Notes under the pieces: generated by a model
Databases searched by the model: none
What the model saw: only the letters and a program-made list of their open reading frames with translations
What the model was told of the DNA's origin: nothing
Translations under genes and position numbers: made by a program
Origin: an uncultured Acidobacteriota bacterium
GTDB taxonomy: Bacteria; Acidobacteriota; Thermoanaerobaculia; UBA5066; DATFVB01
Direction of reading: 5' to 3'
DNA: 64,000 bases
Assembly: GCA_963813155.1 (NCBI GenBank)
Contig: CAWEYG010000005.1
Coordinates: forward strand, 75,524 to 139,523
Shown: positions 1 through 64,000 of the stretch, in pieces
How positions within the stretch are numbered: the first letter of the stretch is position 1
Layout of the letters: the number at the start of each line of letters is the position of its first letter

Positions 1-174
1 GCGCGCAAACAGGCCGAGCGCGTGAAGCTGTCGGGCCGCAAGGTGCTGCTGGATCCGATGTCCCCGTCCGACCGGCGCCTCGTTCACCTGAGCCTCTCCA
101 ACGACGCCCAGGTGGAGACGCGCAGCGAGGGAGAGGGGTTCTTCAAGCGGGTCGCCATTTTTCCGCGCCAATAA
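1..174 (+). CDS. khpB: C-terminal fragment of Jag/KhpB (R3H RNA-binding domain protein); 5' end lies outside the window
   Basis: Frame 1 translates to ...LSGRKVLLDPMSPSDRRLVHLSLSNDAQVETRSEGEGFFKRVAIFPRQ*, with TAA at 172-174. Typical R3H tail; conserved position upstream of mnmE. Confidence 0.7.
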   Translation, partial: ARKQAERVKLSGRKVLLDPMSPSDRRLVHLSLSNDAQVETRSEGEGFFKRVAIFPRQ

Positions 175-237
175 GCGGGCGCCGCTTTCAAGGGTCGCCG
201 GGCTCGGGTCTCGCCGCGCTTCGCGGATAATTCCCTC

Positions 238-1593
238 ATGAGGCCCTCTCGAGCCGCCGACCTGGACACGATTGTCGCCGCGGCGACTCCGGCGGGGCGC
301 AGCGCCCTCGCCCTCGTGAGAATTTCCGGCGGCCGGGCGCTCGCGGTCCTTCGTTCCCTCGCGCCGGGGCTCGCCAGGACTCCGCGCGCGCGCGTCGCGA
401 GGCTCGTCGAGCTTCGCGATCCTCTCGGAAATCCGTTCGACCGGGCTCTCGCGACGTACTACCCCGCACCGAACTCGTATACCGGCGAGGACGTCGTCGA
501 GATCGCGATCCACGGAAACCCGATTCTCGTGCGGAAGCTTCTCGCCGCCTCGGCGGCCGCCGGCGCCCGGGAGGCGGAAGCCGGCGAATTTTCGCGGCGC
601 GCGTTTCTCCACGCGAAGCTCGACCTGACGGAAGCGGAATCGGTGCAGGGAGCTGATCGACGCGAAGACCGAAGCCGCGGCTCTCGGAGCTCTTCGCCGG
701 CTGTCGGGATCGCTCTCGGGGCGTCTGGGACGCGTGCGAGAGTCCCTCCTTCTCGCGGTGACGCTCTGGACCGCGTGCGATCGATTTTCCGGAACAGGCG
801 GGCGAGGAAGATCCCGGCGCGATCGGCGGGCATTCTCGGGGACGCGCATCGCGAGCTGTCGGACCTCCTCCGCTGCGCGGCCGCGGGCGCGCGCGTGTCT
901 TCCGGCGTGCGGGTCGCGATCGTCGGGCCGCCGAACGCCGGAAAGTCGACGATCTTCAACGCGATGCTCGGTCGCGACCGGGCGATCGTGACGCCGCACC
1001 CGGGAACGACGCGCGACACGCTCGAAGGAGAGATCGAGCTGGAAGGCCTTTCGATCGTCCTGATCGATACGGCGGGGCTTCGGGAGTCCGCGGAGCCGGT
1101 CGAGTCGGAGGGAATCGTCCGGGCGCGCGACGAGGTCGAGCGAGCAGACGTCGTGCTCTACGTCCGCGAGGCGGGGGAGCGGTGGACGGCGGACGATCGC
1201 GATTTCTGGAGCGGCCTTTCGGGGAGGCCCCGGCTGCTGGTCTCCAACAAGATCGACATTCGCCTTCCCGAGCCTTCGGAGCCCGGCGTTCGCGTGTGCG
1301 CGCTGTCGCCGGACGCTCCCGCGGTCCTTCGCGCGGCCGTCGCCGGGATCCTGCGCGAGGACTTCCACGCCGAGGCTTCGACGCAGGTCGTTTCCGGGCG
1401 CCAGCGGGATCTTCTCGATCGCGCCGAAAAGGAGGTTGTCCGGGCGCTCCGGTCCCTCGAGGGGCGCGCCCCGGCCGAAATCTCGGTTTCCCACGCCGAG
1501 GAAGCCCTTGGAATCCTGAGTGATCTCGTGGGGGAGACGACGACCGAGGACGCCCTCGACCGGCTCTTCTCCCGTTTCTGCATCGGCAAATGA
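238..1593 (+). CDS. mnmE: tRNA uridine-5-carboxymethylaminomethyl(34) synthesis GTPase MnmE. The full-length ORF is open, but residues ~140-195 are out of frame (three compensating single-base indels)
   Basis: N-terminus [23 protein letters not shown]-domain [27 protein letters not shown]...DTAGLRE, C-terminus CIGK*. In the middle the conserved MnmE residues sit in other frames: [20 protein letters not shown] in +1 and [13 protein letters not shown] in +2. Confidence 0.85.
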
Positions 1594-3503
1594 AGACCGA
1601 TTTCGACGTCGTCGTCGTTGGCGCCGGGCACGCGGGTTGCGAAGCGGCCCATGCGTGCGCTCGAAAGGGGCTCTCGACCCTGCTGTTGACCTTCTCGAGG
1701 CGGACGATCGCGAAGATGTCGTGCAACCCGGCGATCGGGGGAGTCGGGAAGGGGAATCTGGCGCGCGAGGTCGACGCGCTCGGCGGCCTGATGGGGACCG
1801 TCACCGACGCGGCCTGCATCCAGTTCAAGATGCTCAACCGCTCGCGCGGGCCGGCCGTGTGGGGCCCCCGTGCCCAGTGTGACAAAGAACTTTATAGCAC
1901 AAAGATGACGGCGCTCCTCGACGCCACCCCGCAACTCGCCATCCGCGAAGGGAGCGCTGTCGGATTCCTGGAGTCCGCGGGCCGGATCGGCGGCGTTCGG
2001 CTCGAGAGCGGCGAGACGATCCGGTCCCGGGCGGTCGTCGTCACGACGGGCACGTTTCTCGCGGCCCGGATGCACGTCGGCGCAGACCAGAGCGAGGGCG
2101 GACGCGTCGGCGAGCGCAGCGCGACCGGGCTCTCGGACGCGCTTCGGGCGCTCGGGCTCGAAATCGGAAGGTTTAAGACGGGGACTCCTCCGCGCGTCCG
2201 GCGCGACTCGGTGGAGACTTCGAGGTGCGAGCCGGCCCCCGGCGAGGATCCCCCGGTGCCGTTCTCGTTCCGGACGGCGAGGATCGACAATCCCCAGGTC
2301 CTCTGCTGGCTCACGGCGACAAACGAGCGGGTCCACGGAATCATCCGCGAGAATCTGGACCGGTCGCCGCTGTACGCCGGAAGAATCCGGGGGCTCGGTC
2401 CGCGCTACTGTCCGTCCATCGAGGACAAAGTCGTGAAGTTCGCCGAGAAGGATTTCCACCAGATTTTTCTCGAACCCGAGGGGCTCGCTTCCGAGGAGAT
2501 GTACATCAACGGTCTTTCGACATCGCTTCCCGAGGACGTCCAGCGCGCGATCCTGAAGGAAATCCCGGGCCTCGAAAACGCGGTGATGATTCGGCCCGGT
2601 TACGCCGTCGAATACGATTTCTGTCCTCCGCTTCAGTTGAGGACGACGCTCGAATGCCGCGACGTCCCCGGCCTGTACCTCGCGGGTCAGATCAACGGTA
2701 CATCCGGATACGAAGAGGCGGCCGCCCAGGGATTCTGGGCCGGAGCCAACGCGGCGCTCGCGCTGTCGGGGGAGGATCCTTTCCTTCCGCGCCGGGACGA
2801 AGCGTACTGCGCCGTCCTCGTCGACGACCTCGTGTCGCAGGGCGTCGAGGAGCCGTACCGGATGTTCACTTCGCGCGCCGAATATCGCCTCCTGCTCGGA
2901 GTCGACACGGTGCTTCCGCGACTGCTCGGACATGGAAAGAGGCTCGGGCTGATCTCCGACGTCGAGTACTCGGAGGGCCTGCGCGGGGAAGAGAAGATTC
3001 GGACGTCCGGCAACCGCCTGCGCGAGAAGCGGCTCGTTCCCGACCGTTCGACGCTCGACGAGCTGTTGGAGCGAGGCGCGCCGCCGATCTCTGCGCCCGT
3101 GTCGCTGTTCAAGTACCTCCAGAGGCAGGATGTCGATTGCGACATTCTCTCCCGCGTCGTCCCCGGGTTTCTCGACACTCTGAGCAGGGACGAGAAGTCG
3201 GTCCTCGAGTCGCGGGTGAAATACGAGGGATACATCGTGAAGGAGAAAGACCGGGCGCAGGCCCTTTCCCTCCTGTACGGGGAAAAGATCCCCGCCGATT
3301 TTCCCTACTCGGAGATCTCCGGACTCTCGCGGGAAGTCGTGGAGAAATGTTCGCTTCGGCGCCCGCAGACGCTCGCGGAGGCGGCGCGGATCCCCGGCGT
3401 CACGGCCGGGGCGATCGCTATACTCGCTTCCCATGTCTCCAAAGTCCAAAAGACGGCTCGACGAGAGGCGGGTTCGCGCGGCCCTCTCCCGAATCGCGCC
3501 TGA
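1590..3503 (+). CDS. mnmG: tRNA uridine-5-carboxymethylaminomethyl(34) synthesis enzyme MnmG (GidA)
   Basis: [27 protein letters not shown]...[10 protein letters not shown]; 637 aa; ATGA overlap with mnmE. Confidence 0.93.
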
Positions 3504-4083
3504 GCTCGGCCTCGTCCTCGACGAGCCCCGGATCGCGCTTCTCCTGGCGTTCCTGACGGAGCTGTCCGTCTGGGGGGAGGCGACGAATCTGACCGGGAAG
3601 CTCTCCGACGAAGACCTGGCCTTCCACTGTCTCGAATCCGCCTGCGGCGCGGACCTGCTGGAGCCGGGGGAGACCGTCCTCGACATCGGGTCCGGAGCCG
3701 GTTTTCCGGGGATTCCTCTCGCCATCTGGCGGGTCCGAATTACCCTGCTCGAACCCCGCGAGCGACGCGCCGCTTTCCTTCGGCACGTGCTGCGCGCCCT
3801 GGGTGCGGGCTTGAACGCCGAGGTTCGAGCCGATAGAGTGGAGAGACTCCCGGATCCCGCATTCGACTCGGCGACGGTACGCGCGGTCGGCGGTTTCGGA
3901 GCCACGGTGGGGGAGGCGAAATTCTTGAAGCCGAACGGGAAACTGCTGATCTGGACAAGCGATGCCGCACGGTACGAGCGGGATCTCGCTCCCGGGTTCC
4001 GCCTCGAAAAATCGCGCCCGATTCCGACCTCCCGAACCCGGGAAATCGCGGTCTTCCGGAAATGTTCCACGGGGAACATTTGA
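3433..4083 (+). CDS. rsmG: 16S rRNA (guanine527-N7)-methyltransferase RsmG (GidB)
   Basis: SAM motif [16 protein letters not shown]. The only in-frame start is ATG 3433, giving a 71-nt overlap with mnmG. Confidence 0.8.
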
Positions 4084-4099
4084 GCCGCTGAGGGCGTTG

Positions 4100-4849
4100 A
4101 TGGGCCGAACCGTTGCGCTCGCGAACCAGAAGGGTGGCGTCGGGAAGACCACGACCGTGATCAATCTCGGCGCGGCCCTCGCGAGCCTCGACCGCCGCGT
4201 CCTGCTCGTTGACGTGGATCCGCAGTCGAACACGACGTCGGGCCTCGGATTTCCGAAGGACAACGACGGCGGGACGGTCTACGACGCGCTCCGGGGAGAG
4301 CCGGTCGCGATCAAGCCGACCGCGTTCCCGAACCTGTTTCTCCTCTCGTCGACCCGCGAGCTCGTCGGCGCCGAGATCGAGCTCGTCGACGTGCCCGACC
4401 GCGAGCGCCGTCTCGCCGCGGCGCTCGACGCGGTCAAGGGAGACTTCGACTTCCTCCTCATCGACTGCCCGCCCTCTCTCGGGCTCCTGACGCTCAACAG
4501 CCTTTGCGCGGCGGACGCCGTGCTGATCCCGATCCAGTGCGAGTATTTCGCGCTCGAAGGGGTGACCGACCTCATGGAAACGATCGATCGCATTCGCGCG
4601 TCGTTCAACGGCCGGCTGGAGATCGAAGGCGTCCTGCTGACGATGTACGACGAGCGGACGAACCTGTCGAGGCAGATCGTCGACGACATCCGCTCGCACT
4701 TCGGGCCGAAAGTCTACCGATCCGTGATTCCCCGCAGCGTCCGGCTCGCGGAGGCGCCCTCGTTCGGAAAGCCGATCCTCGCGTACGACATCAAATCGAA
4801 AGGCTCCGAGGCGTACCTTGCGCTCGCGGCCGAGGTGATCGGCTCATGA
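4100..4849 (+). CDS. parA: Chromosome partitioning ATPase ParA/Soj
   Basis: Deviant Walker A motif MGRTVALANQKGGVGKTTTVINLGAALA; start chosen at the internal ATG 4100 of ORF 3962-4849. Confidence 0.9.
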   Translation: MGRTVALANQKGGVGKTTTVINLGAALASLDRRVLLVDVDPQSNTTSGLGFPKDNDGGTVYDALRGEPVAIKPTAFPNLFLLSSTRELVGAEIELVDVPDRERRLAAALDAVKGDFDFLLIDCPPSLGLLTLNSLCAADAVLIPIQCEYFALEGVTDLMETIDRIRASFNGRLEIEGVLLTMYDERTNLSRQIVDDIRSHFGPKVYRSVIPRSVRLAEAPSFGKPILAYDIKSKGSEAYLALAAEVIGS

Positions 4850-5706
4850 GCCCGAAGCGACAGCCCCTGGGCCGCGGCCTGTCGGCGCTCCTGCCGGGGA
4901 AGGAAGAAAAGCGCGACGAATCGGGCCGGCGGGAAGTGGAGATTGCGAAAATCCGGCCGGGCCGATTTCAGCCCCGCGTCCAGTTCGACGCCGGAGCACT
5001 GACCGGCCTCGCCCAGTCGATCCGCTTGAACGGCGTCGTCCAGCCGATCCTCGTCGCTCCCGCCGAAAACGGCGAATTCACGATCATCGCGGGGGAGCGC
5101 CGTTTCCGGGCGGCGCGGGAGGCGGGCCTGACCCGCGTGCCGGTCATCGTGCGAACCCCCCGCAACGATGAAGAAAGGCTCGAGCTCGCGCTGATCGAGA
5201 ACATCCAGCGCGAGGACTTGAATCCGATGGAAGAAGCCGCCGCCTACGGCCGTCTTCGCGAAGAATTTCACCTGACGCAGGAAGAGATCGCGGAAAAAGT
5301 CGGTAAAGATCGCTCGACGGTGGCTAACTCATTAAGAATCTTACGTTTACCTTCTACTGTTCGCGACCTCCTCCGAAACGGAGCTCTCAGCGCGGGCCAT
5401 GCGAAGGCGATCGCCTCCCTGTCGTCGGCCGACGACCAGACTCGCCTGGCCGAGGAGATCGTCCGACGGGCGCTCTCCGTGCGGGCGGCGGAAGCCCGCG
5501 CCGCCGCGATGGCCGCTCCTTCCCCGGGCGTTCGGAAGGAAAAGAGGCGCGATCCCTTCAGCCGCGACGCGGAAGAGAAGCTCGCGCGCCGGCTTCATGC
5601 GAAAGTGCAGCTGCGCCGCAAGCGGCGCGGGGGCTCGATCTCGATTGATTTCGGATCGGAGGAAGAATTGATCCGCCTGTTCGAAATCCTGATGGGGAAA
5701 CACTGA
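4846..5706 (+). CDS. parB: Chromosome partitioning protein ParB/Spo0J
   Basis: ParB box LRPGRFQPRVQFD...GERRFRAAREAGL and HTH VANSLRILRLP. ATGA overlap with parA at 4846-4849. Confidence 0.9.
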   Translation: MSPKRQPLGRGLSALLPGKEEKRDESGRREVEIAKIRPGRFQPRVQFDAGALTGLAQSIRLNGVVQPILVAPAENGEFTIIAGERRFRAAREAGLTRVPVIVRTPRNDEERLELALIENIQREDLNPMEEAAAYGRLREEFHLTQEEIAEKVGKDRSTVANSLRILRLPSTVRDLLRNGALSAGHAKAIASLSSADDQTRLAEEIVRRALSVRAAEARAAAMAAPSPGVRKEKRRDPFSRDAEEKLARRLHAKVQLRRKRRGGSISIDFGSEEELIRLFEILMGKH

Positions 5707-6050
5707 TGTCATCGAAAAAACCGGGCGACGGAGTTCTGAACGGGTTTCTGGACCAGGGAAGCCGCTTCAAAGGAGAGCTTTCCTTCGACGACACGCTGAG
5801 GATCGACGGAAAGTTCGAGGGAACGATCCGGTCGGCGAATCAGCTGATCATCGGCGAGACTGCCGACGTCAACGCGGACATCCAGGTGGGAAGCGTGTCG
5901 ATCGACGGAACGGTCCGCGGCACGGTCGTCGCGAAATCGAAGATCGAGATCCACCCCCATGGAAAGGTGTTCGCGCAACTCAACTCGCCGATTCTGAAAA
6001 TCGAGGAAGGCGCGCTCTTCCAGGGCGCGTGCACGATGGAATCGAAGTGA
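5706..6050 (+). CDS. Bactofilin (CcmA-like polymer-forming cytoskeletal protein)
   Basis: Repeated beta-helix pattern IDGKFEGTIRSANQLIIGETADVNADIQVGSVSIDGTVRGTVVAKSKIEIHPHGKV, typical of bactofilin DUF583. ATGA overlap with parB. Confidence 0.8.
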   Translation: MSSKKPGDGVLNGFLDQGSRFKGELSFDDTLRIDGKFEGTIRSANQLIIGETADVNADIQVGSVSIDGTVRGTVVAKSKIEIHPHGKVFAQLNSPILKIEEGALFQGACTMESK

Positions 6051-6143
6051 GGCCGGGAACCCGGCGCCCGCGCCATTGCGCGGGCCTTCGGAGTCTGATA
6101 TCAATGCTCGGTTTTTTCGAATCGCTCCGGAAGGAACTCTAGA

Positions 6144-6578
6144 ATGCTGCAGGCCCCCAACGTCTCGATGCTCCTGATCCTGGCGATTTTCTTCGCCGTG
6201 CTGTGGCTTTTGAACCGTTTCGTTTTTCGGCCCGTCGGCGCGATCCTCGACGAACGGGAGAGGGAGACGACGACGGCCTCGCAGGCCTACGCCGGGGCCC
6301 TCGCGGAATTCCAGGCGGCGGCGGACAAGATCGAGGCCGACCTGTCGCTCGCCCGCCGCGAGGCCCTCAAGCTTCGGGAAGAGCGGCGCGCCGAAGGTAT
6401 GCAGCTCCGGTCGAGCAAGATCGAGCAGGTCAAGGCGGAAGCCGCCGAGAAACTCTCGGGCGCGAGCGCGGAGTTGGAACTGCACTCTCGAACAGTCGCC
6501 GCCGATCTTCCCGCCCGGGTTGCGGCGCTTGCCCAGTTGCTGGCCGAGAAAATCCTCGGGCGAAAGGTGGCGGCGTGA
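6144..6578 (+). CDS. atpF: F0F1 ATP synthase subunit b' (first of two b-type subunits)
   Basis: N-terminal TM helix LLILAIFFAVLWLLNRFVFRPV followed by a long charged coiled coil; position ahead of delta. Confidence 0.75.
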   Translation: MLQAPNVSMLLILAIFFAVLWLLNRFVFRPVGAILDERERETTTASQAYAGALAEFQAAADKIEADLSLARREALKLREERRAEGMQLRSSKIEQVKAEAAEKLSGASAELELHSRTVAADLPARVAALAQLLAEKILGRKVAA

Positions 6579-7150
6579 GACGCGCGCGACTCGCGCTCGC
6601 GGCCGGCTGGACGGTGCTGCTCGCGTTGCCCCTTCGGGCCGCGGAAGAGGCCGCCGCGCCGGAGAAATTTCTCGGTCTTCCCGTCGAGCTCTGGAAGACG
6701 GTGAATCTCCTGCTTTTTCTCGGGATGCTCGTCTATTTCCTCGGCAAGCCGTTCAACCGATATTTTCGGAAGCGGCGCGAGGACCTCGACGCGCTGCTGG
6801 ACAAGGCGAAAACCGACCGGGAGCAGGCTTTGACGCTCGCGGCGGAGATGCGCACGCGGCTTTCGAAGCTCGAATCCGAGATCGCGGAGATCCGCGCCCG
6901 GGGAGCGGTAGACGGCGAGGCGGAGAAGGCCGCCCAGCTCGCGGCGGCGGAGAAAGAGGCAGAAAACCTGCTTCGAAACACGGCGGAGGAAATCGACCGC
7001 CGGCTCGCCGCCGCGAAACAGGAGCTCGCGCGGGCGGCCTCGGACCTGGCGGCGTCGCGCGCGAAGGAGATTCTCGCCGGTTCGATCACGGACGAGGACC
7101 GGAAACGTCTTCTCGACGACAGCGTCCAGAAGATCTCGCGGATCCAATGA
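6575..7150 (+). CDS. atpF: F0F1 ATP synthase subunit b
   Basis: GTG start overlapping the previous stop; TM helix LLLFLGMLVYFLGKPF plus coiled coil; same frame as ORF 6203-7150. Confidence 0.7.
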   Translation: MRRARLALAAGWTVLLALPLRAAEEAAAPEKFLGLPVELWKTVNLLLFLGMLVYFLGKPFNRYFRKRREDLDALLDKAKTDREQALTLAAEMRTRLSKLESEIAEIRARGAVDGEAEKAAQLAAAEKEAENLLRNTAEEIDRRLAAAKQELARAASDLAASRAKEILAGSITDEDRKRLLDDSVQKISRIQ

Positions 7151-7675
7151 GCGCGCGATTCGCCAGACCCTACGCGGCCGCGCTGCTCCAGACGGCGCCT
7201 CCGAACTATGATTTCGGGAGTTTCCTCGCGTCCGTTCGCGCGATCGCCGACGCTCTCGCGGCCAGCGGCAGCCTGAGGTCGATCCTTTCGAATCCTTCGG
7301 TTGCGTTCGCGGCCAAAGAGGGGATCGTCGAGGCTCTTTCCGAGAAGGCGGGCCTCGACACGACTGGCCGAAGGTTCCTCCAGGTCGTCCTGCGGAACCG
7401 GCGGTTCCTCGGCCTGTCGGAGATCGCGGGCGCGATCGGAGAGGCGCTCGACGCGCGGGAAGGCGTCGTCCCGGCGAGCATCACCGCCGCGGGAGTGCTT
7501 GCCGCCCCCGACGCCGACCGCGTTGCCGCGGCCCTGTCGGGCGCGGTCGGAAAGAAAGTTCGCGCGACCTTCGAAGTCGACGCGAACCTCCTCGCGGGCT
7601 TCGTGGCCCGCGTCGGATCCAGGATCTACGACGCCTCCGCCCTCGGAGCGCTCGAAAAATTTAAGGAAGAAACGC

Positions 7676-7686
<11 letters not shown>
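7147..7686 (+). CDS. atpH: F0F1 ATP synthase subunit delta (OSCP)
   Basis: [17 protein letters not shown]...; ATGA overlap with the b subunit; located upstream of alpha. Confidence 0.8.
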
Positions 7687-9208
<1,522 letters not shown>

Positions 9209-9218
9209 CCGGCAGACG

Positions 9219-11550
<2,332 letters not shown>

Positions 11551-11552
11551 AC

Positions 11553-11948
11553 GTGCCGCTTCAACTGCAACTCGTCACGCCGGAACGCAAAGTCCTTGAC
11601 GTCGCGTGCGATGAGGTGGAATTGCCGGGCGAAATGGGGCATTTCGGCGTCCTTGCGGGACACGCGCGCCTGATCGCGCTGCTCCAGATCGGAGAGGCGC
11701 GGTATCGGGTGGACAAAAAGGAAAGCTACGTCGCGATCGGCGGCGGCTTCGCCGAGGTCGCCGACGACAAGGTGACCGTTCTGTGCGATTTCGCGCAGCT
11801 TCCGGAAGAGATCGACGTCGCCGCCGCGCAGAGCGACAAGACGCAGGCCGAGGAAGAGATGAAGACGGTCGGCCCGGAAACGTTCGACGCGGTGCATGCG
11901 AAGCTGGAAACCGCTGACGCCAGGATTCAGGTCGCCAACCGGAAGTAG
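11553..11948 (+). CDS. atpC: F0F1 ATP synthase subunit epsilon
   Basis: GTG start; VPLQLQLVTPERKVLDVACDEVELPGEMGHFGVLAGHARLIALL; tail of the frame of ORF 10755-11948. Confidence 0.85.
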   Translation: MPLQLQLVTPERKVLDVACDEVELPGEMGHFGVLAGHARLIALLQIGEARYRVDKKESYVAIGGGFAEVADDKVTVLCDFAQLPEEIDVAAAQSDKTQAEEEMKTVGPETFDAVHAKLETADARIQVANRK

Positions 11949-12056
11949 GGCTCGCTGGGCAGGAATCCGCCCCGCGTCGAATAGCGTACTTCTCCCGTGG
12001 CGTGAAGGGGATCCGGATCGTTCCGGTACCGGAGATTCGGGCGGCGTAGACGGGAG

Positions 12057-13659
12057 TCAGCGCTCCGACACGTCGTAGGCGCACATGCGCTCCCCGCACT
12101 TTTCGTTGTTGAGCCTCTTGCGGCTCCATTCTTCCAGCTCGGAGACCACGGCGTCGCGGTCCTTGTAACGCAGGACGAGCAGTTTCTCGCCGGTGCGGAG
12201 CCCCTTTGCGGAGTCGGTGATCACGGCCGGGCGGTCGGTGTAGTACTCGAACAGCGGTCCCTGGAACCACTGGTTCAAGGGCGTCTCGGAGATCGGAACG
12301 AAGACGAATCGGGAGAAGGTGTCGTTGCGGAGGGAAGAGAGGAACTCGATGTCCGATCGTGTTCCGAGCTGGTCGTCGAGCACCTGGGCGTACGCCGCTT
12401 TCGCGGCGGAGAGGAGATAGAACGCCAGGGCCGCGCAGCCGATAACGGTTCCGGCGAGCCCGGAGCGGCTGCGACCGAGAGACGCGGCGAAGCCGGCGAC
12501 GAGTGCTGCGATCGGCAGGCAGAACCAGTACTGCCAGTACAGATGAATGAAGCTTCCCTCCCGGAACGCGAAGAGCCAGACGCAGGCGACCGCAAGCGTC
12601 GTGAAAAAGAACACGGCCAGGCCGGGTCGGGGCGGCGCCGAAGAAACCGGAGCCCTTGCGCGAGAACGCCTTTTCCAGAGCCATGGCCCCGCGAGGGAGA
12701 GCGAGAGAGCCGCCACAATCCAGGGGACGGCCGGGGTGAAGTTGCTCTTCGCGTAGGTCCACTGGCGCGCCCACCATTCTGCGGCGGGAATCGACGCTGC
12801 CCGTTCGGCGAACGAGCGCGCCAGAGCGCCCCTTGCGCTCGCCCAGGTCCCACGGATGGAGATCAGGAGGCCGGCCAGCGCGGCGACTCCGCCCAAACCG
12901 GATAACGCCGTGGTCGTCAGAGCGCGCTTCGCTTTCGGATCGCCGGTTCGCAGCGAGGCCGCGAGGAGGTACGCAGCGATCGCACCCGCGAAGAGTGCGC
13001 CCGTCCAGTGCGCGAGGATCGCGAGGCCGACCGCAACGCCGTAGAACGCGAGCGCGCCCTTCGTCCCCCTGCGAAAATAGGCGGAAAGAGCGACGAACAG
13101 CCAGACGCCCGCGAGCATTCCGTCCGTCTCGAATTTCACGCAGGTCTGGTAAACGGCGAACAGCGGCAGACAGACGAGCGTGACGGCGCCGGCGAGCGAA
13201 GCCATCAGACTTCCCGTCGCCTGGAGAAAGATCGCGTAGGTGCCGGCGGCGGTCGCAAACGAAATCGCGAGATAGAACGCGCGAGCAGCCCACTCGGGGG
13301 TTCCCGTAATCTTCGTGAATTGCTGGAAAACGGTCTTCACCAGGAAGGGATGATCGGTGTAGTAGGTCGGATTCCCCCGCCGTTCGCCCCACCTCGAGTA
13401 GGCGTTGACCGTGACTCCGAACTGCGACCGGAGGTCCCCATTGCGGTTGCCGTTTCGTGCCCGGAACAGATAGTCGGCGTTGTCGTAGTTGTAATGCAGT
13501 CGGGTATCGAGAAGAGGAAGATTCAGTTTGTCTCCGCAGGTCGCGACCTGAAGGGCGAGGATCAACGCCAGGGAGAACGCGATTCCCGCGGCTTTCTTGC
13601 GTTCTCGATCCGGCCGCGCGAGGGCATGTTTCTCGTGGCGGATCGCCTTTCGCGTCACG
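12057..13659 (-). CDS. Integral membrane glycosyltransferase family 39-like (PMT/ArnT-like) protein; start inferred at a GTG that overlaps the upstream stop
   Basis: About 12 predicted TM segments (AFYLAISFATAAGTYAIFL, LAGVWLFVALSAYF, LYWQYWFCLPIAALVAGF, ...). The N-terminal 200 codons of ORF 12057-14309 overlap the S9 peptidase gene and look non-coding. Confidence 0.55.
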
Positions 13660-15793
13660 GCGCCTTCAGCCCCCCGATTTCCCTGAACAGAAACGCGAGG
13701 ATGTCGGAAGACTCCTCGATCTGCTTCGAGACGGACGTTTCGCTCCCCGTGTCGCCGCCTCCCCCGTGGCCCGCCTGCGTCTCGATCCGGATGAGGATCG
13801 GGGCGGTGCCGGCCTGAGCGGCCTGCAGCGTCGCCGCGTACTTGAACGAGTGCCCCGGCACGACGCGGTCGTCGTGGTCGGCCGTCGTGATCAGCACGGG
13901 CGGGTAGTGCGTGCCCTTTTTGATGTTGTGAAGCGGGGAGTAGCGAATCAACCAGGCGAACTGGTCCGGCTTGTCCGATCGCCCGTAGTCCGAAGCCCAC
14001 GCCCAACCGATCGTGAACAGGTGGTAGCGAAGCATGTCCATGACGCCGACCTGGGGCACCGCGGCGCCGAAGAGTTCCGGGTGCTGGTTCAGAGTCGCCC
14101 CAACGAGCAATCCTCCGTTGCTGCGGCCGTTGATGGCCAGCCTCTTCGGGTTCGTGTACCCCTTTGCAATCAGCCACTTCGCGGCCCAGGCAAAGTCGTC
14201 GAAGACGTTCTGCTTGTTGCCAAGCATCCCGGCGCGGTGCCACTCCTCCCCGTATTCGGACCCTCCCCGCAGGCACGCGTGGGCAAACAGGCCCCCCATT
14301 TCGATCCACGCAAGCGCTCGCGCCGAGTAGGCGGGAGTCATCGCGAGGTCGAACCCGCCGTAGCCGAAAAGCAGCGTGGGAATGTCGCCGGTCTGCTTGA
14401 GCCCCTTTCTCGAGACGAGGAACATCGGGATTTTCGTCCCATCTTTGGACGGGTAGAAGACCTCGCGCGTTTCGAAGCGCGCCGGATCGAACGGGACTTT
14501 CGGTTCGCGGAAGACGGAACTCTTCCCGGTCTCGAAATCGTAGCGATAGATGCGCACCGGATAGGAAAACGAGACGAAGGAGTAGAACGTCTCCTTGTCG
14601 GAACGCTTCCCGAAGAATCCGCCCGCCGCGCCGAGCGCCGGCAACTCGATCTCCTTCTCGGGCTTTCCGTCGAGCGAAAAGAGACGCACTCGGCTTGCGG
14701 CGTCGACGAGATACTGCGCCACGATCCGCTCGCCCACGATCGAGACGCCCTCGAGCGACGCGGCGGCCTGGGGCACGACGTCGTGAAGCGCAGGCTCTGC
14801 CTGCCCGGGCGAGACGTCCACCGAGACGACCCGTCCTCGCGGCGCGTCCTTGTCGGTCTGGAAGTAGAACGTGGATCCGACATCGTCGAGGAACTGGTAC
14901 CGGGCGTCGTAGCGATCGAAGAGCTTGACGAAATCGGAGCCGGGCTTTTCCAGATCGCGGTAGTAGAGCCGGTTTCGGGGATCCGTGCCCTCGCGAACGG
15001 TGAGAATGAGCCAGCGGCCGCCGTCGGTGACATCAGCGGAAAAGAACCAATCGGGCTTGTCGGGGCGCGCGAAAACGGGCTCGTCCCGCGACTGGGGCGT
15101 GCCGAGGCGGTGGAACCAGACCTTCTGGTTCTTGACGACCGACTGCAGCTCGCGGCCGGCCGGGGGCTCGTCGTACCGGGAGTAGTAAAAACCCCGGTTA
15201 TCCGGCGCCCATGACGCGCCGGAGAACTTCACCCATTTCAGGAGGTCGTCGGTGTCCTTCCCCGTTTCGATGTTTCGAACCTTCCACTCGTTCCAGTCCG
15301 AGCCCGCGGCGGACGTGCCGTAGGCGAGAAGGTTGCCGTCGTGCGAGACGGCGTACCCGGCGAGCGACACCGTTCCGTTCGAGGAAAGCGCGTTCGGGTC
15401 CAACAGGACCCGAGGCGCGCCATCGAGGGAATCCTGGACGAGGAGAACGCTCTGGTTCTGAAGACCGCTGTTGCGCGTAAAGAAGTAGCGGCTCGCCTCC
15501 CGAAACGGCGGAGAGTTGCGCTCGTAATTCCACAGTCCCTCGAGGGCTGAGCGGATTCGCTCCCGGCCCGGAATTTTCGAGAAGAAGGATCTCGTGAGCC
15601 GGTTCTCTGCCTCGATCCAGGCGCGGGTCGCGGGGGAGTCCGGGTTCTCGAGCTCCCGGTAGGGGTCGGCGATCTTCGTCCCGTGGTACTCGTCGACCTG
15701 TCGCGTCTTCGGCGCCTTCGGATAACGGGCGACGGTCGCTGCTGCGAGGCTGAGAGCAATGAGCGAAATGAACGAAGGGATCCAAATTCGCAT
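13655..15793 (-). CDS. S9A family prolyl oligopeptidase (prolyl endopeptidase) with signal peptide
   Basis: MRIWIPSFISLIALSLAAATVA signal peptide, beta-propeller, and C-terminal catalytic domain carrying the GGSNGGLLV serine motif. Confidence 0.85.
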   Translation of the reverse strand: MRIWIPSFISLIALSLAAATVARYPKAPKTRQVDEYHGTKIADPYRELENPDSPATRAWIEAENRLTRSFFSKIPGRERIRSALEGLWNYERNSPPFREASRYFFTRNSGLQNQSVLLVQDSLDGAPRVLLDPNALSSNGTVSLAGYAVSHDGNLLAYGTSAAGSDWNEWKVRNIETGKDTDDLLKWVKFSGASWAPDNRGFYYSRYDEPPAGRELQSVVKNQKVWFHRLGTPQSRDEPVFARPDKPDWFFSADVTDGGRWLILTVREGTDPRNRLYYRDLEKPGSDFVKLFDRYDARYQFLDDVGSTFYFQTDKDAPRGRVVSVDVSPGQAEPALHDVVPQAAASLEGVSIVGERIVAQYLVDAASRVRLFSLDGKPEKEIELPALGAAGGFFGKRSDKETFYSFVSFSYPVRIYRYDFETGKSSVFREPKVPFDPARFETREVFYPSKDGTKIPMFLVSRKGLKQTGDIPTLLFGYGGFDLAMTPAYSARALAWIEMGGLFAHACLRGGSEYGEEWHRAGMLGNKQNVFDDFAWAAKWLIAKGYTNPKRLAINGRSNGGLLVGATLNQHPELFGAAVPQVGVMDMLRYHLFTIGWAWASDYGRSDKPDQFAWLIRYSPLHNIKKGTHYPPVLITTADHDDRVVPGHSFKYAATLQAAQAGTAPILIRIETQAGHGGGGDTGSETSVSKQIEESSDILAFLFREIGGLKAP

Positions 15794-15891
15794 CCTCGTC
15801 CTCCGCTCGAAACAGTAGCACGATGCGAACACGCCGCCGCGGTTGCCGCAATGGCTCTTGATTGCGTCGCGGCGCTTGGGATAATCGCGCG

Positions 15892-16344
15892 ATGTCGTTC
15901 GAGAGGCGCGGCGAAAACGGCTACCTCGTGAGCAGCGATCCCGCGAAGCTCGACCTCGGATTTGTCCATGGCTTCCTGGCGGCCTCGTACTGGGCGCGCT
16001 CGATTTCGCTCGAGGTCGTCGAAAGATCCGTCGCCGGATCGCTTTGCTTCGGCGTCTACGACGACGCGCGCCAGGTCGGATTCGGGCGCGTCATCACGGA
16101 CCGCGCGACGTTTGCCTACCTCGCCGACGTCTTCATCGTCGAATCTCACCGGGGGCGGGGTCTCGCGAAGCTGCTGATCGAGACGATCCTGTCCGCCCCC
16201 GACCTGCAGGGTCTGCGCCGAATTCAGCTCGTCACGCGGGACGCGCACGGCCTGTACGAGAAATTCGGCTTTCGCGCGCTCGAAAATCCAGGGCGCCACC
16301 TCGAAATCGTCCGGCCGCTTCTTTCCGAGAAAGAACCGGGTTGA
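15892..16344 (+). CDS. GNAT family N-acetyltransferase
   Basis: Acetyl-CoA motif ESHRGRGLAKLLIE; about 150 aa. An alternative start is ATG 15862. Confidence 0.75.
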   Translation: MSFERRGENGYLVSSDPAKLDLGFVHGFLAASYWARSISLEVVERSVAGSLCFGVYDDARQVGFGRVITDRATFAYLADVFIVESHRGRGLAKLLIETILSAPDLQGLRRIQLVTRDAHGLYEKFGFRALENPGRHLEIVRPLLSEKEPG

Positions 16345-17114
16345 CGGCCGCCCGGATCGCTGCAATTTTTGCGGCGGCTTTCTCCGGAGGCGTGATCGGT
16401 GCGTTGGCCGGCGGCGGAACGCTGATCACGTTTTCCGTCCTGGTCTTTCTGGGATATCCCGCGATCGTCGCAAACGCGACGGCCGCGGTCGGAATCATTC
16501 CGACGGGCGCGGCACAGGTCGTCGGCCATTGGACCGACGTGCGCGAACAACGGCACTGGCGCCGGGCCCTCGTTGTTCCGGGAGTCCTCGGGGGCGCGAT
16601 CGGTTCGATCCTTCTGATCGCGACGCCAGAACGCTCCTTTGAGAGACTCGCGCCGTTCCTCGTTTTGTTCGCGACCGGATTGTTCGTCTTGCAGGGTTTT
16701 CTTCCGGAAAGGTGGCAGATGCCCGGGACGGACCCGCGGTTCGCCCGGAGGCGCTTCCTTGTCGGAGGACTGCTCCTTTTCATCGTCGCGATCTACGAGG
16801 GGTACTTCGGCGCCGGCAGCGGGATCCTGATTCTCGCCATCCTCGGCTTCCTCGGCCTTTCGGACATCCACACGCGCAACGGGCTGAAGGGCTACTTCGT
16901 CGTCGCGATCGACGGAGTCGCGTCCGCGTATTTCCTCTATCGGGGCGCCGTGAACCTGAAAGCGGCGGGCATCATGGTCGTCGGCGCTTTCGCGGGCGGC
17001 TACGCTGGAGCCCGCTTCGCCCGCCGGATCGGGCGCGAGAAAGCGCGCGTGGCCGTCATCGTGATCGGGCTGATTCTCGGGGTCATTCTCCTCGCCCGCG
17101 GTCGCGGCATGTAG
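16341..17114 (+). CDS. Sulfite exporter TauE/SafE family membrane protein (start uncertain; TTG or GTG)
   Basis: Internal duplicated 4-TM repeats with gly-rich GGGTLITFSVLVF and GAGSGILILAILGF; ORF 16044-17114 overlaps the GNAT gene, so the start is placed after GNAT's stop. Confidence 0.6.
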   Translation: MTAARIAAIFAAAFSGGVIGALAGGGTLITFSVLVFLGYPAIVANATAAVGIIPTGAAQVVGHWTDVREQRHWRRALVVPGVLGGAIGSILLIATPERSFERLAPFLVLFATGLFVLQGFLPERWQMPGTDPRFARRRFLVGGLLLFIVAIYEGYFGAGSGILILAILGFLGLSDIHTRNGLKGYFVVAIDGVASAYFLYRGAVNLKAAGIMVVGAFAGGYAGARFARRIGREKARVAVIVIGLILGVILLARGRGM

Positions 17115-17165
17115 CGCCGCTGAGCCCCTCTTGAACTTCCCTGCCCGATCTTCGTTAATAGAGGC

Positions 17166-18092
17166 ATGGCGGCAACGGGCGGAGAGATGGCCATCGAGGC
17201 GCGCGGACTGCGGAAGGTCTACCGGTCGATCACCGCGCTGGACGGAATCGACCTGGAAGTCGCGCCGGGAGAGTTGTTTGGGCTCCTTGGACCCAACGGC
17301 GCGGGGAAGACGACGACCGTCAAGATCCTGCTCGGCCTGACAAGGCCGACTTCCGGAACCGCCTCGATCCACGGGATTCCGGTGTCCGATCCGGAGAGCC
17401 GGCGCCGGGTCGGGTACCTTCCCGAGGGGCACCGCTTTCCCGGATACCTGACTGCGCGAGAGACGCTCTCGATCTTCGGACGGATGTCGGGGGTGGATCC
17501 CTCGACGCTCGCGGAGAGGATCCCCGCGCTTCTCGCCCGCGTTCACCTGGAGAAGTGGGCGGGAGTGCGGGTCAAGAAGTTCTCCAAGGGGATGGTGCAG
17601 CGTTTGGGCCTGGCCGCCGCGCTGGTCCACGACCCGGATGTCCTGCTTCTCGACGAGCCGACCGACGGGGTCGATCCGGTCGGCCGGCGCGAAATTCGCG
17701 ACCTCCTCCTGGAAGAAGCGAGCCGGGGCCGGGCAGTGCTCGTCAATTCCCATCTCCTTTCCGAGATCGAGCTGACGTGCGGCCGGGTTGCGATCCTTCG
17801 CGAGGGAAAGATCGTCGCGCAGGGCACGATCTCGGAGTTGACGAAACGGCAGGAGAAATACCGGATGTCGGCAACCCCGATCGACGATTCGCTCCTCACG
17901 TCGTTCCGGGACACGGGCGCCGGCGTGGAACGGCAGAACGGGCATCTCGTGCTCGCGGTTCGCGACACCGACCACCTGAATGCGCTCGTCGACCGACTGC
18001 GGGAACGCGGCGGTCGGCTCACCGAGCTTTCCCCGGTTCGCTCGAGCCTCGAGGACGTGTTCGTCGGATTTTTCCAGGAGGGGCAAAAATGA
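17166..18092 (+). CDS. ABC transporter ATP-binding protein (ABC-2 exporter type)
   Basis: Walker A GPNGAGKTTT, signature LSKGMVQRLGLAAAL, Walker B LLLDEPTDGVD. Confidence 0.9.
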   Translation: MAATGGEMAIEARGLRKVYRSITALDGIDLEVAPGELFGLLGPNGAGKTTTVKILLGLTRPTSGTASIHGIPVSDPESRRRVGYLPEGHRFPGYLTARETLSIFGRMSGVDPSTLAERIPALLARVHLEKWAGVRVKKFSKGMVQRLGLAAALVHDPDVLLLDEPTDGVDPVGRREIRDLLLEEASRGRAVLVNSHLLSEIELTCGRVAILREGKIVAQGTISELTKRQEKYRMSATPIDDSLLTSFRDTGAGVERQNGHLVLAVRDTDHLNALVDRLRERGGRLTELSPVRSSLEDVFVGFFQEGQK

Positions 18093-18943
18093 GGCCGCTG
18101 CTCGCCAACATCGAAGAAGTGTTTCGGGAAGCGGCTGCGCGCTGGACGCTCGTCGCGTACTTCGTGCTCTCTTCGCTCTTCATTCTTCTGTTTGCCTTCG
18201 CGGTTAACCTCGACATCGTGAACGGCGCGCTCGCGGGAGCGCGCCTGTTCGGCCAGTCGGTGCAGATGGGGGGACAAGAAATCAGCCTCGACCGCCTCGT
18301 CATCGGCTTCGAGTCGGGCTTCTCCGCGTTCCTCTACGTCGTCGGCACGTTTCTGGCGGTCTTCGCGACCGCCCATCTGACACCGCGGCTCCAGGAAAAG
18401 GGCACGGTCGACCTGTACCTCTCGCGGCCGGTGGGCCGGGTGAGCCTGCTCGCGTCCCGTTACGTGGCGGGGCTCCTCCTCGCGGCCTCGAACATCGTCT
18501 ACCTGATCGGGTCGATCTGGCTGATCGTTCTCTGGAAGACGCACGTCGCGCACCCCCGATTTTTCGCGGCGGGAGCGGTGATTCTCTTCGCGATCGCCGT
18601 CCTTCTCGCATTCTCTTTTCTCATCGGCGTCGTGACCTCTTCAACGGGCGTTTCGATCATGGCCACCTACGGGCTCTTCTTCTTTTCGGCGATCCTCGCC
18701 GCGCACGAGAAGATCGAGGCCGCCGTTTCGCACGAATGGCAGGCGGCGGTCGTTCGAGGCCTGTACTGGATCCTGCCGAAGACTTCGGAGCTCGGGCGCT
18801 CCGCCATCGCCCTGGTCGGCGGCGGACACCTGCCGCGCGCCATCGGCCCGGCCCTTTCCATTGCTCCCTTTGCGACGACCGCCGCGTTCGGCCTCGCGTG
18901 CTTCGCGGCCGCTTCCTGGCTTTTCCAACGAAAGGATTTCTGA
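18089..18943 (+). CDS. ABC-2 family transporter permease
   Basis: Six TM segments; ATGA overlap with the ATPase; internal ATG of ORF 17555-18943. Confidence 0.8.
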   Translation: MRPLLANIEEVFREAAARWTLVAYFVLSSLFILLFAFAVNLDIVNGALAGARLFGQSVQMGGQEISLDRLVIGFESGFSAFLYVVGTFLAVFATAHLTPRLQEKGTVDLYLSRPVGRVSLLASRYVAGLLLAASNIVYLIGSIWLIVLWKTHVAHPRFFAAGAVILFAIAVLLAFSFLIGVVTSSTGVSIMATYGLFFFSAILAAHEKIEAAVSHEWQAAVVRGLYWILPKTSELGRSAIALVGGGHLPRAIGPALSIAPFATTAAFGLACFAAASWLFQRKDF

Positions 18944-19917
18944 TGAAAACCGCGCGTCTTCTCCTGTCGTGCCTGTCGATTTTCGCGTCGGCGGCCGTTC
19001 CGCTTTTTGGTGCGCCGGCCGCGCCGCAGAGCGGGTTGGCCCTCGTGCCTTCCGATTCGATCGCCGTTGCGGTCGTCAGCCTCGATCGGCTTCGATCGAG
19101 CGACCTCGCCCCTTCGCTCTTCCACGAGGCCGACGAGATCACCGTCGATGGAAAGGCCGCGGCGTTTCTGAAGGACGCCGGCCTCGATCCGAAACGCGAC
19201 GTCGACGTCGCGGTCTTCTCCCTTTGCGCCGGAGGCCGCGACGAGGCGCAGCCGCTCGTCGCGTTCGAGGGCAGGTTCGATCCGGCGTCGCTTTCCGCGG
19301 CGACCGCCTCGCGGGGCGGCACGCGGATCGACGGCGCAATTCCGTACTTTCGACTTCCCGCCTCCGCCGATTCCAAGGGACATCGGGGCGATCCGGGCGC
19401 CGTTGCGTTTCTCTCTTCGCGCGTCGTTCTCGCCGGAAGCGAGCCGGCGCTCCTGCACGCGCTCGATCTGTATTCGTCCGGCCGCTCCGGCCTCCCCTCG
19501 AAGGGCGCGCTCGGAGGGATGGTCGCGAAAGTCGATCCCGCGTCCTCGGCCTGGGTCGTCGTCGACGCCGCGCGGGCGCGCGAGTTGAAAGAAGCCTCCG
19601 CTTCGCACGAGTCGGCCGAGGGGCCGGCGGCGACGGTGTATTCCGCCCTGCGTTCCGTGTCCTGGGTCGTATTCCAGGCGAACCTTTCCTCCGGAGGAGT
19701 GGACGTGAAGGCGACGGGTCTCTCCTCCGACGAAGACGCCCGGCAGAACATCGAAGACGTGCTCAAGGGAATGATCGCGGCGTGGCGCATGGCGGTGCAA
19801 TCGAAGAGCCCCGAGCTCGTCTCCGCGCTCCGCAAGTTCACCGTGACGCGGGACAACCAGGGAGTCACGATCGCCGGGCGAATCCCGGCCGAGCTGTTCA
19901 AGACCGCGAAGCGGTAG
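18943..19917 (+). CDS. Secreted hypothetical protein coupled to the ABC-2 exporter (possibly DUF4340-like)
   Basis: Signal peptide MKTARLLLSCLSIFASAAVPLFGA; ATGA overlap with the permease. Confidence 0.6.
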   Translation: MKTARLLLSCLSIFASAAVPLFGAPAAPQSGLALVPSDSIAVAVVSLDRLRSSDLAPSLFHEADEITVDGKAAAFLKDAGLDPKRDVDVAVFSLCAGGRDEAQPLVAFEGRFDPASLSAATASRGGTRIDGAIPYFRLPASADSKGHRGDPGAVAFLSSRVVLAGSEPALLHALDLYSSGRSGLPSKGALGGMVAKVDPASSAWVVVDAARARELKEASASHESAEGPAATVYSALRSVSWVVFQANLSSGGVDVKATGLSSDEDARQNIEDVLKGMIAAWRMAVQSKSPELVSALRKFTVTRDNQGVTIAGRIPAELFKTAKR

Positions 19918-19948
19918 CCAGGGGCCGGGTCAACGCGCCGGCGCAATA

Positions 19949-20059
19949 AGGGCGGGTGGCGCGGGGCGAGACTCCCTTTTGCCGCTCGCGTCGCGGGTGT
20001 AGCAAAGTCCTCAGGCTCGCGGCGAGCGGAAAAGAGGAGCGAGTCCCGCGGCAGGACCC
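19949..20059 (+). repeat. Copy A of a ~110-nt structured intergenic repeat (3 copies in the window)
   Basis: GGGCGAGACTCCCTTTTGCCGCTCGCG...TAGCAAAGTCCTCAGGCTCGCGGCGAGCGGAAAAGAGGAGCGAGTCCCGCGGCAGGACCC; about 85-90% identical to 50230-50339 and to the reverse complement of 59953-60060. Confidence 0.8.
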
Positions 20060-20135
20060 GCTTGCCGGGCCGGCGTTGGGGTTGGACCGCTCTTCGGGCT
20101 GAGCGAGCTCGACGCCGGGCTAGAATCGCTCCGAG

Positions 20136-20816
20136 ATGGCCGACGTCTTCGAGGAACGCATCGCGCAGGAGGCGCACCTGTACGCGGACGTGTTTCTGCC
20201 GGACGGGGTCGCCCGCCCGCCGCTCGTGATCGCTCTCCACGGCTACGGCGGCGACAAGGTCTCGATGATGAAGCTCGCGCGCCGGATTTTCCGCGACGAG
20301 CTGGCGATCGCGAGCCTGCAGGGGCCGCATCCGCACGTGATCTACCCGAAGGATCGCTCTCAGCCTCTCGGGTTCGGGTTCGGCTGGGTGACGAACTTCC
20401 GGCCGGACGAGTCGATCGCTCTGCACCACGGAGCGGTCCTGGAGTTGCTGTCGCGCCTCGGCGCGCGCGGCGCGATCGATCCGGCTCGCGTTTTCCTGCT
20501 CGGCTTCTCCCAGTCGGTCGCCGTGAACTTTCGGTTCGCGTTCACCCATCCGGAGATCGTTGCCGGCGTCGTGGGGATCTGCGGCGGGATCCCGGGGGAC
20601 TGGGGTGCGGCGGACAAGTATCAAAGCGCGGCCTTCGACGTGCTCGTCGTCGGCGGAACCCGGGACGAGTTCTACCCGCCCGATCGGGTTCGCGCGAACG
20701 CGGAGAAGCTGCGCGAAAGGGCTCGCGCTGTCGAGACGCTGATTCTCGAGGCCGGCCACGAGATCCCGCCCGGATCACAGGAGCCGATCCGAGACTGGGT
20801 GACGCAGAGGCTCTGA
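20136..20816 (+). CDS. Alpha/beta hydrolase (phospholipase/carboxylesterase-dienelactone hydrolase family)
   Basis: PLVIALHGYGGD...LLGFSQS nucleophile elbow...GTRDEFYP...EAGHEI. Confidence 0.75.
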   Translation: MADVFEERIAQEAHLYADVFLPDGVARPPLVIALHGYGGDKVSMMKLARRIFRDELAIASLQGPHPHVIYPKDRSQPLGFGFGWVTNFRPDESIALHHGAVLELLSRLGARGAIDPARVFLLGFSQSVAVNFRFAFTHPEIVAGVVGICGGIPGDWGAADKYQSAAFDVLVVGGTRDEFYPPDRVRANAEKLRERARAVETLILEAGHEIPPGSQEPIRDWVTQRL

Positions 20817-21379
20817 TGGCGGCGCTTCTCTCCCATGCGGTCGCCGGCGCCGGAATCGCGGCGGCGCTCCGCCCGAGCGCGCGTCCCCCCGCTCGCTACT
20901 GGGCTCTCGCGGTCCTGTGCGCCGTCGTGCCGGACTTCGACATCGTCGTCGTGTGGATGGGCACGAACTACCTCGGGATGTTCGGCCACCGGGGTTTCAT
21001 GCACTCGATTTCCTTCGCCGCGGCCCTCGCGGCGGTGCTCTCGTACGGCGCGTTTTCGTCGCCGCGATGGCGGGAGCTGCGGTTCCGTGCCGGAATCGCG
21101 TTTTTCTGTCGCGGGCGTTTCGCATGGAATCCTCGACGCGATGATGAGCGCCGGAAGAGGAGTCGCGTTTTTCGCGCCGTTTTCCCCGTGCGCGTTTTCA
21201 TTTTCCGATCCGGCCGATTCGGGCATCTCCGCTGAGCAGACCACATCCTTCTTCGAGAGGGGGGAATCCGCGTTTCCGCGAGCGAAATCGCCTGGATCTG
21301 GGTGCCTGCCGTGCTGCTTTTCGTTCTGGCGGCCTGGTTCTGGAGGAGCCGCAAAATGAGAACTATCATCCCGGCATGA
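20816..21379 (+). pseudogene. DUF457 (YdjM-like) membrane-bound metal-dependent hydrolase, disrupted by at least 2 frameshifts
   Basis: Frame 2 GHRGFMHSISFAAALAAVLSYGAFSSPRW matches YdjM GHRGFTHSLL...VPEGW. Frame 0 VPESRFSVAGVSHGILDAMMSAGRGVAFFAPFS matches IPADALQGMVLGYLSHILADMLTPAGVPLLWP. The C-terminal TM helix EIAWIWVPAVLLFVLAAWFWRSRK is back in frame 2 and ends in an ATGA overlap with the next gene. Confidence 0.7.
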
Positions 21380-22915
21380 AAACCGCCGAGAAACCGAACC
21401 GCGTCGCTCCGCTCGAAATGGACCCCGAGGAGTTTCGCCGCCTCGGGCGGCGTGTCGTCGACCGCGTCGCCGATTTCCTCGCCTCGCTTCCCGAGCGACG
21501 GGTTACTCCCGGCGAGACGCCCCGGCAGCTTCGGAAGCTTCTCGGGGAAGGCCTCCCTGCCGCTGCGCGGAGCGAATGCCGAAGGATTGCTGGACGAGGC
21601 CGCGCAGCTTCTCATCGAACACTCGCTCTTCAACGGCCACGCCCGGTTCTGGGGCTACATCACTTCTTCGGCGGCGCCGATCGGAGCGCTCGCGGATCTC
21701 CTCGCTGCCGCCGTCAACCCGAACGTCGGCGCGTTCGGGCTCGCGCCGATCGCGACCGAGATCGAGCTTCAGACGATTCGCTGGATCGCGGAGATGATCG
21801 GTTTCCCGGCGGACTGTGGCGGCCTTCTCGTCTCGGGAGGCAACATGGCGAACTTCGTCGGCTTTCTCGCCGGCCGCCGCGCGAAGGCGCCGTGGGACAT
21901 CCGCGGATCGGGGAGCTCCGGCGGCCCGAAGATGTGCGCCTACGCGTCGGAAGAGACTCACACGTGGGTCAAGAAAGCGGCGGACCTCTTCGGCCTCGGG
22001 ACGGATTCTCTCCGGTGGATTCCCGTCGATTCCGGCTACCGGCTTCGCGTTGACGCCCTTCGAGCGGCGATCCGTGAAGACCGCGCCGCCGGATACGTCC
22101 CCTTCCTCGTGGTCGGGACGGCGGGGTCGGTTTCGACCGGCGCGATCGATCCGCTTCCGGAGATCGCCGCCGTCGCCTCCGAGGAGAACCTCTGGTTCCA
22201 CGTGGACGGCGCGTACGGCGGGCTGGCCGCGGTGCTTCCCGACGCGCCCGCCGCGCTGCGGGGCTTGTCGCTGGCCGACTCGGTCGCGGTCGACCCGCAC
22301 AAATGGCTCTACGCGCCCGTCGAAGCCGGATGCACGCTCGTGCGCGACAGGGCCGCCCTGGAGGACACGTTTGCCTATCGCCCCCCCTACTACCACTTCG
22401 AGGAAGAGGACGAGGCCGTGAACTTCTACGAGCGGGGGCCCCAGAACTCGCGGGGATTCCGCGCCCTGAAGGTCTGGCTCGGCCTTCGTCAGGCGGGGCG
22501 GGAAGGATACGAACGGATGATCGCCGACGACATCGCGCTCGCGCAGAGGCTCTTCGAGAAGGCGGCCGCGACCCCCGAGATCGAGACGTTCACGCGAGAC
22601 CTTTCGATCGCGACGTTCCGATTCGTGCCCGAGCGGCTTGCCGGAGCGGGGGCAGAGCACGGCGAATACCTCGATCAATTGAATACCGAGCTCCTCACGC
22701 GCCTCCAGAATGGCGGGGAAGCCTACGTCTCCAACGCCGTCCTCGGCGGGCGATTCGTGCTCCGCGCCTGCATCGTGAATTTCCGCACCCGATCGAGCGA
22801 TGTCGACGCGCTGCCGGATCTGGTGGTTCGGATCGGCCGCGAGGTCGACCGGGACCTCCGGGAGAAAGCGGAAGGCCGGCCCGGCATCCCCGAGGGAAGG
22901 AGAACGAATGGCTGA
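21376..22915 (+). pseudogene. Group II pyridoxal-dependent (aromatic-L-amino-acid/glutamate-type) decarboxylase with a +1 frameshift near 21547
   Basis: N-terminus MKTAEKPNRVAPLEMDPEEFRRLGRRVVDRVADFLASLPERRVTPGETPRQLRKLLGEG in frame 1; the rest (LPLRGANAEGLLDEAAQLLIEHSLFNGHARFWGY...DPHKWLYAPVEAGC...) in frame 2. Removing one G from the GGGG run at 21544-21547 restores a single ~510-aa ORF. Confidence 0.8.
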
Positions 22916-24080
22916 GCCGGTCTGGGCCGATCTGGGCTCCGTGGAAAAGCTGAAAGAAGAGCTGAAGAAGAAGCCGCTTGCGCAGCTGAAGGTCGGCCGC
23001 ACGCCGATCGCGCTGACGTACCGCAACGGGGAATTCTCCGCCGTCTCGGGAGTCTGCAACCATGTCGGCGGCCCGCTCGGCGAGGGGCGACTCGACGGGG
23101 ATTACATCGTCTGTCCGTGGCACAACTACAAGTTTCACTTTCGGACGGGCGAAGGGGAGCCGGGGTACGAGGAGGACAGGGTCCCGAGCTACGCGCTGCG
23201 GGTCGAAGGCGGTCGTCTCCTCGTCAACCTGACTCCGGCGACGCCGCGGCACAAGGTGATGCACGATCCGCATCCGCTCGAGAGGCCGTTGGCTCGGGCA
23301 GATGGCCCGACCCGCGTGCTCGGCATCTCGACGACGGCGATGGACACGGCGAACCCGCGCTATTCGACTTCCGACGCGCTTCTCGAAGCCGCGCTTGCGC
23401 ATGCCTCCGGCGGCCTCGGGGCGGAGACGAAGCTGCTGAGACTGACGGAGCTTTCTTTCCGGACCTGCGAGGGTTACTACTCGAAAAGCGCGCACGCCTG
23501 CACGTGGCCCTGCTCGATCACGCAGATGGACCCGAACGACCAGATGGACCAGGTGTACGACGCGATCATCTTCTGGGCCGACGTGATCCTCGTCTCGACG
23601 CCGATCCGCTGGGGCTCGGCGAGCTCGCTCTATTTCAAGATGGTCGAGCGGATGAACTGCGTCCAGAACCAGATCACTCTTCGCGACCGCGTGATGATTC
23701 GCAACAAGGTCGCGGCCTTCATCATCACGGGCGGACAGGACAACATCCAGGCGGTCGCGGGAGAAATGCTCGGTTTCTTCGCCGAGATCGGATGCCTCTT
23801 TCCGCAGTTCCCCTACATCGCGCACTCGCGGGGCTGGTCCGCCGAAGACATGGAAAACAACATCTCCTACGTCCAGAAGAGCAGGGCGCTGAAGGAGGGC
23901 GCGGAGTCGCTCGTCGAGAGAGCGGTCGCGTTTTCCCGGACGATCGTGGAAACGACGCCGGCGCCGGAAAAAGTCATGCGCGCCGGCCGAAAGGCCGACG
24001 GCCTCGACAACGCGGCGATGGGAGCGAACCTGCTCGCCGGGATGGCCGACGAAGGCGCCCCGAGGGACGAACCGAAGTGA
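22908..24080 (+). CDS. Rieske [2Fe-2S] domain fused to an NADPH-dependent FMN reductase / flavodoxin-like domain
   Basis: CNHVGGPLGEG...CPWHNYKF (Rieske Cys-X-His...Cys-X-X-His) in the first ~100 aa, then the flavodoxin-like fold LGISTTAMDTANPRYSTSDALL...IFWADVILVSTPIRWGSASSLYFKMVERMN...AAFIITGGQDN. Strong RBS GGGAAGGAGAACGAATG; 8-nt overlap with the decarboxylase. Confidence 0.7.
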   Translation: MAEPVWADLGSVEKLKEELKKKPLAQLKVGRTPIALTYRNGEFSAVSGVCNHVGGPLGEGRLDGDYIVCPWHNYKFHFRTGEGEPGYEEDRVPSYALRVEGGRLLVNLTPATPRHKVMHDPHPLERPLARADGPTRVLGISTTAMDTANPRYSTSDALLEAALAHASGGLGAETKLLRLTELSFRTCEGYYSKSAHACTWPCSITQMDPNDQMDQVYDAIIFWADVILVSTPIRWGSASSLYFKMVERMNCVQNQITLRDRVMIRNKVAAFIITGGQDNIQAVAGEMLGFFAEIGCLFPQFPYIAHSRGWSAEDMENNISYVQKSRALKEGAESLVERAVAFSRTIVETTPAPEKVMRAGRKADGLDNAAMGANLLAGMADEGAPRDEPK

Positions 24081-24946
24081 GCGGAGAGTGGCGGCGCCTC
24101 GGGGGCGTCGATCCGAAGGAGCTCTCGGCGGCGCGTCTCGATGTCCATTACGCCGCCCAGATCGTTTCCGCGATCGGCATCACGCACCTTCCCCACCAGC
24201 CCGACGACAGCCACACGAATCTGGAATGGATTCCTTCGAATGAAGCCTTCGGTGGGAACCTCGTTGGCGGATCGCGCGCGTTTCGAGGGGCGCTGCGGCC
24301 CGGCGACTTCACGCTGATGCTGCTCGACGAAGCGGGCCACCGGGAAAGAAAATTGCCTCTTTCGGAGAAGACCCTCGACGAAGGGTACGTCTGGATGGCG
24401 GAGGTGATCGCGGCGGAGACCGGAAAGCCGATGAAACCTCTGGAGCGGCCGGCGTACGAGCTCCCGGAGCACGCCGTCGCGGAGGGCTCTCGTTTTTCGG
24501 TGCCGATGGAGGAGTTCCGCGAGATTGGCCGCTGGTACGGAAACGCGGCCTCGCTCCTGATTTCCCTGATGGGAGAATTTTCCGAAGCCTCTTCCGTTCG
24601 CTGCTGGCCGCACCACTTCGACATCGCGATTCTCCTGACGCTCGGGGAGGGAAAGACGATCGGTCTCGGCCTCTCGCCCGGCGACGCGAGCTACGCGGAG
24701 CCGTACTGGTACGTCACGCCCTACCCGTATCCGAAGAACCCGGAATTGCCGCCGCTTCCGGAAAAGGGGCGCTGGCACACGGAGGGTTTCTTCGCGGCGG
24801 TCCTGACCGGATCGGATCTCCTGTCCGGGGATCTCGGCGACCCAGCGGCAGCGGTCGGAGATTTTTCTTCGCGCGGCCACTCCAAGGCTGTCGCCGCTTC
24901 CTGGAATAGGAAGGCTCTTCGCTACTTCTGGCCGGCTGTGACCTGA
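24077..24946 (+). CDS. Hypothetical protein (GTG start overlapping the previous stop)
   Basis: GTGA overlap at 24077-24080; 289-aa protein-like composition (WPHHFDIAILLTLGEGK..., PYWYVTPYPYPKNPELPPLPEKGRWH); no recognisable motifs. Confidence 0.5.
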   Translation: MSGEWRRLGGVDPKELSAARLDVHYAAQIVSAIGITHLPHQPDDSHTNLEWIPSNEAFGGNLVGGSRAFRGALRPGDFTLMLLDEAGHRERKLPLSEKTLDEGYVWMAEVIAAETGKPMKPLERPAYELPEHAVAEGSRFSVPMEEFREIGRWYGNAASLLISLMGEFSEASSVRCWPHHFDIAILLTLGEGKTIGLGLSPGDASYAEPYWYVTPYPYPKNPELPPLPEKGRWHTEGFFAAVLTGSDLLSGDLGDPAAAVGDFSSRGHSKAVAASWNRKALRYFWPAVT

Positions 24947-27900
24947 GGGATCGGCGCCGTCGTGTCGGACCGGTGGGCCGATTCGATCTCCTCGTGCGAG
25001 GGAAGGTTCGAATGCCCCGAGTGGAAGAACGTCGTGCGGTTCAGCACCTTTTCCTGGAATTCCTCGAGGTAGAGGTAGATCACGGGCGTGACGAACAGCG
25101 TGATGAACTGCGACACGACGAGGCCGCCGACGATGACGAGCCCGAGAGGCCGCCGCGACGCTCCGTCCGCGCCGAAGCCGAGCGCGATGGGAAGCGCGCC
25201 GAAGATCGCCGCGAGCGTCGTCATCAGGATCGGCCGGAACCGGTCCATGCTCGCGTCGTGGATCGCCTGCACCGCCGACTCGCCGCGATCGACGCGTTGG
25301 CGGGCGAAGTCGACGATCATGATCCCGTTCTTCTTGACGATTCCCATCAACATGAACATTCCGACGAACGCGTACAGAGAAGCCTGCTGCCGGAAGATCA
25401 GGAGCGTGAGCAATCCTCCGACGAGCGCCGTCGGGAGCGTCGAGAGAACCGTCAAGGGGTGAACGTAGCTCTCGTAGAGGATCGCGAGGATCACGTACAT
25501 CACGAAGACCGCGAGGATCATCAGGACGGTGAGGTCCCGGACGGTGTTCCTGAACGTCTCCGCCTCGCCCTGAAGGCTCGCGCGAATGCCGGCCGGGACG
25601 ACTTCATGGGCCGTCTTGGCGATGAAATCTGTCGCCGGCCCGAGCGCGACGCCCGGCTTGAGGTTGAAGAAGATCGTGACGCTCGTGAACTGGTTCAGGT
25701 GGTTGACGGCCTGCGGGCCGAGAGATTGTTTCCAGGTGACGAGCTCCCGAAGCGGGACGAGATTCGCCCCGTCGTCGGACTTGATGTAGAGCAGGGAAAG
25801 GTTGTCCGCCTTCTCGCGGCCCTTGTCCTCGACTTCGAGGATGACCTGGTACTGATCGGCGGGTTTCTTGATCAGGTAGACATAGTTCTGAGAATAGGCG
25901 TTGCGAAGGAGAGCGAGGATCCGAGCCTCGGAAACGCCGTACGTCTTGGCTTGATCCCGCCGGATCTCGACGTCGAGGTTCGGCGTGTTGTTGAAGAAAT
26001 CGGACGAGACGGTTTGAAATCCGGGATACTCCCGCAGTTTTGCCATGAGCTTTGTCGAAGCGTCGTAGACCTCCCCGGCGTTCACGCCGGACAGGGAATA
26101 GGCGTACTGTCCCTGGGCCTGGTTCGTCGCTCCGGTCGAGATCTGAAGGACGGGAAAGGGCTGCAGGAACGCAAAGGTCCCCGGGACCGAGCCGATCTCG
26201 CCCATGAGCTTGCCCGCTTCCTGATCGATCGGCGGCCGCTGCCCGGGGGGCTTCAGGAACGTGAAGATGAATCCCTGGTTGGAAGGGAGAAATCCGGAGA
26301 TTCCCGCGACCGAAATCGTCGCGCGGATATTCGGGTCGCGCCAGAGCACGTCGCTCACGTTCTGCTGGATCGCGCGCATCTGGTCGGGGGAGGAGCCCTC
26401 TTTCCCGAGGAAGACGCCGTTGATCACGCTGCTGTCGCCGGTCGGCAGAAAGGCCTTCGGAACCACGTAGAAGAGACCGACGGTCCCGGCGAGGCAGAGC
26501 ACCCAGATCAGCGCGGAGAGCCTCCGGCGCTCGAGAAACCACGTGAGGGAGGATCCGTATTTTCCGAGCACCCGCTTTTCGACGCCGCCGATCACGCGTT
26601 CGATCCAGGTCTGCCGGACGTCCTTGCCGCGGGGCTTCAGGAGCCGCGCGCACATCAGCGGCGTCAGAGTCAGGGAAACCAGGCCGGACGCGAGGATCGA
26701 CACGACGATCGTGACCGCGAATTCGCGGAAGATCCGCCCGACGAGTCCCGACATCAGGAGGAGCGGCAGGAACACCGCCGCGAGCGAGATCGTCATCGAG
26801 AGAATCGTGAAACTGATCTCTTTGGCGCCGTTCAGCGAGGCGAGCAGGGCCGGCTCGCCGCGCTCCATCCGGCGAACGGTGTTCTCGAGAAAGACGATCG
26901 CATCGTCGACCAGAAACCCGATCGCGAGCACGAGAGCCATCAGCGAGAGGTTGTCGAGGCTGTAGCCGAGCGCCCGCATCGCCATGAACGTCAGCAGCAG
27001 GGAAAGCGGAAGCGCGACCGCCGGGATCAGCGTGTCGGTCGCCCGGCCGAGAAAGAAGAAGATCACCAGAACCACGAGAACGAAAGCGATGACGAGTGTT
27101 GCCTGAACGTCGTTGACGGAGTTGACGATGCTTTGCGCGCGGTCGTAGATCGGCGTGACGCGCACCGAGCCGGGCAGCTCCGCGCTGATGACGGGCAGCA
27201 GATTTCGGATACTGCGCGAGACCTCGACGGCGTTGGCTCCCGCCTGGCGGTTGACCGCGACGACGACCGTCGCCGACGGAATCGGATAGCCCTTGACCCA
27301 GAAGCGCATGCTGATGCGCTCGTCCTGGAGCGAGTTCGTCACGGTCGCAACGTCGCGCAGGCGCACCGCCGCCCCGTTCTTCGAACCGACGATCAGGTCG
27401 TCGTAGGCCCGCGCCGTGTCGAGCTGCCCCTGGGGGTTCAGCAGCAGGGTGCCGGAGGCGCTGTCGAGCTGGCCCGCGCCGGTGTAGCTCGTGCCGTTCT
27501 TGATGGCGGCGGCGAGATCGTCCACGGAAATGCCGCGGGCCCACATCGCGGAAGGGTCCGCCTTGATGCGAATCGCCGATTTCGTTCCGAACACGTTGAC
27601 CCGCGAAACGCCCGGAAGGATGCTGATCCGCTGGCCGACCTGCGTGCTTCCGTAGTCGTAGAGCGCGCCGGGAGTGACCGACTCGCTCGTCAGGGCGATG
27701 TACATGATCGGCTGGTCGTTGGGGTTCGTCTTGGAAAACGTCGGCGGCGACGGGAGGTCGACGGGAAGGCTCCCGGTCGCCTGCGAGATGGCCGTCTGAA
27801 CGTCGGTCGCGGCCGCGTCGATGCTCTTTCCCAGCGCGAACTGAAGCGTCAGGCTCGTGTTTCCCTGCGTGCTTTTCGACGTGACGATCTCGAGGCCGTT

Positions 27901-28122
27901 GATCTGCATGAACTGGCGCTCGAGCGGCGTCGCGATGTTGTTGGCCATCGTGTCGGGGCTCGCCCCGGGGTAGCTCACCTGAACCTGGATGACGGGATAG
28001 TCGACCGCCGGAAGGTCGTTGACCGGCAGCTGGCGGTAGCAGAGAACGCCGAAGAGAATGACGGAGACGGTCAGGACCGCCGTCATCACCGGCTTTCGGA
28101 TGAAGGGCTCGGACAGGTTCAC
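24922..28122 (-). CDS. Multidrug efflux RND transporter permease subunit (AcrB/HAE1 family)
   Basis: 1066 aa; MNLSEPFIRKPVMTAVLTVSVILFGVLCYRQLPVNDLPAVDYPVIQVQVSYPGASP...; 12-TM architecture with two large periplasmic loops. Confidence 0.92.
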   Translation of the reverse strand: MNLSEPFIRKPVMTAVLTVSVILFGVLCYRQLPVNDLPAVDYPVIQVQVSYPGASPDTMANNIATPLERQFMQINGLEIVTSKSTQGNTSLTLQFALGKSIDAAATDVQTAISQATGSLPVDLPSPPTFSKTNPNDQPIMYIALTSESVTPGALYDYGSTQVGQRISILPGVSRVNVFGTKSAIRIKADPSAMWARGISVDDLAAAIKNGTSYTGAGQLDSASGTLLLNPQGQLDTARAYDDLIVGSKNGAAVRLRDVATVTNSLQDERISMRFWVKGYPIPSATVVVAVNRQAGANAVEVSRSIRNLLPVISAELPGSVRVTPIYDRAQSIVNSVNDVQATLVIAFVLVVLVIFFFLGRATDTLIPAVALPLSLLLTFMAMRALGYSLDNLSLMALVLAIGFLVDDAIVFLENTVRRMERGEPALLASLNGAKEISFTILSMTISLAAVFLPLLLMSGLVGRIFREFAVTIVVSILASGLVSLTLTPLMCARLLKPRGKDVRQTWIERVIGGVEKRVLGKYGSSLTWFLERRRLSALIWVLCLAGTVGLFYVVPKAFLPTGDSSVINGVFLGKEGSSPDQMRAIQQNVSDVLWRDPNIRATISVAGISGFLPSNQGFIFTFLKPPGQRPPIDQEAGKLMGEIGSVPGTFAFLQPFPVLQISTGATNQAQGQYAYSLSGVNAGEVYDASTKLMAKLREYPGFQTVSSDFFNNTPNLDVEIRRDQAKTYGVSEARILALLRNAYSQNYVYLIKKPADQYQVILEVEDKGREKADNLSLLYIKSDDGANLVPLRELVTWKQSLGPQAVNHLNQFTSVTIFFNLKPGVALGPATDFIAKTAHEVVPAGIRASLQGEAETFRNTVRDLTVLMILAVFVMYVILAILYESYVHPLTVLSTLPTALVGGLLTLLIFRQQASLYAFVGMFMLMGIVKKNGIMIVDFARQRVDRGESAVQAIHDASMDRFRPILMTTLAAIFGALPIALGFGADGASRRPLGLVIVGGLVVSQFITLFVTPVIYLYLEEFQEKVLNRTTFFHSGHSNLPSHEEIESAHRSDTTAPIPQVTAGQK

Positions 28123-29210
28123 GAGTGGGGCCCCGCGACGGCGACCTTTCCGCCGGGCGTGACGGCGAGCTGGCCGTTGACGACGACGCGTTCACCCGCT
28201 TTCAGGCCCTTCTCGATCACGACGAGGGCTTCCTGGGTTTGTCCCGGCACGATCGGGCGCAGCTCGGCCGTCGAATCGGCGGCCACGACGTAGACGAACG
28301 GTCCTTTTGCGGACACCTGGAGAGCCGTTGCGGGAACGAGCACGGCGCCCTTCAGCGTCGCGAGCACGAGACGGACCTTGACGAACCTTCCCGGCCAGAG
28401 CCGATGCTCCCGATTGGGAACGGTGGCCCGCAGGGTGACCGTTCCCGTCGATTCCTGAACGGTGTTGTCGAGAAACGTGAGCGTTCCCGCGAGCGGCTTT
28501 CCGGGCTCGTCGGGAAGGCGAACTTCCACTTTCAGGTCTCCGCGCGCCATGTGCTGCTGGACCTGCGACAGGTCGTTCTCCGTGACCGTGAAGTCGGCGT
28601 AGATCGGGTCGAGCCGCTCGATCGTCAGGAGCGAGGCGCCATTGGGGGCGACGACGTTCCCGAGGTCGACGAGGCGGTGGCCCGCGCGCCCGTCGATCGG
28701 GGAATGGATCGAGCAGTACTGGAGGTTCAGGCGCGCCGCCTTGACCGAGGCGTCCGCCTGCTGCACCTGGGCCTCGTCGACCTGGGCGGTGCTCTTTTTC
28801 GTGTCGTAGTCCGACTGAGAAACGAGCTGCGCCTTCAGGAGGTCCGCGGAGCGGGCGAGCTCCACGCGGGCGAGCTCGCGCGCGGCTTTCGCCTGCGCGA
28901 CATTCGCCTCCGCGGCGTCGAGCTGCGCCTGGTACGGCCGCGGATCGATCGTGAAGAGCAGGTCTCCGGACTTGACGTTCGCCCCGTCGGTGAAATGGAT
29001 CTCGGTGATGCGGCCGGATACCTGCGGGACGATCGAGACGACCTCGCGCGCGACGCACTTGCCGACTTCGTCGGCGTAAACAGGAACGTCCCGCGCGACG
29101 GCCGTTTCGACCGTGACGGGCGCGGGAGGCCGCTGAAAGGCCGCGGGATTATTCTTGCCGCGGCAGGCGCAGCCGAGCATCAACAGCAGGAGCAACTTCT
29201 TGTTTTTCAC
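28119..29210 (-). CDS. Efflux RND transporter periplasmic adaptor subunit (membrane fusion protein)
   Basis: Lipoprotein signal MKNKKLLLLLMLGCA; biotinyl/lipoyl-like and coiled-coil hairpin; ATGA-type overlap with the pump. Confidence 0.88.
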   Translation of the reverse strand: MKNKKLLLLLMLGCACRGKNNPAAFQRPPAPVTVETAVARDVPVYADEVGKCVAREVVSIVPQVSGRITEIHFTDGANVKSGDLLFTIDPRPYQAQLDAAEANVAQAKAARELARVELARSADLLKAQLVSQSDYDTKKSTAQVDEAQVQQADASVKAARLNLQYCSIHSPIDGRAGHRLVDLGNVVAPNGASLLTIERLDPIYADFTVTENDLSQVQQHMARGDLKVEVRLPDEPGKPLAGTLTFLDNTVQESTGTVTLRATVPNREHRLWPGRFVKVRLVLATLKGAVLVPATALQVSAKGPFVYVVAADSTAELRPIVPGQTQEALVVIEKGLKAGERVVVNGQLAVTPGGKVAVAGPHS

Positions 29211-29325
29211 GAGCTTTTCGGCCTCAGATCATTTCCACATTCGAAGGACAGCATCGGCGTCCGTTTCCATACGGTCTTGAACCTCTCCGGTTTCATTTTA
29301 TATTTCATTTCGAACGACTTGCGGG

Positions 29326-30900
29326 CTACCTTTTCGAAATGAAGCTCCACGGGCTGGTCGGCTTTTGCGGCGGCATCGACGGGGAGACGACGGCGTCGAT
29401 TTCCGCGCGGTGGTCTTTCAGGAGGCGCCGAACGGGGACTCCGTCGGCGCCGCGCTCGAGGATTTCGGCGGCCGACTCGTCCATTTTCGCGAGAAACGCC
29501 TCCCATCGGGCCTCGGAAACCGGCATCCCCCGGAAACGCACGTTCGAAAGCTTCGCGAATTCGCGCGTCAGGTATTCGATCTTCGTCTTGATCTCGCCTT
29601 CCGGCGCGAGCGACTCGCTTTCGTAGGGAGTGTGCGGCTTCGGGATGAACGCGTTGACCGAGGGGACGATCGTGGCCATCCGTCCCGTCGATTTCGCTTC
29701 GGCGAGCGCGATGTCGTGGCAATCGGACACGAGGCGCACGAGGTCGCGCACGTCTTCTTCGGTTTCCGAAGGAAGCCCGATCTGCAGATAGAGCTTCAGG
29801 TTGGTGAAGCCGTTCTGGAAGATCATACGGACCTTCTCCCGGAGCATCGAGTCGGAGACCTTCTTGTTGATGTGGCGGCGCAACCGCTCGTTTCCCGCTT
29901 CCGGTGCGATCGAGAGAGACTTTTCGCCTTGCCGCGCGAGGATCGCGAGGATCTCGGGCCGAATCGCGTCGATCTTGATCGACGAAAGAGCGATGTGGAA
30001 CTCGAGCTCGGCGAGCCCGGAGAGGATCGTCTCGATCTCCGGGTGATCGCAGACGGCCGTCGCGATCAGGCCCGCGCGATCCGTGAAGCGGCGCCCGTTC
30101 CGGGCCGTCGCGAGGATCGAGGAGGCGGGATACTGCTTGATCGGCGCCATTGCGTACGCCGCCCAGCAGAACTTGCACATTTCCGTGCAGCCGCGCGAGA
30201 TTTCGATCAGAAGCTTGTCGGAGAGCTCGGTCCGGGGCGTGAGGATGGAAGTGTGCGGGACTTCGTAGTCGGGTCCGATTTCCTTTCGGGACATCGCCTG
30301 CTGGATGACGATTTTGCCGTCCATCGAGCCCTCGGCGCGGGGACCCTGGACGGCGGGAACGAAGAGCCCGGGCACCTTCGCGGCTTCTTCCAGGAACTGC
30401 GACCGGTTGAGACCGCGCTTGAGGAGATTCGAGAGAGGGAGAACGAGCTTCTCTCCATCTCCCATCGCGAAGATGTCGAGAAACGGGGTCAGGGGGGCTG
30501 GATTGATCCGCGAACAGTCGCCTCCGATGAGGAGAATCGGGTGGCGCTCGTCACGGTCGCGAGCCCTCCGCGGAATCCGCGAGAGGTCGAGGGTCTTCAG
30601 GAGATTGAGGTAGTCCATTTCCCAGGAGACCGACCAGGCGAGCAGGCCGAATTCCGAAAGCGGCGTTCGCGATTCCAGGGTCTCCGCCGGGGCTCCGGCC
30701 TCGTAGAAAAACCGCTCGCACACGACATCCTCGACGCGGTTGAAAAGACGCAGCACCCACTGGAAGCCGAGATTCGACATCCCGACTTCGTAGGAGTTCG
30801 GGAACCCGAGCGCGACGCGGTACGCGCCGAATCGCTTCGGCTCCTCGAGGGGCCTTTCCGACGCGAGTCGGGCTCGTCGATTCTCTTCGTATCCCGGCAT
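29326..30900 (-). CDS. Radical SAM protein (TIGR03960-like uncharacterised radical SAM family)
   Basis: CxxxCxxC motif ISRGCTEMCKFCWAAY; start at the internal ATG that follows the YceI gene stop. Confidence 0.65.
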   Translation of the reverse strand: MPGYEENRRARLASERPLEEPKRFGAYRVALGFPNSYEVGMSNLGFQWVLRLFNRVEDVVCERFFYEAGAPAETLESRTPLSEFGLLAWSVSWEMDYLNLLKTLDLSRIPRRARDRDERHPILLIGGDCSRINPAPLTPFLDIFAMGDGEKLVLPLSNLLKRGLNRSQFLEEAAKVPGLFVPAVQGPRAEGSMDGKIVIQQAMSRKEIGPDYEVPHTSILTPRTELSDKLLIEISRGCTEMCKFCWAAYAMAPIKQYPASSILATARNGRRFTDRAGLIATAVCDHPEIETILSGLAELEFHIALSSIKIDAIRPEILAILARQGEKSLSIAPEAGNERLRRHINKKVSDSMLREKVRMIFQNGFTNLKLYLQIGLPSETEEDVRDLVRLVSDCHDIALAEAKSTGRMATIVPSVNAFIPKPHTPYESESLAPEGEIKTKIEYLTREFAKLSNVRFRGMPVSEARWEAFLAKMDESAAEILERGADGVPVRRLLKDHRAEIDAVVSPSMPPQKPTSPWSFISKR

Positions 30901-30944
30901 GAACCCTTGATTATAAGGGATTTTCGGCGCTTTCGCGCGGCCGG

Positions 30945-31574
30945 CTAGTTCTCGGCGACGGCCCAGAGGTGGAAGATGACGGTCAGAGGATCCTGGATCC
31001 GGTTGAAGACCGTCGACATGTTTCGAAGGCCGTACTGCTTCCAGTGGATCGGCACGGCGCCGGCAACCAGGATGTGGTCCTCGAGCACGGCGCACTGAAC
31101 CGACGCCTGGAGCGGTTTGCTCACTCCGTGGATGACGACGTCGGCGGAGAGCTCCACCGTTACGGTCGAGCCGGGGCCGAACCCCGACAGATTTCCCTTG
31201 TAGCTCTTTCCTTCGAACACGATCTCCGGGAACTGCGAAGCCTCCAGGACCTTGTCGCGCAGGACGGCGTTGCGGCGCGCATTCCCGGTCTCAAGCGAAT
31301 CCGCGCGAAAACCGATTCGGGAACGAAGAACTCCGGGGTTTCTCGGATCCACTTCCGCGCTTCCGCTCCACGATCCGATCGTTCCGTGGACGAGGTGAAA
31401 CGTGGTCGGAAGCTCGAAGGAGATTTTCGATTTCTCTGGCACGAAACGGTACTTCAGGACGCGGGGAGGCGGGGCGAGAGCGACAGGCGCGTCGGTCGAC
31501 GAGCCGCCGCCCGTCTGGGCGAACGCGGGAGCGCAGGCCAGAATCGCGAGCGGAATCCAGCGAAAGAACTTCAC
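30945..31574 (-). CDS. YceI-like (polyisoprenoid-binding) periplasmic protein
   Basis: Signal peptide VKFFRWIPLAILACAPAFAQ; YceI-like beta-barrel length (~210 aa); GTG start. Confidence 0.6.
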   Translation of the reverse strand: MKFFRWIPLAILACAPAFAQTGGGSSTDAPVALAPPPRVLKYRFVPEKSKISFELPTTFHLVHGTIGSWSGSAEVDPRNPGVLRSRIGFRADSLETGNARRNAVLRDKVLEASQFPEIVFEGKSYKGNLSGFGPGSTVTVELSADVVIHGVSKPLQASVQCAVLEDHILVAGAVPIHWKQYGLRNMSTVFNRIQDPLTVIFHLWAVAEN

Positions 31575-31584
31575 GCGCGTAATA

Positions 31585-33063
31585 CTAGCAGGCGCCGGGT
31601 TCCGGCACGATCGGGTACGGATGGTCCTCGAAGACTCGCGGCCGGATGCCGCGGAACGGATCGACGATCCGGCGAAGCCGCGGAAGCACCCTCCACCGCG
31701 GCCGGGGAAGTGGGAGGTACATGCACCAGCGCGTGAGCCGTTCGACGACCGGCTGTTGCGCTTCGAAAGAGTTGACGACGTTCCGGTGCTCACGGCCGAA
31801 CCGTGAAAGCTCCTCGAGGTACCACTCCCGCGGCAGCTCGGGGGAGAAATAGAAGAACGGCTCGAGCAGGTTCGCGTCCGGCGCAATCAGCCCTTCGGCC
31901 CGAAGGATGCGCTCCAGACCCGTCCGCGGATAGACCCGCACGCCGTTGGTGATGTAGACGAGGTCCGACGGCGGGATCCGACGATCGATGAAGTCGAACG
32001 TCTCGGCGACGGTGTCCGGGTTCTCCCCGGGCGAGCCGACGAGAAAGACCCACACGGCCGGAATTCCGTGGCGGGGCAGCCACCGCGCGATCTTCTCGAC
32101 ATCGGCCCGGCCGAAACCCTTCTGCATTCGCTTCAGGACCGAATCCGACGCCGACTCCACGGTGCACGTCGTCGCGACGAAGCCGCCCTTTTTCATCAGC
32201 GCGACGAGCTCCTCGGTGACGCCGACCGGATTGAAACCCGCCGCGGTGAGGCGGACCTTGAGGCCGCGAGCGAGAATTCCGTTCAGGATTCCGCGCGCCT
32301 GCACCGGAGGATGGGAGAAGACCGCGTCCACGAACTCGAAGAATTCGGCGCCGAGGGAATTCGCGCGCGCGATTTCCTCCACCACCTCCGGGACGGGACG
32401 GAACCGGTAGCGAACTCCCTCGAGCGTCCCGTACGTGCAATACGTGCAGGTGAACCCGCAACCCCTCTTCGTCTGGATGGGAAACACTCCTTCGCGCCGC
32501 ATGTACGTCTTCATGTCGAGATGACGGAAGAGGTCGGGGTCGGGAAGGCCGTCGATCGGCTCGGAGGAATGGAGGGCGTTGTGGAGGAGCCGGCCGCTGC
32601 GGCGGACGACGAGCCCCGGAATGTCGTCGAACGGGATCCCGGCCGCCCAGCGTCGGAGCAGATCGGGAAAGCGCTTCTCGGCGTCGCCGTAGAGAATCGC
32701 GTCCGGCGAGACTTCTTCGAAGACTCGAACCGGCTCAATGGCCGCGCCCGCGCCCCCGAGGATGAGGGGAGCGGCGGTGATTCGCCGAAGGCGCGAGAAG
32801 AGCTCGCAAATCTCGGGAACGAAGTACTTCGTTCCGATCAGGTCGGAGTTGTCGACGTTCCGCATCGATACCCCGACGAAATCGGGGCGAAAATCGTCGA
32901 TCACCCGCTTCAGTGGAAGCGAGGAGTCCTCCTCCCACATCAGGTCGACGACGCGCGCTTCGATCCCGTCTCTCTCGAGCTGCGCGGCCACCAGGCAAGG
33001 ACCGACCGGCACCACGGGGTAGGGCGTCCGTTCCCGGTTCGTCGAAACGAGGAGGACCTTCAC
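31585..33063 (-). CDS. B12-binding domain-containing radical SAM protein (candidate methyltransferase)
   Basis: N-terminal B12-binding Rossmann-like region MKVLLVSTNRERTPYPVVPVGPCLVAA..., radical SAM cysteine triad RGCGFTCTYCTY; 492 aa. Confidence 0.8.
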   Translation of the reverse strand: MKVLLVSTNRERTPYPVVPVGPCLVAAQLERDGIEARVVDLMWEEDSSLPLKRVIDDFRPDFVGVSMRNVDNSDLIGTKYFVPEICELFSRLRRITAAPLILGGAGAAIEPVRVFEEVSPDAILYGDAEKRFPDLLRRWAAGIPFDDIPGLVVRRSGRLLHNALHSSEPIDGLPDPDLFRHLDMKTYMRREGVFPIQTKRGCGFTCTYCTYGTLEGVRYRFRPVPEVVEEIARANSLGAEFFEFVDAVFSHPPVQARGILNGILARGLKVRLTAAGFNPVGVTEELVALMKKGGFVATTCTVESASDSVLKRMQKGFGRADVEKIARWLPRHGIPAVWVFLVGSPGENPDTVAETFDFIDRRIPPSDLVYITNGVRVYPRTGLERILRAEGLIAPDANLLEPFFYFSPELPREWYLEELSRFGREHRNVVNSFEAQQPVVERLTRWCMYLPLPRPRWRVLPRLRRIVDPFRGIRPRVFEDHPYPIVPEPGAC

Positions 33064-33073
33064 TTCGGATCTC

Positions 33074-34195
33074 TCATCGAATGCCGAAAACCCAGTCGGC
33101 GACGTTGGTGCCCGTGATCCCCGGGCGAAACCGGTCGCCGAGTGTGTCGAAGAATGCGGCGGAATCGTGGCGAAGGAGAAAGTCCGGCGCCGAGAGCCGC
33201 AGCTTTCGCGCGCGGTCGATCGTCGTGCCGTCGGCGAAAGCGCCCGCGTTTCCCGAATTGCCGTCGATCCCGTCCGAGCCGCAGGCGAGCAACCCGGGCG
33301 CGCTTCCGGCGAGCTCCTGAGCGGCGGCGAGCGCGAACTCCTGGCTTCGCCCGCCGGTTCCGGAACGAGAAGGGCGCCGAACCGTCGTCTCTCCCCCCGC
33401 GAGGAGAACCCGGGGCGACCGGCGCGCGCAAAGCCGCGCGGCGAACGCCCGTCCCTGCGCGGCGGCCTCGCCCGAAAGGGAAACGCGCTCGATTCGCGCG
33501 GAGAGTCCGCGCGCGCGGGCGAAACGGGCGGCGGCCTCGAGTCCCGTCCGGTTCCCGGCGAGAAGCCACGTTCGGTCGCGCGGTTTGCGGCTGCTCACAG
33601 TCGGTCCCGAGCCGACGATGCGAAAGTCCCCTTCCGGCACGTCGGACAGAACGAGCGTCACGACGCGGGCCCGGGTCGCGTCGGCGAGCCTGCCCCCCTT
33701 CACGAGAGAGAGGGATGTTCGTAGCCGGTTGATTTGCTGAATCGGCCATCCTTTCTCCATCGCGCGCCGGATCCTTCGCTGTTTCTCTGCAAGGGTCACG
33801 CCGCGTCGCGGAAGGCAGAGGAGCGAGGAAGTTCCTCCCGAAACGAGGGCAAGCACGAGATCGCCCTCGTCGAAACGGCGAAAGAACCGGAGCGCCGCCT
33901 TCGCGGCGGCGAGGCTCTCCCGGTCGGGGTCCGGGTGGGAGGCAAAGCGGGTAAAACGCCGGAGACGGGGGAGAACGCGCGATCCGTGCGGGACGACGAT
34001 GAGCGCGTCGTGAAAAGTTTTTCGGGGGACGCCCGCGGCCATTCCGGCGGCAGCTTTTCCCGAAGCGAAAACGCCGATTCTCTCGCCCGAAAGATCGAGC
34101 TTTCCCGACCGGAAGAATTCGGCGACGAGCGCCTCCGGATCGACGGCGGAAAGCGCCGCTTTCCAGAGCTCGCGGAGCAGCCGCCGGCCTTCCAC
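33074..34195 (-). CDS. Glycerate 2-kinase (MOFRL family / hydroxypyruvate reductase TtuD-like); start uncertain (GTG 34195 or ATG 34255)
   Basis: LVSGGTSSLL...VLLAGGETTV...LACGSDGIDGNS motifs of the MOFRL glycerate kinase family. The ATG at 34255 would lie only 5 bp from the divergent gene's start. Confidence 0.65.
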   Translation of the reverse strand: MEGRRLLRELWKAALSAVDPEALVAEFFRSGKLDLSGERIGVFASGKAAAGMAAGVPRKTFHDALIVVPHGSRVLPRLRRFTRFASHPDPDRESLAAAKAALRFFRRFDEGDLVLALVSGGTSSLLCLPRRGVTLAEKQRRIRRAMEKGWPIQQINRLRTSLSLVKGGRLADATRARVVTLVLSDVPEGDFRIVGSGPTVSSRKPRDRTWLLAGNRTGLEAAARFARARGLSARIERVSLSGEAAAQGRAFAARLCARRSPRVLLAGGETTVRRPSRSGTGGRSQEFALAAAQELAGSAPGLLACGSDGIDGNSGNAGAFADGTTIDRARKLRLSAPDFLLRHDSAAFFDTLGDRFRPGITGTNVADWVFGIR

Positions 34196-34260
34196 TCCGG
34201 CATTCTCGCCGATTCGGTTCCCCGGCCGCGAGTTCTTGGGATTTCCGCTCTTCACGGATA

Positions 34261-35964
34261 ATGCCCACGATGACGCGGTTCCGGTGGCTCCCCGTGCTTC
34301 TCGCCGCTTTCGCCGCTTTTTGCGCGCCGGTCGAGAGGCACCGCCGCACGGCGCCGCTCGGGGAGCCGAAGGAAACCAACGGCATTCGGACGATGGGCAG
34401 CTCGTTCCTCCGGCGCCGGGGAGGCGTTTTCGAAGCTCGATTCGCCGGCGGTCCCTACGAGCGCGGCTACGCGAGGGGAAGGCTCCTCTACGACCAGATC
34501 GCGGCGGGCGAGAGAGACCTCGAGTTTCTGCTGGCCCGGATGGTCCCTTCCCCGTGGAAGCGCTGGGGTCTGCGCGAGATTCTCGCGTGGACGATGAGAA
34601 GATCGGACCGTTGGGTCGGAAGGGAACACGAAGAGGAAATCGCGGGAATGGCCGACGCGGAATTCCCCGACCCGGTTCCCGGAGCGTGGACGCCGTACGC
34701 GCGGCAATTCGCCCTGCACTTTCTTCACGATTTCACTCAGCGCTTCACCGACACGATGCCCCTCGCGGGCGCCTGCAGCGGTTTTGCGGCGGGCTCGGCG
34801 TCGACTGCAGACGGGCACGTGTACCTCGCGCGCGACTTCGACTTCGAAGCGGGTCCACAATTCGATCGCGAGAAGATTGTCGGAGCGGTCGTGCCCGACA
34901 CGGGTCACGCGTTCCTGTCGGTCAGCTTTGGCGGTCTGACGGGCGTCGTGTCCGGCTTCAACGACGCGGGCCTCGGTGTGTCCCTCCACGCCCTGACCGG
35001 CGGCCCGACGGCGGGCGCCGGGGAACCGTCGGCCCTCCTCGCCGCCGACGTTCTCCAGCGCGACACGACGGTGGACGAGGCGATCGCGAGGATTCGGGCG
35101 GCGCGCGTGCTCGTTTCCGACCTCTACCTGCTCGCCGACGCGTCCGGAGCTCTTGCCGTCGTCGAGAAGACGCCGCGCGCGACGGGAGTCCGGCGCGGCG
35201 CCGGCTGGATCTCCGCGACGAACCTCGCGCGAACCCCCGAAGTCGTCCGGCTCGTCGGGCGCTCTCCGTCCTATTCGACGGCCGCTTTCCGGCAGGCCCG
35301 TCTCGACGAGCTCCTCTCGGCCCGCGCGGGACGCCTCGACGCCGCCTCGGCTGTCGCGATCCTTCGCGACCGGAGAGCGGCGGGAGGCGCCAGCCTCGGA
35401 CCGGGGAACCGCAACGCGATCGATGCGTTGATCGCGTGCCACTCCGTCGTCTTCGATCTCACGGCTCGGCGGGCCTATGTGGCGACGGCGCCTCACACGC
35501 TGGGAGCCTACGCGGCGTTCGATCTGCCGCTGCTGGCCGCGGCCGCCCCGGAGGACCGGCGCTTCGAGAAGCTCGAGGCGGCTTCGATTCCCGCGGACCC
35601 GCTTCTGGACTCGGGAGAATACGCGCGGTACCGGCGCGCGAGGCAGCTCAACCGGATCGCCCGGGCGGAGCTGAGTCGCGGAAAGCCGGCGGACGCCGAG
35701 CGCGACGCGAGCTCCGCGCTGGGGTCCTCGCCCCATTTTCTCGAGGCGCTCGTCTGCCGCGGGGAAGCGCGCTGGCGGCTGGGAAAGAAGAGCGCGGCGG
35801 AGGCGGACTTCGACTCCGCTTCCCGCCTCTCTCCGGGTCCTCCCGACTTCGCGGCCCAGATCGACCGCGTCCGGCGGGAGCTGCGGGAGGGCCGGGCGCC
35901 GGGGCGGCTCGTTTCCTTTCCCCTTTCGCTCGAGGACCTCCTCGACGAAAATCAACGGCAATGA
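34261..35964 (+). CDS. C45-family Ntn-hydrolase (acyl-CoA:6-APA acyltransferase-like) peptidase with C-terminal TPR-like region; signal peptide
   Basis: Signal WLPVLLAAFAAFCAPV; autoproteolytic Cys motif MPLAGACSGFAAGSASTADGHVYLARDFDF; C-terminal helical repeats. Confidence 0.6.
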   Translation: MPTMTRFRWLPVLLAAFAAFCAPVERHRRTAPLGEPKETNGIRTMGSSFLRRRGGVFEARFAGGPYERGYARGRLLYDQIAAGERDLEFLLARMVPSPWKRWGLREILAWTMRRSDRWVGREHEEEIAGMADAEFPDPVPGAWTPYARQFALHFLHDFTQRFTDTMPLAGACSGFAAGSASTADGHVYLARDFDFEAGPQFDREKIVGAVVPDTGHAFLSVSFGGLTGVVSGFNDAGLGVSLHALTGGPTAGAGEPSALLAADVLQRDTTVDEAIARIRAARVLVSDLYLLADASGALAVVEKTPRATGVRRGAGWISATNLARTPEVVRLVGRSPSYSTAAFRQARLDELLSARAGRLDAASAVAILRDRRAAGGASLGPGNRNAIDALIACHSVVFDLTARRAYVATAPHTLGAYAAFDLPLLAAAAPEDRRFEKLEAASIPADPLLDSGEYARYRRARQLNRIARAELSRGKPADAERDASSALGSSPHFLEALVCRGEARWRLGKKSAAEADFDSASRLSPGPPDFAAQIDRVRRELREGRAPGRLVSFPLSLEDLLDENQRQ

Positions 35965-36653
35965 GTCGCCCGGAGCCGATTCTCGCCGGGAAAGGGCTTT
36001 CGAAAACGTACCGCCTCGGCCGCGAGCGGGTACGCGCGCTGCGCGGACTCGACGTGAACGTCTCGGCGGGAGAGTTCGCGGCGATCGAGGGGCCGTCGGG
36101 ATCGGGAAAGACGACGTTGCTGAACGTTCTCGGGCTCCTCGATTCGTCCGATTCGGGCACTCTCCGCATCGACGGCGAGGACACCGGGCCGCTCCCGGAG
36201 CCGCAGCGCTCCGCGATCCGGCTGCGGAGGTTTGGGTTCGTCTTCCAGACCTTCAACCTGATTCCGGTCCTGACAGCGCGGGAAAACGTCGAGTACCCGA
36301 TGGCCCTTTCGGGCGTCGCAAAGGCGCGGCGCCAGGACGCCGCCCGGGATCTCCTGCGGAGCGTCGGAATCGCGGAAAAGGAAGGCGTTCGACCCGATCT
36401 CCTTTCCGGCGGTCAGCGCCAGCGGGTGGCGATCGCCCGCGCGCTCGCGAATTCTCCGGAGATCGTGTTCGCGGACGAACCGACGGCGAACCTCGACAGC
36501 CATACGGCCGGCGAGATCCTCGACCTGATGTCCCGTTTGAACGAGGTCAACGGCGTCGCGTTTCTCTTCGCGACCCACGACCCGCGCGTCGTCGCGCGCG
36601 CGAAGAGGGTCCTCGTGCTTCGGGACGGAGAGATCGTGGAGGACCGGGCGTGA
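35961..36653 (+). CDS. ABC transporter ATP-binding protein (LolD/MacB-type)
   Basis: Walker A GPSGSGKTTLLN, signature LSGGQRQRVAIARAL, Walker B VFADEPTANLD; ATGA overlap with the upstream gene. Confidence 0.9.
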   Translation: MSRPEPILAGKGLSKTYRLGRERVRALRGLDVNVSAGEFAAIEGPSGSGKTTLLNVLGLLDSSDSGTLRIDGEDTGPLPEPQRSAIRLRRFGFVFQTFNLIPVLTARENVEYPMALSGVAKARRQDAARDLLRSVGIAEKEGVRPDLLSGGQRQRVAIARALANSPEIVFADEPTANLDSHTAGEILDLMSRLNEVNGVAFLFATHDPRVVARAKRVLVLRDGEIVEDRA

Positions 36654-37876
36654 ATCCCTGGGAATTCGCTCTCCGCAACGTCCTGCGCAACCGCCGGCGA
36701 AGCGTCCTCACCGCGGGCGTCGTGGTTTTCGGTTTCGCGGCCTTCGCCCTCGCCGGCGGTTTCATGTCGCAGACGTTCGACAGCTTGAGGCAGGGGACGA
36801 TCCGCGGCGGGGTCGGACAGATCCAGGTCGCGCAGCCGGAAACGTTTCGGGGCGCCGAAGACCGCACGCTGGAACACGGCATCGCCGACGCGGCCGCTGT
36901 GGAATCGGTTCTTCGGCGCGATCCCGACGTGGAGGCCGTTCTGCCGCGCATCGACTTCGTGGGCCTCGTGTCCAACGGTGCCCGGTCGATTCCCTATCTC
37001 GGCGTGGGATTCGATCCGAGGCCGGAAGCGACCGCGATGGATACGAAGGCGCTCGTCCAGGAAGGCCGGTGGTTCGCCTCTTCCGACGAAGCGGAAGTCC
37101 TGCTCGGAACAGGACTGGCGCTCGCCTTGCAGGTTCGTCCCGGCGGAACCGTGACGATGTTTGGCACCACTCCCGACGGGGTACTGAACGCGCTCGACGC
37201 GAACGTCGTCGGCCTCGTCGATCTTCCCGTCAAGGAGCTCAACGACCGTTACCTCGCGACGACCCTTCCTTCGGCTTCGCGGCTCCTCGGCGTGACCGGG
37301 GTCGTCTCCAAGCTCGTCGTCATGCTTCGGCCCGGCCGCGACGATCGGGCCGCGAAAGGGCGCCTGGAGGTCTCGCTCCGAAACATCCGCCCGCGGCTCG
37401 AGGTCAAGAGCTGGAGAGAGCTCGCGCTCTTCTACAACCAGGTGAAGCTCCTCTATGTCGGGATCTTCGGGTTCATGGGCGCGATTCTCGTCGTCGTGGT
37501 CCTGCTGGCCTGCGCGAACACGATGACCATGGCGACGACCGAGCGAATCCGCGAGATCGGCACGCTGCGTGCCATCGGCACGCCTCCGGCGACGATTCGC
37601 AAGATGTTCGTGGCGGAGGGTGTCGTGATCTCCTCGTTCGGCTGCCTCGCCGGGGCGGTTCTCGCGCTCGTCGTCCGAGCCGCGCTGAACTCTTCGGGAA
37701 TCGAGCTGCCACCCCCGCCGGGCGCGTCGCACGGAATGCCGATTCACGTCGCGTTCTACCCGGCGACCTACGCGGCCGGCCTCGTTGCAATGGTGTCGAC
37801 GCTTGCTCTTGCCTCGTACATCCCGGCGCGGCGAGCGTCGCGCGTTCCGATCGTCGAGGCCCTGGCGCATGTCTAG
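36650..37876 (+). CDS. ABC transporter permease, FtsX-like (LolC/E-type)
   Basis: N-terminal TM, large periplasmic domain, and C-terminal FtsX 3-TM bundle; 408 aa. Confidence 0.85.
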   Translation: MNPWEFALRNVLRNRRRSVLTAGVVVFGFAAFALAGGFMSQTFDSLRQGTIRGGVGQIQVAQPETFRGAEDRTLEHGIADAAAVESVLRRDPDVEAVLPRIDFVGLVSNGARSIPYLGVGFDPRPEATAMDTKALVQEGRWFASSDEAEVLLGTGLALALQVRPGGTVTMFGTTPDGVLNALDANVVGLVDLPVKELNDRYLATTLPSASRLLGVTGVVSKLVVMLRPGRDDRAAKGRLEVSLRNIRPRLEVKSWRELALFYNQVKLLYVGIFGFMGAILVVVVLLACANTMTMATTERIREIGTLRAIGTPPATIRKMFVAEGVVISSFGCLAGAVLALVVRAALNSSGIELPPPPGASHGMPIHVAFYPATYAAGLVAMVSTLALASYIPARRASRVPIVEALAHV

Positions 37877-38573
37877 GCTCTTCCTCGTCGTCGCCGCCCT
37901 GACCGCGCAGCAGATCCTCGAGCTCGCGGACGCGCCGAAGCGCGCCTTTCCCGAAGCGGCCATCCATGCCCGCGTCGTGGTTTCCGGCGACGCGGCGTCC
38001 CAGGTCCCCGCCGAATTCGATCTCTACAAGAAGGGGGACGACCGCGGTCTCGTCGTCTTCACGGCAGGGAAGCAGAAGGGAAGGAAGATTCTGACCGTCG
38101 GCGAGAAGTTCTGGATCCTCGTTCCCGGGGCCTCGCGCCCGATTCCGGTGACCGCGAATCAGCGGTTGATGGGAGGAGCCGCTCTCGGCGACGTCGCGAA
38201 GCTCCGTTTTTCCAGCGAGTTTGCGGCCACGATCGAGCCCGGGCCCGATTCAGTCGGCGGCTTGACCTGCGACGTGCTGGACCTGAAGGCGAAGGATTCT
38301 CGCTCCTCCTACGGCTCCGGCCGCCTCTGGGTCGACCGGCAGGAGCGCCTCGCGCGCAAGGCCGTTCTCAACCTCGTCTCCGGAAAGCCGGCCAAAGAGA
38401 TCCTCTTCGAGCGCTACGGGAAGGAGAATGGCAAGACGGTGCTGCTCACGATGGCGATCCGCGACCTGCTGGCGGGTCCGGCCGGCACCGTGACGCGCCT
38501 GGAATATTCGAACTACCGGGTAGCGAAGATCGACGATTCTTTCTTCACGCCGGAAGGCGCGCTCAAGTTCTAG
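37869..38573 (+). CDS. Outer-membrane lipoprotein-sorting (LolA-like) protein
   Basis: Signal peptide MSRLFLVVAALTAQ; ~230 aa; overlaps the stop of the permease gene. Confidence 0.6.
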   Translation: MSRLFLVVAALTAQQILELADAPKRAFPEAAIHARVVVSGDAASQVPAEFDLYKKGDDRGLVVFTAGKQKGRKILTVGEKFWILVPGASRPIPVTANQRLMGGAALGDVAKLRFSSEFAATIEPGPDSVGGLTCDVLDLKAKDSRSSYGSGRLWVDRQERLARKAVLNLVSGKPAKEILFERYGKENGKTVLLTMAIRDLLAGPAGTVTRLEYSNYRVAKIDDSFFTPEGALKF

Positions 38574-38626
38574 GTTGCCTCCGCCCGGGTTGGGCTCAAC
38601 CGCCGCGCAAGCGGAGCTTCCGCGAT

Positions 38627-39028
38627 CTACTCCTCCGGCAGCTCGTGTTCTTCTTCGACGATTCGCTCGACTCCGGGCGAGGTGAACTCCAGGATGAGCT
38701 CGGGCAGAGTTTCGGAGAATTGTGAGCGGGGGAGAACCCGATCGACGCCCTGGGCCTTCGATTCGTCGGCGAGCTTCTTGTCGACGTGCGAAAGGAATCC
38801 CACGACCGGGACCCCCCGGGTCTTCGCGCCCTGTTTCAGGCGCGCGATCACCGGAAGCGCCGCGTCGGAGAGCTCCACGAAAACCGCGGCCGGCTCGTCC
38901 GCGCACGCTTTCGAGAGGTCGTCCAGGCGCGCGACGAATTCCACGGGAATGTTCAAATTTCGGGCGGCCGCGTCGATCTTGGCGCGGAACATGAGATCTT
39001 CCACATGGGCGACGATTCTCTTTTGCAT
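38627..39028 (-). CDS. Response-regulator receiver-like domain protein (stand-alone, CheY-like)
   Basis: 133-aa protein MQKRIVAHVEDLMFRAKIDAAARNLNIPVEFVARLDDL...AAVFVELSD...VVGFLSHVD, with a beta-alpha layout typical of receiver domains. Confidence 0.5.
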   Translation of the reverse strand: MQKRIVAHVEDLMFRAKIDAAARNLNIPVEFVARLDDLSKACADEPAAVFVELSDAALPVIARLKQGAKTRGVPVVGFLSHVDKKLADESKAQGVDRVLPRSQFSETLPELILEFTSPGVERIVEEEHELPEE

Positions 39029-39045
39029 GGTTCTTGGGATTGATT

Positions 39046-40137
39046 CTAGAACGTTTTGACGAGATCGAACAGGTATCGGTTCAAATAATGCGATCGATCC
39101 TGCCGCCGCTGAAAGACGACGGAAGGCCGAATCTCGACGCCCGCGACCACCGTGTAGGCGATTCCCACGCGGTGTCCGACGTACCAGGAGTGAAACCACC
39201 AGTCGTCCGTGTTGTAGGCACCGACGACGGCGTCGCGGTCGACGTACTGGTAGATCTCGAAGGCCTGGAAATCTCCCCGGTCGCCTTCCCGCCCGACCCG
39301 AATCGCGGCCTCGAATCCGTCCCTGTACGCGTTTTCGCTCGCCGCGAGATTTCGCGTCCAGTCGAGCGACAGGGCTACCGGAACCTTGGCGACACCGAAC
39401 CGGACCCTGGCCAGTGAATCGACGATTCGGAAATCGTCCAGATATGCCGGCGCGGCGGCGGAGGTCACGTTCTGGCGGAGGAAATGCAGCGCGGTCTTCT
39501 GAAGATGAGTGAACCTCCAGTAACTCTCCGACCAGTCGAGCGCGAAAGAATCGGCGTCTCCGAAGGCCCACGTCACCTGGCCCGCTCCGATGTGGGAATC
39601 GTCGTGTTCACGCTGAGGGCCGTAAAAAAAACCTCCGGCGATGCTGACCGAGGACGTCGCCGAGAAGGCAATCCGCCACGCCGCCGATCCGCCGAGCACC
39701 TGGACGTCGTGGTCCCACAACATTTCGGTCGCCCGCAGGGGCATGCCGAACTTGCCCGCGGTGATCGTGAAATTCCCCGGCCGCGCCTCGAGGAAGGCGC
39801 GGTCGAGCGCGGCGTTGTTCGACCGGTAATTGTCCAGCAGCCGGTCGTTGGTGGCGTTGGAGTCCGACGAAAGCTCGCCGAGGAGACGGACGCCCAGGCG
39901 AAAACGATCGGAAGCGCGCCAGTCGAGCTCCGGCCGGACTTCCGATCGCCAGCGGTAGATGTTGGGCGCCGGCGCCTGCCGGGCAAGCTGGATGTCGTCG
40001 TATCGAAGGAGCGCGTCCCAGCGAAACTCGAACCCCTCCGTGGACGTCGGGGCTTCATAATGCGGCTCGGCTTCCTGTCCTGAGAGGCGGGTCGCGAAGG
40101 CGACGATGAGGAAAAGGACGGCCGGGCGAACCCTCAC
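39046..40137 (-). CDS. Outer-membrane beta-barrel protein (putative porin) with signal peptide
   Basis: Signal MRVRPAVLFLIVAFATRLSG; alternating amphipathic beta strands; C-terminal ...YLFDLVKTF; GTGA overlap with the kinase gene stop. Confidence 0.6.
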   Translation of the reverse strand: MRVRPAVLFLIVAFATRLSGQEAEPHYEAPTSTEGFEFRWDALLRYDDIQLARQAPAPNIYRWRSEVRPELDWRASDRFRLGVRLLGELSSDSNATNDRLLDNYRSNNAALDRAFLEARPGNFTITAGKFGMPLRATEMLWDHDVQVLGGSAAWRIAFSATSSVSIAGGFFYGPQREHDDSHIGAGQVTWAFGDADSFALDWSESYWRFTHLQKTALHFLRQNVTSAAAPAYLDDFRIVDSLARVRFGVAKVPVALSLDWTRNLAASENAYRDGFEAAIRVGREGDRGDFQAFEIYQYVDRDAVVGAYNTDDWWFHSWYVGHRVGIAYTVVAGVEIRPSVVFQRRQDRSHYLNRYLFDLVKTF

Positions 40138-42275
40138 GCCGTCACTTCCGAAAGCTCCTTGTTCATCTCGGCGATGGACTGATATCGCTGATCGGGATCC
40201 TTCTCGATCGCTTTCATCACGATCTTTGCGATGCGGGGATCGATTTCGGGATATCTCGTTTCGATCGCCGGGGGTTTTTCCTGGATGTGTTTGAGAACCA
40301 CGCCGAGGGCCGAGTCCCCCTCGAATGGCAGCGTTCCGGAGAAGAGCTCGTAGAACACGATCCCGGCCGAATAGATGTCGGTCCGATGATCGAGAGTGCC
40401 CCCTTTCGCCTGCTCCGGCGAGATGTAGTCCGGCGTTCCGACGACCATCCCGGTCGCGGTCATTCCCTTGTCCTGGGAAAGCCGCGCGATGCCGAAATCC
40501 ATGATCTTCAACCCGCCGTTGGGTTCGATCAGAATGTTCTGCGGCTTGATGTCTCGGTGAATGACGCCCGCGGCGTGCGCGGCCCCCAGTCCTCCGCAGA
40601 TCTGCTTCGCGATCCGGAGCGCGGCCCCGACCGGCAGCCGGCGGTTCTGGTTGAGCAGGTGCTTGAGCGTGATTCCGCGCACATACTCCATCGACAGGTA
40701 GCGAAGGCCGTCCGATTCCCCGAAATCGTGCGTCCGCAGGACGTTTCGGTGGGTGATTTTCCGCGCGAGACGGATCTCCTGCTTGAAACGGTCGATGAGC
40801 GTCGCGTCGTGGGCGAGAGCCTCGTTTCGGAGCACCTTGATCGCGACCGCGTCGTCCAGCGTGCGATCGTGGGCCTTGTAAACGATTCCCATGCCTCCCG
40901 CGCCGAGCTCCGATTCGATGTCGTAGCGGCCCGCGAAGAGAGCACCGACTCGGGGCGCGTGGCCGCCGGCCGCCGAGGACGCCGGCACGGTGGCCGCCAT
41001 CGCGACGGTCTTCTGCGGCGCGATTCCCCCCATCGTCAGGGAAGCAAGCTGCTTTTCGAGCTCCGCCTTCTCCTTGAGCTCCTCGATCATCATTCGGAAG
41101 GATCGAGCGAGGATTCCGATCTCGTCTTTCTGCTCGACCGGCAACGGCACGTCGTAGTTCCCGTCGCGGACCGCGTCCGTCGCGGCCACCATTTCGCCGA
41201 TCGGTCCCGTCATGCGCCGGGCGAGGATGTAGGAAACGAGAAAGGCCACGAGGAGAGCGCCGAACCCGACGATCAGGAGGGTCTTTTCGATCTCGCGAAA
41301 GGCCGCGAGCTCGCGGGACAGCGGGCGCACCGTGACGACGGATCCGACGACGAGGCCCGAGGCGAGCCGCAACGGCCAGGCGAGGGCCAGGTAAGTGTCC
41401 TCTCCCGTGTCGATCGACAGCGGCCCGGCGACTCTTCCGTGCTGGAGGACCGCGGACACGAGATCTTTTCGGGACTCGAGCGTTCGAAAAAACGGTTTCG
41501 TCGCGATTCCGAGCGTCGAGGCGGCGACCTGGATGCGGGGCTCCTGCGACGGCTGGCTCAGGTTCGCCAGGAAGACCGCGTCGGTCGACGAAACGTCCCG
41601 AAAATTCTCGGCCACCTTGTCATCGATCGCGAAGCAGGCAACCAGGACCCCGAGCGTTTCGGCTTCCCTTCCCTCGCCCGAGACGACCGGGGCGGCGACG
41701 GCATGGTAGAGCTTTCCGTCGGAATACCAGATGCCCTGAGTCTCGGCCCCCTCGAGCGCCTTGCGGACGAGCGCCGAATCCGAAATGTCGTGCCGCCACT
41801 CCCTCTTGTCGCTCCGGACGATCGAGATTCCGCGGGGATCGGTGACGATCAGGAAATCGGCGCCGGTCGCGGAGGCCTGGTCTTCCTTCAGGCTGTTGAA
41901 GATCGTGGCGGCGTCCCCCTCGTGGACGAGCGCTTTGAACCCGGAGTTGTCCACGACGGGACGCAGGGCCCGGTGGAGCTTCTCGTAGCGGTCTTCCTGG
42001 AAATTGTCGTAGGAATCCTTCGCGCGCGAAAGCGCCTTCCGGCTCGACTGTTCCGCGATCGACCGCACGCGATAGCTCGAAACCTCGACGGCGGTGCCGA
42101 GCGCGAGAAACACGAGCGCCGCGACGGCGAGAAAGATCTTGATCGTCAGCGAGAATTTCGGCTTCTCCGAGCGGACGGGAGGTTCGGGCACCGGTACGGC
42201 GCTGGTCATCGCCGCCGAGGCGGTTCCGGCGCCGATACGGGTCGTTTTCTGCGGATTGACCGTGGGTCCGGCCAT
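40134..42275 (-). CDS. Transmembrane sensor Ser/Thr protein kinase with periplasmic sensor domain and HAMP domain
   Basis: TM1 FSLTIKIFLAVAALVFLALG, ~330-aa periplasmic domain, TM2 LLIVGFGALLVAFLVSYILA, HAMP RRMTGPIGEMV...RSFRMMIEELKEK, kinase motifs GAGGMGIVYKA...AIKVL...HRDIKPQNIL...DFGIA...GTPDYISPE. Confidence 0.88.
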   Translation of the reverse strand: MAGPTVNPQKTTRIGAGTASAAMTSAVPVPEPPVRSEKPKFSLTIKIFLAVAALVFLALGTAVEVSSYRVRSIAEQSSRKALSRAKDSYDNFQEDRYEKLHRALRPVVDNSGFKALVHEGDAATIFNSLKEDQASATGADFLIVTDPRGISIVRSDKREWRHDISDSALVRKALEGAETQGIWYSDGKLYHAVAAPVVSGEGREAETLGVLVACFAIDDKVAENFRDVSSTDAVFLANLSQPSQEPRIQVAASTLGIATKPFFRTLESRKDLVSAVLQHGRVAGPLSIDTGEDTYLALAWPLRLASGLVVGSVVTVRPLSRELAAFREIEKTLLIVGFGALLVAFLVSYILARRMTGPIGEMVAATDAVRDGNYDVPLPVEQKDEIGILARSFRMMIEELKEKAELEKQLASLTMGGIAPQKTVAMAATVPASSAAGGHAPRVGALFAGRYDIESELGAGGMGIVYKAHDRTLDDAVAIKVLRNEALAHDATLIDRFKQEIRLARKITHRNVLRTHDFGESDGLRYLSMEYVRGITLKHLLNQNRRLPVGAALRIAKQICGGLGAAHAAGVIHRDIKPQNILIEPNGGLKIMDFGIARLSQDKGMTATGMVVGTPDYISPEQAKGGTLDHRTDIYSAGIVFYELFSGTLPFEGDSALGVVLKHIQEKPPAIETRYPEIDPRIAKIVMKAIEKDPDQRYQSIAEMNKELSEVTA

Positions 42276-42277
42276 CG

Positions 42278-42985
42278 TCAGTAACGATCCTCGTCCTGTG
42301 GCGGAGGCGGGTATTCCTGCCCGTACTTGTTCTTGTGGGCCTGCGGCTTGAACCCCGAAACGTCGAGCGAGAGAGAAGCGATGGCAGTCTTCCGCGGGGA
42401 AACCTGGACCCGGGCGCTCGTCTCGCCGCCCTCGTCGCACCACGCCTTGATCGTCTTCTCGCCGTCGGGCACGTTCTCGAAAGTGAACTCCCCGTCGGCG
42501 TCCGTCACGGCGAAAAACGACGAATCGACGACTCGGATGAAGCCGATCATCTGCGGGTGAATGTTGCAGTAGACGCGCACGAGGCCCGGCGTTTCGAACT
42601 TCTTGTCCTTCGAGCGTCCCCGGCGGTAGAGCCCGAGGTCGAAGTGGTTCTCCGCGGAAACCGAGAAAACGTTGTGGAAGAGGGGGTCCTCGTTCGGAAA
42701 GGCGACGCTGTGGCCGACCTCGACGGCGATCACCTTCGGCGTGAATTTCTTGTGCAGCGATTTCATCGCCGGCCCGGGTTCGGCCGCCGGCGAGGGCGCG
42801 ATTCCGGGAGCCGCGCCGGGCCGCCGCGCGCCTTCGATCCAGATCACGACGTTGGCCGCTTCCGCGCGAGCCTGCCCGTTTTCGACGAGCGAAACTCTGC
42901 CGCTGACCGTTCCGGCGGAAAGCGCACCCGCCGACGCCACGAGCACCGGGAGGAGCCGTAGGGTCCGCGCAGCCGGGGACTTCAT
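42278..42985 (-). CDS. Secreted cupredoxin (type-1 copper site) domain protein with carboxypeptidase-regulatory-like beta-sandwich
   Basis: Signal peptide; candidate copper ligands HSVAF...FHNVF and YCNIHPQM (Cys-x2-His-x2-Met); stop lies 2 nt before the kinase start. Confidence 0.6.
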   Translation of the reverse strand: MKSPAARTLRLLPVLVASAGALSAGTVSGRVSLVENGQARAEAANVVIWIEGARRPGAAPGIAPSPAAEPGPAMKSLHKKFTPKVIAVEVGHSVAFPNEDPLFHNVFSVSAENHFDLGLYRRGRSKDKKFETPGLVRVYCNIHPQMIGFIRVVDSSFFAVTDADGEFTFENVPDGEKTIKAWCDEGGETSARVQVSPRKTAIASLSLDVSGFKPQAHKNKYGQEYPPPPQDEDRY

Positions 42986-43041
42986 TGTCGCGGATCATAA
43001 CAGTCCTTGACGCTTTCTTTCCACGCGATTACGCTGCTCCA

Positions 43042-43260
43042 ATGGCTTCGGAACCCGTTCTCATCTTCGGCAAGGACACGTGACCGTACACTTCGGCGGC
43101 CCGTGCGGACTACGCCCGACGAAAGGTTCCCTTCGAATACGTCAACGTGAAGGCTTCCCGGGAAAACATGGACAAAATGCTCGCCTACAGCGAAGGTAGC
43201 CGTGAGGTTCCCGTGATCGTCGAGGACGGACGGGTCACGACCGGATTCGGCGGAACCTGA
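43042..43260 (+). CDS. Glutaredoxin-like (YruB/NrdH-type) small protein with an in-frame TGA at the first active-site cysteine position: candidate selenoprotein (U-P-Y-T), or a point-mutated pseudogene
   Basis: MASEPVLIFGKDT[TGA 43081-43083]PYTSAARADYARRKVPFEYVNVKASRENMDKMLAYSEGSREVPVIVEDGRVTTGFGGT* reproduces the Grx fold pattern (CPYC position, VPxxxI/V, GF). A hairpin begins ~11 nt downstream of the TGA. Confidence 0.45.
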
Positions 43261-43368
43261 GGCGTCTGACACCGTCCGCGGTTCGCGGATTTCCTAGACT
43301 CGAACAGCCTCCCATGTTAAAACGCTCGGAGTCTCAGTACGGGGTACTAGCCGAGGAGGGAAGCTCGT

Positions 43369-45387
43369 ATGGCCAAGACCGAAGCCCCGGCCGCGGAGTT
43401 CCAGCCCTACGTTCCGTCGAATCAGTCTCCGCCGGAGTTCACGGCGAAGGCCATCATCCTCGGCTCTTTCTTCGGCCTTCTGTTCGGCGCGGCGACCGTG
43501 TATCTCGCGCTGCGGGCGGGGCTCACCGTGTCCGCGTCCGTCCCGATCGCGGTGCTGTCGATCGCGGTCTTCAAGAAGCTCGGAAAATCGACGATTCTCG
43601 AGAACAACATCGTCCAGACGATCGGCTCCGCCGGCGAATCCGTCGCGGCGGGAGTCGTGTTCACGGTCCCGGCGCTGCTTTTTCTCTCCAACGGCGCCGA
43701 CTATTTCCGGTACGGAACGATTTTCGTGCTTTCCGCGATCGGCGGAGTTCTCGGCGTGCTGTTCATGATCCCGCTGCGCCGGGCGCTGATCGTCAAGGAG
43801 CACGGGAACCTGATCTATCCGGAGGGGACCGCCTGCGCCGACGTCCTGATCGCGGGCGAGCGGGGTGGCGACCTCGCGAAGATGGTCTTCAAGGGCGTCG
43901 GCGCGGCCCTGCTGTACAAGTTCCTGTACGGCATCATCGGCCTCTGGAACGAGACCGCGCTCTGGTTCAAAACGGACAAGAACGGCAAGATCCCCGACGC
44001 GACGTTGAATTGCGACGTGACGCCGGAATACCTGGGCCTCGGCTACATCATCGGTCCGAAAATCGCCGGCGAGCTGGTCTCGGGCGGCATCCTTTCCTGG
44101 CTCGCGCTGATTCCGCTGATCTCGATCTTCGTGCCGGAGCCCCGGCTCGTGCAGGATCTGACGAACCTCGGTTTCTCAGAAGGATGGCGCGCGTCCCACT
44201 CGCACGCGGAGTGGATCTACCGCGCCTATGTTCGTTACATCGGCGCGGGAGCCGTCGCCTGTGCAGGCGTGATGACGCTGATCAAGACCTTGCCGACGAT
44301 CGTCTCGGCATTCCGAGAGTCGGTCAAATCGATGCGCGGTGGCACCGGAGAGGCGAAGAAGATCCGAACCGAAGACGATCTCGGGATGGGATGGGTGATC
44401 GGTGGATCGGTCGTCCTCGCGCTCCTGATCACGGTCCTTCCCCATTTTCCGCACGGCCCGTTCCCGGGCTCTCTCGTCACGGGACTTCTCGTCGTGGTCT
44501 TCGGCTTCTTCTTCGTGACGGTCTCGTCCCGCATCGTCGGCATCATCGGGACTTCGTCCAATCCGATCTCGGGAATGACGATCGCGACGCTGATGGCGAC
44601 GTGCGTCGTTTTCGTCCTGCTCGGACGCACGGGAGACATCTTTCAGCCGGTCGCGCTCTGCGTCGGCGCGCTCGTCTGCATCGCGGCCGCGAACGCGGGC
44701 GCCACGTCGCAGGACCTGAAGACGGGATATCTCGTCGGCGCGACGCCGCGCAGCCAGCAGATCGGCTTCATCATCGGCGTGCTCGTTTCGACCGTGGCGA
44801 TCGGCGGAACGCTCTTCCTTCTCGACCACACCTACCGCGGCGTGGGTGAGCTCCACGGGATCGGCGGGGCGAAGATGCCCGCGCCGCAGGCGACGCTCAT
44901 GGCGACGATCATCAAGGGGCTGCTCGCGAAGAACCTGCCCTGGGCGCCCGTGCTCGTCGGCGCGTTCCTCGCGTTCATGGCGCAGCTCGCCGGCGCCCAC
45001 GCGCTCTCCTGGGCAGTCGGGGCGTATCTTCCGGTCTCGACGACGTTCCCGATCTGGATCGGCGGCCTGATGAAAGCTCTCGCCGACAAGATGAGCCGCC
45101 GGAAGGAAGAGTCGGAGCTCTCCTCCGGAATGCTCTACGCGACCGGCCTCGTCGCCGGCGGATCGCTCGGAGGCGTGGCGATCGCTCTCGTGACGGCATC
45201 CGGGGACCTCCCGTTCCTCAAGAGGCCACTGGAGTCCCGCGGAGGGCTCATGAACGTGCTGAACCTCGGGGATCGATGGTACGCGGCGTTGAAAAATGGC
45301 GTCGGGGGCCAGATCCTCTGCGCCGCCGTGTTCGCGGTGCTCTGCGTGTTGCTCGTCCGCAACGCGCGAAAGGACCTGGAAGCATGA
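43369..45387 (+). CDS. OPT family oligopeptide transporter
   Basis: 672 aa, about 16 TM segments; RBS GAGGAGGG upstream. Confidence 0.88.
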
Positions 45388-46713
45388 TCTTCCGTGGAAA
45401 GATGATCCAGCGGGCCTGGCTTTCGCTCGCCGCGGCCTGGATTTTCGCCGCCGCGGTGCCGGCGACGGCGCAAACGCCGTCCGCGCCGAAACCCGGTCGT
45501 CCTGAAGGCTTCGCGGATCTTCGACTCCCGCACCGGGCGGATCTCCTCGCCGGGTCTCGTCGTCGTCGAGGGCGGGAAGATCGCCTCGGTCGGCGGCTCG
45601 GCGCCCGCCGGAGCGGAGGTCATCGACCTCGGGGACGCGACGCTCCTGCCCGGTTTCATCGACGCGCACGTTCATCTCACGGGCGAGTCGTCCGAAAACT
45701 GGTTTCGCGATTTTTACCAGCGGGTCATGCGGTTTCCGGCCGAGCAGGCGCACTACGCCGCGATGTACGCGAAGCGCACCCTCGAGGCGGGGTTCACGAC
45801 CGTCCGGGACGTCGGATCCGGCGACTACCTCGCGATGGGACTCCGCAACGCGATCGAAGCCGGCGTCGCGGAAGGGCCCCGGATGCTCGTCTCGAACTAC
45901 GCGATCGGTGCGACGGGCGGCCACGGCGACGGAGCGCCCTTTCCGCCCGACCGCGTGAAGCCCTCCGGCCCGATCGAGGGAGTCTGCAACGGACCGGCGG
46001 AGTGCCGCGAGGCCGTTCGATATCAGATCAAGTACGGCGCCGACGTCATCAAGTGCATGCCTTCGGGGGGCGTGCTCTCGATCTCGGACCCGGTCGACGC
46101 GCCCGAGCTCACGCAGGAGGAAATGAACGCGATCGTCTCCGAATCGCACGCCTGGGGGCGAAAGGTCGCCGCGCACTGCCACGGCGACGCCGCCGCGAAG
46201 ATCGCGATCGCGGCCGGCGTGGATTCGATCGAGCACGGCTCCTTCCTGAAACCGGACACGCTCGCCCTCATGAAGCAGAAAGGGACCTACCTGGTGCCGA
46301 CGCTCTACGCCGGCGAATGGGTCGGATCCCATGCGGAGAAGTTTCCCCCCGCGATCGCGGTCAAGGCGCGCGCGGCGTCGGCCGCGATGATGGCGATGTT
46401 TCGCGAGGCGGTGCGCCAGGGCGTGAAGATCGCGCTCGGCACGGACGCGGCCGTCGAGCCGCACGGCGGGAACGCCCGGGAGTTCGTCTTGATGGTCGAG
46501 GGAGGGCTTTCGCCGGCGGCGGCTCTGCAGGCGGGAACGGTCGGAGGCGCGGACCTCCTGGGGATCACGGCGATCGCGGGGTCGCTCGAGGCGGGGAAAT
46601 CCGCCGACGTCGTGGCCGTCCCGGGAAACCCCGTGGCCGACATCCGCGCGACCGGAAAAGTCTTTTTCGTGATGAAAGAGGGAAAGGTCGTCAAGAGCTC
46701 GCGGCCTTCCTGA
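45384..46713 (+). pseudogene. Amidohydrolase family (imidazolonepropionase/Xaa-Pro dipeptidase-like) with signal peptide; +1 frameshift near 45488
   Basis: Signal [30 protein letters not shown] in frame 0; the rest in frame 1 (VVLKASRIFDSRTGRISSPGLVVVEGGKIASVGG...LLPGFIDAHVHL...HCHGD...). An extra C in AAACCC at ~45488 explains the shift. Confidence 0.8.
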
Positions 46714-46718
46714 TTCCC

Positions 46719-47138
46719 ATGGACGAAGAGATCTCCCGCGTCCTCGATGCCAACCGGAATTTCTACGCGGCCCTCGAACGCCGCAACCTCGGCGAGATGG
46801 AGGAATGCTGGTCGCACGCGGACGACATCGCGTGCACGCATCCCGGCTGGCATCGCCTGGACGGTTGGGACGAGGTCTCCCGGTCGTGGAGGGCGATTTT
46901 CGCGAACTCCCGCGCGTGGCGCGTGCGATGCGAGTCGGAGAGGGCACTCGTGAGCGGAGATCTCGCGGTGGTTTTCTGCCTCGAGAACCTCGAGGCGGTC
47001 GGCGCCCAGGGCGAACCGGCGCGGATGCAGGCGACCAACGTCTTTCGAAAAGAAGACGATATCTGGAAGATCGTGCACCACCACGCGTCGCCGATGCCCG
47101 ACGTCGAGGCGAGCGAGGAAGAGGACACCGTCAACTGA
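46719..47138 (+). CDS. SnoaL-like / NTF2-like domain protein
   Basis: MDEEISRVLDANRNFYAALERRNLGEMEECWSHADDIACTHPGW...IWKIVHHHAS matches the DUF4440/SnoaL-like pattern. Confidence 0.6.
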   Translation: MDEEISRVLDANRNFYAALERRNLGEMEECWSHADDIACTHPGWHRLDGWDEVSRSWRAIFANSRAWRVRCESERALVSGDLAVVFCLENLEAVGAQGEPARMQATNVFRKEDDIWKIVHHHASPMPDVEASEEEDTVN

Positions 47139-47761
47139 CGCGCCCTTCCCGCTCGGAATCGGTTCGCGAACATTACGCGCGCCACGCGGCGGACTACGAC
47201 CGCCGCTGGCTCTCGTACGTCGAAGCGACGACGCGCGGGACGATCGCCCGAATGCCGGCTCGCCCGGGCGGCCGGATTCTCGACGTCGGTTGCGGAACGG
47301 GCGTGTTGCTCGGCCGGCTCTCGGCTTCCGGAGACGGAAAGCGGCTCTTCGGGATCGATCCCGTGCCGGAAATGCTCGACGTCGCGCGCCGGCGCCTGCC
47401 GTCCGGCGTCGAGTTGCGCGAGGCCTCCGTCGAACGAATTCCGTATCCCGACGAAATCTTCGACATCGTGGTCTCGTGCAGCGTGTTTCACTATCTCGGA
47501 AATCCTCTCGGGGCCCTCGAGGAAATGAAGCGAGTCCTCGCGCCGGGCGGAACCGTCGTCGTCACCGACTGGTGCGCCGATTACCTCGTCTGCCGGATCT
47601 GCGAAGCGTACCTGTCCGCCTTCCGGCACGTGCGCTACTCGGTCTATCGGGCGAAAGAGTGGGCCTCGCTCCTGGCGCGCGCCGGATTCGCCGATGTCGT
47701 CGTGCACCCGTACAAGATCAGTTGGCTCTGGGGCGTGATGACGGCGACGGCGAGGAAGTAA
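47135..47761 (+). CDS. Class I SAM-dependent methyltransferase (start unclear: no ATG/GTG/TTG; possible CTG start or frameshift-fusion with the upstream gene)
   Basis: Motif I ILDVGCGTGVLLGRL, ...DIVVSCSVFHYL...; the conserved N-terminus TRPSRSESVREHYARHAADYDRRW begins at a CTG that overlaps the upstream TGA. Confidence 0.6.
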   Translation: MTRPSRSESVREHYARHAADYDRRWLSYVEATTRGTIARMPARPGGRILDVGCGTGVLLGRLSASGDGKRLFGIDPVPEMLDVARRRLPSGVELREASVERIPYPDEIFDIVVSCSVFHYLGNPLGALEEMKRVLAPGGTVVVTDWCADYLVCRICEAYLSAFRHVRYSVYRAKEWASLLARAGFADVVVHPYKISWLWGVMTATARK

Positions 47762-47783
47762 ATCTCCCGGTCGATCACGTCCC

Positions 47784-48962
47784 TCACACCACCCCGAACT
47801 TCTTGCCCACCTTCCGAAAGGCTTCGACGGCGAACGCGAGGTCTTTCTCCGAGTGCGCGGCCGAGACCTGGCAGCGCAGTCTTGCGTGGCCCTGCGGGAC
47901 GACGGGGAAGCCGAAGCCGGCGACGTAGACGCCTTCGTCGAAGAGCGCGGCCGACATCGCGAGCGCCTTCGCCGTGTCGCCGACGATCACCGGCACGATC
48001 GGATGGATCCCTTCGGGAATCGTGAACCCGGCGTTTTTGATCTCCTTGCGGAAATACATCGAATTCGAGCGCAGTTTCGCGACGGGCGAGGGGTCTTCCA
48101 TCAGCATGCGGAACGCCTCGAGCGATCCGCCCGCGACGGCCGGCGGAAGCGAGTTGGAAAAGAGCGACGTCCGCGACCGCTGGCGCAGCATTTCGACGAG
48201 CGGGGCCGGTCCCGTGACGAATCCCCCGGCCGCCGAGCCCATCGCCTTCCCGAGCGTGCCGGTCGTCACGGGGATCTTTCCGTGGATGCCTTCCTCTTCG
48301 GCGGTCCCGCGCCCGGTCTTCCCGAGAACGCCCGTCGCGTGGGAGTCGTCGACGACAAAGAGAGCGCCGTACTTTTCGGAGATCGAAAGCAGCTTCGGAA
48401 GGTCGGCGAGCTCGCCTTCCATCGAGAACACGCCGTCGGTCACCATCATCTTGAATCGGGACGTCGAGTCTTCCGAGATCATTTTTTCGTACGCGGCGGC
48501 ATCGGAGTGCGGCACCTTGAAGCGCTTGGCCTTGCAGAGACGGATGCCGTCGATGATCGACGCGTGGTTGAGCTCGTCGGAATAGAGGCCGTCGGCTTCT
48601 TCGAGAACGGCGGGGAAGAGCCCTTCGTTCGCGTTCCAGCACGACATGTACAGGATCGTGTCCTGCGTCTGGAAGAACGACGAGATCGCCTCTTCGAGGT
48701 CCTTGTGGAGCTGTTCGGTCCCGCAGATGAAGCGCACGGAGCCGAGCCCCGCGCCCCACCGGTCGATCGCCTTTTTCTGGGCCTCGCGGATCCGGGGATG
48801 GTTCGCGAAACCGAGGTAATTGTTGGAGGTCAGCATGAGGACGTCGCGTCCCTCGACCTTCACGTGTGCGTCCTGCGCCGATTCGAGCACGCGCTCGACC
48901 TTCAGGGTCTTGTTCGCCGCCAGTTTCGCGAGCTCTCCCGCGAGGTGTTCGATCAATTGCAT
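47784..48962 (-). CDS. kbl: Glycine C-acetyltransferase (2-amino-3-ketobutyrate CoA ligase)
   Basis: 392 aa, PLP-dependent; LTSNNYLGFANHP...DELNHASIIDG...FSMEGE...VDDSHATGVLG...TGTLGKAMG. Confidence 0.9.
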   Translation of the reverse strand: MQLIEHLAGELAKLAANKTLKVERVLESAQDAHVKVEGRDVLMLTSNNYLGFANHPRIREAQKKAIDRWGAGLGSVRFICGTEQLHKDLEEAISSFFQTQDTILYMSCWNANEGLFPAVLEEADGLYSDELNHASIIDGIRLCKAKRFKVPHSDAAAYEKMISEDSTSRFKMMVTDGVFSMEGELADLPKLLSISEKYGALFVVDDSHATGVLGKTGRGTAEEEGIHGKIPVTTGTLGKAMGSAAGGFVTGPAPLVEMLRQRSRTSLFSNSLPPAVAGGSLEAFRMLMEDPSPVAKLRSNSMYFRKEIKNAGFTIPEGIHPIVPVIVGDTAKALAMSAALFDEGVYVAGFGFPVVPQGHARLRCQVSAAHSEKDLAFAVEAFRKVGKKFGVV

Positions 48963-48996
48963 TCGCGAAGAATATCGCGGTCGGCCTCCGTTTCAG

Positions 48997-49764
48997 CTAG
49001 CCCCAGAATCCGACGATCCGCCGGATCTTTCCATTCGGAGCGAAATCGTAGGCGTTGGTGCCCCGCGCCTTGACGGAACCCTCCGGGCCGGCGACGCTCC
49101 AATCGCCGAGCGCGCTCGCCTGGCACTGCCGAAGAGCGCCCGCGCTCCGGAGCGTCATGCCCGGCATGAAACGCTGGACCGCGGCGAGATTCGCGTTCAG
49201 GTCGTCGATTCCCCGGAGGCATGCGTAGGCGTCGTGGAAGGAGACGTCGTCCGTGACGGACGAGGCGAGGATCGCCCGGCGGGACGAAGCGTCCGGCTCG
49301 CTCCAGGCGGAGAGGTAGGCGTCCACCGTCTTGCCCGCGTCCGCAAAAAGCTCCCGGCTGACGACGTTCGCAAAAAGCGAGAGCTGGTAGCGCCAACCCT
49401 GCGTGTGCTCCTCGAGAATCTCCGCGGTGGGAACGTCGTGGCGGAGATGAAGTGTCGTGCCGTCGGGAACCCGGGTGAGGTCGACGGTTACGCGCGATGC
49501 CCCCGGCGCGATCGGTTTGCCCTCGCCTTCGTAGCCGTACGTGAAGACGAGGTGGCTCGGAGCATCGGCCTCGACGACCTTGCCGCTTGCGACGGTGCCG
49601 TCCGGGTAGCGGATGTGAACGCGCCCGCCGGGACGGCAATCGATGTCCGAACCGACGCCCCACCATGCGGCGAAGCGGACCGGGTCCGTGAAGTAGCGGA
49701 AGACGACCTCGGGCGGCGCGCCGATCAGAATCGTTCTCTCCAGAAAAAAGGGAAGCTCGTTCAT
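48997..49764 (-). CDS. SRPBCC family protein (AHSA1 / activator of Hsp90 ATPase homolog-like)
   Basis: MNELPFFLERTILIGAPPEVVFRYFTDPVRFAAWWG...; ATGA overlap with the upstream ArsR gene. Confidence 0.7.
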   Translation of the reverse strand: MNELPFFLERTILIGAPPEVVFRYFTDPVRFAAWWGVGSDIDCRPGGRVHIRYPDGTVASGKVVEADAPSHLVFTYGYEGEGKPIAPGASRVTVDLTRVPDGTTLHLRHDVPTAEILEEHTQGWRYQLSLFANVVSRELFADAGKTVDAYLSAWSEPDASSRRAILASSVTDDVSFHDAYACLRGIDDLNANLAAVQRFMPGMTLRSAGALRQCQASALGDWSVAGPEGSVKARGTNAYDFAPNGKIRRIVGFWG

Positions 49765-50156
49765 GGCATCTCTCCTGGGCGCGGCTTGGCGCCGCGACCT
49801 CCTTGCGCGCCCCGCCGGCGCGAGCTTCGTTCCGGCGCCGGCCTCGGGCCCCTTCGAGAGGCCTCGAGCTCGGCGCGCGTCTTCAAGCGTTCCAGGGCGT
49901 CGTCCCACATCTTCTCGAGAACCACCCGCAGGTCTCCGAGCGCTCTCTTTTCCGCCGCGTAGTACCGCCGCCGCCCGTCCGGACGCACGGCGACGAGGCC
50001 GGCGGTCTCGAGAACGCGCAGGTGCTGCGACACCGCGCCGAACGTGACCTCCGGCATTTCGCGGGCGATCTCCCCGGCCGAGCGCTCGCTGCTCCAGACC
50101 AGGCGCAGGATTTCCCGCCGGCGGGGCGCGGCGACGACTTCGAGGGCGTCCATCAC
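49761..50156 (-). CDS. ArsR/SmtB family transcriptional regulator
   Basis: wHTH RREILRLVWSSERSAGEIAREMPEVTFGAVSQHLRVLETAGLV; classic pairing with a downstream SRPBCC gene. Confidence 0.8.
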   Translation of the reverse strand: MMDALEVVAAPRRREILRLVWSSERSAGEIAREMPEVTFGAVSQHLRVLETAGLVAVRPDGRRRYYAAEKRALGDLRVVLEKMWDDALERLKTRAELEASRRGPRPAPERSSRRRGAQGGRGAKPRPGEMP

Positions 50157-50159
50157 GAT

Positions 50160-50182
50160 AATAATTTAGTGTAAACTAAACC
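50160..50182. promoter_or_regulatory. Candidate ArsR operator: AT-rich inverted repeat TTTAGT-GTAA-ACTAAA immediately upstream of the arsR start
   Basis: AATTTAGTGTAAACTAAACC sits in a 70-nt AT-rich island (50157-50228) in a ~70% GC genome, directly 5' of arsR (minus strand). Confidence 0.45.
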
Positions 50183-50229
50183 AACGGTCAATAGAAATGT
50201 AAATGACTGAAATATAGCTGTTTATGGTT

Positions 50230-50339
50230 GGGCGGGTGGTGTGGGGCGAGACTCCCTTTTGCCGCTCGCGACGCGGGCATAGCAAAGTCATCAGGCTCGC
50301 GGCGAGCGGAAAAGAGGAGCGAGTTCCGCGACAGGACCC
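50230..50339 (+). repeat. Copy B of the ~110-nt structured intergenic repeat
   Basis: GGGCGGGTGGTGTGGGGCGAGACTCCCTTTTGCCGCTCGCGACGCGGGCATAGCAAAGTCATCAGGCTCGCGGCGAGCGGAAAAGAGGAGCGAGTTCCGCGACAGGACCC. Confidence 0.8.
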
Positions 50340-50348
50340 GCCCAGCCG

Positions 50349-51431
50349 TTACGGTTTCCCGTTCGGGTAGAAGACGACTTTCATCGCCTCGCGGGAAGCG
50401 AGAAGCGTCTGCGCTTCGTGGAAGCGGTCGAGGCCTTCAAACTCGTGCGAGACGAAGTCATCGACTTTCAGGCCGGCCCGCAGCAGGTCGAGCATTTTCA
50501 CCCAAGTCGCGAAAACCTGCCGGCCGATGATCGCCTTCATCGTGACGCCCTTGTAGATGAGGTCGCGCGAATAGTTCGAGATCGTCACGGCGTTCCCCTT
50601 CGGGAGGCCGAGCAGCGAGATCCATCCTCCCGGGCAGACGACTTCCAGCCCGAGATTGATCGAAGCCTCGGCGCCGGAAAGCTCCAGGACGACGTCGGCC
50701 GCGCCGCCGAGGGCGTCCCGCAGCGCGGCGGCCGGCTGGACCTCGGCGCGCAGGTCGATGGCCGTGACGTTGCGAGCTCCGCGGTCCTTCGCCCAACGCT
50801 TCGCTTCGGCGATCGCGTGCTCGTTGACGTCAGTGATCGCGATCGATGACGCGCCCGAGATCCGCGCGATCTCCGCGCAGAAGGCGCCGATTGGCCCGAA
50901 CCCCAGGACGGCCACGGACCGGCCGGACAGGTCCGCCACCTGGGTCGTGTGAACCGCGTTTCCAAGCGCGTCGAGGAAAGCTCCCACCTTCGGCGGAACG
51001 ACGTTGCGGTCGAGCGGTACGACGTTGTCCGCCGGGACCTTCACGTACTGGGCGAAACAGCCGTCGCCGTCGAGGCCGAGAATGCGGGTGTTTTCGCAGA
51101 CGTGCCGCTCCCCTTTTCGGCACGGCCGGCAATGTCCGCACGTGACGTGCATTTCCGCGGATGCGTAGGTACCGAGCGAGAGCGACGGGCGCTCCGCCCC
51201 GGAGCCGAACGCGACGATCTCGCCGCAGAATTCGTGTCCCGTGATCCGGGGGGGCGAAACCCGATGCTGGATCGAGGGATCCCAGTCGTAGATGTGGCGG
51301 TCCGTTCCGCAGACCGCCGTCGCAAGGACCTTCAGCAGAACTTCTCCCGGGCCGGGGTCCGGAGTGGGGACATCCAGGATTTCTGTCGCGTCTCCTCCGG
51401 CGGCCGCCCTCGTCTTGACGACCGCCTTCAT
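50349..51431 (-). CDS. tdh: L-threonine 3-dehydrogenase
   Basis: MKAVVKTRAAAGGDATEILDVPTP...CGTDRHIYDWD...GHEFCGEIV...TCGHCRPCRKG...LGFGPIGAF; zinc-dependent MDR. The TTG 51449 alternative start carries an SD. Confidence 0.9.
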   Translation of the reverse strand: MKAVVKTRAAAGGDATEILDVPTPDPGPGEVLLKVLATAVCGTDRHIYDWDPSIQHRVSPPRITGHEFCGEIVAFGSGAERPSLSLGTYASAEMHVTCGHCRPCRKGERHVCENTRILGLDGDGCFAQYVKVPADNVVPLDRNVVPPKVGAFLDALGNAVHTTQVADLSGRSVAVLGFGPIGAFCAEIARISGASSIAITDVNEHAIAEAKRWAKDRGARNVTAIDLRAEVQPAAALRDALGGAADVVLELSGAEASINLGLEVVCPGGWISLLGLPKGNAVTISNYSRDLIYKGVTMKAIIGRQVFATWVKMLDLLRAGLKVDDFVSHEFEGLDRFHEAQTLLASREAMKVVFYPNGKP

Positions 51432-51467
51432 CGTCGAAGGAATCTTCAATGCCGCGCCTCCCGGAAT

Positions 51468-52827
51468 TCAGTCACCCGCTTCATCGTCCCGCACGAAGGC
51501 TCCGGCATCGTCGCGGTCGGCGACGTCCACCGGGTGAACGTACTTTTCGACGTGCCGGCGCGTGTCGCCGGCCTTCAGTTTTTCGAACAGGAAGTCGAAT
51601 TTCGCCTCGAGATCCCGCGAGATCGCGTCTCTCGTGCCGACCGGGAGCGTCCACAGGGCCTCCTTGAAGGGACCGAGCGCTTTCTTTCGCGCTTTGTAGA
51701 GAAACTGTTCCTGCGTTTCGCCGGTCTTGCGCTCGTCGGCGGCGTTGTCGTAGAGCCATCGGTAGATCGTCTCTCGCAGGAGGCCGGGAAGAGCCGGGTG
51801 GTCGAGGATCATGTTCTGGAACCCCGTCGCGAGGTGGATCTCGGCGGCCTCCGCTCGCGGGAAAAGGCCGAAATCGCTCTCCGGCAGCGTCGAGGCGCCG
51901 TGCTGGACCGCGCCCGCGAGGCCGAACTCTTCGCGGGCGATCCGCGAGATCGCTTCGATCGCCGAAAAATCCACCGACATTTTCTTCAGGCTTCCGTCGG
52001 GCGCGACCATTCCGCCGTGGGCGGAACCTGTTTGAATGGACACCTTCGCGATTCCCTTCTCCCCGGAGAGGTTTCCCGAGTAGCCGCGCATGTAGGCGCG
52101 GAATTCCTCCGGGGTCGAGTTCTCCTTGCCCACCTCGCCGATCTCCCCTCCGATGGAAATGGCGACCTCCCGGGGCTGGTGGCGGCGGATATAGCGGGTG
52201 AAGTGGGCGCAATTCTCGTAATTCGGCCGTTGCTGCTCGTCGACCGTGGGCTTCGAGAGATCGACGAGCGTCGACGTGTCGATGTCGATCTGATAGAAAC
52301 GCGCGGCGATCGCCTCCCGGATGAGATCCTCGATCGCTTTCACTTCCCTCGCGGGATCCGCCTTCATTTTCTTCGCGTTCGTCTGGAAGTGATCGCCCTG
52401 CAGGAATACCGGGCCGGTCCATTCTTCGCGCAGGGCGGCGGCCAGGATGACCGCGGTGTATTCGGCGGGCCGCTGGTCGGTGTACCCGATCTCGCTGCGG
52501 GCGATCTCGAAGATGAAGGCTCCCGCCGAGATCCTCTCGGGCGGTTCGAAAGACGGCGCGCGCGCAGTCGTAAGTGAGAGCCCGGAGGTTGAGCGCAGGA
52601 ACGGTGAACCCGCCGATCTCGCCCCGGCCGCGGGCCTCGTAGAGGGGCAGGATCGACGCCGGAAGGATGCCGCGATCGGCCGCGAGACGGCGGATGCGGG
52701 CGCGCGCGGCCCGCTTTTCCGCTTCCCCTTCGAAGACGGCGCTCCAGACCAGGTTGTCGACCTCGCGGGCGCCATAGCGGAGCTCGCCGACGGAAAGCGG
52801 TTCCTTCGACGCCTCGATCGTGCTCAT
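51468..52827 (-). pseudogene. Class II (metal-dependent) ketose-bisphosphate aldolase family protein with one frameshift (extra G near 52530)
   Basis: N-terminal 85 codons MSTIEASKEPLSVGELRYGA...GEIGGFTVPALNLRALTYDCARAVFRTARE lie in one frame; ISAGAFIFEIARSEIGYTDQRP...PVFLQGDHFQ...IQTGSAHGG... lie in the +1 frame. The ATG at 52827 has a GGAGGA RBS. Confidence 0.7.
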
Positions 52828-52889
52828 CGTGCTCCTCCGATTCCGGATTCTATCCGCCCGGGAAAACGGGCGCTTGCCGGCGGCCGGAT

Positions 52890-53439
52890 TCAGGGCTTGC
52901 GGAAATTCTCCTCGCTCCACGGAATCGAGACGTTGATCGTGTACTCGCCGCGGCGCTTTCCGGAGAGACGGCGCGAGATCGCGAAAGTCCCGGCCGGGGT
53001 GATCTCGGCAGGAGTGATCGTGACGCTCTGCTCGTCGCCGCTTTCCATCGAGATGATTTCCGTCGACAGGTTCTTCAGGTTCAGGCGCAGGGGATGCTCG
53101 AGTCCCGCCAATCCGATGACTTCCGCCGCGAACGAGGTTGAGTCGCCCGTGTGGATGATCGGGCGCGGCGGGGTCAGTCGAAGGCCGACGGTGCGAAAAT
53201 CCCCCGAAACCCTGTCGGTACCGTTCTGGAATTCGATGCGGGTTTTGCCGATCGGGTCCTTCGGAACGTCGAAAATGCACGCACGCGGCGATTCCGCGAC
53301 GATATGAGCCGTCAGGCCGCCGATCGTGACTGAAGTTTTCGTGAGATCGCCGTCGAACGGGCCGACAACGAGCGCCCGGTTGAAGACGAGGCCCTCGCTT
53401 CGGCAGGATGAAGCTCGGGCTGTTGAGAAGCGTCGTCAC
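52890..53439 (-). pseudogene. Hypothetical beta-rich protein; GTG start overlaps the upstream stop (GTGA), and a frameshift sits in a GGG run ~50 nt later
   Basis: Frame f1 VTTLLNSPSFILPKRG joins frame f2 LVFNRALVVGPFDGDLTKTSVTIGGLTAHIVAESPRACIFDVPKDPIGKTRIEFQNGTDRVSGDFRTVGLRLTPPRPIIHTGDSTSFAAEVIGLAGLEHPLRLNLKNLSTEIISMESGDEQ...NFRKP* when one G is removed. Confidence 0.5.
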
Positions 53440-53849
53440 TTTCGGGAACCGACAGCGTTTGGCTCGGAGATCGCCTTCGCCTCCAGCTCGAGGGTCAACC
53501 AGGAGCCCGTCGACCGGAGACTCCGGGGACAGACGAAGATGCCCATGTCGACCCGAAAAGTCGCGCCGCAGATATCGACGCTCAGCGACTGCAGGGCCGC
53601 GTTGTTCGCGGCGCGCTCGGGCTCTTTCGTTCCCTTCGGGAGCGTCGCGAAGGTCCCCGAAATGTGATCGCCGGGCGCCATGTCGCTCGGAAAATTCGCG
53701 TAGACGTTTCCGAGGTTCGTTCCGAAATTCGCGGAAAGGACTCCCGGGCCGATCTCCACGATGCGCGACTCGATGAGGATCTGGGGAGTCGGTTGTCGAG
53801 CCCCCTTCCATACGCGAAGACAGGCCACATCAAAGCCGCCGACATCCAC
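53436..53849 (-). CDS. Hypothetical protein (137 aa), first gene of a coupled pair
   Basis: MDVGGFDVACLRVWKGARQPTPQILIESRIVEIGPGVLSANFGTNLGNVYANFPSDMAPGDHISGTFATLPKGTK...; protein-like composition, no known motif. Confidence 0.5.
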   Translation of the reverse strand: MDVGGFDVACLRVWKGARQPTPQILIESRIVEIGPGVLSANFGTNLGNVYANFPSDMAPGDHISGTFATLPKGTKEPERAANNAALQSLSVDICGATFRVDMGIFVCPRSLRSTGSWLTLELEAKAISEPNAVGSRK

Positions 53850-53876
53850 GCTCTCTTCATTCGGAACCTCTCCTTA

Positions 53877-54344
53877 ATGCTATCAAGGGAACAGGTTTCT
53901 GCTACGCTTCCCTTCCGTCCGGAGGGAACCTTGATCCGACTTTCCCGGCAAATCCATTTCAACGCCTCCCGCCATCTCTGGCGTTCCGACTGGAGCGAAG
54001 ACCGAAATCGTTCCGTGTTCGGCGAAGAATCCCCCCACGGATACGGGCACAACTATCGTCTGGAGGTGGAGATCGCGGGCGAGATCGACCCGGAGAAGGC
54101 GATGGTCGTGAACCTCACCGATCTCGACCGGATCCTGAAGGAGGAGGTCGACCGCCCCCTCGACCACCGGAACCTCAACCTCGACGTGCCCGGGTTCGAA
54201 ACGACGATTCCGACGTTCGAGAACCTCGCGCGGTGGATCTGGGAGCGCGTTTCGGCGCGGATCGAGAAAGAAAAATGGCCCTGCCGCATTTCGCGGCTGC
54301 GGCTCTCTCCGACGCCGGAGATCACCGTCGAGATCGAGGAGTGA
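53877..54344 (+). CDS. queD: 6-carboxy-5,6,7,8-tetrahydropterin synthase / 6-pyruvoyl-tetrahydropterin synthase family (QueD-like)
   Basis: Catalytic motif ESPHGYGHNYRLEVEI; start could instead be the TTG at 53931 (MIRLSRQIHFNASRHL...). Confidence 0.75.
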   Translation: MLSREQVSATLPFRPEGTLIRLSRQIHFNASRHLWRSDWSEDRNRSVFGEESPHGYGHNYRLEVEIAGEIDPEKAMVVNLTDLDRILKEEVDRPLDHRNLNLDVPGFETTIPTFENLARWIWERVSARIEKEKWPCRISRLRLSPTPEITVEIEE

Positions 54345-54345
54345 G

Positions 54346-55296
54346 GTGCGCTACCTCCAGGTTACCGCCTCGCCCGCCGGCTATTCTTCGCATCTCGCCG
54401 AAGCGGCGCTCCCGTCGCCCTCGGCGGGCGAAGTCCTCGTCCGCGTCGTCGCATCCGGCTTGAACCGGGCCGACCTCTCGCAGATCGCCGGAAAATATCC
54501 TCCTCCGCCGGGCGAGTCGGAGATTCTCGGGATGGAGATTTCCGGAACCGTCGAGGGAACAGGCGAGAAAGTCTGCGCGCTCCTGGCGGGCGGCGGCCAC
54601 GCCGAATACGCCTGCGTTCCCGCAGGCCAGCTCCTGCCGGCCCCGAAATCGCTCGACCTCGTGTCCGCGGCCGCCATCCCGGAGGCCTTTCTCACCGCGT
54701 TCCTGAATCTTCGGATCGAGGGCGGGTTGAAGGCCGGCGAACGCGCCCTGATTCACGCAGGCGGTTCCGGAGTGGGCCTCGCGGCGATTCAGGTCGCCAG
54801 GCTCAGCGGCGCGGCCGTCGCCGCGACGACCCGAACGGCGGGCAAGCTCGCCAGGCTCGAGGAGGCGGGCGCCGAGCTCGCGATCGACACGTCGGCCGGG
54901 CGCTTCGAGGACGCGATCGAGAAACGGTGGGGGAAAGACGCGATTTCCGTCATTCTCGACCCCGTCGGAGCCTCGACGCTCGCGGGAGACCTTGCGGTGC
55001 TCTCGGTCGGGGGCCGGGTGATCGCCCTCGCGACGATGTCCGGATCGAACGCGGAGCTCGAGATCGCCCTGCTGATGAAGAAACGAGCCCGCCTGATCGG
55101 TTCGACACTGCGCTCCCGCTCCCGCGCGGAAAAGGCGGAGATCGTGCGCCGATTCTGCGAGGAGGTGCTCCCCGCTTTCGACACGGGCGCGCTGTCGGTC
55201 TCGATCGATTCGATCTACCCGACCGAGCGCGCCGCGGAAGCGTTCACCCGGATGCGCGAGAACAAGAACATCGGGAAAATCCTGATTTCCTGGTGA
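54346..55296 (+). CDS. NAD(P)H:quinone oxidoreductase (zinc-independent MDR, Qor/PIG3 type)
   Basis: GTG start; GLNRADLSQIAGKYPPPPGESEILGMEISGTV...HAGGSGVGLAAIQVA. Confidence 0.85.
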   Translation: MRYLQVTASPAGYSSHLAEAALPSPSAGEVLVRVVASGLNRADLSQIAGKYPPPPGESEILGMEISGTVEGTGEKVCALLAGGGHAEYACVPAGQLLPAPKSLDLVSAAAIPEAFLTAFLNLRIEGGLKAGERALIHAGGSGVGLAAIQVARLSGAAVAATTRTAGKLARLEEAGAELAIDTSAGRFEDAIEKRWGKDAISVILDPVGASTLAGDLAVLSVGGRVIALATMSGSNAELEIALLMKKRARLIGSTLRSRSRAEKAEIVRRFCEEVLPAFDTGALSVSIDSIYPTERAAEAFTRMRENKNIGKILISW

Positions 55297-55325
55297 CGAG
55301 CGCAGCGAGAGGATCGCCTCGCGAG

Positions 55326-55772
55326 CTATGCTCGCCGGTGGTCCGCCCGCCAGTTCTTGACCCGCTTCTTGACTTCCTTCCTCGCGAGCTTCTCCGAGAC
55401 GGCGGCGCGTGCGAGCTCGGCGAGCTCGGCATCGGAAGCGAAGCGCAGCCCGATCAACTGGTCGTCCGACAGCTGGGTTCCGGCGTCTTTGCCCGCCGCA
55501 CCGATTACTTTTTCCAGCCGAAGTCTTTCTTCCAGCCCGATCAGCCGATCCTGCACGGCAAGCGGATACAGGCGCGTCTTCAGAGTGTTGATCGCGAGCG
55601 CGAGCGCCACGACGACGATCACGCCGCTCTGGGGAGTCGGATGCCGAATGACGTGGATGATCGAGTAGATCGGAAACAGCAGCAAGAGCACCGGGAGCGC
55701 GAAGAAATGGAAGATCGGGTCCCATCGGGCGTGATTGGCAAAACTCTGGGATTTCGGGTCGCTCATGTTCAA
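55326..55772 (-). CDS. Hypothetical membrane protein (2 TM)
   Basis: FHFFALPVLLLLFPIYSIIHVI and GVIVVVALALAINTL hydrophobic segments; 148 aa. Confidence 0.5.
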   Translation of the reverse strand: MNMSDPKSQSFANHARWDPIFHFFALPVLLLLFPIYSIIHVIRHPTPQSGVIVVVALALAINTLKTRLYPLAVQDRLIGLEERLRLEKVIGAAGKDAGTQLSDDQLIGLRFASDAELAELARAAVSEKLARKEVKKRVKNWRADHRRA

Positions 55773-55857
55773 CTCCTTATGACTTCGCCGGCGATCTTAC
55801 CGGATAGAGCCGATGGAAGAGAAAGAACATTAGCGCGCGAACCGCAAAGCGCGAGCG

Positions 55858-57333
55858 ATGTTCCGTCCGGAGGAGTACTCTCGGCGGGTGAGTTCCCCCG
55901 GAATCGGCGGACCGATCGCCGATCCTTCGTCGATTCGGGCGCTCTTCGAGCGCCACAGTCTGGCCCTTGCCCGCGAACCTCCCTCGACGGCGAGGGAGAG
56001 GATCGAGAAGCTCGAACGGCTCGGGCGAGCCATCGAATTTTCGAGAAACGAGATCCTGGCGGCGGTCCATGCCGATTTCCGGAAGTCCCCGGCGGAGGCG
56101 CTGTTGTCCGAGATCTTCGTGGTCGCGACCGAGATCCGCAGCGCCCGTCGTTCGTTGAGGCGGTGGATGAAACCGCGCCGGGTGCCGGGCCGCCTCTCCT
56201 ATCTCGGAGGCCGCGGCGAGATCCGACGGGAGCCCCGGGGCGTGGTCCTGATCCTTTCGCCCTGGAATTTTCCGTTTCAGCTCGCGGTCGGGCCCCTGGT
56301 CTCCGCCGTCGCCGCCGGAAACCGGGCGATCGTGAAGCCGTCGGAGTTCACTCCTCGCACCTCGGCAGCCTTGAAAAAGATTCTGGCGGACGTCTTCCCC
56401 GAGGACGAGGTCGCGGTCGTCGAGGGAGACGCGACCGTCGCCCAATCGTTGCTCGAGTTTCCGTTCGACCACATTTATTTCACTGGAAGCGCGTCGATCG
56501 GCCGGAGAGTTCTCGCCGCTTCCGTCAAGCATCTCTCCTCCGTCACGCTCGAGCTCGGAGGCAAGTGCCCGGTCCTCGTGGACGAGGGGGCGGATCTTCG
56601 CGAGGCGGCGAAGAAGATCGCGTGGGGAAAGTTTCTGAACGCGGGCCAGACTTGCGTCGCGCCGGACTACGTCGTGATTCCACGACCCCGGCTCGACGAA
56701 TTCGTCCGCGAGATGAAGTTCGCGATCCAGGATCTCTACGGGCCCGACGAGGGGATTTCGACCAACCCCGACTATTGCCGGCTTGTCGACGCGCGTCATT
56801 TTGCGTCGGTTCGGGGCCTGCTCGACGATGCCTTGAGATCCGGCGCGAGCATCGTCGCGGGCGGCCAGGTCGATGCGTCCGACAACTTCGTCGCCCCGAC
56901 GCTCGTCACCGGCGCCGGCGCGGACTCCCGCCTGCTTCGGGAGGAGATCTTCGGGCCGGTCCTGCCGATCGTCGCCGTCGAAGGGTTCGACGGGGCGATC
57001 GAATTCGTGAAGAGCCTCCCGCCTCCGCTCGCCCTCTACGTTTTCAGCCGGGACAGCGCCCGCATCGCGGCGGCGATCGACCGGATTTCGTCGGGAAGCG
57101 TTCTCGTGAACGACGTCGTCAGCCACTTCTGCCACCCCGATCTCCCTTTCGGCGGGATTCGGGACAGCGGACTCGGGAGGTCCCACGGCGAGGCGGGCTT
57201 CCGGGAATTCTCGCGCGAGCGGGCGATCTTCCGGCAGCCGAAGCGGACGATGATGGGGCTTCTCTACCCGCCGTACACGGCGACCACGAGAAGACTCCTC
57301 GGCCTTGCGGTCCGCTTCCTTTCCGGACGCTGA
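55858..57333 (+). CDS. Aldehyde dehydrogenase family protein (ALDH3/coniferyl-aldehyde DH-like)
   Basis: LELGGKCP...catalytic Cys in NAGQTCVAPDYV...EEIFGPVLPI; 491-aa ORF (the true start may be downstream). Confidence 0.85.
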   Translation: MFRPEEYSRRVSSPGIGGPIADPSSIRALFERHSLALAREPPSTARERIEKLERLGRAIEFSRNEILAAVHADFRKSPAEALLSEIFVVATEIRSARRSLRRWMKPRRVPGRLSYLGGRGEIRREPRGVVLILSPWNFPFQLAVGPLVSAVAAGNRAIVKPSEFTPRTSAALKKILADVFPEDEVAVVEGDATVAQSLLEFPFDHIYFTGSASIGRRVLAASVKHLSSVTLELGGKCPVLVDEGADLREAAKKIAWGKFLNAGQTCVAPDYVVIPRPRLDEFVREMKFAIQDLYGPDEGISTNPDYCRLVDARHFASVRGLLDDALRSGASIVAGGQVDASDNFVAPTLVTGAGADSRLLREEIFGPVLPIVAVEGFDGAIEFVKSLPPPLALYVFSRDSARIAAAIDRISSGSVLVNDVVSHFCHPDLPFGGIRDSGLGRSHGEAGFREFSRERAIFRQPKRTMMGLLYPPYTATTRRLLGLAVRFLSGR

Positions 57334-57389
57334 TTCTGTCTCGCTCCGGCCGAGGGGCGGGTTAAGATCCGTCCGCAGGAGAAACGATC

Positions 57390-58931
57390 ATGACGAGTTG
57401 GAAACAAGCCACGGCGGCGGTGTCGATCCTTTTCGCGCTTTCTCTGTCGGGCGGGACGTCGCGGGCGCAGGACGGAAAGGGCGACGAGAAAAAAGAAGAG
57501 AAGAAGGACGCGCCGAAGCCGGCGCCGGAAACCAAGCCGGTCGTCACGCAACACGAAATCCAGCTCGGCGGGAAGCCTCTCCGTTACACCGCGACCGCCG
57601 GCTATATGCCGATGAAGGATGAAGAGGGCAAGCTCAAGGCGAACATCTTTTTCGTCGCCTATACCCGCGACGGAGGCGATTCCTCCCGCCGCCCGGTGAC
57701 GTTCGCCTACAACGGGGGACCCGGTTCCTCCTCCGTCTGGCTTCACCTCGGCGCCCTGGGTCCCAAACGAGTCGCGATGCAGGATGAAGGCTGGGCGCTT
57801 CCTCCCCCGTACCGCCTCGTCGACAACGAACAGACCTGGCTCTCGTTCACGGATCTGGTGTTCATCGACCCGGTCACGACCGGGTTCAGCCGCCCCGCGA
57901 CCGGCGAGAAACCGGAGCAGTTTCACGGCCTGCGGGAGGACGTCGAGTCGGTCGGCGATTTCATCCGTCTGTACACGACGCGCTACCACCGCTGGGCGTC
58001 GCCGAAATTCCTCGCCGGGGAGAGCTATGGCACGACGCGATCCGCAGGGCTCGCCGGCTATCTCCAGCGCCGACAGGGCATGTACCTCAACGGGATCACG
58101 CTCATCTCGACCGTGCTGAACTTCCAGACGCTCGAGTTCAATCCGGGAAACGACCTGCCGTACATCCTGTTCCTTCCGTCCGAGACGGCGGCGGCGTGGT
58201 ACCACAAGAAGCTTCCGGCCGACCTGCAGGGGAATTTCGACGCGGCGCTCGCGGAGTCGCGAAAGTTCGCGGCGGGCGACTATTCGCTCGCGCTGCTCGC
58301 GGGGGACCGGCTGCCGGCGGAAAAGAGATCTGCGGCCGCGAAAGAGCTTTCCCGGCTCAGCGGCATCTCCGAGAGATTCATCGATCAGCACGACCTTCGT
58401 TTCACCGAGGGCGAGTTCTTCGCCGAGCTTCTCCGGGACCAGGGGAAGACGATCGGGCGTCTCGACGCGAGATTCACGCGTCCGCTGCTCACCGATTCGG
58501 AGCGGGAGTTCGGGACCGACCCGAGCTACGAGGCGATCTACGGCCCCTACACGGCGCTGCTGAACAACTACGTCCGCGAAGATCTCAAGTACGAAAACGA
58601 CCTGCCCTACGAGATCCTGACGGGACGCGTTCAGCCCTGGAAGTTTCCGGAGGGGCAGTACGCCAACGTCGCGCAGACCCTGCGCGACGCGATCGTTCAG
58701 AACCCGGCACTTCACGTTTTCGTCGCGGCGGGATATTTCGACTTTGCGACGCCGTTCTTCGCCGCCGAGTACACGATCGACCACCTGGGGCTCCCTCCCG
58801 CGCTTCGGGGGAACGTGTCGCTCGACCACTTTCCGGCGGGGCACATGGTCTACATCCAGAAGCCTTCGCTCGACCGTCTGACGAAGGACGTCGAGACGTT
58901 CTACTCCACCGCGAACTCCGGCAAGCCCTGA
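57390..58931 (+). CDS. S10 family serine carboxypeptidase, secreted
   Basis: Signal peptide; FAYNGGPGSSS and GESYGTT motifs of peptidase S10. Confidence 0.8.
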   Translation: MTSWKQATAAVSILFALSLSGGTSRAQDGKGDEKKEEKKDAPKPAPETKPVVTQHEIQLGGKPLRYTATAGYMPMKDEEGKLKANIFFVAYTRDGGDSSRRPVTFAYNGGPGSSSVWLHLGALGPKRVAMQDEGWALPPPYRLVDNEQTWLSFTDLVFIDPVTTGFSRPATGEKPEQFHGLREDVESVGDFIRLYTTRYHRWASPKFLAGESYGTTRSAGLAGYLQRRQGMYLNGITLISTVLNFQTLEFNPGNDLPYILFLPSETAAAWYHKKLPADLQGNFDAALAESRKFAAGDYSLALLAGDRLPAEKRSAAAKELSRLSGISERFIDQHDLRFTEGEFFAELLRDQGKTIGRLDARFTRPLLTDSEREFGTDPSYEAIYGPYTALLNNYVREDLKYENDLPYEILTGRVQPWKFPEGQYANVAQTLRDAIVQNPALHVFVAAGYFDFATPFFAAEYTIDHLGLPPALRGNVSLDHFPAGHMVYIQKPSLDRLTKDVETFYSTANSGKP

Positions 58932-58932
58932 T

Positions 58933-59922
58933 TCAGCGCGGGAGCGACTGCCCGAACGGCGGGCGGTGCACCCCTCGTTCGGTGACGATCGCGGAGATGT
59001 ACCGCGCGGGAGTGACGTCGAAGGCGGGATGGCGCGCCGAGACGCCGGCCGGCGCGACGGCGACTCCGGCGATGGAGGTGACTTCGCCGGACGAGCGTTC
59101 CTCGATGGGAATCCCCGATCCGTCGGCGATCGAAAGATCGAGCGTCGTCATCGGCGCGGCGACGTAGAACGGCACGCCGTTCTCTTTCGCGAGGACGGCG
59201 AGGGAGTAGGTCCCGATCTTGTTCGCCGTGTCCCCGTTCGCCGCGATGCGGTCCGCGCCGACGATCACCGCCGAGACTTCCCCGCGCGAGAGAAAGTGCC
59301 CCGCCATTCCGTCCGTGATGATTTCGACGGGGATTCCGTCCCGCTGAAGCTCCCACGCCGTCAGGCGCGCGCCCTGCAGGAAGGGACGAGTCTCGTCGGC
59401 GAGCACGCGGATTTGTTTTCCGTCCTCGACCGCGCCGCGGATGACGCCGAGAGCCGTTCCGTACCCGGACGTCGCGAGCGCGCCCGCGTTGCAGTGCGTG
59501 AGGACGGTCGCGCCGGTGGAAAGCAGCTGCGCCCCGTGCCGCCCGATCGCGCGGCAGGCTTCGATTCCCTCCTCGGAGAGTTTGCGGGCCTCTTCCGGGA
59601 GGTCTTTCCGGAGCGCGAACGCCCGTTCCATCCGCTCGACCGCCGCGAAAAGATCGCGGGCCGTCGGCCGGGCGGCCCGGATCACCCGCGCCGCATTCGC
59701 GAAGCTCTCGTCGCCGCTTCCGGCGAGGGCCATGCCGAATGCCGCGGCGGCGCCGATGGCCGGCGCTCCCCGGACGGCCATGTCGCGGATCGCGGCGGCG
59801 ACCTCCTCGGGCGTCTCGAGCTCGAGCCAGACTTCCTTTCCGGGCAGCAGGCGCTGGTCGAGAAGCTTCAGCTTCCCCGCTTCCCAGTAAAGCGGGCGGA
59901 AGAGGTCCATGCGAGGGATCAT
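58933..59922 (-). CDS. mtnA: S-methyl-5-thioribose-1-phosphate isomerase (eIF-2B alpha/beta/delta-like)
   Basis: [27 protein letters not shown]...[18 protein letters not shown]...[10 protein letters not shown]...[18 protein letters not shown]. Start placed at ATG 59922 so as to lie outside repeat copy C (the longest ORF start is 59964). Confidence 0.85.
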
Positions 59923-59952
59923 AAGGCGAATAGAAATTCGCTCGGCCGACGA

Positions 59953-60060
59953 GGGTCCTGTCATGGGAGTCGCCCCGCTTTTCCGCTCGCTGCGAATGTG
60001 AGGACTTTGCTACGACTCCGCGCCGCGAGCGGCAAAAGGGGGTCTCCTCCCATGCCACCC
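59953..60060 (-). repeat. Copy C (inverted) of the ~110-nt structured intergenic repeat, between divergent mtnA and pgk
   Basis: The reverse complement reads GGGTGGCATGGGAGGAGACCCCCTTTTGCCGCTCGCGGCGCGGAGTCGTAGCAAAGTCCTCACATTCGCAGCGAGCGGAAAAGCGGGGCGACTCCCATGACAGGACCC. Confidence 0.8.
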
Positions 60061-60260
60061 TTCCGGCCTTCGCTCAGGTGGGGGCTCCGCCTCTGAGCAA
60101 AGATCCGCGAGGGTCCGGGTCAACGCGCCGGCGCAGGCTGGTCTCTGAGATCCCGAGGGAAAGCGAACTGCGGCCGAGGGTCGAAGAGACTTGCCGAGAC
60201 CGGCGCTGGGGCTTGACCGCGAGCGGATCGAGCGAAGCTCCCTGCGCTAAGATTCGCCCG

Positions 60261-61433
60261 ATGAAGACCCTCGACGACGTCGACCTCCGCGGGAAGACCG
60301 TTTTCCTCCGCGTCGACTTCAACGTGCCGCTGAAAGACGGGCGCGTCGCCGACGACATGCGGATCGTCGAGACCGTGCCGACGATTCGCCGGGCGATCGA
60401 GGCCGGCGCGAAACTCGTGCTCGCGAGCCACCTCGGAAAGCCGAAGGGGAAGAGGGACGAAAAGCTCACGCTCCGACCCGTTTCGCTCCGCCTGGCGGAG
60501 CTCCTGAAGCAGCCCGTCTTTTTCGCGACGGATTGCGTTGGCGAAGAGGTCCGCGCCCAGGTCGCGAAGCTCGCGCCCGGCGACGTGCTCCTGCTCGAGA
60601 ACCTCCGTTTCCACGCCGGCGAGGAGAAGAACGATCCGGAGTTCGCCGCCGCGCTCGCGGAAGGAATCGAAATCTACGTCGACGACGCCTTCGGCGCGGC
60701 GCATCGGGCCCACGCGTCGATCGTCGGCGTTCCGAAGCGCGTCGCCGTCCGCGCCGCGGGGCTCCTCATGGCTTCCGAGGTCCAACACCTTTCGGCGCTG
60801 CTCGAGCCCGAGCGGCCGTTCGCCGCAATTCTCGGCGGCGCGAAGATCTCGACGAAAATGGAGCCCCTGCACGCGCTCGCCGGCCTGGCGGACATGCTGC
60901 TCCTGGGCGGCGGAATGGCGAATCATTTCGTTCGGGCCATCGGACTGCCGGTCGGAAAGTCGCTGCTCGAGGAAGACCGCGTTCCGGTCGCGCGGGAAAT
61001 CCTCGACCTGTGCAAGGAAGAGGGAAAGACGATCGCCCTTCCCTCCGATTTCGTCGTGGCGAAAGACCCCGCGGACGGAAAGAACGCGAAGACCGTGTCC
61101 ATCCAGGGAATTCCCCCGGACAAGATGGCGCTCGACATCGGCCCGAAGACCGTCGAGCAGTTCACCCGCCTCCTCGGCGACGCTCGGACGATCTTCTGGA
61201 ACGGTCCGATGGGGGTTTTCGAAAGCCCTCCGTTCGACAAGGGGACAATGGCGGTCGCCCGCCTGCTGGCGGAGTCGGGCGCGGTGACGGTCGTGGGCGG
61301 CGGCGAATCCGTGCAGGCCGTCCGCCGGGCCGGAGTGGCCGGGAAGATCACCCACGTTTCGACGGGCGGCGGGGCTTCGCTCGAGTTCCTGTCGGGCGTC
61401 GAGCTTCCGGGGCTGACAGCGCTGGAAGAGTAA
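60261..61433 (+). CDS. pgk: Phosphoglycerate kinase
   Basis: MKTLDDVDLRGKTVFLRVDFNVP...; 390 aa. Confidence 0.95.
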   Translation: MKTLDDVDLRGKTVFLRVDFNVPLKDGRVADDMRIVETVPTIRRAIEAGAKLVLASHLGKPKGKRDEKLTLRPVSLRLAELLKQPVFFATDCVGEEVRAQVAKLAPGDVLLLENLRFHAGEEKNDPEFAAALAEGIEIYVDDAFGAAHRAHASIVGVPKRVAVRAAGLLMASEVQHLSALLEPERPFAAILGGAKISTKMEPLHALAGLADMLLLGGGMANHFVRAIGLPVGKSLLEEDRVPVAREILDLCKEEGKTIALPSDFVVAKDPADGKNAKTVSIQGIPPDKMALDIGPKTVEQFTRLLGDARTIFWNGPMGVFESPPFDKGTMAVARLLAESGAVTVVGGGESVQAVRRAGVAGKITHVSTGGGASLEFLSGVELPGLTALEE

Positions 61434-61437
61434 GACC

Positions 61438-62151
61438 GTGAAGAAGCTTTTCGTCGCGAACTGGAAGATGAACAAGACGCGCGCCGAGGCGCTGGAGTTC
61501 CGGGAAGCGCTTTCGGGCCGCGCCGCGGAGCTCGGCGGGGTCGAAGTCGCGATCGCTCCCGCTTTTCCGTTTCTCCTCGAGCTCGTCGATTCCCGCGGCC
61601 GCTGGTCGACCGCGGGGCAGAATTGTTCGGCGGAGGCGGCCGGGGCATTCACCGGCGAGGTCTCGGCCTCGATGCTCGCCTCGTGCGGTTGCCGGTACGT
61701 GATCCTCGGCCATTCGGAACGGCGCAGGGATTTCGGCGAATCGGAGCCGCTCCTCGCTTCCAAGCTCGCGCGGGCGCGAGACGCGGGGCTCGTGCCGGTC
61801 TTCTGCGTGGGCGAGACCCAGAGGGAGCGGGGCGAAGGCCTGACCCGCGAAGTGCTCGTTCGCCATCTCGAGGCGCTGAGAAACGACCCTCCGCGCCTAC
61901 CGCTCGTCGTCGCCTACGAGCCGGTCTGGGCGATCGGCACGGGGCAGAACGCGACGCCCGAACAGGCGGGGGAGTCGATCGCCGAGATCCGGCGGCTCCT
62001 GCCGGGCCGCGCGGAGCTTCGAGTGCTGTACGGCGGCTCCGTGACTCCCGGGAATTCCGCCAACCTGCTGCGGCAGCCGGGAATCGACGGCTTCCTGATC
62101 GGGGGCGCGTCCCTCGACGCGGTGTCTTTCTGCTCGATTTGCCTGTCTTGA
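61438..62151 (+). CDS. tpiA: Triose-phosphate isomerase
   Basis: GTG start; VANWKMN...GHSERR...AYEPVWAIGTG...GGSV. Confidence 0.93.
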   Translation: MKKLFVANWKMNKTRAEALEFREALSGRAAELGGVEVAIAPAFPFLLELVDSRGRWSTAGQNCSAEAAGAFTGEVSASMLASCGCRYVILGHSERRRDFGESEPLLASKLARARDAGLVPVFCVGETQRERGEGLTREVLVRHLEALRNDPPRLPLVVAYEPVWAIGTGQNATPEQAGESIAEIRRLLPGRAELRVLYGGSVTPGNSANLLRQPGIDGFLIGGASLDAVSFCSICLS

Positions 62152-62236
62152 CTCCGTTTCGGAGTGTCTTGACCCCGTTTCGGCCCCCGGGCTATGATCT
62201 GCGGCTCCCTCGGAAGGGGGACCGGAAAGGTCGCTG

Positions 62237-62584
62237 ATGTTTACATTTCTCGTGGTTCTCTACATTTTCGTCTGCCTGTTCCTCATCCTCGTCGTGCTCC
62301 TCCAGCAGGGGCGGGGCGCCGACCTCGCCGGGGCCTTCGGCGGCGGAGGATCGCAGCAGACCTTCGGCCCGCGCGGGGCGGCGACTTTCCTGCACAAGCT
62401 GACGACCGGATTCTTCGTGGCTTTCATCGTGCTCGCGCTCGCGCTCGCGGTTGTCGAAAGCCGCCCGCAGTCGTCCGTGATTCGAGAAGGAACGAAGAAT
62501 CCGAAGACCGCTCCGAAACGGCCGGCTTCGTTTCCGGTTCCCGCGCCCACTCCCGCTCCGGCTCCGCCGAGCACGCAGAAGTAG
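62237..62584 (+). CDS. secG: Preprotein translocase subunit SecG
   Basis: [47 protein letters not shown]; conserved pgk-tpiA-secG synteny. Confidence 0.9.
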
Positions 62585-62592
62585 GTTCCCAT

Positions 62593-62677
<85 letters not shown>

Positions 62678-62694
62678 GACCTATCTTTTCCGGA

Positions 62695-64000
62695 TCAAAA
62701 CTCCCAGCTGAGTCCCAGGCGCGCGACCCGGGGAGCGACGGTTTCGACCGCCTCCTGGTAAGCGGGGCCCGTGACGTCGAAGTTCCGGGTCTTCGTCTGC
62801 GAATTCGCGAGGTTGAAGACGTCGAGCCGGGCGGAGAGGGTCCCGGCTCCGGCGCGAAACGATCTTTCGAGCCCGAGATCGAACGTCATTACATGCTCCG
62901 TGCGGGGGCCGTTGCGAATGTCGATTCCGGCGAGCGTGAGATTTCCCCGTTGCGCGGCGAACACGTAGAACGGCCCCTGGTTGAGGCCGGTCACGACGAC
63001 CTTTCGCGCGTATGGGGTCCCGTCGTAATACCGCCCCACGCAGCCGAGGCGAAACCCCGCCGGGAGACGGTAGAGAGCCCGGGCTTTCGCGATGTAGCCC
63101 CGGTCGTAGAAGAGGCGGCCGTCCGCATGAATGAGGGTGTTGGGGTTGTCGAACAGCGTGCCGATCACGCCCTCGTCGTACTCCTGGGACGTCAATCCCT
63201 GGCTCGCCTCGCCGACGATTGCGAACCCGGTGAATGACGCTTCCAGCTGAAGCCTTTCCCGGGCGTCGTTCCATCGCAGGAGAATCTGCGCCCCCCGATG
63301 AAAAGCGCGAAAACCCCGCGGGTTCGTCAGGAAGAAATGGTCGTCGCCGAGGGTCGCGGGATCCTGGTCGTAGACCGTGATCGTCTGGTCGTCCCCGGTT
63401 CCCGGGATTCCGTCCCGTCCGGGGTCGACGTAGGAGACGGGGGTATAGCTCGACGCCGGCACGCCCGTGTTCACGGTTTCGAGCAGGTTCTTCTCGTAGC
63501 TCTGCCGCAGGGTGACGCCGAGCGCGAGGCGGGGTCCCGGCCGCCATTGTCCGAGAAACTCGAATGCGTCCGTGACGGGCGCCTGCAGATGGGGATCGAG
63601 GCTCGTGTTCCGGCCGCCGAAAACCCGGAGCGTCGTTGCGTCTTCCCCCGGCTGGTACTGCGAGTCGCCGTTCGCGTCGACCCAGGTCGCGACGCGCCCG
63701 CTCGGGGCGCGCGGATCGGCGGTCTCGAGCTGCTGCCCGAGCAACTCGTGCGCGTAGCGGGCGTAAGAGCCCTGGAACAGGAAGTGCTTGCCGGCGGGAA
63801 CCGTGATCGCGATTCTCGGAGAGACCGTCGTCCAGCGAACTTCGCCGACGGAGGTCCCCGGAAGCCAGCCGGAAGTGGATTCGAGCCGTGCTCCCGCGGA
63901 AAGCGTGAAGAGATCTCCCGCGCGCGTCTCGGTCTGGACGAACAGCGACAGGTTCCGAACCCGCTGGCGGCTGCGAGGATCCGGGTCGAACAGGGTAACC
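62695..64000 (-). CDS. TonB-dependent receptor-like outer-membrane beta-barrel protein, C-terminal portion (5' end beyond the window)
   Basis: The frame is open from 64000 down to the stop at 62695 (the ORF track started it at an internal TTG). C-terminus ...ARLGLSWEF* is a typical OMP terminal-Phe motif; alternating beta-strand pattern. Confidence 0.7.

Follow-up and report, generated by a model that had tools for sequence, protein, structure and literature searches.

In the 64,000-nt stretch of DNA analysed here (the window), the mnmE gene carries three extra single bases, which are very probably insertion errors in the consensus of a long-read metagenome-assembled contig. We infer that this contig is a long-read assembly, and probably a Nanopore-only one, in which the extra bases would have arisen during basecalling, consensus building or polishing. 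The true gene would then be an ordinary mnmE of 450 codons, to which the additional bases are foreign, as they would be to the organism's genome as a whole. Each spurious base would shift the reading frame by +1, and three of them in 187 nt would add up to +3, leaving one codon extra. The mnmE frame is restored simply because 3 x +1 equals +3, so that the apparent compensation is a matter of arithmetic only, and under a process that only inserts bases, any three neighbouring events would restore the frame. As the sequence is 65% GC and the wrong frames of mnmE contain no stops, gene callers report one full-length ORF.

The window opens with the end of a jag-like gene, followed by the mnmE ORF and then by mnmG. 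In its deposited form, mnmE, which encodes a GTPase of tRNA U34 cmnm5 synthesis, is an unbroken ORF of 451 codons (positions 238 to 1593, forward strand). The gene for its partner, mnmG (1590 to 3503, forward strand), starts within the mnmE stop (ATGA) and is intact, encoding 637 aa. Its identity is supported by an orthologue with GIDA domains in L001, a 7.9-kb JGI contig whose orthologous locus carries mnmG-rsmG-parA-parB, and by a protein cluster shared with named MnmG proteins. The length and arrangement of mnmG are the same in L001, and a DNA alignment with another relative, L084, revealed no indels in this gene.

In Pfam searches of the deposited MnmE, the TrmE_N domain (PF10396) was matched with 114.5 bits over profile positions 1-117 of 117, and the G domain (MMR_HSR1) with 90.6 bits and with its G1, G3 and G4 motifs. 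The stretch with the G-domain motifs and the C-terminal FCIGK, an instance of the C(I/L/V)GK motif, are both present in the deposited translation. The helical domain (PF12631) is incomplete, being matched only over profile positions 72-211, with 49.4 bits. Across the shifted part, the deposited frame reads as a string of 63 residues rich in Arg, Ser, Gly and Pro. AlphaFold2 models this region (residues 131-190) with a pLDDT of 33-66 and with helices partly lost, and the same region of the nearest intact homologue, P0001, with a pLDDT of 78-93 and continuous helices. Judging from these models, the helical domain would probably be disrupted in a real protein made from the deposited reading. The deposited MnmE (451 aa) is found in a public protein collection together with MnmG (637 aa) and a YdjM-like protein of 139 aa (see below), all from one NCBI/ENA contig of 279,785 bp, so the insertions belong to the deposited record.

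The extra bases were placed by aligning the DNA of the window with the relatives L001 (91% nucleotide identity) and L002. All three, on the forward strand, correspond to gaps in both of these, and also in a third relative, L083. The first is an extra A at position 647 (GTGC[A]GGGAG), which moves the frame from 0 to +1; an alternative model for the same site is one extra G in the GGG at 648-650, by which CAG GAG becomes CAGGGAG. It is followed by 43 ancestral codons in frame +1 (648 to 776), a frame that is also followed by the GC3 phase and by a Viterbi path computed from codon usage. The second, an extra G at 777 (GCGT[G]CGATC), stands outside any homopolymer and takes the frame from +1 to +2, where translation and homologue comparison locate a further 18 ancestral codons (778 to 831). 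The third is an extra T at 832-833 (T to TT, GGCA[T]TCTC), which brings the gene back to frame 0. The trio spans 187 nt and leaves 62 codons out of frame (codons 137-199), equivalent to about residues 130-192 of E. coli MnmE, which form the first half of the helical domain.

A preliminary description of this DNA had proposed three compensating single-base indels in mnmE, and the DNA alignment confirms them, all as insertions. It had also followed the conserved MnmE residues into frame +1, then +2 and then back to the annotated frame, in agreement with our three-frame translation, which recovers the missing residues at ~650-775 in frame +1, at ~778-831 in frame +2 and thereafter in frame 0. Its figure of ~55 residues out of frame was an underestimate, the count here being 62 codons. 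It had set the junctions in short G/C runs, but the sites are A647, G777 and T833, of which only the first can be read as a change in a G run; the third, which it had put at GGCGGG, lies ~6 nt downstream at CATTCTC. Positions 648, 776 and 825, suggested by the junctions in that description, were considered as deletion sites and rejected, since the alignment gives 647, 777 and 832/833. Because the mnmE insertions fall outside G/C homopolymer runs, they are no classic homopolymer-length errors, and in this detail the earlier account is not upheld.

When the three bases are removed, the gene encodes an MnmE of 450 aa, the same length as in its closest relatives. The Pfam match to the MnmE helical domain then rises from 49.4 to 114.5 bits and its coverage of the profile from 72-211 to 1-211. 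Since the match becomes complete on removal of three bases, the mnmE DNA encodes the whole domain, out of frame. The NCBIfam model NF003661 (cut-off 380) scores 318.1 for the deposited and 372.0 for the repaired protein, with two matched stretches merging into one, and TIGR00450 (cut-off 252.6) scores 263.9 and 310.8, respectively. On repair, the score against the Thermotoga maritima MnmE of 1xzp increases from 233.6 to 275 bits, and that against the E. coli MnmE of 9hip from 205 to 252 bits. By these sequence comparisons, the match of the out-of-frame residues to MnmE is far beyond chance.

No relative shares the insertions. In a search of 5.8 billion proteins, the seven closest homologues (P0001-P0007) are 449-450 aa long and have the unshifted reading; none of the mnmE insertions was found in these proteins or in the DNA of L001, L002 and L083. 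A scan of genomes yielded one useful relative, L003, with 88% nucleotide identity, and a scan of metagenomes, dominated by generic MnmE peptide patterns, returned only relatives of at most 41% identity, with no contig of the same population. Three short metagenome contigs (two from JGI, one from ENA) cover the sites in mnmE and in the ydjM gene described below, and none of the insertions is present in them. Over positions 196-8515 of the window, comparison with three short metagenome contigs of the same provenance (two JGI, one ENA) revealed no further indels.

The succession of frames 0, +1, +2 and 0 gives a perfect MnmE, as would be expected if the normal protein were made through programmed +1 frameshifting by the ribosome, or through transcriptional slippage, at each of the three sites. 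This would require three successive efficient events. By inspection, the sites GUGCAGGGA, GCGUGCGAU and GCAUUCUCG have no shift-prone motif, and none of the three is accompanied by an in-frame stop, a rare-codon pause or a homopolymer suited to slippage. Programmed sites are conserved, but these are kept in no relative. Given that there is no motif and that the sites are absent from all relatives, programmed frameshifting is effectively excluded and hardly conceivable as the origin of the pattern.

The substitutions within the shifted segment show which frame has been under selection. Between the window and L001, 10 of the 62 shifted codons differ; in the ancestral frame, nine of these differences are synonymous and one is non-synonymous, such that the recovered codons specify a single different amino acid. 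Nine of the 10 nucleotide differences fall in ancestral third positions. In the deposited frame, all 10 differences count as non-synonymous and none as synonymous. Codon usage, in the form of the Viterbi path, and GC3 phase likewise track the ancestral frames. The concentration of differences in third positions implies that the ancestral frame was still under selection in the very recent past. As purifying selection thus extends over essentially the whole of the 9% divergence, the mnmE insertions must be either extremely recent or not biological.

The first of these two options, in which the insertions are real and very recent mutations that have made mnmE either a fresh pseudogene or a natural compensated frameshift, is improbable. 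The deposited sequence itself contains the insertions, and the ORF is intact with its frame restored, so that translation would still yield the G domain and the CIGK motif at the C terminus. Compensated frameshifts are also documented as a rare source of protein change (PMC8935012). Three independent +1 events would nevertheless have to pass through two non-functional intermediates, and the counts of dN/dS type (nine synonymous, one non-synonymous) show no relaxation. The helical domain is hit in its conserved core, in the middle of the gene, and this part models poorly in the deposited frame; the insertions are shared by no relative; and mnmG has stayed intact although it would be useless without MnmE. 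The more specific proposal, that the insertions exist in a living population as a natural triple +1 compensated frameshift rewriting 62 residues of the helical-domain core, is decidedly improbable. If the insertions were real, a conserved enzyme of tRNA modification would have undergone a compensated frameshift of an unusual kind, in three steps, with the N-terminal, G-domain and CIGK parts remaining in frame around 62 rewritten residues. The organism would then have either an mnmE that has only just died, next to a mnmG that is intact, or an MnmE that is tolerated in spite of radical change, but the evidence points otherwise.

Consensus error in mnmE is also consistent with what was found in the rest of the window. 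A codon-usage Viterbi scan of all 64 kb was used to flag frame breaks, which were then checked by homology. All eight single-base indels located in the window are insertions, and at least five such insertions lie outside mnmE, in other conserved genes. Three are in a gene for a YdjM-like metal-dependent hydrolase (20816 to 21379, forward strand), where alignment with L169, a JGI contig 94% identical to the window at this locus, reveals an extra T at 21107, an extra T at 21189 and an extra A at 21240. This trio spans 134 nt and repeats the pattern seen in mnmE. The deposited frame ends at 21235, giving the public protein of 139 aa (P0258). Joining the frames raises the Pfam YdjM match from 57.6 to 95.2 bits and restores a protein of 186 aa, as in P0241 and P0242. 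A different path through ydjM, using the frame-2 piece 'AEQTTSFFERG', was discarded, as homologues and the DNA alignment give +1, +1, +1. Because the stop at 21235 precedes the third insertion, the restoration of the frame in ydjM cannot be due to selection.

Two further genes have one insertion each. In an amidohydrolase gene (45402-46713, forward strand), an extra C at 45492 (AAA[C]CCGG), a gap in the sister contig L168, parts the signal peptide (MIQRAWLSLAAAWIFAAAVPATAQ) from the catalytic domain with its HxH motif, so that the two lie in different frames. The catalytic frame has no start codon before 45727, and the Amidohydro_1 match begins 29 codons upstream of that point; the orthologue in L168 is intact, with 436 aa. 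In the gene for a class II fructose-bisphosphate aldolase (51468-52827, reverse strand), an extra base at ~52532 (within 1-2 nt), again a gap in L168, cuts the N-terminal ~100 codons from the remainder. When the two parts are joined, the start of the Pfam match moves from profile position 46 to 13 and the protein has 452 aa; most of its best homologues are exactly 452 aa long with 100% coverage, and the best match has 96% identity, as does P0121. A sequence search of the PDB with the joined aldolase returned no match. If all these insertions were real mutations, a free-living bacterium would have acquired a ydjM trio with a stop ahead of the point of restoration, in addition to uncompensated insertions in its aldolase and amidohydrolase genes, which is implausible.

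Three other regions flagged by the Viterbi scan were rejected as frameshifts. At 5327-5356 there is no indel relative to L001 or L084, the flag at 12623-12687 is an R/S/P-rich loop inside an intact ORF, and that at ~49862 marks the tail of an ArsR gene followed by the normal start of the next gene. Separately, a segment of ~1 kb (52893-53889, reverse strand) is present in the window and missing from the otherwise collinear L168. In the hypothetical protein encoded there, the coding signal crosses an in-frame TGA (53436-53438), and there is a frame blip of 66 nt. A further cluster of insertions, or else a nonsense error, may lie behind this anomaly.

Assemblies of closely related organisms have similar lesions at other places. 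Among the species-representative genomes, the nearest is MAG MFD00822.bin.2.149, the locus of which (L083; ERZ25039463 contig_116074, 2500-10300) is the relative already used in placing the mnmE bases; identity for L003/L083 is 88-90%. When the window, L083 and the JGI contig were aligned over 7.8 kb, 11 single-base indels emerged, every one of them an insertion: three in the window, eight in L083 and none in the JGI contig. The mnmE of L083 has a trio of its own, at the equivalents of window positions 369, 549 and 562, plus a fourth insertion; there, mnmE and mnmG are fused in a single call of 955 aa, and truncation affects rsmG, parA and parB. Another sister contig, L168 (ERZ25039534 contig_84774), is ~92% identical to the window over 41.5-64 kb. 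In L168, a break at a C-run leaves the phosphoglycerate kinase (PGK) in pieces of 74 and 325 aa, an IF-2B protein is split into 164 + 170 aa, and a zinc ADH is truncated; the window is intact at all three of these genes. According to the project paper (PMC12313526), MFD MAGs come from Nanopore data only, with Flye as the assembler and a single round of Medaka for polishing, and frameshift-causing indels are well documented in Nanopore consensus sequences (PMC9262707). Of the two sister assemblies, it is L083, as an MFD MAG, to which this stated Nanopore origin applies. The preliminary description had judged a consensus error likelier than damage to the gene, and that judgement is borne out by the homologues, the substitutions, the other broken genes in the window and the frameshifts in the sister assemblies.

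Three features of the data speak against an artefact. Long homopolymers are the textbook context of Nanopore errors, and the insertions lie outside them. They are also strongly clustered: one trio falls in 187 nt and another in 134 nt, and the remaining ~8 kb compared contained none. Such clustering is not what uniformly distributed errors would give, so that local dips in quality would be needed, caused for example by low coverage, strain mixtures or modified bases. Finally, substitutions relative to L001 are no more frequent inside the mnmE cluster than elsewhere. Two of these features, the odd clustering and the sites outside long homopolymers, can be cited in favor of real mutations. The clusters with their clean flanks could also be taken to mean that the insertions stem from a consensus built over a mixture of close strains, or from a mis-join, and not from raw basecalling error, and several relatives at ~90% ANI do occur in metagenomes. 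Mixtures should add substitutions, but the clusters contain neither an excess of substitutions nor a block of altered similarity; in the mnmE cluster, the differences from L001 amount to 10 per 187 nt, not elevated over the 9% overall. This origin is accordingly very improbable.

As to modified bases, GATC occurs at 705 sites in the window (11 per kb), ~3.4 times a rough estimate of ~3.2 per kb from base composition. A GATC lies at most 9 nt from four of the five insertions first located, compared with a background of 22% (p ~0.01, with the threshold set post hoc). This hints weakly, and post hoc, at a tie between the insertions and base modification.

Taken as insertion errors in the consensus, the mnmE lesion is not a real genomic feature; it is of low biological interest but serves as a useful flag for the quality of the contig. 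When a genome is rich in GC, a handful of insertion errors can go unnoticed inside a full-length ORF. Where the wrong frames have no stop codons, quality checks based on length, and gene callers, will pass a garbled protein. In this case, a garbled MnmE of 451 aa, with 63 residues affected, already circulates in public protein databases, and on the same contig the ydjM, amidohydrolase and aldolase genes are truncated or split. The MAG would need polishing or frame-aware correction before it is used for metabolic inference or in protein-family alignments.

Compared with characterized MnmE proteins, the repaired protein aligns end to end with the structures 9hip and 1xzp, with three domains and the CIGK tail. 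The deposited protein differs from E. coli MnmE in that the equivalent of residues ~130-192 is out-of-frame sequence. The arrangement of the gene resembles that of the pCFMs (PMC8935012), in which codons lie out of frame between indels that sum to a multiple of three and the ORF stays intact. That study describes pCFMs as paired indels that are enriched towards the ends of genes and occur in genes and regions of lower conservation. In mnmE there are three +1 events, which lie in a conserved domain in mid-gene and belong to one assembly alone, and selection shows no relaxation. Among the closest homologues and loci, the mnmE insertions were not observed in any second genome or assembly of the lineage.

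The fit to sequencing error is closer, though not to its textbook form. The textbook Nanopore case consists of length errors in long homopolymers, often deletions, whereas here all eight events are insertions, mostly in non-homopolymer positions or runs of 2-3 nt, and six of the eight in the window fall in two tight trios. The insertions do resemble the indel errors of Nanopore-only MAGs (Sereika et al. 2022, PMC9262707; the MFD-LR catalogue, PMC12313526), in which conserved genes are broken or garbled. As with such errors, there are several on one contig, they are absent from the short-read contigs of relatives, and other sites are affected in sister MAGs of a Nanopore-only project.

Follow-up and report, generated by a model that had tools for sequence, protein, structure and literature searches.

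Introduction

Indels that remain in Nanopore consensus sequences lead to frameshifted gene calls, and polishing is required for bins below about 40x (PMC9262707). When measured by IDEEL, the consensus indels of long-read data (Nanopore or PacBio CLR) split conserved genes, are private to one assembly and can be repaired with a single base. In these respects they resemble the frameshifts described here, which occur in a window of 64,000 nucleotides (the whole stretch of DNA that was analysed) from an uncultured Acidobacteriota bacterium of a Thermoanaerobaculia-like soil lineage. However, the events in the window lie outside homopolymers of four or more bases, are strongly biased towards insertion and form tight patches instead of an even spread over the contig.

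Two biological systems also share part of this pattern. In decaying genomes, such as those of Mycobacterium leprae and recent endosymbionts, many conserved genes are interrupted by frameshifts, as in the window, although the affected genes of the window carry no nonsense mutations, no signs of relaxed selection and no lesions common to relatives. Programmed frameshifting of the prfB type, from which a +1 shift direction is known, matches the window in that direction but not otherwise, as here there is no conserved site, single genes carry several shifts and the shifts are not conserved in relatives.

Seven of the approximately 55 genes in the window are hit by frame-breaking single-base indels (n = 18). 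Judged from the sequences, these frameshifts are very probably assembly or consensus indel errors rather than gene loss, and would derive from an unpolished long-read consensus of patchy, poor quality.

Single-base indels break the frames of seven genes

Frame breaks were placed by frameshift-aware alignment of proteins to DNA. The indels are distributed over mnmE (three), ydjM (three), genes for an amino-acid decarboxylase (one), a 276-aa hypothetical protein (two), an amidohydrolase (one) and a class II aldolase (one), and a gene for a 321-aa hypothetical protein (seven). An earlier sequence-only reading had proposed that at least six conserved genes were disrupted by nine or more events, and in all six we find indels at, or a few bases from, the proposed sites. 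Its impression of recurrence was correct, but it undercounted the events, of which we find about twice as many as were listed. It also took all events to be of one kind, which they are not, since a single -1 deletion accompanies the 17 +1 insertions (binomial p = 1.4e-4 for a 17:1 bias). Nanopore consensus tends towards deletions, and such a strong insertion bias, unexpected from that platform, speaks against the artefact reading.

The events form clusters, which occupy a few stretches of 50-450 nt. Ten of the 17 gaps between events are shorter than 200 nt, compared with a maximum of seven in 200,000 uniform simulations. None of the affected genes has a nonsense codon in its coding region when aligned, with frameshifts allowed, to the proteins of relatives, and larger deletions are likewise missing from these genes. 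For genes in the stretches that relatives do not cover (12060-16341, 31588-38570 and 54346-55293), a Pfam check revealed no split domains. Tracking of GC3 phase was also tried as a caller of the shifted genome, and was rejected because it is too noisy below about 60 nt and mis-called positions 834, 1513 and 21553.

The affected genes and their repair

The gene for the tRNA modification GTPase MnmE (238..1593, plus strand) presents itself as an open reading frame, but codons ~137-199 are out of frame, and the frame stays open only because three shifts sum to +3. Alignment of the DNA to that of relative L001 places the first +1 at ~648 (646..650), where the window reads GCAGGGAG and the relative GC-TGGAG. 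The second lies outside any homopolymer at ~776 (775..777; CGCGTGCG versus CGC-TTCG) and the third at ~833 (832..834; CATTCT versus CA-TCT), so that the three sites previously suggested for this gene are all present. When metagenomes were scanned for close relatives of mnmE, all homologues obtained had an identity of only 32-41%, but they served as independent frame references. Alignments to these distant MnmE homologues (n = 10) call for the same three +1 shifts, with the first at 646-649 in every one of the ten. Deleting the three bases extends the match to Pfam MnmE_helical from profile positions 72-211 (49 bits) to 1-211 (115 bits). Taken at face value, mnmE is an open ORF of 451 codons with about 62 wrong residues, an error to which checks on ORF length are blind.

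Three +1 insertions, where at least two had been anticipated, interrupt the gene for a YdjM/DUF457 membrane protein (20816..21379, plus strand). The first, at ~21107 (21105..21108), is assigned the same position by the L081 and L088 proteins in frameshift-aware alignments, and alignment to relatives locates the others at ~21189 (21186..21191) and ~21238 (21235..21245), the latter a net +1 whose exact base is ambiguous. Homologues are intact in L081 (190 aa) and L088 (198 aa), and repair lengthens the Pfam YdjM match from profile positions 3-89 (59 bits) to 3-170 (95 bits). The stop codon of the repaired gene overlaps the start codon of the adjoining decarboxylase gene as ATGA.

In this gene, which encodes a PLP-dependent amino-acid decarboxylase (21376..22915, plus strand), the 58 N-terminal codons lie in a different frame. 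The responsible +1, at ~21550-21553 (21548..21553; GAAGGCCTC versus GAA-GGCTC or GAA-ACGTC), is absent in L081, L082 and L088. A shift had been predicted within the GGGG at 21544-21547; the shift exists but lies outside this run, which is equally long in L082, so that the extra base is downstream of it. The repaired protein has 512 aa, and its homologues have 511-524 aa.

The gene for the 276-aa hypothetical protein (24077..24909, plus strand) was absent from the earlier list. It carries two +1 insertions near its 3' end, at ~24833 (24831..24834) and ~24878 (24876..24879; GCGGCCAC versus GCGG-CGC), both of which are required by the L081 and L088 proteins (at 24833 and 24879), and its conserved C-terminus (...SATQRQRSEIFLRAA / LQGCRRFLE*) is split across three frames.

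The secreted amidohydrolase (45402..46713, plus strand) has its signal peptide and start codon out of frame with the catalytic domain. A tblastn search with the L083 amidohydrolase protein aligns residues 1-31 in frame 3 but residues 35-439 in frame 1, and in the main frame the first possible start codon comes not before 45727. Here a single +1 at 45488..45493 (AAACCCGGTCG), in which the extra base is C or G, agrees with the shift earlier put at about 45488. Similarly, the shift proposed near 52530 in the class II aldolase-like gene (51468..52827, minus strand) is recovered as a +1 at ~52531 (52528..52536, minus strand), which places the N-terminal 97 codons in another frame and is absent in L084, L085 and L086. 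Intact aldolase homologues of 452 aa are present in L084 and L086, and repair extends the match to Pfam F_bP_aldolase from profile positions 46-241 (34 bits) to 13-241 (44 bits).

The most heavily affected gene encodes a conserved hypothetical protein of 321 aa with a signal-peptide-like N-terminus (52890..53860, minus strand). Its homologues, which are 318-325 aa long, extend over both ORF fragments, and comparison with L087, which is 96.7% identical in nucleotide sequence, reveals seven single-base indels. Alignment to L087 places six +1 insertions at plus-strand coordinates 53397, 53447, 53461, 53496, 53516 and 53521 (53397..53521), and a -1 deletion at 53793 (53792..53794; TT versus TTT in L087) parts the signal-peptide start from the remaining gene. 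The 141 nt from 53390 to 53530 hold six indels and no mismatches relative to L087, as against 43 mismatches and one indel in the other ~1,400 positions. At 53397, 53447 and 53496 the window reads as the L087-like allele plus one base of the L086-like allele. The region 52890-53439 had previously been described as frameshifted at a GGG; frameshifted it is, but by seven events rather than one.

Repair consists of removing a base at each +1 site and supplying one at the -1 site. All seven genes then yield full-length ORFs, of 450, 186, 512, 276, 436, 452 and 321 aa in the order given above, and the four repaired proteins that were scanned regain their Pfam coverage.

Comparison with relatives

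For every one of the 18 sites, at least one relative spans the position and does not have the indel, and none of the indels recurs in any relative, including those of 82-97% nucleotide identity. Apart from L087, nucleotide identities to the window are about 87-92% for L001, L081 and L084, 92.5% for L082, 91.5% for L086 and about 78-88% for L083 and L088. The same disruptions in related genomes, which the sequence-only reading had named as one of the findings that would count against it, were looked for and are absent at all 18 sites.

In four affected genes, the codon changes that occur in the window alone comprise 96 synonymous and 18 nonsynonymous substitutions, which is no worse than the 83:24 of the intact closest relatives. 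A ratio of 96:18 implies that the affected genes have been under selection essentially until the present, and this codon comparison indicates that the branch leading to the window remains under purifying selection. The earlier suggestion that the frameshifted pseudogenes are probably intact is therefore upheld by indels that are private, repairable, insertion-biased and clustered in genes on which selection appears to persist.

Several candidate events were rejected in the course of these comparisons. Two apparent +1 insertions at 23343 and 23377 were called relative to the Rieske protein of L088, but the single frame of the window encodes a genuine FMN-reductase N-terminus, and thus L088 and L081 are broken there and the window is not. 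Likewise, the insertions that seemed to lie at 47452 and 47548 when the window was compared with L084 are deletions in L084, because no shift is needed to align the L083 protein with the window. The scaffold of L088, which is not known to be long-read, itself carries the frame break in the Rieske-FMN reductase gene, showing that relatives are not error-free as references.

Homopolymer runs and the origin of the patches

The sequence-only reading had assigned the indels to G/C homopolymers. In the best alignments none of the 18 events falls inside a run of four or more bases, and runs of three are touched by at most two, namely the event at ~648 and, under one placement, an event at ~45492. The window contains 157 runs of at least five bases and about 700 of at least four, none of which is associated with a frameshift. 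About 8 of the 17 insertions double a single neighbouring base, and about 7 match neither neighbour, as in CTC[G]CTT, GGT[C]AAC and AGA[C]TCC. The events do not concentrate in homopolymers, and this counts against the homopolymer sub-type of error, not against an artefact generally. The avoidance of long homopolymers also differs from textbook long-read error and, as such, is a point against the artefact reading.

Classical miscalling of homopolymer length, in which the basecaller or consensus over-counts short G/C runs systematically and genome-wide, is an unlikely source of these indels. Some events do extend runs (GG to GGG at ~648, CC or G at ~45490), several are 2-5 nt away from runs of four or more, the readable inserted bases in the alignments are mostly G or C, and comparison of the closest genome to the window with a Logan contig of the same strain reveals C6 versus C5. 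However, no event lies inside the longer runs and the long runs are untouched, the frequency of neighbour-doubling is close to what chance would give for bases inserted at random, and the excess of G and C fits a GC content of 65%. Moreover, a systematic bias would spread its errors evenly, whereas six events were observed within 125 nt. The proposal of uncorrected long-read basecalling errors thus stands, with strong support, as far as an artefact is concerned, but its homopolymer-length mechanism is unsupported, as the events avoid real homopolymers.

If the frameshifts are artefacts, the source of the window would be an unpolished long-read metagenome assembly, with a platform that we infer from the sister MAG described below and from the length of the contig (279,785 nt, with a protein 100% identical to one of the window). 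Short patches of poor consensus would contain wrongly inserted single bases and, in one case, a dropped base, and these errors would be scattered insertions in ordinary sequence rather than miscalls of run length. The resulting shifts of frame would make seven normal, selected genes mimic pseudogenes. Such patches could arise where reads were too few or where reads of diverged strains that occur together were piled up, either of which may be the exact cause. Twelve of the 18 events fall where local divergence from at least one relative reaches or exceeds the 90th percentile. The error stretches thus lie mostly among the most strain-variable parts of genes, which suggests a low number of reads or mixed strains. 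Artefacts of strain collapse or mixed haplotypes may be comparable, in that most clusters of the window lie in strain-variable stretches and several inserted bases make the window look like the union of two alleles that occur in relatives, whereas divergence is average around the sites in mnmE and in the amidohydrolase and aldolase genes. Based on these patterns, poor local consensus, possibly with mixed strains, fits better than the homopolymer mechanism.

Biological alternatives

That the indels are real mutations, reflecting either recent pseudogenisation in a decaying or mutator lineage or genuine compensated frameshifts in mnmE and ydjM, seems to us highly improbable. The indels are present in the sequence as given, pseudogenes are possible in uncultured lineages, and the +3 sums in mnmE and ydjM keep the downstream frame. 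Yet nothing is common to relatives even at 96.7% identity, nonsense codons and larger deletions are lacking, six indels stand beside zero substitutions, and the 96:18 ratio reveals no relaxation of selection relative to the 83:24 of relatives. Bacterial mutation is deletion-biased, and the 17:1 bias towards insertion runs in the opposite direction. The five other genes are uncompensated, and seven simultaneous, very recent hits of such a spectrum are implausible.

The +3 sums of mnmE and ydjM, considered alone, could hint at selected compensation and in that sense speak against the artefact reading. Selected compensation was rejected, as two of seven genes with sums that are a multiple of three is the chance level. 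Between the shifts, the segments continue to specify the conserved ancestral peptide, although in shifted frames, and therefore no new peptide has been selected.

We give slightly less credence still to real insertions from an insertion-biased local hypermutation, caused, for instance, by error-prone repair or by recombination among diverged co-resident strains that leaves mosaic alleles with +1 junctions. If this were true, the contig would record a real and very young burst of inactivation that struck several genes in the population. Decoding by programmed +1 ribosomal frameshifting or transcriptional slippage can be dismissed with near certainty, because although all shifts but one are +1, the sites have no slippery motif in common and each has a context of its own, no long A/T runs that would permit slippage are present, relatives encode the same proteins in a single frame, and six shifts within 125 nt are not efficiently decodable.

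Consequences for annotation and the sister MAG

The frameshifts of the window, read as consensus errors, are not a biological feature, and their consequences are practical. Annotation at face value would produce seven false pseudogenes or truncated proteins and a silently garbled mnmE. Filters that rely on long homopolymers or coding density alone would miss patchy, insertion-biased errors in ordinary sequence, many of which fall in strain-variable regions.

The closest genome to the window is MFD00822.bin.2.149, a sister MAG within the GTDB collection of one genome per species. The catalogue to which it is assigned by name was built from Nanopore data by Flye followed by a single Medaka round, and short reads were not used for polishing (PMC12313526). 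Like the window, this Nanopore-only Flye and Medaka assembly bears the same indel signature, at different sites. A comparison with the Logan contig of its own strain shows no substitutions and one indel in 2.7 kb. Where the window is intact, the sister MAG has 22 private frameshifts (19 insertions and 3 deletions), which affect atpD, parA, parB, rsmG, kbl and an RND pump gene among others. The closest genome therefore carries even more errors than the window, including in ATP synthase beta, ParA and ParB.

Frameshifts in seven genes

Within the GTDB species set, the genome closest to the window (65% GC) is "uncultured Acidobacteriota bacterium MFD00822.bin.2.149", a MAG (contig_116074, 300,670 nt) with 90% protein identity in MnmG and ~87-92% nucleotide identity across syntenic blocks. 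The other relatives were found via protein searches and include a JGI contig (L082, 92.5% nucleotide identity), two scaffolds of ENA assembly ERZ1759591 (L083 and L088, ~78-88%), and the Logan contigs L086 (91.5%), L087 (96.7%) and L085, the last representing the same strain as L084, a stretch of the MFD contig. DNA alignments were combined with protein-to-DNA alignments from a frameshift-tolerant aligner that we wrote, in which every relative's called proteins were run against the window and also in the reverse direction.

These comparisons reveal 18 frame-breaking single-base events in seven genes, comprising 17 insertions and one deletion. All six genes named as interrupted in the sequence-only reading are indeed frameshifted at or near the positions it gave, but that reading undercounted the events, which number seven in one gene, and missed a seventh gene altogether. 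The observation is therefore real and under-counted, and it is not a biological feature.

As given, mnmE (238-1593) forms a single 451-codon ORF in which codons ~137-199 are out of frame owing to three +1 insertions (~648, ~776, ~833), and the Pfam MnmE_helical model matches only over profile positions 72-211. DNA alignment shows that L001, another stretch of the MFD contig, lacks the three extra bases. Moreover, all ten MnmE homologues from unrelated metagenomes (32-41% identity) put a +1 shift at 646-649, nine of the ten put a second at 761-776, and in eight the three +1 shifts can be told apart.

In ydjM (20816-21379), two independent relatives yield identical positions for three +1 insertions (21107, ~21189 and ~21238). 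The decarboxylase gene carries one extra base within 21548-21553 that is missing in L082, L088 and the MFD stretch L081; the adjacent GGGG run is equally long in L082 and so is not the site of this event. The amidohydrolase shift, at AAACCCGG near 45490, leaves the start codon and signal peptide one frame off the catalytic domain, and the aldolase gene is shifted at ~52531, unlike its counterparts in L084, L085 and L086. A 321-aa gene spans 52890-53860, and what had been read as a hypothetical gene at 52890-53439 is its 3' portion; relative to L087 the full gene has six single-base insertions (53397, 53447, 53461, 53496, 53516 and 53521) and one deletion (53793). The seventh gene encodes a 276-aa hypothetical protein (24077-24909) and has +1 insertions at ~24833 and ~24878. 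Among genes that no relative covers, the Pfam check found complete domains and no split domain.

Signatures of probable assembly error

None of the 18 events is common to any relative, L087 included. Insertions outnumber deletions 17 to 1 (p = 1.4e-4), and no nonsense codons were found in the affected genes. Between 53390 and 53530 there are six insertions and zero substitutions; the remaining alignment holds 43 substitutions and one indel. Such a lesion spectrum is unnatural. The events are also clustered, with 10 of the 17 inter-event gaps shorter than 200 nt, compared to a maximum of seven in uniform simulations (n = 200,000).

Codon changes were polarised with two relatives per gene. Across four of the genes (decarboxylase, aldolase, amidohydrolase and 321-aa), the window has 96 private synonymous codon changes against 18 nonsynonymous ones, and the same ratio in the intact closest relatives is 83:24. 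On the window's own branch, selection has been retained at a level equal to or better than that in the closest relatives.

Removing one base wherever there is a +1 insertion and restoring a T at position 53793 produces uninterrupted ORFs of 450, 186, 512, 276, 436, 452 and 321 aa, which match the lengths of their homologues. Scores rise from 49 to 115 bits for MnmE_helical (now profile positions 1-211), from 59 to 95 bits for YdjM (3-170 of 176), and from 34 to 44 bits for F_bP_aldolase, while the repaired ydjM stop and the decarboxylase start overlap as ATGA. The earlier proposal of probably intact genes disrupted by assembly error is thus well supported by events that are private, insertion-biased and clustered, by retained selection and by successful repair, and we consider it very likely to be correct.

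Alternative explanations

The specific artefact first proposed, miscounting of homopolymer length, is not favoured by the data and we regard it as improbable. By best alignment, none of the 18 events falls in a run of four or more, and none of the ~700 such runs in the window (157 of five or more) is tied to a frameshift. The best resolved cluster is that of the six insertions seen against L087, where the inserted bases are G between CTC and CTT, A between GGG and ACC (doubling the A), G between TTT and GCT (doubling the G), C between GGT and AAC, G between CCG and AGA (doubling the G), and C between AGA and TCC. Of these inserted bases, half differ from both flanking bases, and the G/C excess among inserted bases is due to base composition. 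R10.4 resolves homopolymers up to ~10 (PMC9262707), which agrees with long runs being correct in the window. The error is not of the homopolymer-length kind.

Genuine recent pseudogenisation, or frameshifts that compensate one another, is more doubtful still, as it would need seven simultaneous, very recent, insertion-only hits that left no substitution signal. Programmed recoding can be discounted in practice, given the lack of a shared motif among the sites, the lack of conservation of the frameshifts, and the presence of six shifts inside 125 nt.

Possible origin of the insertions

The errors are patchily distributed. Stretches at or above the 90th percentile of local divergence from at least one relative hold 12 of the 18 events: three in the middle of ydjM, one at the decarboxylase site, two at the C-terminus of the 276-aa protein and six in the variable central part of the 321-aa gene. 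Local divergence is average at the mnmE, amidohydrolase and aldolase sites. At 53397, 53447 and 53496 the window reads as the L087-type allele to which a single base typical of the L086-type allele has been added; TCAACCAGG, for instance, combines TCAACC-GG with T-AACCAGG. A consensus or polishing step fed by a pile-up of diverged co-occurring strains, or by very few reads, could generate such combinations. The contigs of this lineage (0.28-1.2 Mb) point to long-read assembly, given that contigs are 1.6-23 kb in every relative not known to be assembled in this way.

The closest genome carries the same signature

Across ~45 kb compared (L001, L081 and L084; CAVZCI010000003.1), at least 22 frameshifts private to MFD00822.bin.2.149 (19 insertions, 3 deletions) fall at places where the window has intact ORFs. 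They affect mnmE (four), rsmG (two), a Rieske-FMN reductase gene (seven), an RND pump (three), a methyltransferase (two), and parA, parB, atpD and kbl (47787-48962 in the window; one each). This genome shows the same error signature as the window, at other sites.

Its MFD isolate name assigns this MAG to a catalogue of Nanopore assemblies made with Flye (--meta, --nano-hq) and polished once with Medaka and never with short reads (PMC12313526). The same group described frameshifted gene calls resulting from Nanopore consensus indels, and a need for short-read polishing of bins below ~40x (PMC9262707). Over 2.7 kb, the MAG differs from a same-strain Logan contig by zero substitutions and a single C6/C5 indel.

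The practical value of these findings is as a warning for annotation and quality control, above all for mnmE, which is silently garbled while its ORF remains open, and also for the error-laden closest relative, which comes from the GTDB one-genome-per-species collection.

Other features of the window

Apparent window shifts in the Rieske-FMN reductase gene and in the methyltransferase gene (47372-47758) were rejected, as the errors sit in the relatives. The former (22905-24077, +) is a single intact ORF in which a Rieske [2Fe-2S] domain and an NADPH-dependent FMN reductase domain, both identified by Pfam, are fused. In L088 a frame break causes the two halves to be called as separate genes, and in L081 seven indels break up the gene.

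Neither strand has more than a weak or ambiguous coding signal at 33750-34260, between an ORF (33060-34385, -) that has no Pfam match and an AAT/TPR gene starting at 34261. This stretch lies outside the relatives' coverage, and so a further frameshift may be present within it.

A dispersed intergenic repeat of ~108 nt is present in three copies with 81-83% identity (19954-20059, -; 50234-50339, -; 59953-60060, +), with matching copies in the MFD contig (L081 21324-21495 and L001 20623-20748). Its predicted fold is a long, imperfect hairpin (-66.6 kcal/mol, z = -5.4); having no Rfam match, it resembles either a REP/MITE-like element or a structured RNA. The sole Rfam match in the window at the gathering threshold is a tRNA gene (62593-62674, +; RF00005, 51 bits).

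The region at 11975-16325 encodes a PMT_2-type glycosyltransferase, an S9 prolyl oligopeptidase and a GNAT acetyltransferase. Except for 62 matching nt (15852-15913), it gives way in the MFD contig to a shorter and largely non-homologous segment of ~1.1 kb (L081 3793-4943). L088 has the peptidase and GNAT genes, with an NmrA-like gene where the window has the glycosyltransferase, and the difference is a local indel or rearrangement among relatives.

Follow-up and report, generated by a model that had tools for sequence, protein, structure and literature searches.

A new family of dispersed, probably mobile hairpin repeats in Thermoanaerobaculia

Three spacers in a 64-kb stretch of a Thermoanaerobaculia genome (hereafter the window, meaning the whole stretch that was analysed) carry copies of a hairpin element of ~113 nt that belongs to a family described in none of the libraries that we searched. 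Among the bacterial interspersed palindromic repeats, a known kind of element, it represents a new family. On balance, we interpret it as a family of non-autonomous mobile repeats, REPIN/BIME-like and recognised by their structure, in a clade of Thermoanaerobaculia, which are abundant and almost uncultured Acidobacteria of soil and sediment. An earlier note on this DNA had proposed a REP/MITE-like mobile element, a family of small structured RNAs or a set of protein-binding sites. The mobile reading is the best supported of the three, on the evidence of filled and empty orthologous sites, swaps of orientation and subfamily, a decayed remnant and star-like similarity among the copies.

Three copies in one 64-kb stretch

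Both a mismatch search and a covariance model (R1) placed exactly three copies of the element in the window (Table 1). R1 scored the antisense strands of these copies at only 24–30 bits and, with its filters off, nothing elsewhere in the window above 18 bits; further divergent copies in the window were rejected, as neither search returned any. An independent repeat finder recovered the same three copies, and the 20-mer TTTTGCCGCTCGCGNCGCGG has three exact occurrences in the window against 0.2 expected by chance (up to three mismatches allowed). The three copies listed in the earlier note are thus confirmed at their places by alignment over ~113 nt, by the repeat finder and by the covariance model. 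Their reported identity of 85–90% is roughly right, the measured range being wider at 77–92% (copies 1 and 2, 92%; copies 1 and 3, 79%; copies 2 and 3, 77%). The core described as invariant, TAGCAAAGTC(C/A)TCA, and the CAGGACCC end are both present in the copies.

The copies are spaced 10–30 kb apart among housekeeping genes, with one inverted, and Pfam matches and inspection of ORFs agree with the intergenic placement and gene context named in the earlier note. Copy 1 has an Abhydrolase_2 gene downstream. Copy 2 lies between an ArsR-type HTH gene and a zinc-ADH (tdh-like, threonine-dehydrogenase-like) gene, is situated 7 nt past the tdh-like stop codon and is antisense to both neighbours; a core also adjoins the orthologous gene in locus L042. 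Copy 3 lies between a PGK gene and an IF-2B/mtnA-like gene, upstream of the mtnA-like start codon and with 28 nt between the two, measured from the 3′ end of the copy. The region around it (59940–60073) is 96% identical to locus L053 of another species. Long ORFs traverse copy 3.

Table 1. Copies and modules in the window, parts of the hairpin, and copies found elsewhere independently of the search pattern
Feature	Position	Strand	Description	R1 score (bits)
Copy 1	19949–20062	+	Subfamily A core, helices P1–P5, apical loop GUAGCAAAGUCCUCA	129.5
Copy 2	50229–50342	+	Subfamily A core, short form	126.8
Copy 3	59950–60065	−	Subfamily B core	120.3
Module U	19917–19945	+	GCCAGGGGCCGGGTCAACGCGCCGGCGCA; 29 nt, 5′ of copy 1	
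3′ flank of copy 1, long form	20063–20107	+	TTGCCGGGCCGGCGTTGGGGTTGGACC...; partner arm of U	
Module U, second copy	60107–60135	+	Next to copy 3, on its 5′ side; inverted relative to copy 3 sense	
Module X	60136–60237	+	GGCTGGTCTCTGAGATCCCGAGGGAAAGCGAACTGCGGCCGAGGGTCGAAGAG...; adjoins U in the mtnA–pgk spacer	
P1			Hairpin base; GGGCGGGU / ACCCGCCC	
Asymmetric internal loop			After P1; 5′ (U)GG / 3′ GACAGGA	
P2			Followed by a small internal loop	
P3			CUCCCUUUU / AAAAGNGGAG; followed by a bulged G	
P4			CCGCUCGC / GCGAGCGG; followed by a 2-nt bulge	
P5			Followed by an apical loop of ~20 nt containing GUAGCAAAGUCCUCA	
Pattern-independent copy	L032:7610		Among those keeping the loop or differing by one base	
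Pattern-independent copy	L087:568		Loop TCGCAAAGTC	
Pattern-independent copies	L087:1 and L062:2459		Loop TAGCAAAGGC	
Pattern-independent copy	L025:5779		Apex replaced	

A hairpin with fixed unpaired features

The long imperfect inverted repeat noticed earlier corresponds to a single long hairpin in every copy. As RNA, the copies fold with a minimum free energy (MFE) of −60 to −71 kcal/mol (z −4.5 to −5.7 against dinucleotide shuffles), and DNA folding parameters give the same hairpin. Its single-strand architecture is a stack of five helices, broken by a fixed set of unpaired features (Table 1), between the ends GGGCGGGTGG... (5′) and ...GGACCCGCC (3′). Because the RNAalifold consensus was off-register in the middle helices, the single-sequence MFE structure was mapped onto the alignment instead. 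The compensatory-looking changes reported between copies 1 and 2 and copy 3 are real: CGCGGG/CCCGCG becomes CATGGG/CCCATG, and ACTCCC/GGAG becomes ACCCCC/GGGG. GTAG is conserved only inside the apical loop and is absent from the foot of the hairpin. GTCCT in the loop and AGGAC in the bulge form an inverted pair of conserved short motifs; a pseudoknot between them (GUCCU with AGGAC) was set aside as unsupported, since the motifs lie ~35 bp apart on a rigid stem and variants in one are unmatched by changes in the other.

These folds bear on a possible role at the RNA level, in which the element would be a multi-copy structured ncRNA or a cis-acting module (one that stabilises 3′ ends, a site for an RNase or for processing, a hairpin resembling a terminator, or a sponge for proteins), with the apical loop and the AGGAC bulge as binding sites, spread by duplication or mobility and then kept by selection. 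We consider such a role unlikely. In its favour, the sense RNA folds better than the antisense in copy 1 (−70.9 versus −56.9 kcal/mol; sense z −4.55) and copy 2 (−64.7 versus −54.0 kcal/mol; sense z −5.69), and three transitions in copy 2 are accommodated as G-U pairs in the sense strand but not in the antisense; the two strands of copy 3, however, fold equally well (−60.5 versus −59.5 kcal/mol; sense z −5.15).

Distribution and subfamilies

A first scan, with an exact pattern applied to one genome per species, yielded 61 loci, 60 of which came from two MAGs, Thermoanaerobaculia bacterium JBOGJO01 and ‘uncultured Acidobacteriota’ CAVZCI01. The other, L011, an ‘Alphaproteobacteria’ match, was rejected as a chance match to the pattern with the rest of the element absent. 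Using nhmmer and the covariance model, we counted ~64 sense copies in the 388 kb surrounding the matches in the two MAGs. The window represents a third species: its syntenic genes share 75–83% DNA identity with JBOGJO, and its PGK is 94% identical in protein sequence to that of CAVZCI. A second scan, of metagenomes, in which GGGTGG, TAGCAAAGTC and GACAGGACCC were the only fixed parts of the pattern, added 43 soil and rhizosphere contigs (L062–L104).

In the short-read MAG many contigs terminate inside a copy, which fits the expectation for a multi-copy repeat. Short-read assemblies fragment at the repeats, which also lengthen intergenic spacers and can lead to wrong start-codon calls; for this reason R1 is of immediate practical use in assembling and annotating Thermoanaerobaculia genomes.

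Subfamilies A and B are both present in all three genomes. The metagenome set adds subfamilies C and D, with stems almost wholly unlike those of A and B and the same helices and bulges; in one C/D example P3 is CUCCUGGGA / UCCCAUGGAG and P4 is GCCGCGCGC / GCGCGCGGU. Variants with internal insertions occur in L042 and L019.

Searches of known families returned nothing related. Rfam release 15, at gathering score over the whole window, matched only one tRNA. In E-value mode the best sub-threshold match of copy 1 was mir-942 (17 bits against a threshold of 100), and L061 gave no Rfam match at E-value ≤1 overlapping the core or the rep2 module described below. No matches were found in collections of plasmids, phages and viral contigs, and an origin from any of these was rejected on that ground. 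A relationship to the REP or ERIC repeats of Escherichia coli was likewise rejected, with no blastn match at word size 11 in 5,426 E. coli genomes (20,395 records). The literature that we searched contained no description of repeats in Thermoanaerobaculia.

Covariation and conserved motifs

Across 95 aligned copies, 93.9% of the cells at paired positions are paired, and 22 of the 41 pairs have changed on both sides, against 10.2±1.9 in shuffles. When the structure was slid by 1–3 columns as a control, pairing dropped to only 41–49%. In the 56 copies of the first scan, 94.3% of cells pair and 15 pairs have changed on both sides (6.4±1.3 in shuffles). With dozens of copies in the two MAGs and the 43 soil contigs besides the three in the window, with covariation this strong, and with no Rfam family or IS end matched (Rfam as above; tblastn with IS200 TnpA and RAYT as below), the earlier description of a structured intergenic repeat family is supported.

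Conservation is highest in two unpaired parts, the apical loop and an internal bulge. All subfamilies keep the loop, the GACAGGA bulge on the 3′ side and, at the 5′ end, GGGUGG, and the most variable positions are the outermost pairs. Both scans demanded the exact loop, so its invariance is partly by construction; among the few copies found independently of the pattern, most keep the loop or differ from it by one base (Table 1). GGGTGG and GACAGGACCC, which the first scan did not demand, vary little or not at all among its 56 copies. What selection preserves is a particular hairpin together with its fixed unpaired motifs, and the stems change freely as long as pairing is kept. Stems rewritten around a fixed loop and bulge are an unusually clear signature of a hairpin recognised by its shape together with a few unpaired bases.

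Covariation with conserved unpaired motifs is also typical of functional RNAs and as such favours a role at the RNA level. Strand-specific selection was considered and rejected. In the core, G-U pairs outnumber A-C pairs by 136 to 67, an asymmetry that is weak and due to a few columns, and in the flank extensions described below the two are symmetric.

Placement and turnover

Every copy is intergenic as judged by a crude GC3-based gene caller. Orientation relative to the neighbouring genes is unbiased (14 same/same, 14 opposite/opposite, 11 convergent and 5 divergent), with a slight excess of copies beside gene 3′ ends and in convergent spacers (11/44). Whereas this mild excess would suit an RNA-level role, the random orientation argues against one, since half of the copies would be transcribed as an antisense hairpin with a different loop. 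There is also no conserved upstream sequence, promoter, terminator or U-tract, and the flanks of short-form copies are mutually unrelated. Among the earlier candidates, the independent small RNA is weakened by the random orientation and by the lack of any conserved promoter or terminator, as it is by the lack of a match to any Rfam family.

At orthologous spacers, copies come and go, are exchanged for others and decay. Locus L059 is filled where the orthologous site in the window (31496–31602) is empty, and L029 carries a mosaic of ~510 nt that includes a copy where the orthologous L039 is empty. The cores of L012 and L023 are oppositely oriented and at different offsets from the upstream gene, and at the position of the L012 copy L023 retains a remnant, GCGGGTCCTG joined directly to CCCGGCGCCACC, in which both ends of an antisense copy survive without the interior, which has been deleted. 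The cores of L028 and L058 are also in opposite orientation. In the mtnA–pgk spacer, occupied in the window by the B-type copy 3, there is no core in L105 (from the CAVZCI genome) or in contig L106, and the core of L107, which is A-type, lies on the + strand at a distance of 74 nt from pgk. Upstream of the hydrolase gene, a core occupies the spacer in the window and also in JBOGJO, and L108, L109 and L110 have other hairpin repeats there: in the two relatives closest by protein identity (96% and 88%) the repeat is a different hairpin, and in a third it is yet another long one.

Despite this turnover, the sequence of the element is well conserved. Copies of different species differ at as few as 2 of 114 nt, where the flanking genes are 75–86% identical, and nearest-neighbour similarity is star-like around a few consensus-like copies. 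Changing sites together with a conserved consensus look like copies made from constrained master sequences and unlike fixed functional loci. Near-identity across species would be compatible with an RNA-level role as well, but the variation in presence, position, orientation and subfamily at orthologous spacers speaks against it.

Orientation was also compared with proxies for the direction of replication. Of the loci compared, 25 have a G-rich sense strand and 24 a C-rich one, skew being a poor proxy here, and orientation relative to the coding strand is split 28 against 21 loci. Local GC skew is uncorrelated with the coding strand in these genomes, which makes this a weak test of replication bias.

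Flanks and mosaics

Copies often sit in mosaics with other repeated modules, among them U, X and a ~480-nt module, rep2, which occurs in JBOGJO. Copy 1 is a ‘long form’ in which U pairs with the 3′ flank and the hairpin grows to ~190 nt; the extended fold (19905–20112) reaches −117 kcal/mol. This long form (19920–20107) aligns to L039 over 191 nt at 87% identity and to L044 over 158 nt at 92%. In all loci, good matches to U lie within 56 nt of a core. Next to copy 3, the window sequence (59953–60237) aligns beyond the core with L054, L058, L007 and L012; the sequence of X adjoins the core in L012 and L058, and L107 has U at the corresponding position, with the core on the other side of it.

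The sequences directly outside the core are complementary to each other, locus by locus. The run of consecutive base pairs between the two flanks averages 3.8, against 2.6±0.1 in permuted flank pairs, and the energy of the flank duplex is −12.9 kcal/mol (permuted pairs, −10.7±0.3 kcal/mol). G-U (28) and A-C (21) are about equally frequent in these extensions, a strand symmetry that points to a DNA-level property and counts against a role at the RNA level. The complementary flanks may stem from preferred insertion into palindromic sites, from a duplication that is inverted and not direct when insertion occurs, or from subsequent ‘palindrome growth’ by fold-back. Insertion into a pre-existing hairpin was also considered; the empty site at 31496–31602 shows no hairpin, so that this does not explain the complementarity, at least at that site.

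No consistent direct target-site duplication was found in 89 copies at lengths of 2–9 nt and offsets of 0–15, and the few direct-repeat matches at copies trace to shared long-form flanks. This weakens the MITE half of the REP/MITE proposal in its classical form with terminal inverted repeats (TIRs), namely an internally deleted derivative of a DDE-type IS with arms serving as TIRs bound by the transposase in double-stranded DNA. The size of ~113 nt, the palindromic arms, the intergenic location, the many copies and the insertion polymorphism would all suit such a derivative, and the concerted arm changes between subfamilies could reflect co-evolution with different transposases. We nevertheless think it quite improbable: apart from the lacking duplication, conservation peaks in the apical loop and internal bulge and is lowest in the outermost pairs, G-U pairs are tolerated, and nhmmer and the covariance model detected neither a longer element with the same ends nor a split copy in 548 kb of loci, which also contained no transposase nearby.

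Some REP and BIME elements have been proposed as cruciform or duplex sites for host DNA proteins. A comparable function here, as a site in chromosome organisation for a nucleoid-associated protein, a topoisomerase or gyrase, or a recombinase, would accord with intergenic placement independent of orientation, with the strand symmetry of the flank extensions, with the inverted GTCCT/AGGAC pair and with the BIME-like mosaics of palindromic modules. The covarying stems, however, indicate selection on intrastrand pairing and not on a duplex sequence motif. Positions are not conserved at orthologous spacers, and density is very uneven, with 3 copies per 64 kb in the window against ~23 pattern matches on the match-bearing CAVZCI contigs (~2.8 Mb). 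No candidate protein was identified, and we regard this function as very unlikely.

Mobilisation

A partner gene next to the copies was rejected for the loci sampled. All-against-all clustering of 329 neighbouring ORFs yielded only orthologues and ordinary paralogues, with no recurrent protein family beside the copies. The ORFs between paired copies (L004, L052, L025, L047, L032, L062 and L087) encode housekeeping proteins, a small membrane protein and toxin–antitoxin pairs. A tblastn search of the 548 kb with sequences of IS200 TnpA and the E. coli RAYT gave no match; this search for Y1 enzymes is weak, because the loci cover little of each genome and RAYT genes are typically single-copy. In Acidobacteria, TIRYT and other Y1 transposase genes with flanking repeat families are documented (PMC3733652, PMC6006769). 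The literature also describes REPINs with RAYTs and, in Planctomycetes and Acidobacteria, a class-3 Y1 transposase with atypical secondary structures at its flanks (PMC3116915, PMC3733652, PMC6006769).

Following the interpretation as non-autonomous mobile hairpins, new copies would be made from conserved master copies by an enzyme acting in trans. The enzyme would recognise the folded shape plus bases of the loop and bulge, for which GUAGCAAAG and the GACAGGA bulge are the candidate positions in the core. Recognition would most plausibly take place on single-stranded DNA, as HUH/Y1 transposases (RAYT, TIRYT and IS200/IS605 TnpA) do with hairpins. Insertion would take place without direct duplication of the target; complementary flanks specific to each locus would then tend to lengthen the hairpin at its base, and copies would cluster with the palindromic modules U, X and rep2 into mosaics. 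Effects on the host, for example from hairpins in read-through transcripts, would be a by-product.

Several observations run against this interpretation: no transposase of any kind was found in the sampled loci; orientation shows no bias of the kind that strong lagging-strand targeting might give, by coding strand or by local GC skew, the latter a poor proxy; the canonical GTAG foot is absent; the strand asymmetry of G-U and A-C is weak; and the invariance of the loop is partly by construction. A small share of our credence goes to an undescribed structure-specific mobilisation, in which the loop GUAGCAAAGUCCUCA and the AGGAC bulge would be read and the flank extensions would be inverted, or to a mobile functional RNA that binds a common partner. 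Since rapid turnover of sites goes with a near-identical consensus, the family is a good system in which to find the enzyme and to study the persistence of replicators outside the Proteobacteria.

Comparison with known repeats

REPINs with their RAYTs, and the TIR families of TIRYTs (PMC3116915, PMC3337134, PMC3733652, PMC6006769), resemble the element in being ~100-nt hairpins with tens to hundreds of intergenic copies, non-autonomous and without target duplication. REPIN populations, too, keep to a conserved master sequence and are long-lived within their lineage, and their copies cluster into mosaics. As far as can be seen, the element works like a REPIN. Its build is different. A REPIN consists of two short inverted REP units, each a palindrome of 20–40 nt, whereas the element is a single hairpin, long and asymmetric. 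Variation in a REPIN falls in its spacer or loop, and here the apical loop and internal bulge are the most conserved. REP sequences carry GTAG (or CGTC) at the hairpin foot, in contrast to the GTAG in the loop of the element. In REP–RAYT systems the RAYT gene is flanked by repeats (a REPtron), and in our sampled loci no RAYT or TIRYT was found. Because the two-REP-unit build and the GTAG foot are both missing, we did not file the element as a REPIN.

The BIMEs of enterobacteria are similar in combining a palindromic unit with short modules (here U, X and rep2) in varying order and orientation within spacers. Their sequence is unrelated, without a match in the E. coli genomes searched, and the unit of the element is three times the length of a REP. 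ERIC sequences, or IRUs, are 127-bp imperfect palindromes of Enterobacteriaceae and Vibrio. They share with the element a similar length, the single long imperfect palindrome, intergenic occurrence in either orientation, variants with internal insertions, and presence or absence at orthologous sites; sequence and host phylum are unrelated, and the likeness is one of form only.

Correia/NEMIS of Neisseria, RUP and BOX of Streptococcus and Nezha of cyanobacteria are likewise small, non-autonomous, palindromic, abundant and intergenic, and can fold in transcripts. The TIRs of those MITEs match known IS families, and the MITEs create target duplications (TA for Correia); unlike them, the element has no such duplication, and its conservation peaks in the loop and not at the ends.

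The attC sites of integrons (for example, the VCRs of Vibrio) are imperfect palindromes of 60–140 nt that are highly similar within a genome. Their R″ and R′ boxes (RYYYAAC / GTTRRRY) are absent from the ends of the element, and they are arrayed in the same direction after cassettes, whereas copies of the element are dispersed among housekeeping genes in both orientations. A further likeness, on our reading of the element, lies in recognition: attC sites are read as folded single strands through their extrahelical bases and not through the sequence of their stems.

Cores form mosaics with other repeated modules

Other repeated modules lie beside the cores, the ~113-nt hairpin repeats, in the window and in fetched loci. 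Across all fetched loci, no good match to module U, a 29-nt sequence, lies farther than 56 nt from a core, and U occurs in both orientations relative to it. In the mtnA–pgk spacer, U occupies the identical position in the window and in the fetched locus L107, with the core on opposite sides of U. Module X adjoins U beside several cores. In the window, the spacer upstream of pgk is largely made up of X, and a spurious long ORF (60078-61433) reads through it.

The Thermoanaerobaculia MAG JBOGJO also has rep2, a second family of repeats, each ~480 nt long, which often abut cores; at one locus (L060) rep2 positions about 301 and 421 flank a core. A comparison of rep2 with Rfam gave no match; rep2 carries one weak terminator-like site. 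Within the window, a tRNA gene was the sole Rfam match at gathering score.

Locations of repeated modules and other features (window numbering, or positions in fetched loci, L)
Feature	Location	Remarks
tRNA gene, long variable arm	window 62593-62674	Rfam match at gathering score
Module U, 29 nt, GC[CG]AGGG[GT]CCGGGTCAACGCGCCGGCGCA	window 19917-19945 and 60107-60135	two window copies
Module X (…GAGATCCCGAGGGAAAGCGAACTGCGGCCGAGGGTCGA…)	window 60136-60237; L012 2780-2884; L058 6434-6520; L054 1-110	
rep2	L061 4691-5210 and 880-1354; L007 5721-6176	
rep2 parts	L004, L006, L015, L025, L027, L033, L036, L042, L051, L052, L060	
Core sub-variant with 21-nt insert	L042 255-285; L019 about 1745-1775	
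Hairpin repeat family (CCTCTCCCGCGGGAGAGG plus GGGTGAGGGA…TCCCTCACCC)	L105 2345-2430; L106 about 40-130; L108 1440-1560; L109 about 290-440	
Long hairpin (CCACTGTCATCCTGAGCGTAGCGAAGGATCTGTCTCGGAAAAGATCCTTCGTCGCATTCGGTTCCTCAGGATGACAGTGG)	L110 about 1850-1960; L111	upstream of orthologous hydrolase gene
Motif GGGCTAGAATC	window 20117-20127	8 nt before hydrolase ATG
Motif CTGCGCTAAGAT	window about 60242-60253	7 nt before pgk ATG

Core variants, a remnant and a cluster

In one core sub-variant, a 21-nt additional small hairpin (CCGACGCCGGTGAGGCGTCCGGAATGTTG) replaces GGAAAAG in the 3' arm; the same insert stands in for the apex of the element at L025 5779-5881. A remnant at about 4070-4095 of L023 retains both ends of an antisense core (GCGGGTCCTG|CCCGGCGCCACC) but nothing of its interior. 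The orthologous spacer of L012 holds a full antisense core at this site, which suggests hairpin-mediated internal deletion as a route by which cores decay.

Cores can also be clustered. A single metagenome contig (L087, 1-1825) has three within 1.8 kb, of subfamily types B, B and A. A toxin–antitoxin pair (RelE-like toxin, HTH antitoxin) lies between two of these cores, and a second small two-gene pair is located just downstream.

Other hairpins and promoter-like motifs share the spacers

The spacers that hold a core in the window contain, in related genomes, another hairpin repeat family, which was looked for in the window and is absent there. The orthologous hydrolase gene is preceded in L110 and L111 by a different long hairpin, in which GTAGCGAAGGATC recalls GTAGCAAAGTCCTC of the core loop.

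Close to the start codons of the hydrolase gene and pgk, GGGCTAGAATC and CTGCGCTAAGAT are kept in four to six related genomes, the remainder of each spacer being unalignable. Both look like -10-type promoter elements, which would imply very short or absent leaders. Between the start of the ArsR-type gene and the second window copy of the core lies a 70-nt AT-rich stretch (50160-50228) in a genome of 65% GC. It contains the near-palindrome TTTAGTGTAAACTAAA, which probably serves the ArsR-type gene as operator and promoter.

Follow-up and report, generated by a model that had tools for sequence, protein, structure and literature searches.

The window, the whole 64-kb stretch of DNA analyzed here, encodes an intact Rieske-FMN_red fusion protein whose gene is followed, with overlap, by one for a DUF5996-like protein. 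Judged from sequence, these two genes very probably form the only unit in their neighborhood that recurs across genomes, and we hold with the same high confidence that the fusion belongs to a large, unusually conserved and uncharacterized family of soluble iron-sulfur flavoproteins. The reading that we favor on balance is that the two proteins constitute an uncharacterized Rieske-mediated electron-transfer pair, whose biochemistry we infer, and that their genes belong to a lineage-specific operon of five genes in a Thermoanaerobaculia-like acidobacterium.

A run of five overlapping genes

The earlier note on this DNA described a cassette of three translationally coupled genes encoding a decarboxylase, the fusion and a hypothetical protein. 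All three are there and the overlaps are correct: the decarboxylase and fusion genes share 8 nt (ATGGCTGA; the junction reads GGGAAGGAGAACGAATGGCTGA), as they also do in the relative L167, and the fusion and third genes share 4 nt (GTGA; the junction reads CCGAAGTGA). However, two of the trio are frameshifted as sequenced and the chain does not begin at the decarboxylase. The stop codon of a ydjM-like gene overlaps the decarboxylase ATG (ATGA), and the ydjM-like gene in turn has a 1-nt overlap (TGATG) with an Abhydrolase_2 gene, giving a co-oriented run of Abhydrolase_2, ydjM, decarboxylase, Rieske-FMN_red fusion and DUF5996-like genes (Table 1). The close relative L001 has the same overlapping, co-oriented arrangement, and its Abhydrolase_2 orthologue is 81% identical to the gene here. 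Downstream, the convergent RND and membrane-fusion genes mark the boundary of the module and lie outside it; RND pump genes occupy this position in L168 and are not found there in L001, L082 or L166.

Table 1 Features of the gene run and its downstream boundary (positions in the window)
Feature	Position	Strand	Evidence
Abhydrolase_2 (phospholipase/carboxylesterase) gene, first of the run	20136..20816	+	PF02230, 38.5 bits
ydjM-like membrane hydrolase gene	20816..21379	+	PF04307 on first 97 aa
Group II PLP-dependent decarboxylase gene, aromatic-L-amino-acid decarboxylase-like	21376..22915	+	PF00282, 216.6 bits (curated cut-off 27)
Extra base (GGCC) shifting the decarboxylase frame	21550..21553	+	DNA alignments to L001 and 96%-identical L167
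Intact fusion, 390 aa: N-terminal ferredoxin-type Rieske, C-terminal flavodoxin-like FMN_red	22908..24080	+	Pfam, alignment A1, AF2, Foldseek
Rieske [2Fe-2S] domain	22953..23192	+	PF00355 on aa 16-95, 50.7 bits (cut-off 20.3)
Flavodoxin-like FMN_red core	23361..23807	+	PF03358 on aa 152-300, 37.3 bits (cut-off 24)
DUF5996-like protein gene	24077..24909	+	Homologues 274-282 aa; weak PF19459; AF2 pLDDT 93.4
Two single-base insertions (~24838, ~24877) in the third gene	24836..24878	+	Frame walk; DNA alignment to L169
RND efflux pump and membrane-fusion protein genes	24922..29210	-	ACR_tran 937.8 bits, HlyD_D23

Six frameshifts, most probably errors of sequence or assembly

Three genes of the run carry frameshifts, and every one of the six is a +1 insertion. 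In ydjM, a frame walk against the L001 YdjM protein located three (~21106, ~21189 and ~21245), which move the reading frame from 2 to 3, to 1 and back to 2. The decarboxylase has one. Its 1540 nt amount to 513 codons and one base, and as sequenced it is read in frame 1 over the N-terminal 59 codons (21376-21552) and then in frame 2 (21554-22915), rather than as a continuous ORF of some 500 aa. Removal of the extra base restores a protein of 512 aa, equal to the L001 orthologue and within the range of orthologues generally (511-524 aa). The remaining two lie in the third gene, which the earlier note reported as a protein of 289 aa. This ORF is real and starts at a GTG (24077), but as sequenced it runs to 24946 with its last ~35 codons out of frame relative to homologues. 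Without the two inserted bases it encodes 276 aa, like the intact homologue P0121 encoded by L169, and ends at its true stop codon, TAG 24907-24909.

We considered whether the operon is instead decaying, with genuine frameshifts in the three affected genes and the fusion alone left functional. The indels indeed affect only three genes of the five, cluster in 21.1-21.55 kb (four) and 24.84-24.88 kb (two), and leave the fusion and the flanking genes intact. Moreover, the fusion has a 100% match in the protein database (P0001) whereas the decarboxylase and the third protein have none, consistent with annotation of the latter two as pseudogenes. Against decay stand the uniform +1 type of all six events and the state of the out-of-frame segments, which past each shift are still ~80-96% identical to intact orthologues and show no further decay. 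In addition, the RND gene is called in three pieces on L168, the contig of the closest relative; such fragmentation is typical of indel-prone assemblies and hints that assemblies in this clade are error-prone. We consider decay unlikely, and sequence or assembly error the most probable source of the frameshifts.

The fusion is a single gene of a widespread family

Pfam profile searches confirmed both the Rieske and the FMN reductase domain previously assigned to the fusion, for which the AF2 model has a pLDDT of 77. The Rieske ligands fall in the motifs CNH (C50, codon 23055-23057; H52, 23061-23063) and CPWH (C69, 23112-23114; H72, 23121-23123) and are invariant in alignments A1 and A4. The bc1-type disulfide cysteine pair is not present in the domain, and its best structural matches in Foldseek are the Rieske ferredoxins of dioxygenases (TM ~0.8). 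The FMN_red core contains a Cys-rich loop, C187-x10-C198-x3-C202 (23466-23513), modeled with pLDDT <50, and a fourth cysteine, C251 (23658-23660). All four cysteines are invariant among 24 close members (A1). C202 alone stays invariant once divergent members are added (A4), making a second Fe-S cluster on these residues doubtful.

Thousands of full-length homologues share this architecture, and the fusion does not resolve into two genes. It was, however, wrongly thought to be uncommon: it occurs in at least 577 species genomes, and 7011 of the 8000 candidates scored were significant at E <= 0.001. The best 120 of these 7011 are all full length with at least 65% identity, and the family falls into very few 50%-identity clusters. 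Full-length homologues 61-91% identical to the fusion are found in several phyla and in archaea, with identities of 61-71% across Acidobacteriota, Planctomycetota, Gemmatimonadota, Nitrospira and Nitrosopumilaceae archaea. In one variant, P0362, the Rieske-FMN_red core is preceded by two CDGSH domains and one Fer4_19 domain, additions that fit with an electron-transfer chain. The library searched yielded neither experiments nor literature on the fusion family or the family of the third protein.

The third protein is at best a distant DUF5996 relative

The C-terminal part of the third protein resembles DUF5996 weakly, matching PF19459 with 20.7 bits against a curated cut-off of 25, and half of the family members examined (14/28) match this profile at E<=0.01. 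We regard the protein as a distant DUF5996 relative at best; the library searched held no papers on DUF5996. Its AF2 fold is confident (pLDDT 93.4), and the protein has neither a relative in the PDB nor a Ring_hydroxyl-type Pfam match. The protein displays an invariant surface rich in His, Asp, Cys and Glu (for example D-D-S-H-T-N and R-C-W-P-H-H-F-D), and from these residues we guess that it may be a metalloprotein.

The third gene is a recurrent neighbor of the fusion

The third gene adjoins the fusion in 16 of 80 genome loci encoding the fusion, including 13 of 21 from Acidobacteriota. Approached from the other side, the fusion adjoins the third gene in 22 of 80 metagenome loci encoding the third family. 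Three arrangements occur: the third gene ahead of the fusion on one strand, the two genes convergent, and the fusion ahead of the third gene. In 17 more loci the third family adjoins a Rieske-GltS fusion, a Rieske-TPP fusion or both, and a GGPLGEG...CPWH signature is common to the Rieske domains of the FMN_red-type and TPP-type fusions. Of the third-family loci flanked by 1.3 kb or more on each side, 16/28 adjoin a Rieske fusion of some kind; with flanks of at least 2 kb, 12/18 do. About 40% of well-flanked loci have no Rieske gene nearby. Because adjacency is conserved, we take the fusion and the third gene to be functionally linked.

The remaining 64 fusion loci have no adjacent third gene (0/21 in Nitrospirota and 0/11 in Planctomycetota), so the fusion there would work alone or with a partner encoded elsewhere. 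This majority speaks for a different function, that of a stand-alone quinone- or electrophile-stress reductase, similar to WrbA or AzoR with a Rieske exit, to which the third gene would be related merely as a member of the same stress regulon. The neighbors of the fusion in Nitrospira and some Nitrosopumilaceae (two Glyoxalase/VOC genes, DSBA-like, Pirin, NmrA-like and DoxX) also favor such a role, as do the Abhydrolase_2 gene of the operon and DinB genes in L082 and L164; we take such sets to resemble quinone/electrophile stress regulons, such as that of Bacillus MhqR. Yet the third family adjoins Rieske fusions of three kinds, without a fixed gene order and with ORFs that often overlap or nearly abut, which points to a specific Rieske-related partnership. 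We judge a stand-alone stress reductase to be rather improbable.

The decarboxylase is not part of the recurrent unit

The earlier note placed the decarboxylase, the fusion and the third protein in one pathway, in which a biogenic amine is made and then oxidatively tailored. Its assignment of the decarboxylase to group II was borne out by the Pfam match and by the PLP lysine motif D-P-H-K (AVDPHKW, read from the translation), which conforms to (S/D)-x-H-K; only the single gene assumed for it is split, by the +1 insertion. The closest solved structures are the tryptophan decarboxylase 4obu (E 4.7e-67) and DOPA decarboxylases. The protein has the group II fold and lysine motif in common with the aromatic-L-amino-acid/tryptophan decarboxylases of the Ruminococcus gnavus 4obu type, but the gene here is frameshifted as sequenced. 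No NCBIfam equivalog (L-2,4-diaminobutyrate decarboxylase, tyrosine decarboxylase and others) scored above its cut-off, the best reaching 189 bits versus 900.

A shared pathway would be in keeping with the overlaps of 8 and 4 nt, seen both here and in L001, and with the 8-nt decarboxylase/fusion overlap in L167. The proteins P0004, P0246 and P0125, all encoded on 25,784-bp contigs, suggest that the trio exists in another close relative, and the decarboxylase is still near the fusion in L082. Beyond these relatives the association fails. The co-conservation check proposed earlier, which upheld the fusion/third-gene pair, found a decarboxylase near the fusion in 0/80 genome loci, among them 68 with an upstream flank of 1.6 kb or more, and near the third gene in 0/80 metagenome loci. 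Even in L166, where synteny is the same and the fusion is 81% identical, the decarboxylase is absent: the fusion directly follows the orthologue of the window gene at 18943-19917, and the fusion and third gene are kept as a pair. In L082 an FGE-sulfatase gene intervenes between decarboxylase and fusion. Furthermore, the chain of overlaps takes in ydjM and Abhydrolase_2, which are unrelated, so the trio is not singled out by coupling, and an oxygenase catalytic domain was not detected. Nothing points to an amine-derived product, and we consider the pathway very improbable. The decarboxylase is best read as an ordinary aromatic-amino-acid-type enzyme that is co-transcribed here, and we place it with high confidence outside the fusion/third-gene system.

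Comparison with known Rieske and flavin proteins

The fusion shares with CarAc/CarAd, BphA3/BphA4 and TodB/TodA a ferredoxin-type Rieske domain with CxH...CxxH ligands. In these multicomponent Rieske oxygenase systems the flavin module presumably feeds the Rieske center from NAD(P)H, as we presume for the fusion. By contrast, the flavin module of the fusion is an FMN_red domain in cis, not an FAD-containing ferredoxin-NAD reductase, and its recurrent neighbor is a DUF5996-like protein. A search for an oxygenase alpha subunit (Rieske plus mononuclear-iron domain) found none, the 64-kb window containing a single Rieske motif; the terminal component expected of a three-component Rieske oxygenase system is missing.

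The C-terminal domain shares its Pfam match and fold with FMN_red reductases (SsuE, MsuE, AzoR and WrbA relatives), but the fusion adds the N-terminal Rieske domain and the Cys-rich insert and is far more conserved than is typical of the family. The fold of the domain matches 4c76, 6dqi, 4n65 and 1ydg as well as RosB (5mji), the 8-demethyl-8-aminoriboflavin-5'-phosphate synthase, which is its closest solved relative by both Foldseek (top match; E 1.1e-8, TM 0.58 on target) and sequence profile (sole significant PDB match; E 1e-5). That the domain might likewise use FMN as a substrate for flavin modification, while the Rieske cluster donates or withdraws electrons, is nevertheless very improbable, since identity to RosB is 15% over a generic flavodoxin-like core that MsuE, SsuE, AzoR and WrbA match too, RosB has no Rieske domain, and no other roseoflavin-type genes were seen nearby in the window.

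The Isf protein of Methanosarcina is likewise a flavodoxin-like FMN protein that has an Fe-S center and transfers electrons. The [4Fe-4S] cluster of Isf sits on a compact Cys motif at the N terminus, whereas the fusion has its Fe-S center in a Rieske domain of its own. The Cys loop of the fusion (C-x10-C-x3-C...C) differs from the Isf motif in spacing and is not conserved in divergent members.

A proposed path of electrons

Under the electron-transfer reading that we favor, the flavodoxin-like domain would hold FMN and take hydride from NAD(P)H, as suggested by its Pfam family, and the ferredoxin-type Rieske cluster, of low potential, would release the electrons singly. The most likely acceptor or partner would be the DUF5996-like protein. 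Domain content, conservation, adjacency statistics and frameshifts are direct observations; the cofactors, the way in which electrons flow, what the partner does and a connection with redox or electrophile stress, if any, we infer, and we propose the specific path from NAD(P)H through FMN and the Rieske cluster to the DUF5996-like partner only tentatively.

The occurrence of the third family beside fusions of Rieske domains to a ThDP enzyme and to a glutamate-synthase-type FMN domain suggests that several Rieske-tagged electron-input modules serve the same partner. It is conceivable, if on the unlikely side, that DUF5996-like proteins are an unrecognized class of terminal redox proteins, probably metal-dependent and with a fold that the PDB does not contain, and that this class is served by Rieske-tagged input enzymes. 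If so, the N-terminal Rieske domain would act as a plug for different inputs: FMN_red for NAD(P)H, the ThDP enzyme for 2-oxoacids, and the glutamate-synthase-type FMN domain. The fusion/third-gene pair in the window would then be one version of a modular Rieske-input system.

A run of five genes around the Rieske-FMN reductase fusion

Between 20.1 and 24.9 kb, five genes lie co-oriented on the plus strand with their ends overlapping or abutting, and high third-position GC backs coding in the stated reading frames. The earlier note had singled out the last three, a decarboxylase, a fusion of Rieske and FMN_red domains (390 amino acids) and a third protein; its domain calls and both of the overlaps it reported, of 8 and 4 nt, are correct. 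It overlooked frameshifts in the decarboxylase and third genes. A scan for promoters and terminators returned 0 promoters and terminators no better than shuffle level.

Features of the window discussed in the text
Feature	Window position	Strand	Junction or position
Abhydrolase_2	20136-20816	+	1-nt overlap with ydjM-like gene (TGATG)
ydjM-like	20816-21379	+	4-nt overlap with decarboxylase (ATGA)
Group II PLP decarboxylase	21376-22915	+	8-nt overlap with fusion (ATGGCTGA), AAGGAG before the overlap
Rieske+FMN_red fusion	22908-24080	+	4-nt overlap with DUF5996-like gene (GTGA)
DUF5996-like (third) gene	from GTG 24077	+	No junction partner; convergent RND pump gene from 24922
RND efflux pump and membrane-fusion protein	24922-29210	-	Between third gene and radical-SAM gene
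Two radical-SAM genes	29326-31290, 31585-33594	-	Downstream of the module
gidA, gidB, parA, then ATP synthase alpha, gamma, beta	1524-4849, 7277-11550

Among the surrounding genes, those for the RND pump and its membrane-fusion protein are absent from this position in the related loci L001, L082 and L166 and present in L168, a contig of the nearest relative. Of the two radical-SAM genes, one has a Radical_SAM_N2 domain and the other a B12-binding domain; both show synteny with L001, L082 and L166. The gidA, gidB, parA and ATP synthase housekeeping loci are often found near the chromosomal origin.

The fusion and the third gene form the stable unit

The earlier note took the decarboxylase, fusion and third protein to be a small amine-tailoring cassette. 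We searched 80 genome loci encoding the fusion, 68 of them with at least 1.6 kb upstream of it, with the proteins of the window. The decarboxylase had no match at any of the 80. The third protein was directly adjacent to the fusion in 16: 13 of 21 loci from Acidobacteriota, 2 of 13 from Gemmatimonadota and the single one from Bacillota, with none among the 21 from Nitrospirota, 11 from Planctomycetota and 4 from Nitrosopumilaceae. Its gene lay mostly upstream of the fusion and at times downstream; in one locus it was on the opposite strand. No neighbour of the fusion was universal across phyla. When the test was turned round, with 80 metagenome loci selected for the third family, the fusion was adjacent in 22 (third gene first on the same strand in 12, convergent in 9, fusion first in 1) and the decarboxylase was found in none.

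Within the syntenic clade of the window, L001, whose fusion is 85% identical to that of the window, has the trio. In L082 (71%) an FGE-sulfatase gene separates decarboxylase and fusion; at 7742-9930 of this locus, the end of the decarboxylase gene overlaps by 4 nt the gene of a 234-aa FGE-sulfatase-domain protein, after which comes the fusion. L166 (81%) carries the fusion and third gene, with the 4-nt overlap kept, directly after the orthologue of the window gene at 18943-19917, and lacks Abhydrolase_2, ydjM and the decarboxylase; in L164 (79%) the fusion stands alone. Adjacency at the genome and metagenome loci, together with this syntenic clade, indicates that the stable unit is the fusion plus the third gene, with the decarboxylase block as a variable insertion. 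Co-conservation of decarboxylase and fusion is thus not seen, either across the genome loci or in L166, leaving the amine-tailoring pathway unsupported and the cassette, as originally described, nothing special.

Six single-base insertions interrupt three genes of the run

The decarboxylase gene spans 1540 nt and is not a single ORF. On translation, frame 1 gives its canonical N-terminus (MDPEEFRRLGRRVVDRVADFL...) and frame 2 the remainder, from ...LPLRGANAEGLLDEAAQ. A tblastn search of the window with the 512-aa L001 orthologue placed residues 1-59 in frame 1 and 49-511 in frame 2, and aligning the DNA with L001 and with L167, which is 96% identical, located one extra base at 21550-21553, without which the product has 512 aa. 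Only about 87% of the 289-aa ORF of the third gene can be matched to its homologues (274-282 aa). Walking the frames and aligning to L169, where the intact 276-aa homologue P0121 is encoded, revealed one extra base at each of two sites, about 24838 and about 24877; the genuine stop codon is TAG 24907-24909, before the convergent RND pump gene. Comparison of the ydjM-like gene with its L001 orthologue identified three +1 insertions, at about 21106, 21189 and 21245, that move the reading through frames 2, 3, 1 and 2, so that this gene and the decarboxylase together hold four insertions in about 450 bp.

All six events are insertions, the sequence past each shift is 80-96% identical to intact orthologues, and the RND gene of L168 is called in three pieces. 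These observations favor sequencing or assembly error, which we consider the probable cause, over real decay, and annotation of the contig should treat the six insertions as probable errors. Of the three mapped against close relatives, the two in the third gene each add a C behind GG (CGG[C]GACC and CGG[C]CACT) and the one in the decarboxylase lies in GGCC; a systematic base-calling artefact could account for insertions at such sites. The fusion has a 100% match in the protein database, and neither the decarboxylase nor the third protein has one. We infer that the source annotation treated the latter two as frameshifted, which fits the absence of such matches. Frameshifting throughout the window was rejected: the remaining genes are intact by Pfam coverage or comparison with L001, and where ORF pairs overlap elsewhere, each member is a distinct, unbroken gene (gidA, gidB, parA, ATP synthase, kinase, radical SAM and S9 peptidase).

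The fusion is widespread and highly conserved

Among 8000 scored candidates, 7011 were significant homologues of the fusion. Every one of the best 120 spans the full length and has both domains, at 65-100% identity, establishing the fusion as a real single protein. The architecture had been described as rare, which is wrong: scanning a single genome for each species confirmed at least 577 loci that carry it. The best 80 of these, at 61-71% identity, span Acidobacteriota (Thermoanaerobaculia), Planctomycetota, Gemmatimonadota, Nitrospirota, Nitrosopumilaceae archaea, Myxococcales, Kiritimatiellales and others. A library clustered at 50% identity keeps very few representatives of the full-length family, indicating that conservation is unusually high. 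The Nitrosopumilaceae proteins (L024, L069, L075 and L080) are 62-63% identical to the acidobacterial one, implying transfer between domains and strong constraint.

The protein belongs to the Rieske and FMN_red Pfam families and to no characterised subfamily. Its Rieske ligands C50, H52, C69 and H72 are invariant, and the Rieske domain, which lacks the bc1-type disulfide cysteines, superposes on dioxygenase Rieske ferredoxins with a TM of about 0.8. For the C-terminal domain the structural matches are flavodoxin-like FMN proteins, with RosB (5mji) best, then MsuE, SsuE and AzoR. P0362, a 574-aa variant from the representative library, has two zf-CDGSH and one Fer4_19 domain N-terminal to the Rieske+FMN_red core, which supports a role in electron transfer. 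A Cys-rich loop (C187-x10-C198-x3-C202, plus C251) is poorly modelled and is invariant in close members. It is not conserved in divergent ones, which weakens the case for an Isf-like extra [4Fe-4S] cluster on the four cysteines and makes such a cluster doubtful.

The third protein recurs beside other Rieske fusions

The third protein is modelled with high confidence (pLDDT 93.4, pTM 0.91), has no relative in the PDB by Foldseek or sequence profile, and matches DUF5996 only below threshold. Its invariant polar residues, in P0121 numbering, are H24, D43, H46, E149, R175-C-W-P-H-H-F-D182 and D203. At 17 further loci, genes of this family sit in tight operons with two other fusions that each start with a Rieske domain, one of about 650 aa with a ThDP enzyme (TPP_enzyme_N/M/C) and one of about 540 aa with a Glu_synthase FMN domain. 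These operons include L088, L092-L095, L109-L112, L120, L128, L132, L145, L147, L152 and L158, and gene order varies among them (for example L094, L120, L128 and L132); in L094 the cluster comes after nqrE-nqrF-apbE. A GGPLGEG...CPWH signature is common to the Rieske domains of the FMN_red and ThDP fusions. Of the 28 third-family loci whose flanks both reach at least 1.3 kb, 16 had one of the three Rieske fusions adjacent, as did 12 of the 18 whose flanks reach at least 2 kb; the remaining well-flanked loci had no Rieske motif whatsoever.

The searched literature contained nothing on DUF5996, on a BRAMP domain, on a Rieske/flavodoxin-like fusion, or on Rieske combined with glutamate synthase and thiamine or, for nitrifiers, with FMN reductase. 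The pairing and its Rieske-fusion relatives appear undescribed there and are a reasonable lead to follow.

A putative electron-transfer pair

We infer a mechanism in which the flavodoxin-like domain would bind FMN and take up reducing equivalents, probably from NAD(P)H, and the ferredoxin-type Rieske cluster would hand on single electrons. The likeliest acceptor would be the DUF5996-like protein, possibly via a metal site. The pair resembles the reductase-plus-ferredoxin half of a Rieske oxygenase system, but it does not belong to one: the oxygenase subunit is missing, and no alpha subunit was found elsewhere in the 64-kb window.

The main rival explanation, that the fusion is a stand-alone quinone or electrophile stress reductase, draws on nitrifiers, where the third gene is absent and the fusion has two VOC/glyoxalase, Pirin, DSBA-like, NmrA-like and DoxX proteins as neighbours. 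This set resembles quinone or electrophile stress regulons, and it is this likeness that makes the stress reductase the main rival. At Nitrospira loci such as L015, L029, L032, L047, L051, L055 and L057 the same families, with DUF5069, flank the fusion in a neighbourhood that resembles a redox or electrophile-stress gene set; Pirin and/or glyoxalase neighbours are common to the Nitrosopumilaceae and Nitrospira loci.

The fusion is a protein without known function whose identity stays above 60% between Acidobacteriota and nitrifying bacteria and archaea. Its frequent neighbour, with a confident predicted structure and no PDB match, recurs next to Rieske-tagged redox enzymes of three different kinds. 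Should electron transfer underlie the pairing, the pair would constitute a new modular redox system, widespread among bacteria of soil and sediment, and two large families of uncharacterised proteins would gain a testable function.

Follow-up and report, generated by a model that had tools for sequence, protein, structure and literature searches.

Does a run of six genes on one strand of an acidobacterial chromosome form a single locus for lipid modification and export, as the initial annotation proposed, or several units that merely lie side by side? The window, i.e. the whole stretch of 64,000 nucleotides that was analysed, comes from a member of the Thermoanaerobaculia (Acidobacteriota SD23). 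Reading of the ORFs and searches with family profiles confirmed six minus-strand genes at 24922-34255 with the domain content first described. Related loci are labelled by the identity of their B12 radical SAM enzyme to that of the window: L011 (94%), L001 (86%), L002 (74%) and L097 (72%). The features of the locus are as follows.

33074..34255, minus strand: MOFRL/DUF4147 protein resembling glycerate-2-kinase, opening the trio (Pfam DUF4147 178 bits, MOFRL 101 bits)
31585..33063, minus strand: radical SAM enzyme of class B (cobalamin-binding), central to the conserved module (Pfam B12-binding 36.5 bits, cutoff 32.1; Radical_SAM 75.5 bits)
30945..31574, minus strand: YceI-family protein, secreted, lipocalin-like and lipid/polyisoprenoid-binding, last gene of the trio (Pfam YceI 69.3 bits, cutoff 23.7)
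29326..30900, minus strand: TIGR03960-like radical SAM protein (Pfam Radical_SAM_N2 123 bits, Radical_SAM 63 bits)
29211..29325, no strand: intergenic region of 115 nt, visibly poorer in G+C, that divides the radical SAM genes from the efflux operon (from the sequence)
28119..29210, minus strand: RND periplasmic adaptor lipoprotein, MdtA/MuxA-like (TIGR01730 283.8 bits, cutoff 94.9; MdtA/MuxA 253 bits)
24922..28122, minus strand: RND inner-membrane pump of the HAE1 multidrug type, MdtB/MdtC-like (Pfam ACR_tran 938 bits)
22800..24946, plus strand: Rieske/FMN-reductase protein within 22800-24080 (start approximate) and a 277-aa hypothetical protein at 24113-24946 (from the L001 orthologues)

Organisation of the locus

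Counted on the sequence, the gaps from the MOFRL gene to the adaptor gene measure 10, 10, 44 and 115 nt; the last 4 nt of the adaptor gene are shared with the pump gene. The initial annotation was right that the spacing is short, but its figures of 11, 11, 45 and 116 nt were not exact. Six co-directional genes are nothing unusual on a bacterial chromosome, and the short gaps support co-transcription of the first three or four genes only; the transcription units described here are predicted ones. The start of the MOFRL gene is uncertain. The first in-frame GTG, at 34255, lies only 5 nt from a divergent ATG at 34261, so that translation may instead begin at the in-frame GTG at 34195; the product would then have 373 aa, compared with the 376 aa annotated in L001.

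Genes elsewhere in the window (mnmE/mnmG/parA, ATP synthase, pgk/tpi/secG) mark it as a housekeeping region. Its 64 kb contain no gene for a condensing enzyme, an FAD oxidoreductase, isoprenoid or hopanoid synthesis, or any other lipid function.

The efflux genes and the second radical SAM gene are separable

The 115-nt gap is a unit boundary. At its position the closest relative, L011 (~88-90% nucleotide identity), carries ~1.1 kb of extra sequence, the flanking alignments being 1,190 nt apart there compared with ~96 nt in the window. The ORFs of this insert lie on the opposite strand and by eye resemble an MNT/HepT toxin-antitoxin pair. Besides the window, only L001 and L011 have pump and adaptor, and in both of these relatives the two plus-strand genes at 22800-24946 accompany the pump. 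One L001 orthologue of the plus-strand pair has Rieske and FMN_red domains and the other lacks a Pfam match, as does the 277-aa product of the window itself. In L002 and L097, pump and adaptor are absent at the syntenic position, and the plus-strand genes are missing as well: the TIGR03960-like gene of L002 is followed directly by the PLP-decarboxylase gene that in the window lies beyond the pump block, and different genes occupy this place in L097. Judged from these comparisons, the efflux pair and the two other genes form a ~6 kb block limited to the genus-level lineage of the window, in which it may either have arrived or been retained.

The pump itself most resembles those of MdtABC/MuxABC (HAE1) systems. 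It scores 1052 bits on RND_permease_2, 890 on MdtC and 875 on MdtB, and aligns end to end with the latter two; the translated adaptor contains a lipobox-like motif (MLGC), and its overlap with the pump gene is typical for such operons. However, the pair scores under the equivalog cutoffs, and the window has one pump gene where MdtABC has both MdtB and MdtC, and no outer-membrane factor gene adjoins it. The pump had been likened to HpnN, the HAE3 hopanoid transporter; with 24 bits on the HpnN model against a cutoff of 752, this likeness has to be abandoned.

The TIGR03960-like radical SAM gene (273.5 bits on TIGR03960, under the cutoff of 462.3) is a separate gene and a neighbour at lineage level only. 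An opposite-strand RtcB gene lies between it and the YceI gene in L002, in L009 it is found 3.6 kb away, beyond malate synthase, and it is absent from all B12 radical SAM loci outside the Thermoanaerobaculia. The lineage-limited pump block, the L011 insert and the L002 RtcB gene together make the units separable.

A conserved trio of kinase-like, radical SAM and YceI genes

What is conserved is the trio of MOFRL, B12 radical SAM and YceI genes, which is found in all assessable close relatives, i.e. the eight loci of subclade A (B12 enzyme at least 72% identical). YceI, whose translation begins with a hydrophobic signal-like stretch (VKFFRWIPLAILACAPAFAQ), lies downstream of the B12 radical SAM gene in 8/8 of these loci and in 0/7 of sister subclade B, also of the Thermoanaerobaculia. 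It recurs beside the homologues in all three Planctomycetota loci and is missing from those of Gemmatimonadota and Nitrospirota. YceI is therefore not an obligate partner. Since in a neighbour-joining tree the YceI-bearing subclade and the Planctomycetota clade do not form sister groups, the association has arisen or persisted independently.

The MOFRL gene adjoins the B12 radical SAM gene in eight of eight assessable subclade A loci and four of six in subclade B; in L002 and L094 the two genes share 4 nt. An opposite-strand gene sits between them in L095 and L096, so the pairing may be conserved synteny only. MOFRL was not found with the homologues in other phyla, and it evolves faster than the genes beside it (59% identity to L001, versus 86-95%). 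Its nearest relatives in the PDB are PH0495 (E 6e-44) and the glycerate kinase TM1585 (E 7e-40), and it falls under the cutoff of the archaeal glycerate-2-kinase equivalogs (152/550). Most simply, it is a co-transcribed enzyme of the glycerate-2-kinase type.

Family placement of the B12 radical SAM enzyme

The CxxxCxxC motif of the enzyme (C202/C206/C209) is invariant throughout the family. Its best NCBIfam match is TIGR04072, the “lipid biosynthesis B12-binding/radical SAM protein”, the B12 radical SAM protein of ladderane-type fatty-acid clusters in anammox bacteria. The alignment covers the full length (2-437) and both share the two-domain architecture, at 280 bits against a cutoff of 360; the relatives tested score 256-339 bits, and none of them, near or far, reaches the cutoff. 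Proteins of TIGR04072 themselves have no demonstrated activity. A B12 radical SAM gene of this type has been described beside FabF homologues and a phytoene-dehydrogenase-like enzyme (review PMC13459092). Homologues of the window enzyme likewise adjoin ketoacyl synthases and FAD oxidoreductases; next to the window enzyme itself there are no fatty-acid genes.

BzaD ranks second among the curated families (148 bits, cutoff 450), and of the solved structures TsrM (6wte) comes closest, at E 7e-23 for the single sequence and 6e-61 for the family profile, although the TsrM model itself gives only 94/500. TsrM (a tryptophan 2-C-methyltransferase) and BzaD (a benzimidazole C-methylase) are both cobalamin-dependent C-methylases with small aromatic substrates. 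The cobalamin domain of the window enzyme aligns over its full length, but the enzyme's genomic contexts have nothing to do with the synthesis of thiostrepton or cobamides. The Arg aligning with TsrM R69 (R68 in the window enzyme) is invariant in the family, and the position of TsrM E273, the cluster-ligating Glu, is occupied by Val. Normal binding of SAM to the cluster would thus not be blocked, and the enzyme probably uses ordinary radical initiation, not the polar mechanism of TsrM. On sequence grounds we place it in a clade of cobalamin-dependent enzymes that is uncharacterised and has TsrM, BzaD and TIGR04072 as relatives. BchE was also considered and rejected as its identity (44/481 on the curated model).

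Homologues in other phyla

In four other phyla the homologues adjoin a type III PKS or a ketoacyl synthase (KAS), with a FAD monooxygenase/reductase, a SAM methyltransferase and an SRPBCC protein as frequent further neighbours. All seven loci from Nitrospirota, Thermodesulfovibrionales, Brocadiaceae and Deltaproteobacteria have an adjacent type III PKS. In Planctomycetota the order KAS - rSAM - FAD_binding_3 - YceI is found in 3/3 loci. The order in Gemmatimonadota is DUF92 - rSAM - FAD oxidoreductase - flavin reductase - methyltransferase - SRPBCC - KAS, with the genes present in ~52-62 of 68 loci, varying by gene. Phenolic-lipid clusters such as srsABC of Streptomyces and arsABCD of Azotobacter combine a type III PKS, a methyltransferase and a flavin hydroxylase. 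The sister clades resemble them in the type III PKS or KAS, the FAD_binding_3 oxidoreductase, the SAM methyltransferase and the SRPBCC protein. However, such clusters are not known to contain a B12 radical SAM or YceI gene, and the window itself has no PKS or KAS. With no lipid gene in the 64-kb window, the link to lipids comes from homologues that are only 37-42% identical.

Alternative explanations

The initial annotation read all six genes as one locus, in which an HpnP/HpnR-like enzyme methylates a polyisoprenoid or hopanoid-type lipid, YceI binds it and an HpnN-like RND pump exports it. The common strand and short gaps, the lipid-associated nearest curated family of the B12 enzyme and the conserved YceI adjacency all suit this reading, and the hopanoid C-2/C-3 methylases HpnP and HpnR, which act on lipids, are of the same B12-binding and radical SAM class. 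The neighbourhood data nevertheless largely refute it, and we regard it as highly improbable: relatives at 72-74% keep the rest of the locus without the pump block, the toxin-antitoxin-like insert divides the two halves in L011, and the pump is MdtB/C-like with a tripartite-type adaptor. An HpnR-like identity fails on the curated models (HpnR 56/650, HpnJ 65/578), and no HpnP-named model matched in a library that may hold none. The statement that hpnP/hpnR occur in Acidobacteria is true of one case, Ca. Koribacter (SD1), the only acidobacterium in which they were found; the one cultured SD23 genome examined, T. aquaticum, lacks shc and all hpn genes (PMC5462960). Given the class of the organism, and with no isoprenoid or hopanoid gene in the window, a hopanoid substrate is unlikely. 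Of the proposed modification and export locus, the pump, the adaptor and the TIGR03960-like gene drop out, and a weakened link between the B12 radical SAM enzyme, YceI and a hydrophobic substrate is left. The YceI adjacency holds in the close relatives and recurs beside a ketoacyl synthase in Planctomycetota. With TIGR04072 as the nearest family and this independently recurring adjacency, the link to a hydrophobic substrate appears plausible.

Two further readings were weighed. The genes could be joined by synteny alone, with the B12 enzyme acting on a cofactor precursor, aromatic amino acid or peptide, MOFRL a housekeeping glycerate kinase and YceI an unrelated periplasmic protein. The small aromatic substrates of BzaD and TsrM, its closest characterised relatives, agree with this, as do the housekeeping setting, the FtsX/ABC/AAT flanking genes, which are just as syntenic within the subclade, and the location of MOFRL near malate synthase in L009, which suits glyoxylate/glycerate metabolism. 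We nevertheless consider it rather unlikely, since gaps of 10 nt and overlaps of 4 nt indicate an operon, PKS or KAS genes are consistently found beside homologues in four other phyla, and YceI recurs in a second, non-sister lineage, which on a rough estimate is improbable by chance, there being few copies per genome. Alternatively, MOFRL and the B12 enzyme might work as a pair on a metabolite derived from glycerate or a hydroxy acid, phosphorylated before or after alkylation, with YceI a later, lineage-specific addition. MOFRL is the most widely retained neighbour, and its gene overlap in L002 and L094 would fit. However, its absence beside homologues in other phyla, the interruptions in L095 and L096 and its much faster evolution (59% versus 86% for the radical SAM enzyme in L001) make such a pair improbable, and no characterised pathway is known to combine the two families.

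Proposed function

Taken together, we favour, with moderate confidence, three independent units on one strand, the first of which would tailor a polyketide- or acyl-derived lipid. The TIGR03960-like radical SAM gene would stand alone as the second, and the MdtA/MdtBC-like, tripartite-type efflux pair, with its own upstream region, would be the third. The first would be the MOFRL - B12 radical SAM - YceI operon with its 10-nt gaps, conserved across the window's subclade of Thermoanaerobaculia, and this conserved trio could act on a hydrophobic molecule. From the PKS/KAS and YceI neighbours of the homologues in other phyla we infer cobalamin-dependent tailoring: the B12 enzyme would catalyse a radical alkylation, most probably a C-methylation, of a hydrophobic molecule of polyketide or acyl origin whose synthesis would be encoded elsewhere in the genome, and the secreted YceI protein may then bind the modified product in the periplasm.

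Gene organisation of the locus

Six genes occupy the minus strand between 24922 and 34255. Their order and labels, as described in the initial annotation, were seen again in the ORFs, translations and junctions and are backed by Pfam and NCBIfam.

Gene features (from the ORF list, with Pfam/NCBIfam assignments)
33074-34255, minus strand, MOFRL/DUF4147 protein
31585-33063, minus strand, B12-binding radical SAM protein
30945-31574, minus strand, YceI protein
29326-30900, minus strand, TIGR03960-like radical SAM protein
28119-29210, minus strand, RND adaptor
24922-28122, minus strand, RND pump

The junction sequences give intergenic distances of 10, 10, 44 and 115 nt, followed by a 4-nt overlap between adaptor and pump. 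Six co-directional genes are statistically unremarkable in themselves. A promoter and terminator scan of 24500-34700 found no minus-strand promoter, and its 13 terminator-like matches are at the background level (8.9 ± 3.5). The sole Rfam match in the whole window is a tRNA, and no cobalamin or SAM riboswitch precedes the radical SAM genes. The true start codon of the MOFRL gene is uncertain: the earliest GTG (34255) and the divergent ATG (34261) of a peptidase-C45/AAT-family gene are 5 nt apart, and an alternative in-frame GTG at 34195 yields 373 aa, nearer the 376 aa called for the orthologue in GCA_050747885.1.

The remainder of the window, assigned partly via synteny, is ordinary chromosome, carrying mnmE, mnmG, parA and an F-type ATP synthase operon, together with peptidases, ABC transporters, pgk, tpi, secG and tRNA-Leu. 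The ATP synthase alpha-subunit ORF (7301-9208, plus strand) encodes 635 aa, of which the recognised alpha domains begin only at residue 150; no Pfam domain is reported for the N-terminal 150 residues, which may be either an extension or the result of a wrongly placed start. Genes for squalene, hopanoid, isoprenoid or fatty-acid synthesis are absent from the 64-kb window.

The RND pump as a separate unit

The pump matches ACR_tran (PF00873) with 937.8 bits over residues 5-1019, as expected of an AcrB/AcrD/AcrF-type protein, and the adjacent adaptor scores 283.8 bits against a TIGR01730 cutoff of 94.9. End-to-end alignments to MdtC (890 bits) and MdtB (875 bits) were obtained, short of the MdtB/MdtC equivalog cutoffs (1584, 1774), and the adaptor scores 253 bits against MdtA/MuxA. 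The proposal that the pump is an HpnN-like lipid exporter fails on this comparison: HpnN (TIGR03480, HAE3 RND) gives 24.3 bits over ~100 residues vs a cutoff of 751.85. Judged by its sequence, the pump is of the tripartite HAE1 type and not an adaptor-less HAE3 lipid transporter.

Relatives' loci carrying a homologue of the window's B12 radical SAM protein (numbered L001 onwards) were compared. The closest in DNA identity are L011 (contig CAVZCI010000003.1, ~88-90%) and L001 (GCA_050747885.1, ~75-83%), and the adaptor and pump adjoin the radical SAM genes in these two only. Here the pump block also carries a gene for a 277-aa hypothetical protein and a Rieske/FMN-reductase gene. L002, whose B12 enzyme is 74% identical, has a PLP-decarboxylase gene directly after the TIGR03960-like gene; in the window the pump block intervenes between the two. 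In L097 (72%) the TIGR03960-like gene has other genes on that side. Given their presence in L001 and L011 and absence in L002 and L097, the adaptor, pump, 277-aa and Rieske/FMN-reductase genes constitute an indel of ~6 kb. The pump forms a unit of its own, recently juxtaposed.

A closer inspection of L011 revealed ~1.1 kb of extra sequence (L011:13945-15135, corresponding to window 29230-29326; 1,190 nt between flanking alignments) sitting exactly between the TIGR03960-like and RND adaptor genes. By eye, its ORFs, on the opposite strand, resemble a nucleotidyltransferase (MNT) antitoxin and a HepT/DUF86 toxin. As this insert falls in the 115-nt gap, co-transcription across the TIGR03960-like/adaptor junction is not required. 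The 277-aa ORF (24113-24946, plus strand) is convergent with the pump gene, the two sharing 25 nt at the 3′ end of the latter; its product has no Pfam match, and the ORF is kept with the pump in L001 and L011 at 75-88% identity.

A conserved MOFRL-radical SAM-YceI module

The nearest relatives of the window's B12 enzyme are metagenomic Thermoanaerobaculia/Acidobacteriota proteins. In an NJ tree of 90-odd homologues the Thermoanaerobaculia proteins form two subclades. Subclade A (at least 72% identity to the window) has MOFRL adjacent in 8/8 and YceI downstream in 8/8 assessable loci, and in L002 and L094 the MOFRL and radical SAM genes overlap by 4 nt. For subclade B (53-57% identity) the corresponding figures are 4/6 and 0/7, and in two of those four MOFRL-bearing loci an opposite-strand gene separates MOFRL from the radical SAM gene. 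A small FHA-domain protein is encoded directly downstream of the B12 radical SAM gene in two subclade B loci (L009:11541-12020, L096:8723-9202), the position that YceI holds in subclade A. A metagenome scan for close relatives yielded five short contigs, which are informative for MOFRL, YceI and the TIGR03960-like gene and not for the pump. Conservation of the neighbourhood holds for MOFRL and YceI in subclade A; it breaks down for the pump, confined to L001 and L011, and for the TIGR03960-like gene, which is lineage-bound.

The MOFRL protein matches Pfam DUF4147 (178 bits) and MOFRL (101 bits) and is homologous to TM1585 and PH0495. The only glycerate 2-kinase equivalogs it matches are archaeal, at scores below cutoff (152/550, 127/670). 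It also diverges much faster than any of its neighbours, being 59% identical in L001 vs 86-95% for the radical SAM proteins, adaptor and pump, and 86% in L011 vs 93-98% for its neighbours. The YceI domain (PF04264) scores 69.3 bits against a cutoff of 23.7 over residues 42-203, and the translation shows a signal-like segment at the N-terminus.

The TIGR03960-like protein scores 273.5 bits against a cutoff of 462.3 (residues 27-482 on model 30-512 of 605), with a Pfam Radical_SAM_N2 match of 123 bits. Its gene comes straight after YceI in the window, L001, L011, L097 and L093. An opposite-strand RtcB gene splits the two in L002, and in L009 the TIGR03960-like gene is 3.6 kb off, past malate synthase. 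Outside Thermoanaerobaculia it never accompanies homologues of the B12 enzyme, and it is treated here as a syntenic neighbour.

Family and chemistry of the B12 radical SAM enzyme

The enzyme has the architecture of a class B radical SAM protein, with a B12-binding domain (PF02310, 36.5 bits, cutoff 32.1, residues 14-135) preceding the radical SAM domain (PF04055, 75.5 bits, residues 198-359). The CxxxCxxC cysteines (C202/C206/C209) are invariant in 30 homologues, as is the RN.D motif of the cobalamin domain in the family.

NCBIfam scores of the window B12 enzyme (all below cutoff)
TIGR04072 (lipid-biosynthesis B12/radical SAM equivalog), 280 bits, cutoff 360
BzaD, 148 bits, cutoff 450
TsrM-type, 94 bits, cutoff 500
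HpnJ, 65.1 bits, cutoff 577.6
HpnR (TIGR04367), 55.7 bits (partial alignment, 19-239), cutoff 650
BchE, 43.6 bits, cutoff 481.35

Nine relatives, including PKS- and KAS-linked ones (polyketide synthase and ketoacyl synthase, respectively), likewise score below the TIGR04072 cutoff (256-339 bits). The HpnR score speaks against the hopanoid C-3 methylase that had been given as an example, and no HpnP-named model occurs among the 24 NCBIfam matches; by any test applied here to its sequence, the enzyme does not come out as a hopanoid methylase. Neither was a BchE-type enzyme seen, one outcome named in the initial annotation as counting against its proposal. The enzyme is an addition to the class B radical SAM family, in an uncharacterised clade.

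Among solved structures TsrM comes nearest (E 7e-23 for the single sequence, 6e-61 for the family profile). The residue aligned with TsrM R69 is also Arg, whereas Val replaces E273. In the TsrM structure, R69 lies beneath the cobalt and the unique iron is blocked by E273; on this basis, the window enzyme would bind cobalamin like TsrM and keep conventional radical initiation.

No tetraether-lipid enzyme model (Tes, Mss, Gms, Gmm, GrsA/B) is named among the NCBIfam matches. Gms is reported as being of the SPASM/Twitch type and Gmm as MoeK5-like (PMC11214058). A membrane-spanning lipid synthase of the Mss/Tes type was set aside, as cultured Acidobacteria are reported to lack Mss homologues (PMC13159169) and the best relatives are methylases.

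Homologues in other phyla

Wider-family homologues, 37-42% identical, belong to lineages each with strikingly consistent neighbours. Gemmatimonadota share a seven-gene cluster (L007:6790-13766 and about 60 other loci within L014-L088) of DUF92, radical SAM, FAD oxidoreductase, flavin reductase, SAM methyltransferase, SRPBCC/polyketide-cyclase-like and ketoacyl synthase genes, found in ~52-62 of 68 loci depending on the gene. The cluster adjoins a COX15/CtaA gene in L006, L007 and L008, and a UbiA-family gene too in L006. All three Planctomycetota loci (L013:8739-13763, L012, L044) have ketoacyl synthase, radical SAM, FAD_binding_3 and YceI genes on one strand. A type III PKS gene is immediately adjacent in 7/7 loci from Nitrospirota, Thermodesulfovibrionales, Brocadiaceae and a Deltaproteobacteria MAG (L058:10001-12489, L081:3526-6038, L027:10001-12556, L030, L041, L047, L069), whose radical SAM proteins are 36-39% identical to the window enzyme. 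L027 also has a second B12 radical SAM gene, and a small radical SAM gene is near that of L058. The shared theme of these loci is condensing and tailoring enzymes, i.e. polyketide- or acyl-derived lipids. With the Gemmatimonadota partner genes and type III PKS as queries, tblastn and phmmer returned no match in the window.

The enzyme has YceI as a neighbour in two lineages that the NJ tree does not place as sisters, namely Thermoanaerobaculia subclade A and Planctomycetota. Taking YceI as present in a few copies per genome, the chance of this double association is, as a rough estimate, ~1e-4. No description of the clade's association with PKS/KAS and YceI was found in the literature searched. 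Nor did the searches find anything on TIGR04072, on YceI with radical SAM and quinone, or anything relevant on type III PKS with radical SAM, B12 and alkylresorcinol.

Discussion

The block comprises three separable units, among them a conserved MOFRL-radical SAM-YceI module whose middle member has cobalamin/radical SAM architecture. We are confident that the six genes are not one system and that the pump is unrelated. The initial annotation saw in them a possible locus for methylated polyisoprenoid or other lipid modification and export; pump type, neighbourhoods, family scores and taxonomy all contradict a single hopanoid/isoprenoid methylation and export locus, leaving it highly improbable. 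With regard to taxonomy, the SD23 type strain lacks shc and any hpn genes, and hpnP/hpnR were found in only one acidobacterium, Ca. Koribacter of SD1 (PMC5462960).

For the module, we propose that the enzyme would perform cobalamin-dependent radical alkylation, most probably C-methylation since its nearest characterised relatives, TsrM and BzaD, are C-methylases. Its substrate may be a polyketide- or acyl-derived lipid synthesised elsewhere in the genome, and the secreted YceI protein would bind the product in the periplasm. In the simplest reading MOFRL would be an enzyme of the glycerate-2-kinase type, any tie to the other two genes being conjectural. That the radical SAM and YceI proteins act on a lipid is a tentative proposal, with a little under an even chance of being correct. 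The strongest argument for it is the double YceI association, which links YceI to the radical SAM product and suggests that this product is hydrophobic. A serious alternative, albeit an unlikely one, is that the module reflects pure synteny and the radical SAM enzyme acts on a non-lipid substrate; the window holds no lipid genes, and small aromatic molecules are the substrates of the enzyme's closest characterised relatives. MOFRL and the radical SAM protein could also be a true enzymatic pair acting on a glycerate-derived metabolite, which is possible and very unlikely; we know of no precedent for this pairing. Separate units combined with lipid tailoring by the trio is the account we moderately favour, a grading that is a compromise.

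A further-reaching reading is distinctly less probable than not. In it, the window enzyme and its relatives from Thermoanaerobaculia, Planctomycetota, Nitrospirota/Thermodesulfovibrionales, Brocadiaceae and Gemmatimonadota would represent a so far undescribed way of tailoring polyketide- or acyl-derived membrane lipids with the help of cobalamin, and YceI proteins would serve as dedicated periplasmic product carriers. Its products may include C-methylated alkylresorcinol, alkylquinone or branched alkyl lipids.

Each of the six proteins falls within a known superfamily, and the six genes proposed as one system do not form a unit; short-gap co-directional genes in a high-GC genome need not form one system. 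A hopanoid/isoprenoid methylating and exporting locus in Acidobacteria would, if true, bear on the sources of methylated lipid biomarkers, and the evidence lends it no support. What is left of value is a B12 radical SAM clade, itself uncharacterised, with reproducible ties to type III PKS/KAS in four other phyla and, in two lineages, an independent tie to YceI. This side observation merits follow-up; for this window its evidence is indirect, and it is not very surprising. Should the clade turn out to methylate phenolic, quinone or alkyl lipids, cobalamin-dependent lipid chemistry in uncultured bacteria of soil and sediment would have a defined enzyme, and YceI proteins a physiological ligand class. 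Membrane-lipid tailoring, if true, would point to a new source of methyl-branched lipid biomarkers in anaerobic Acidobacteriota.
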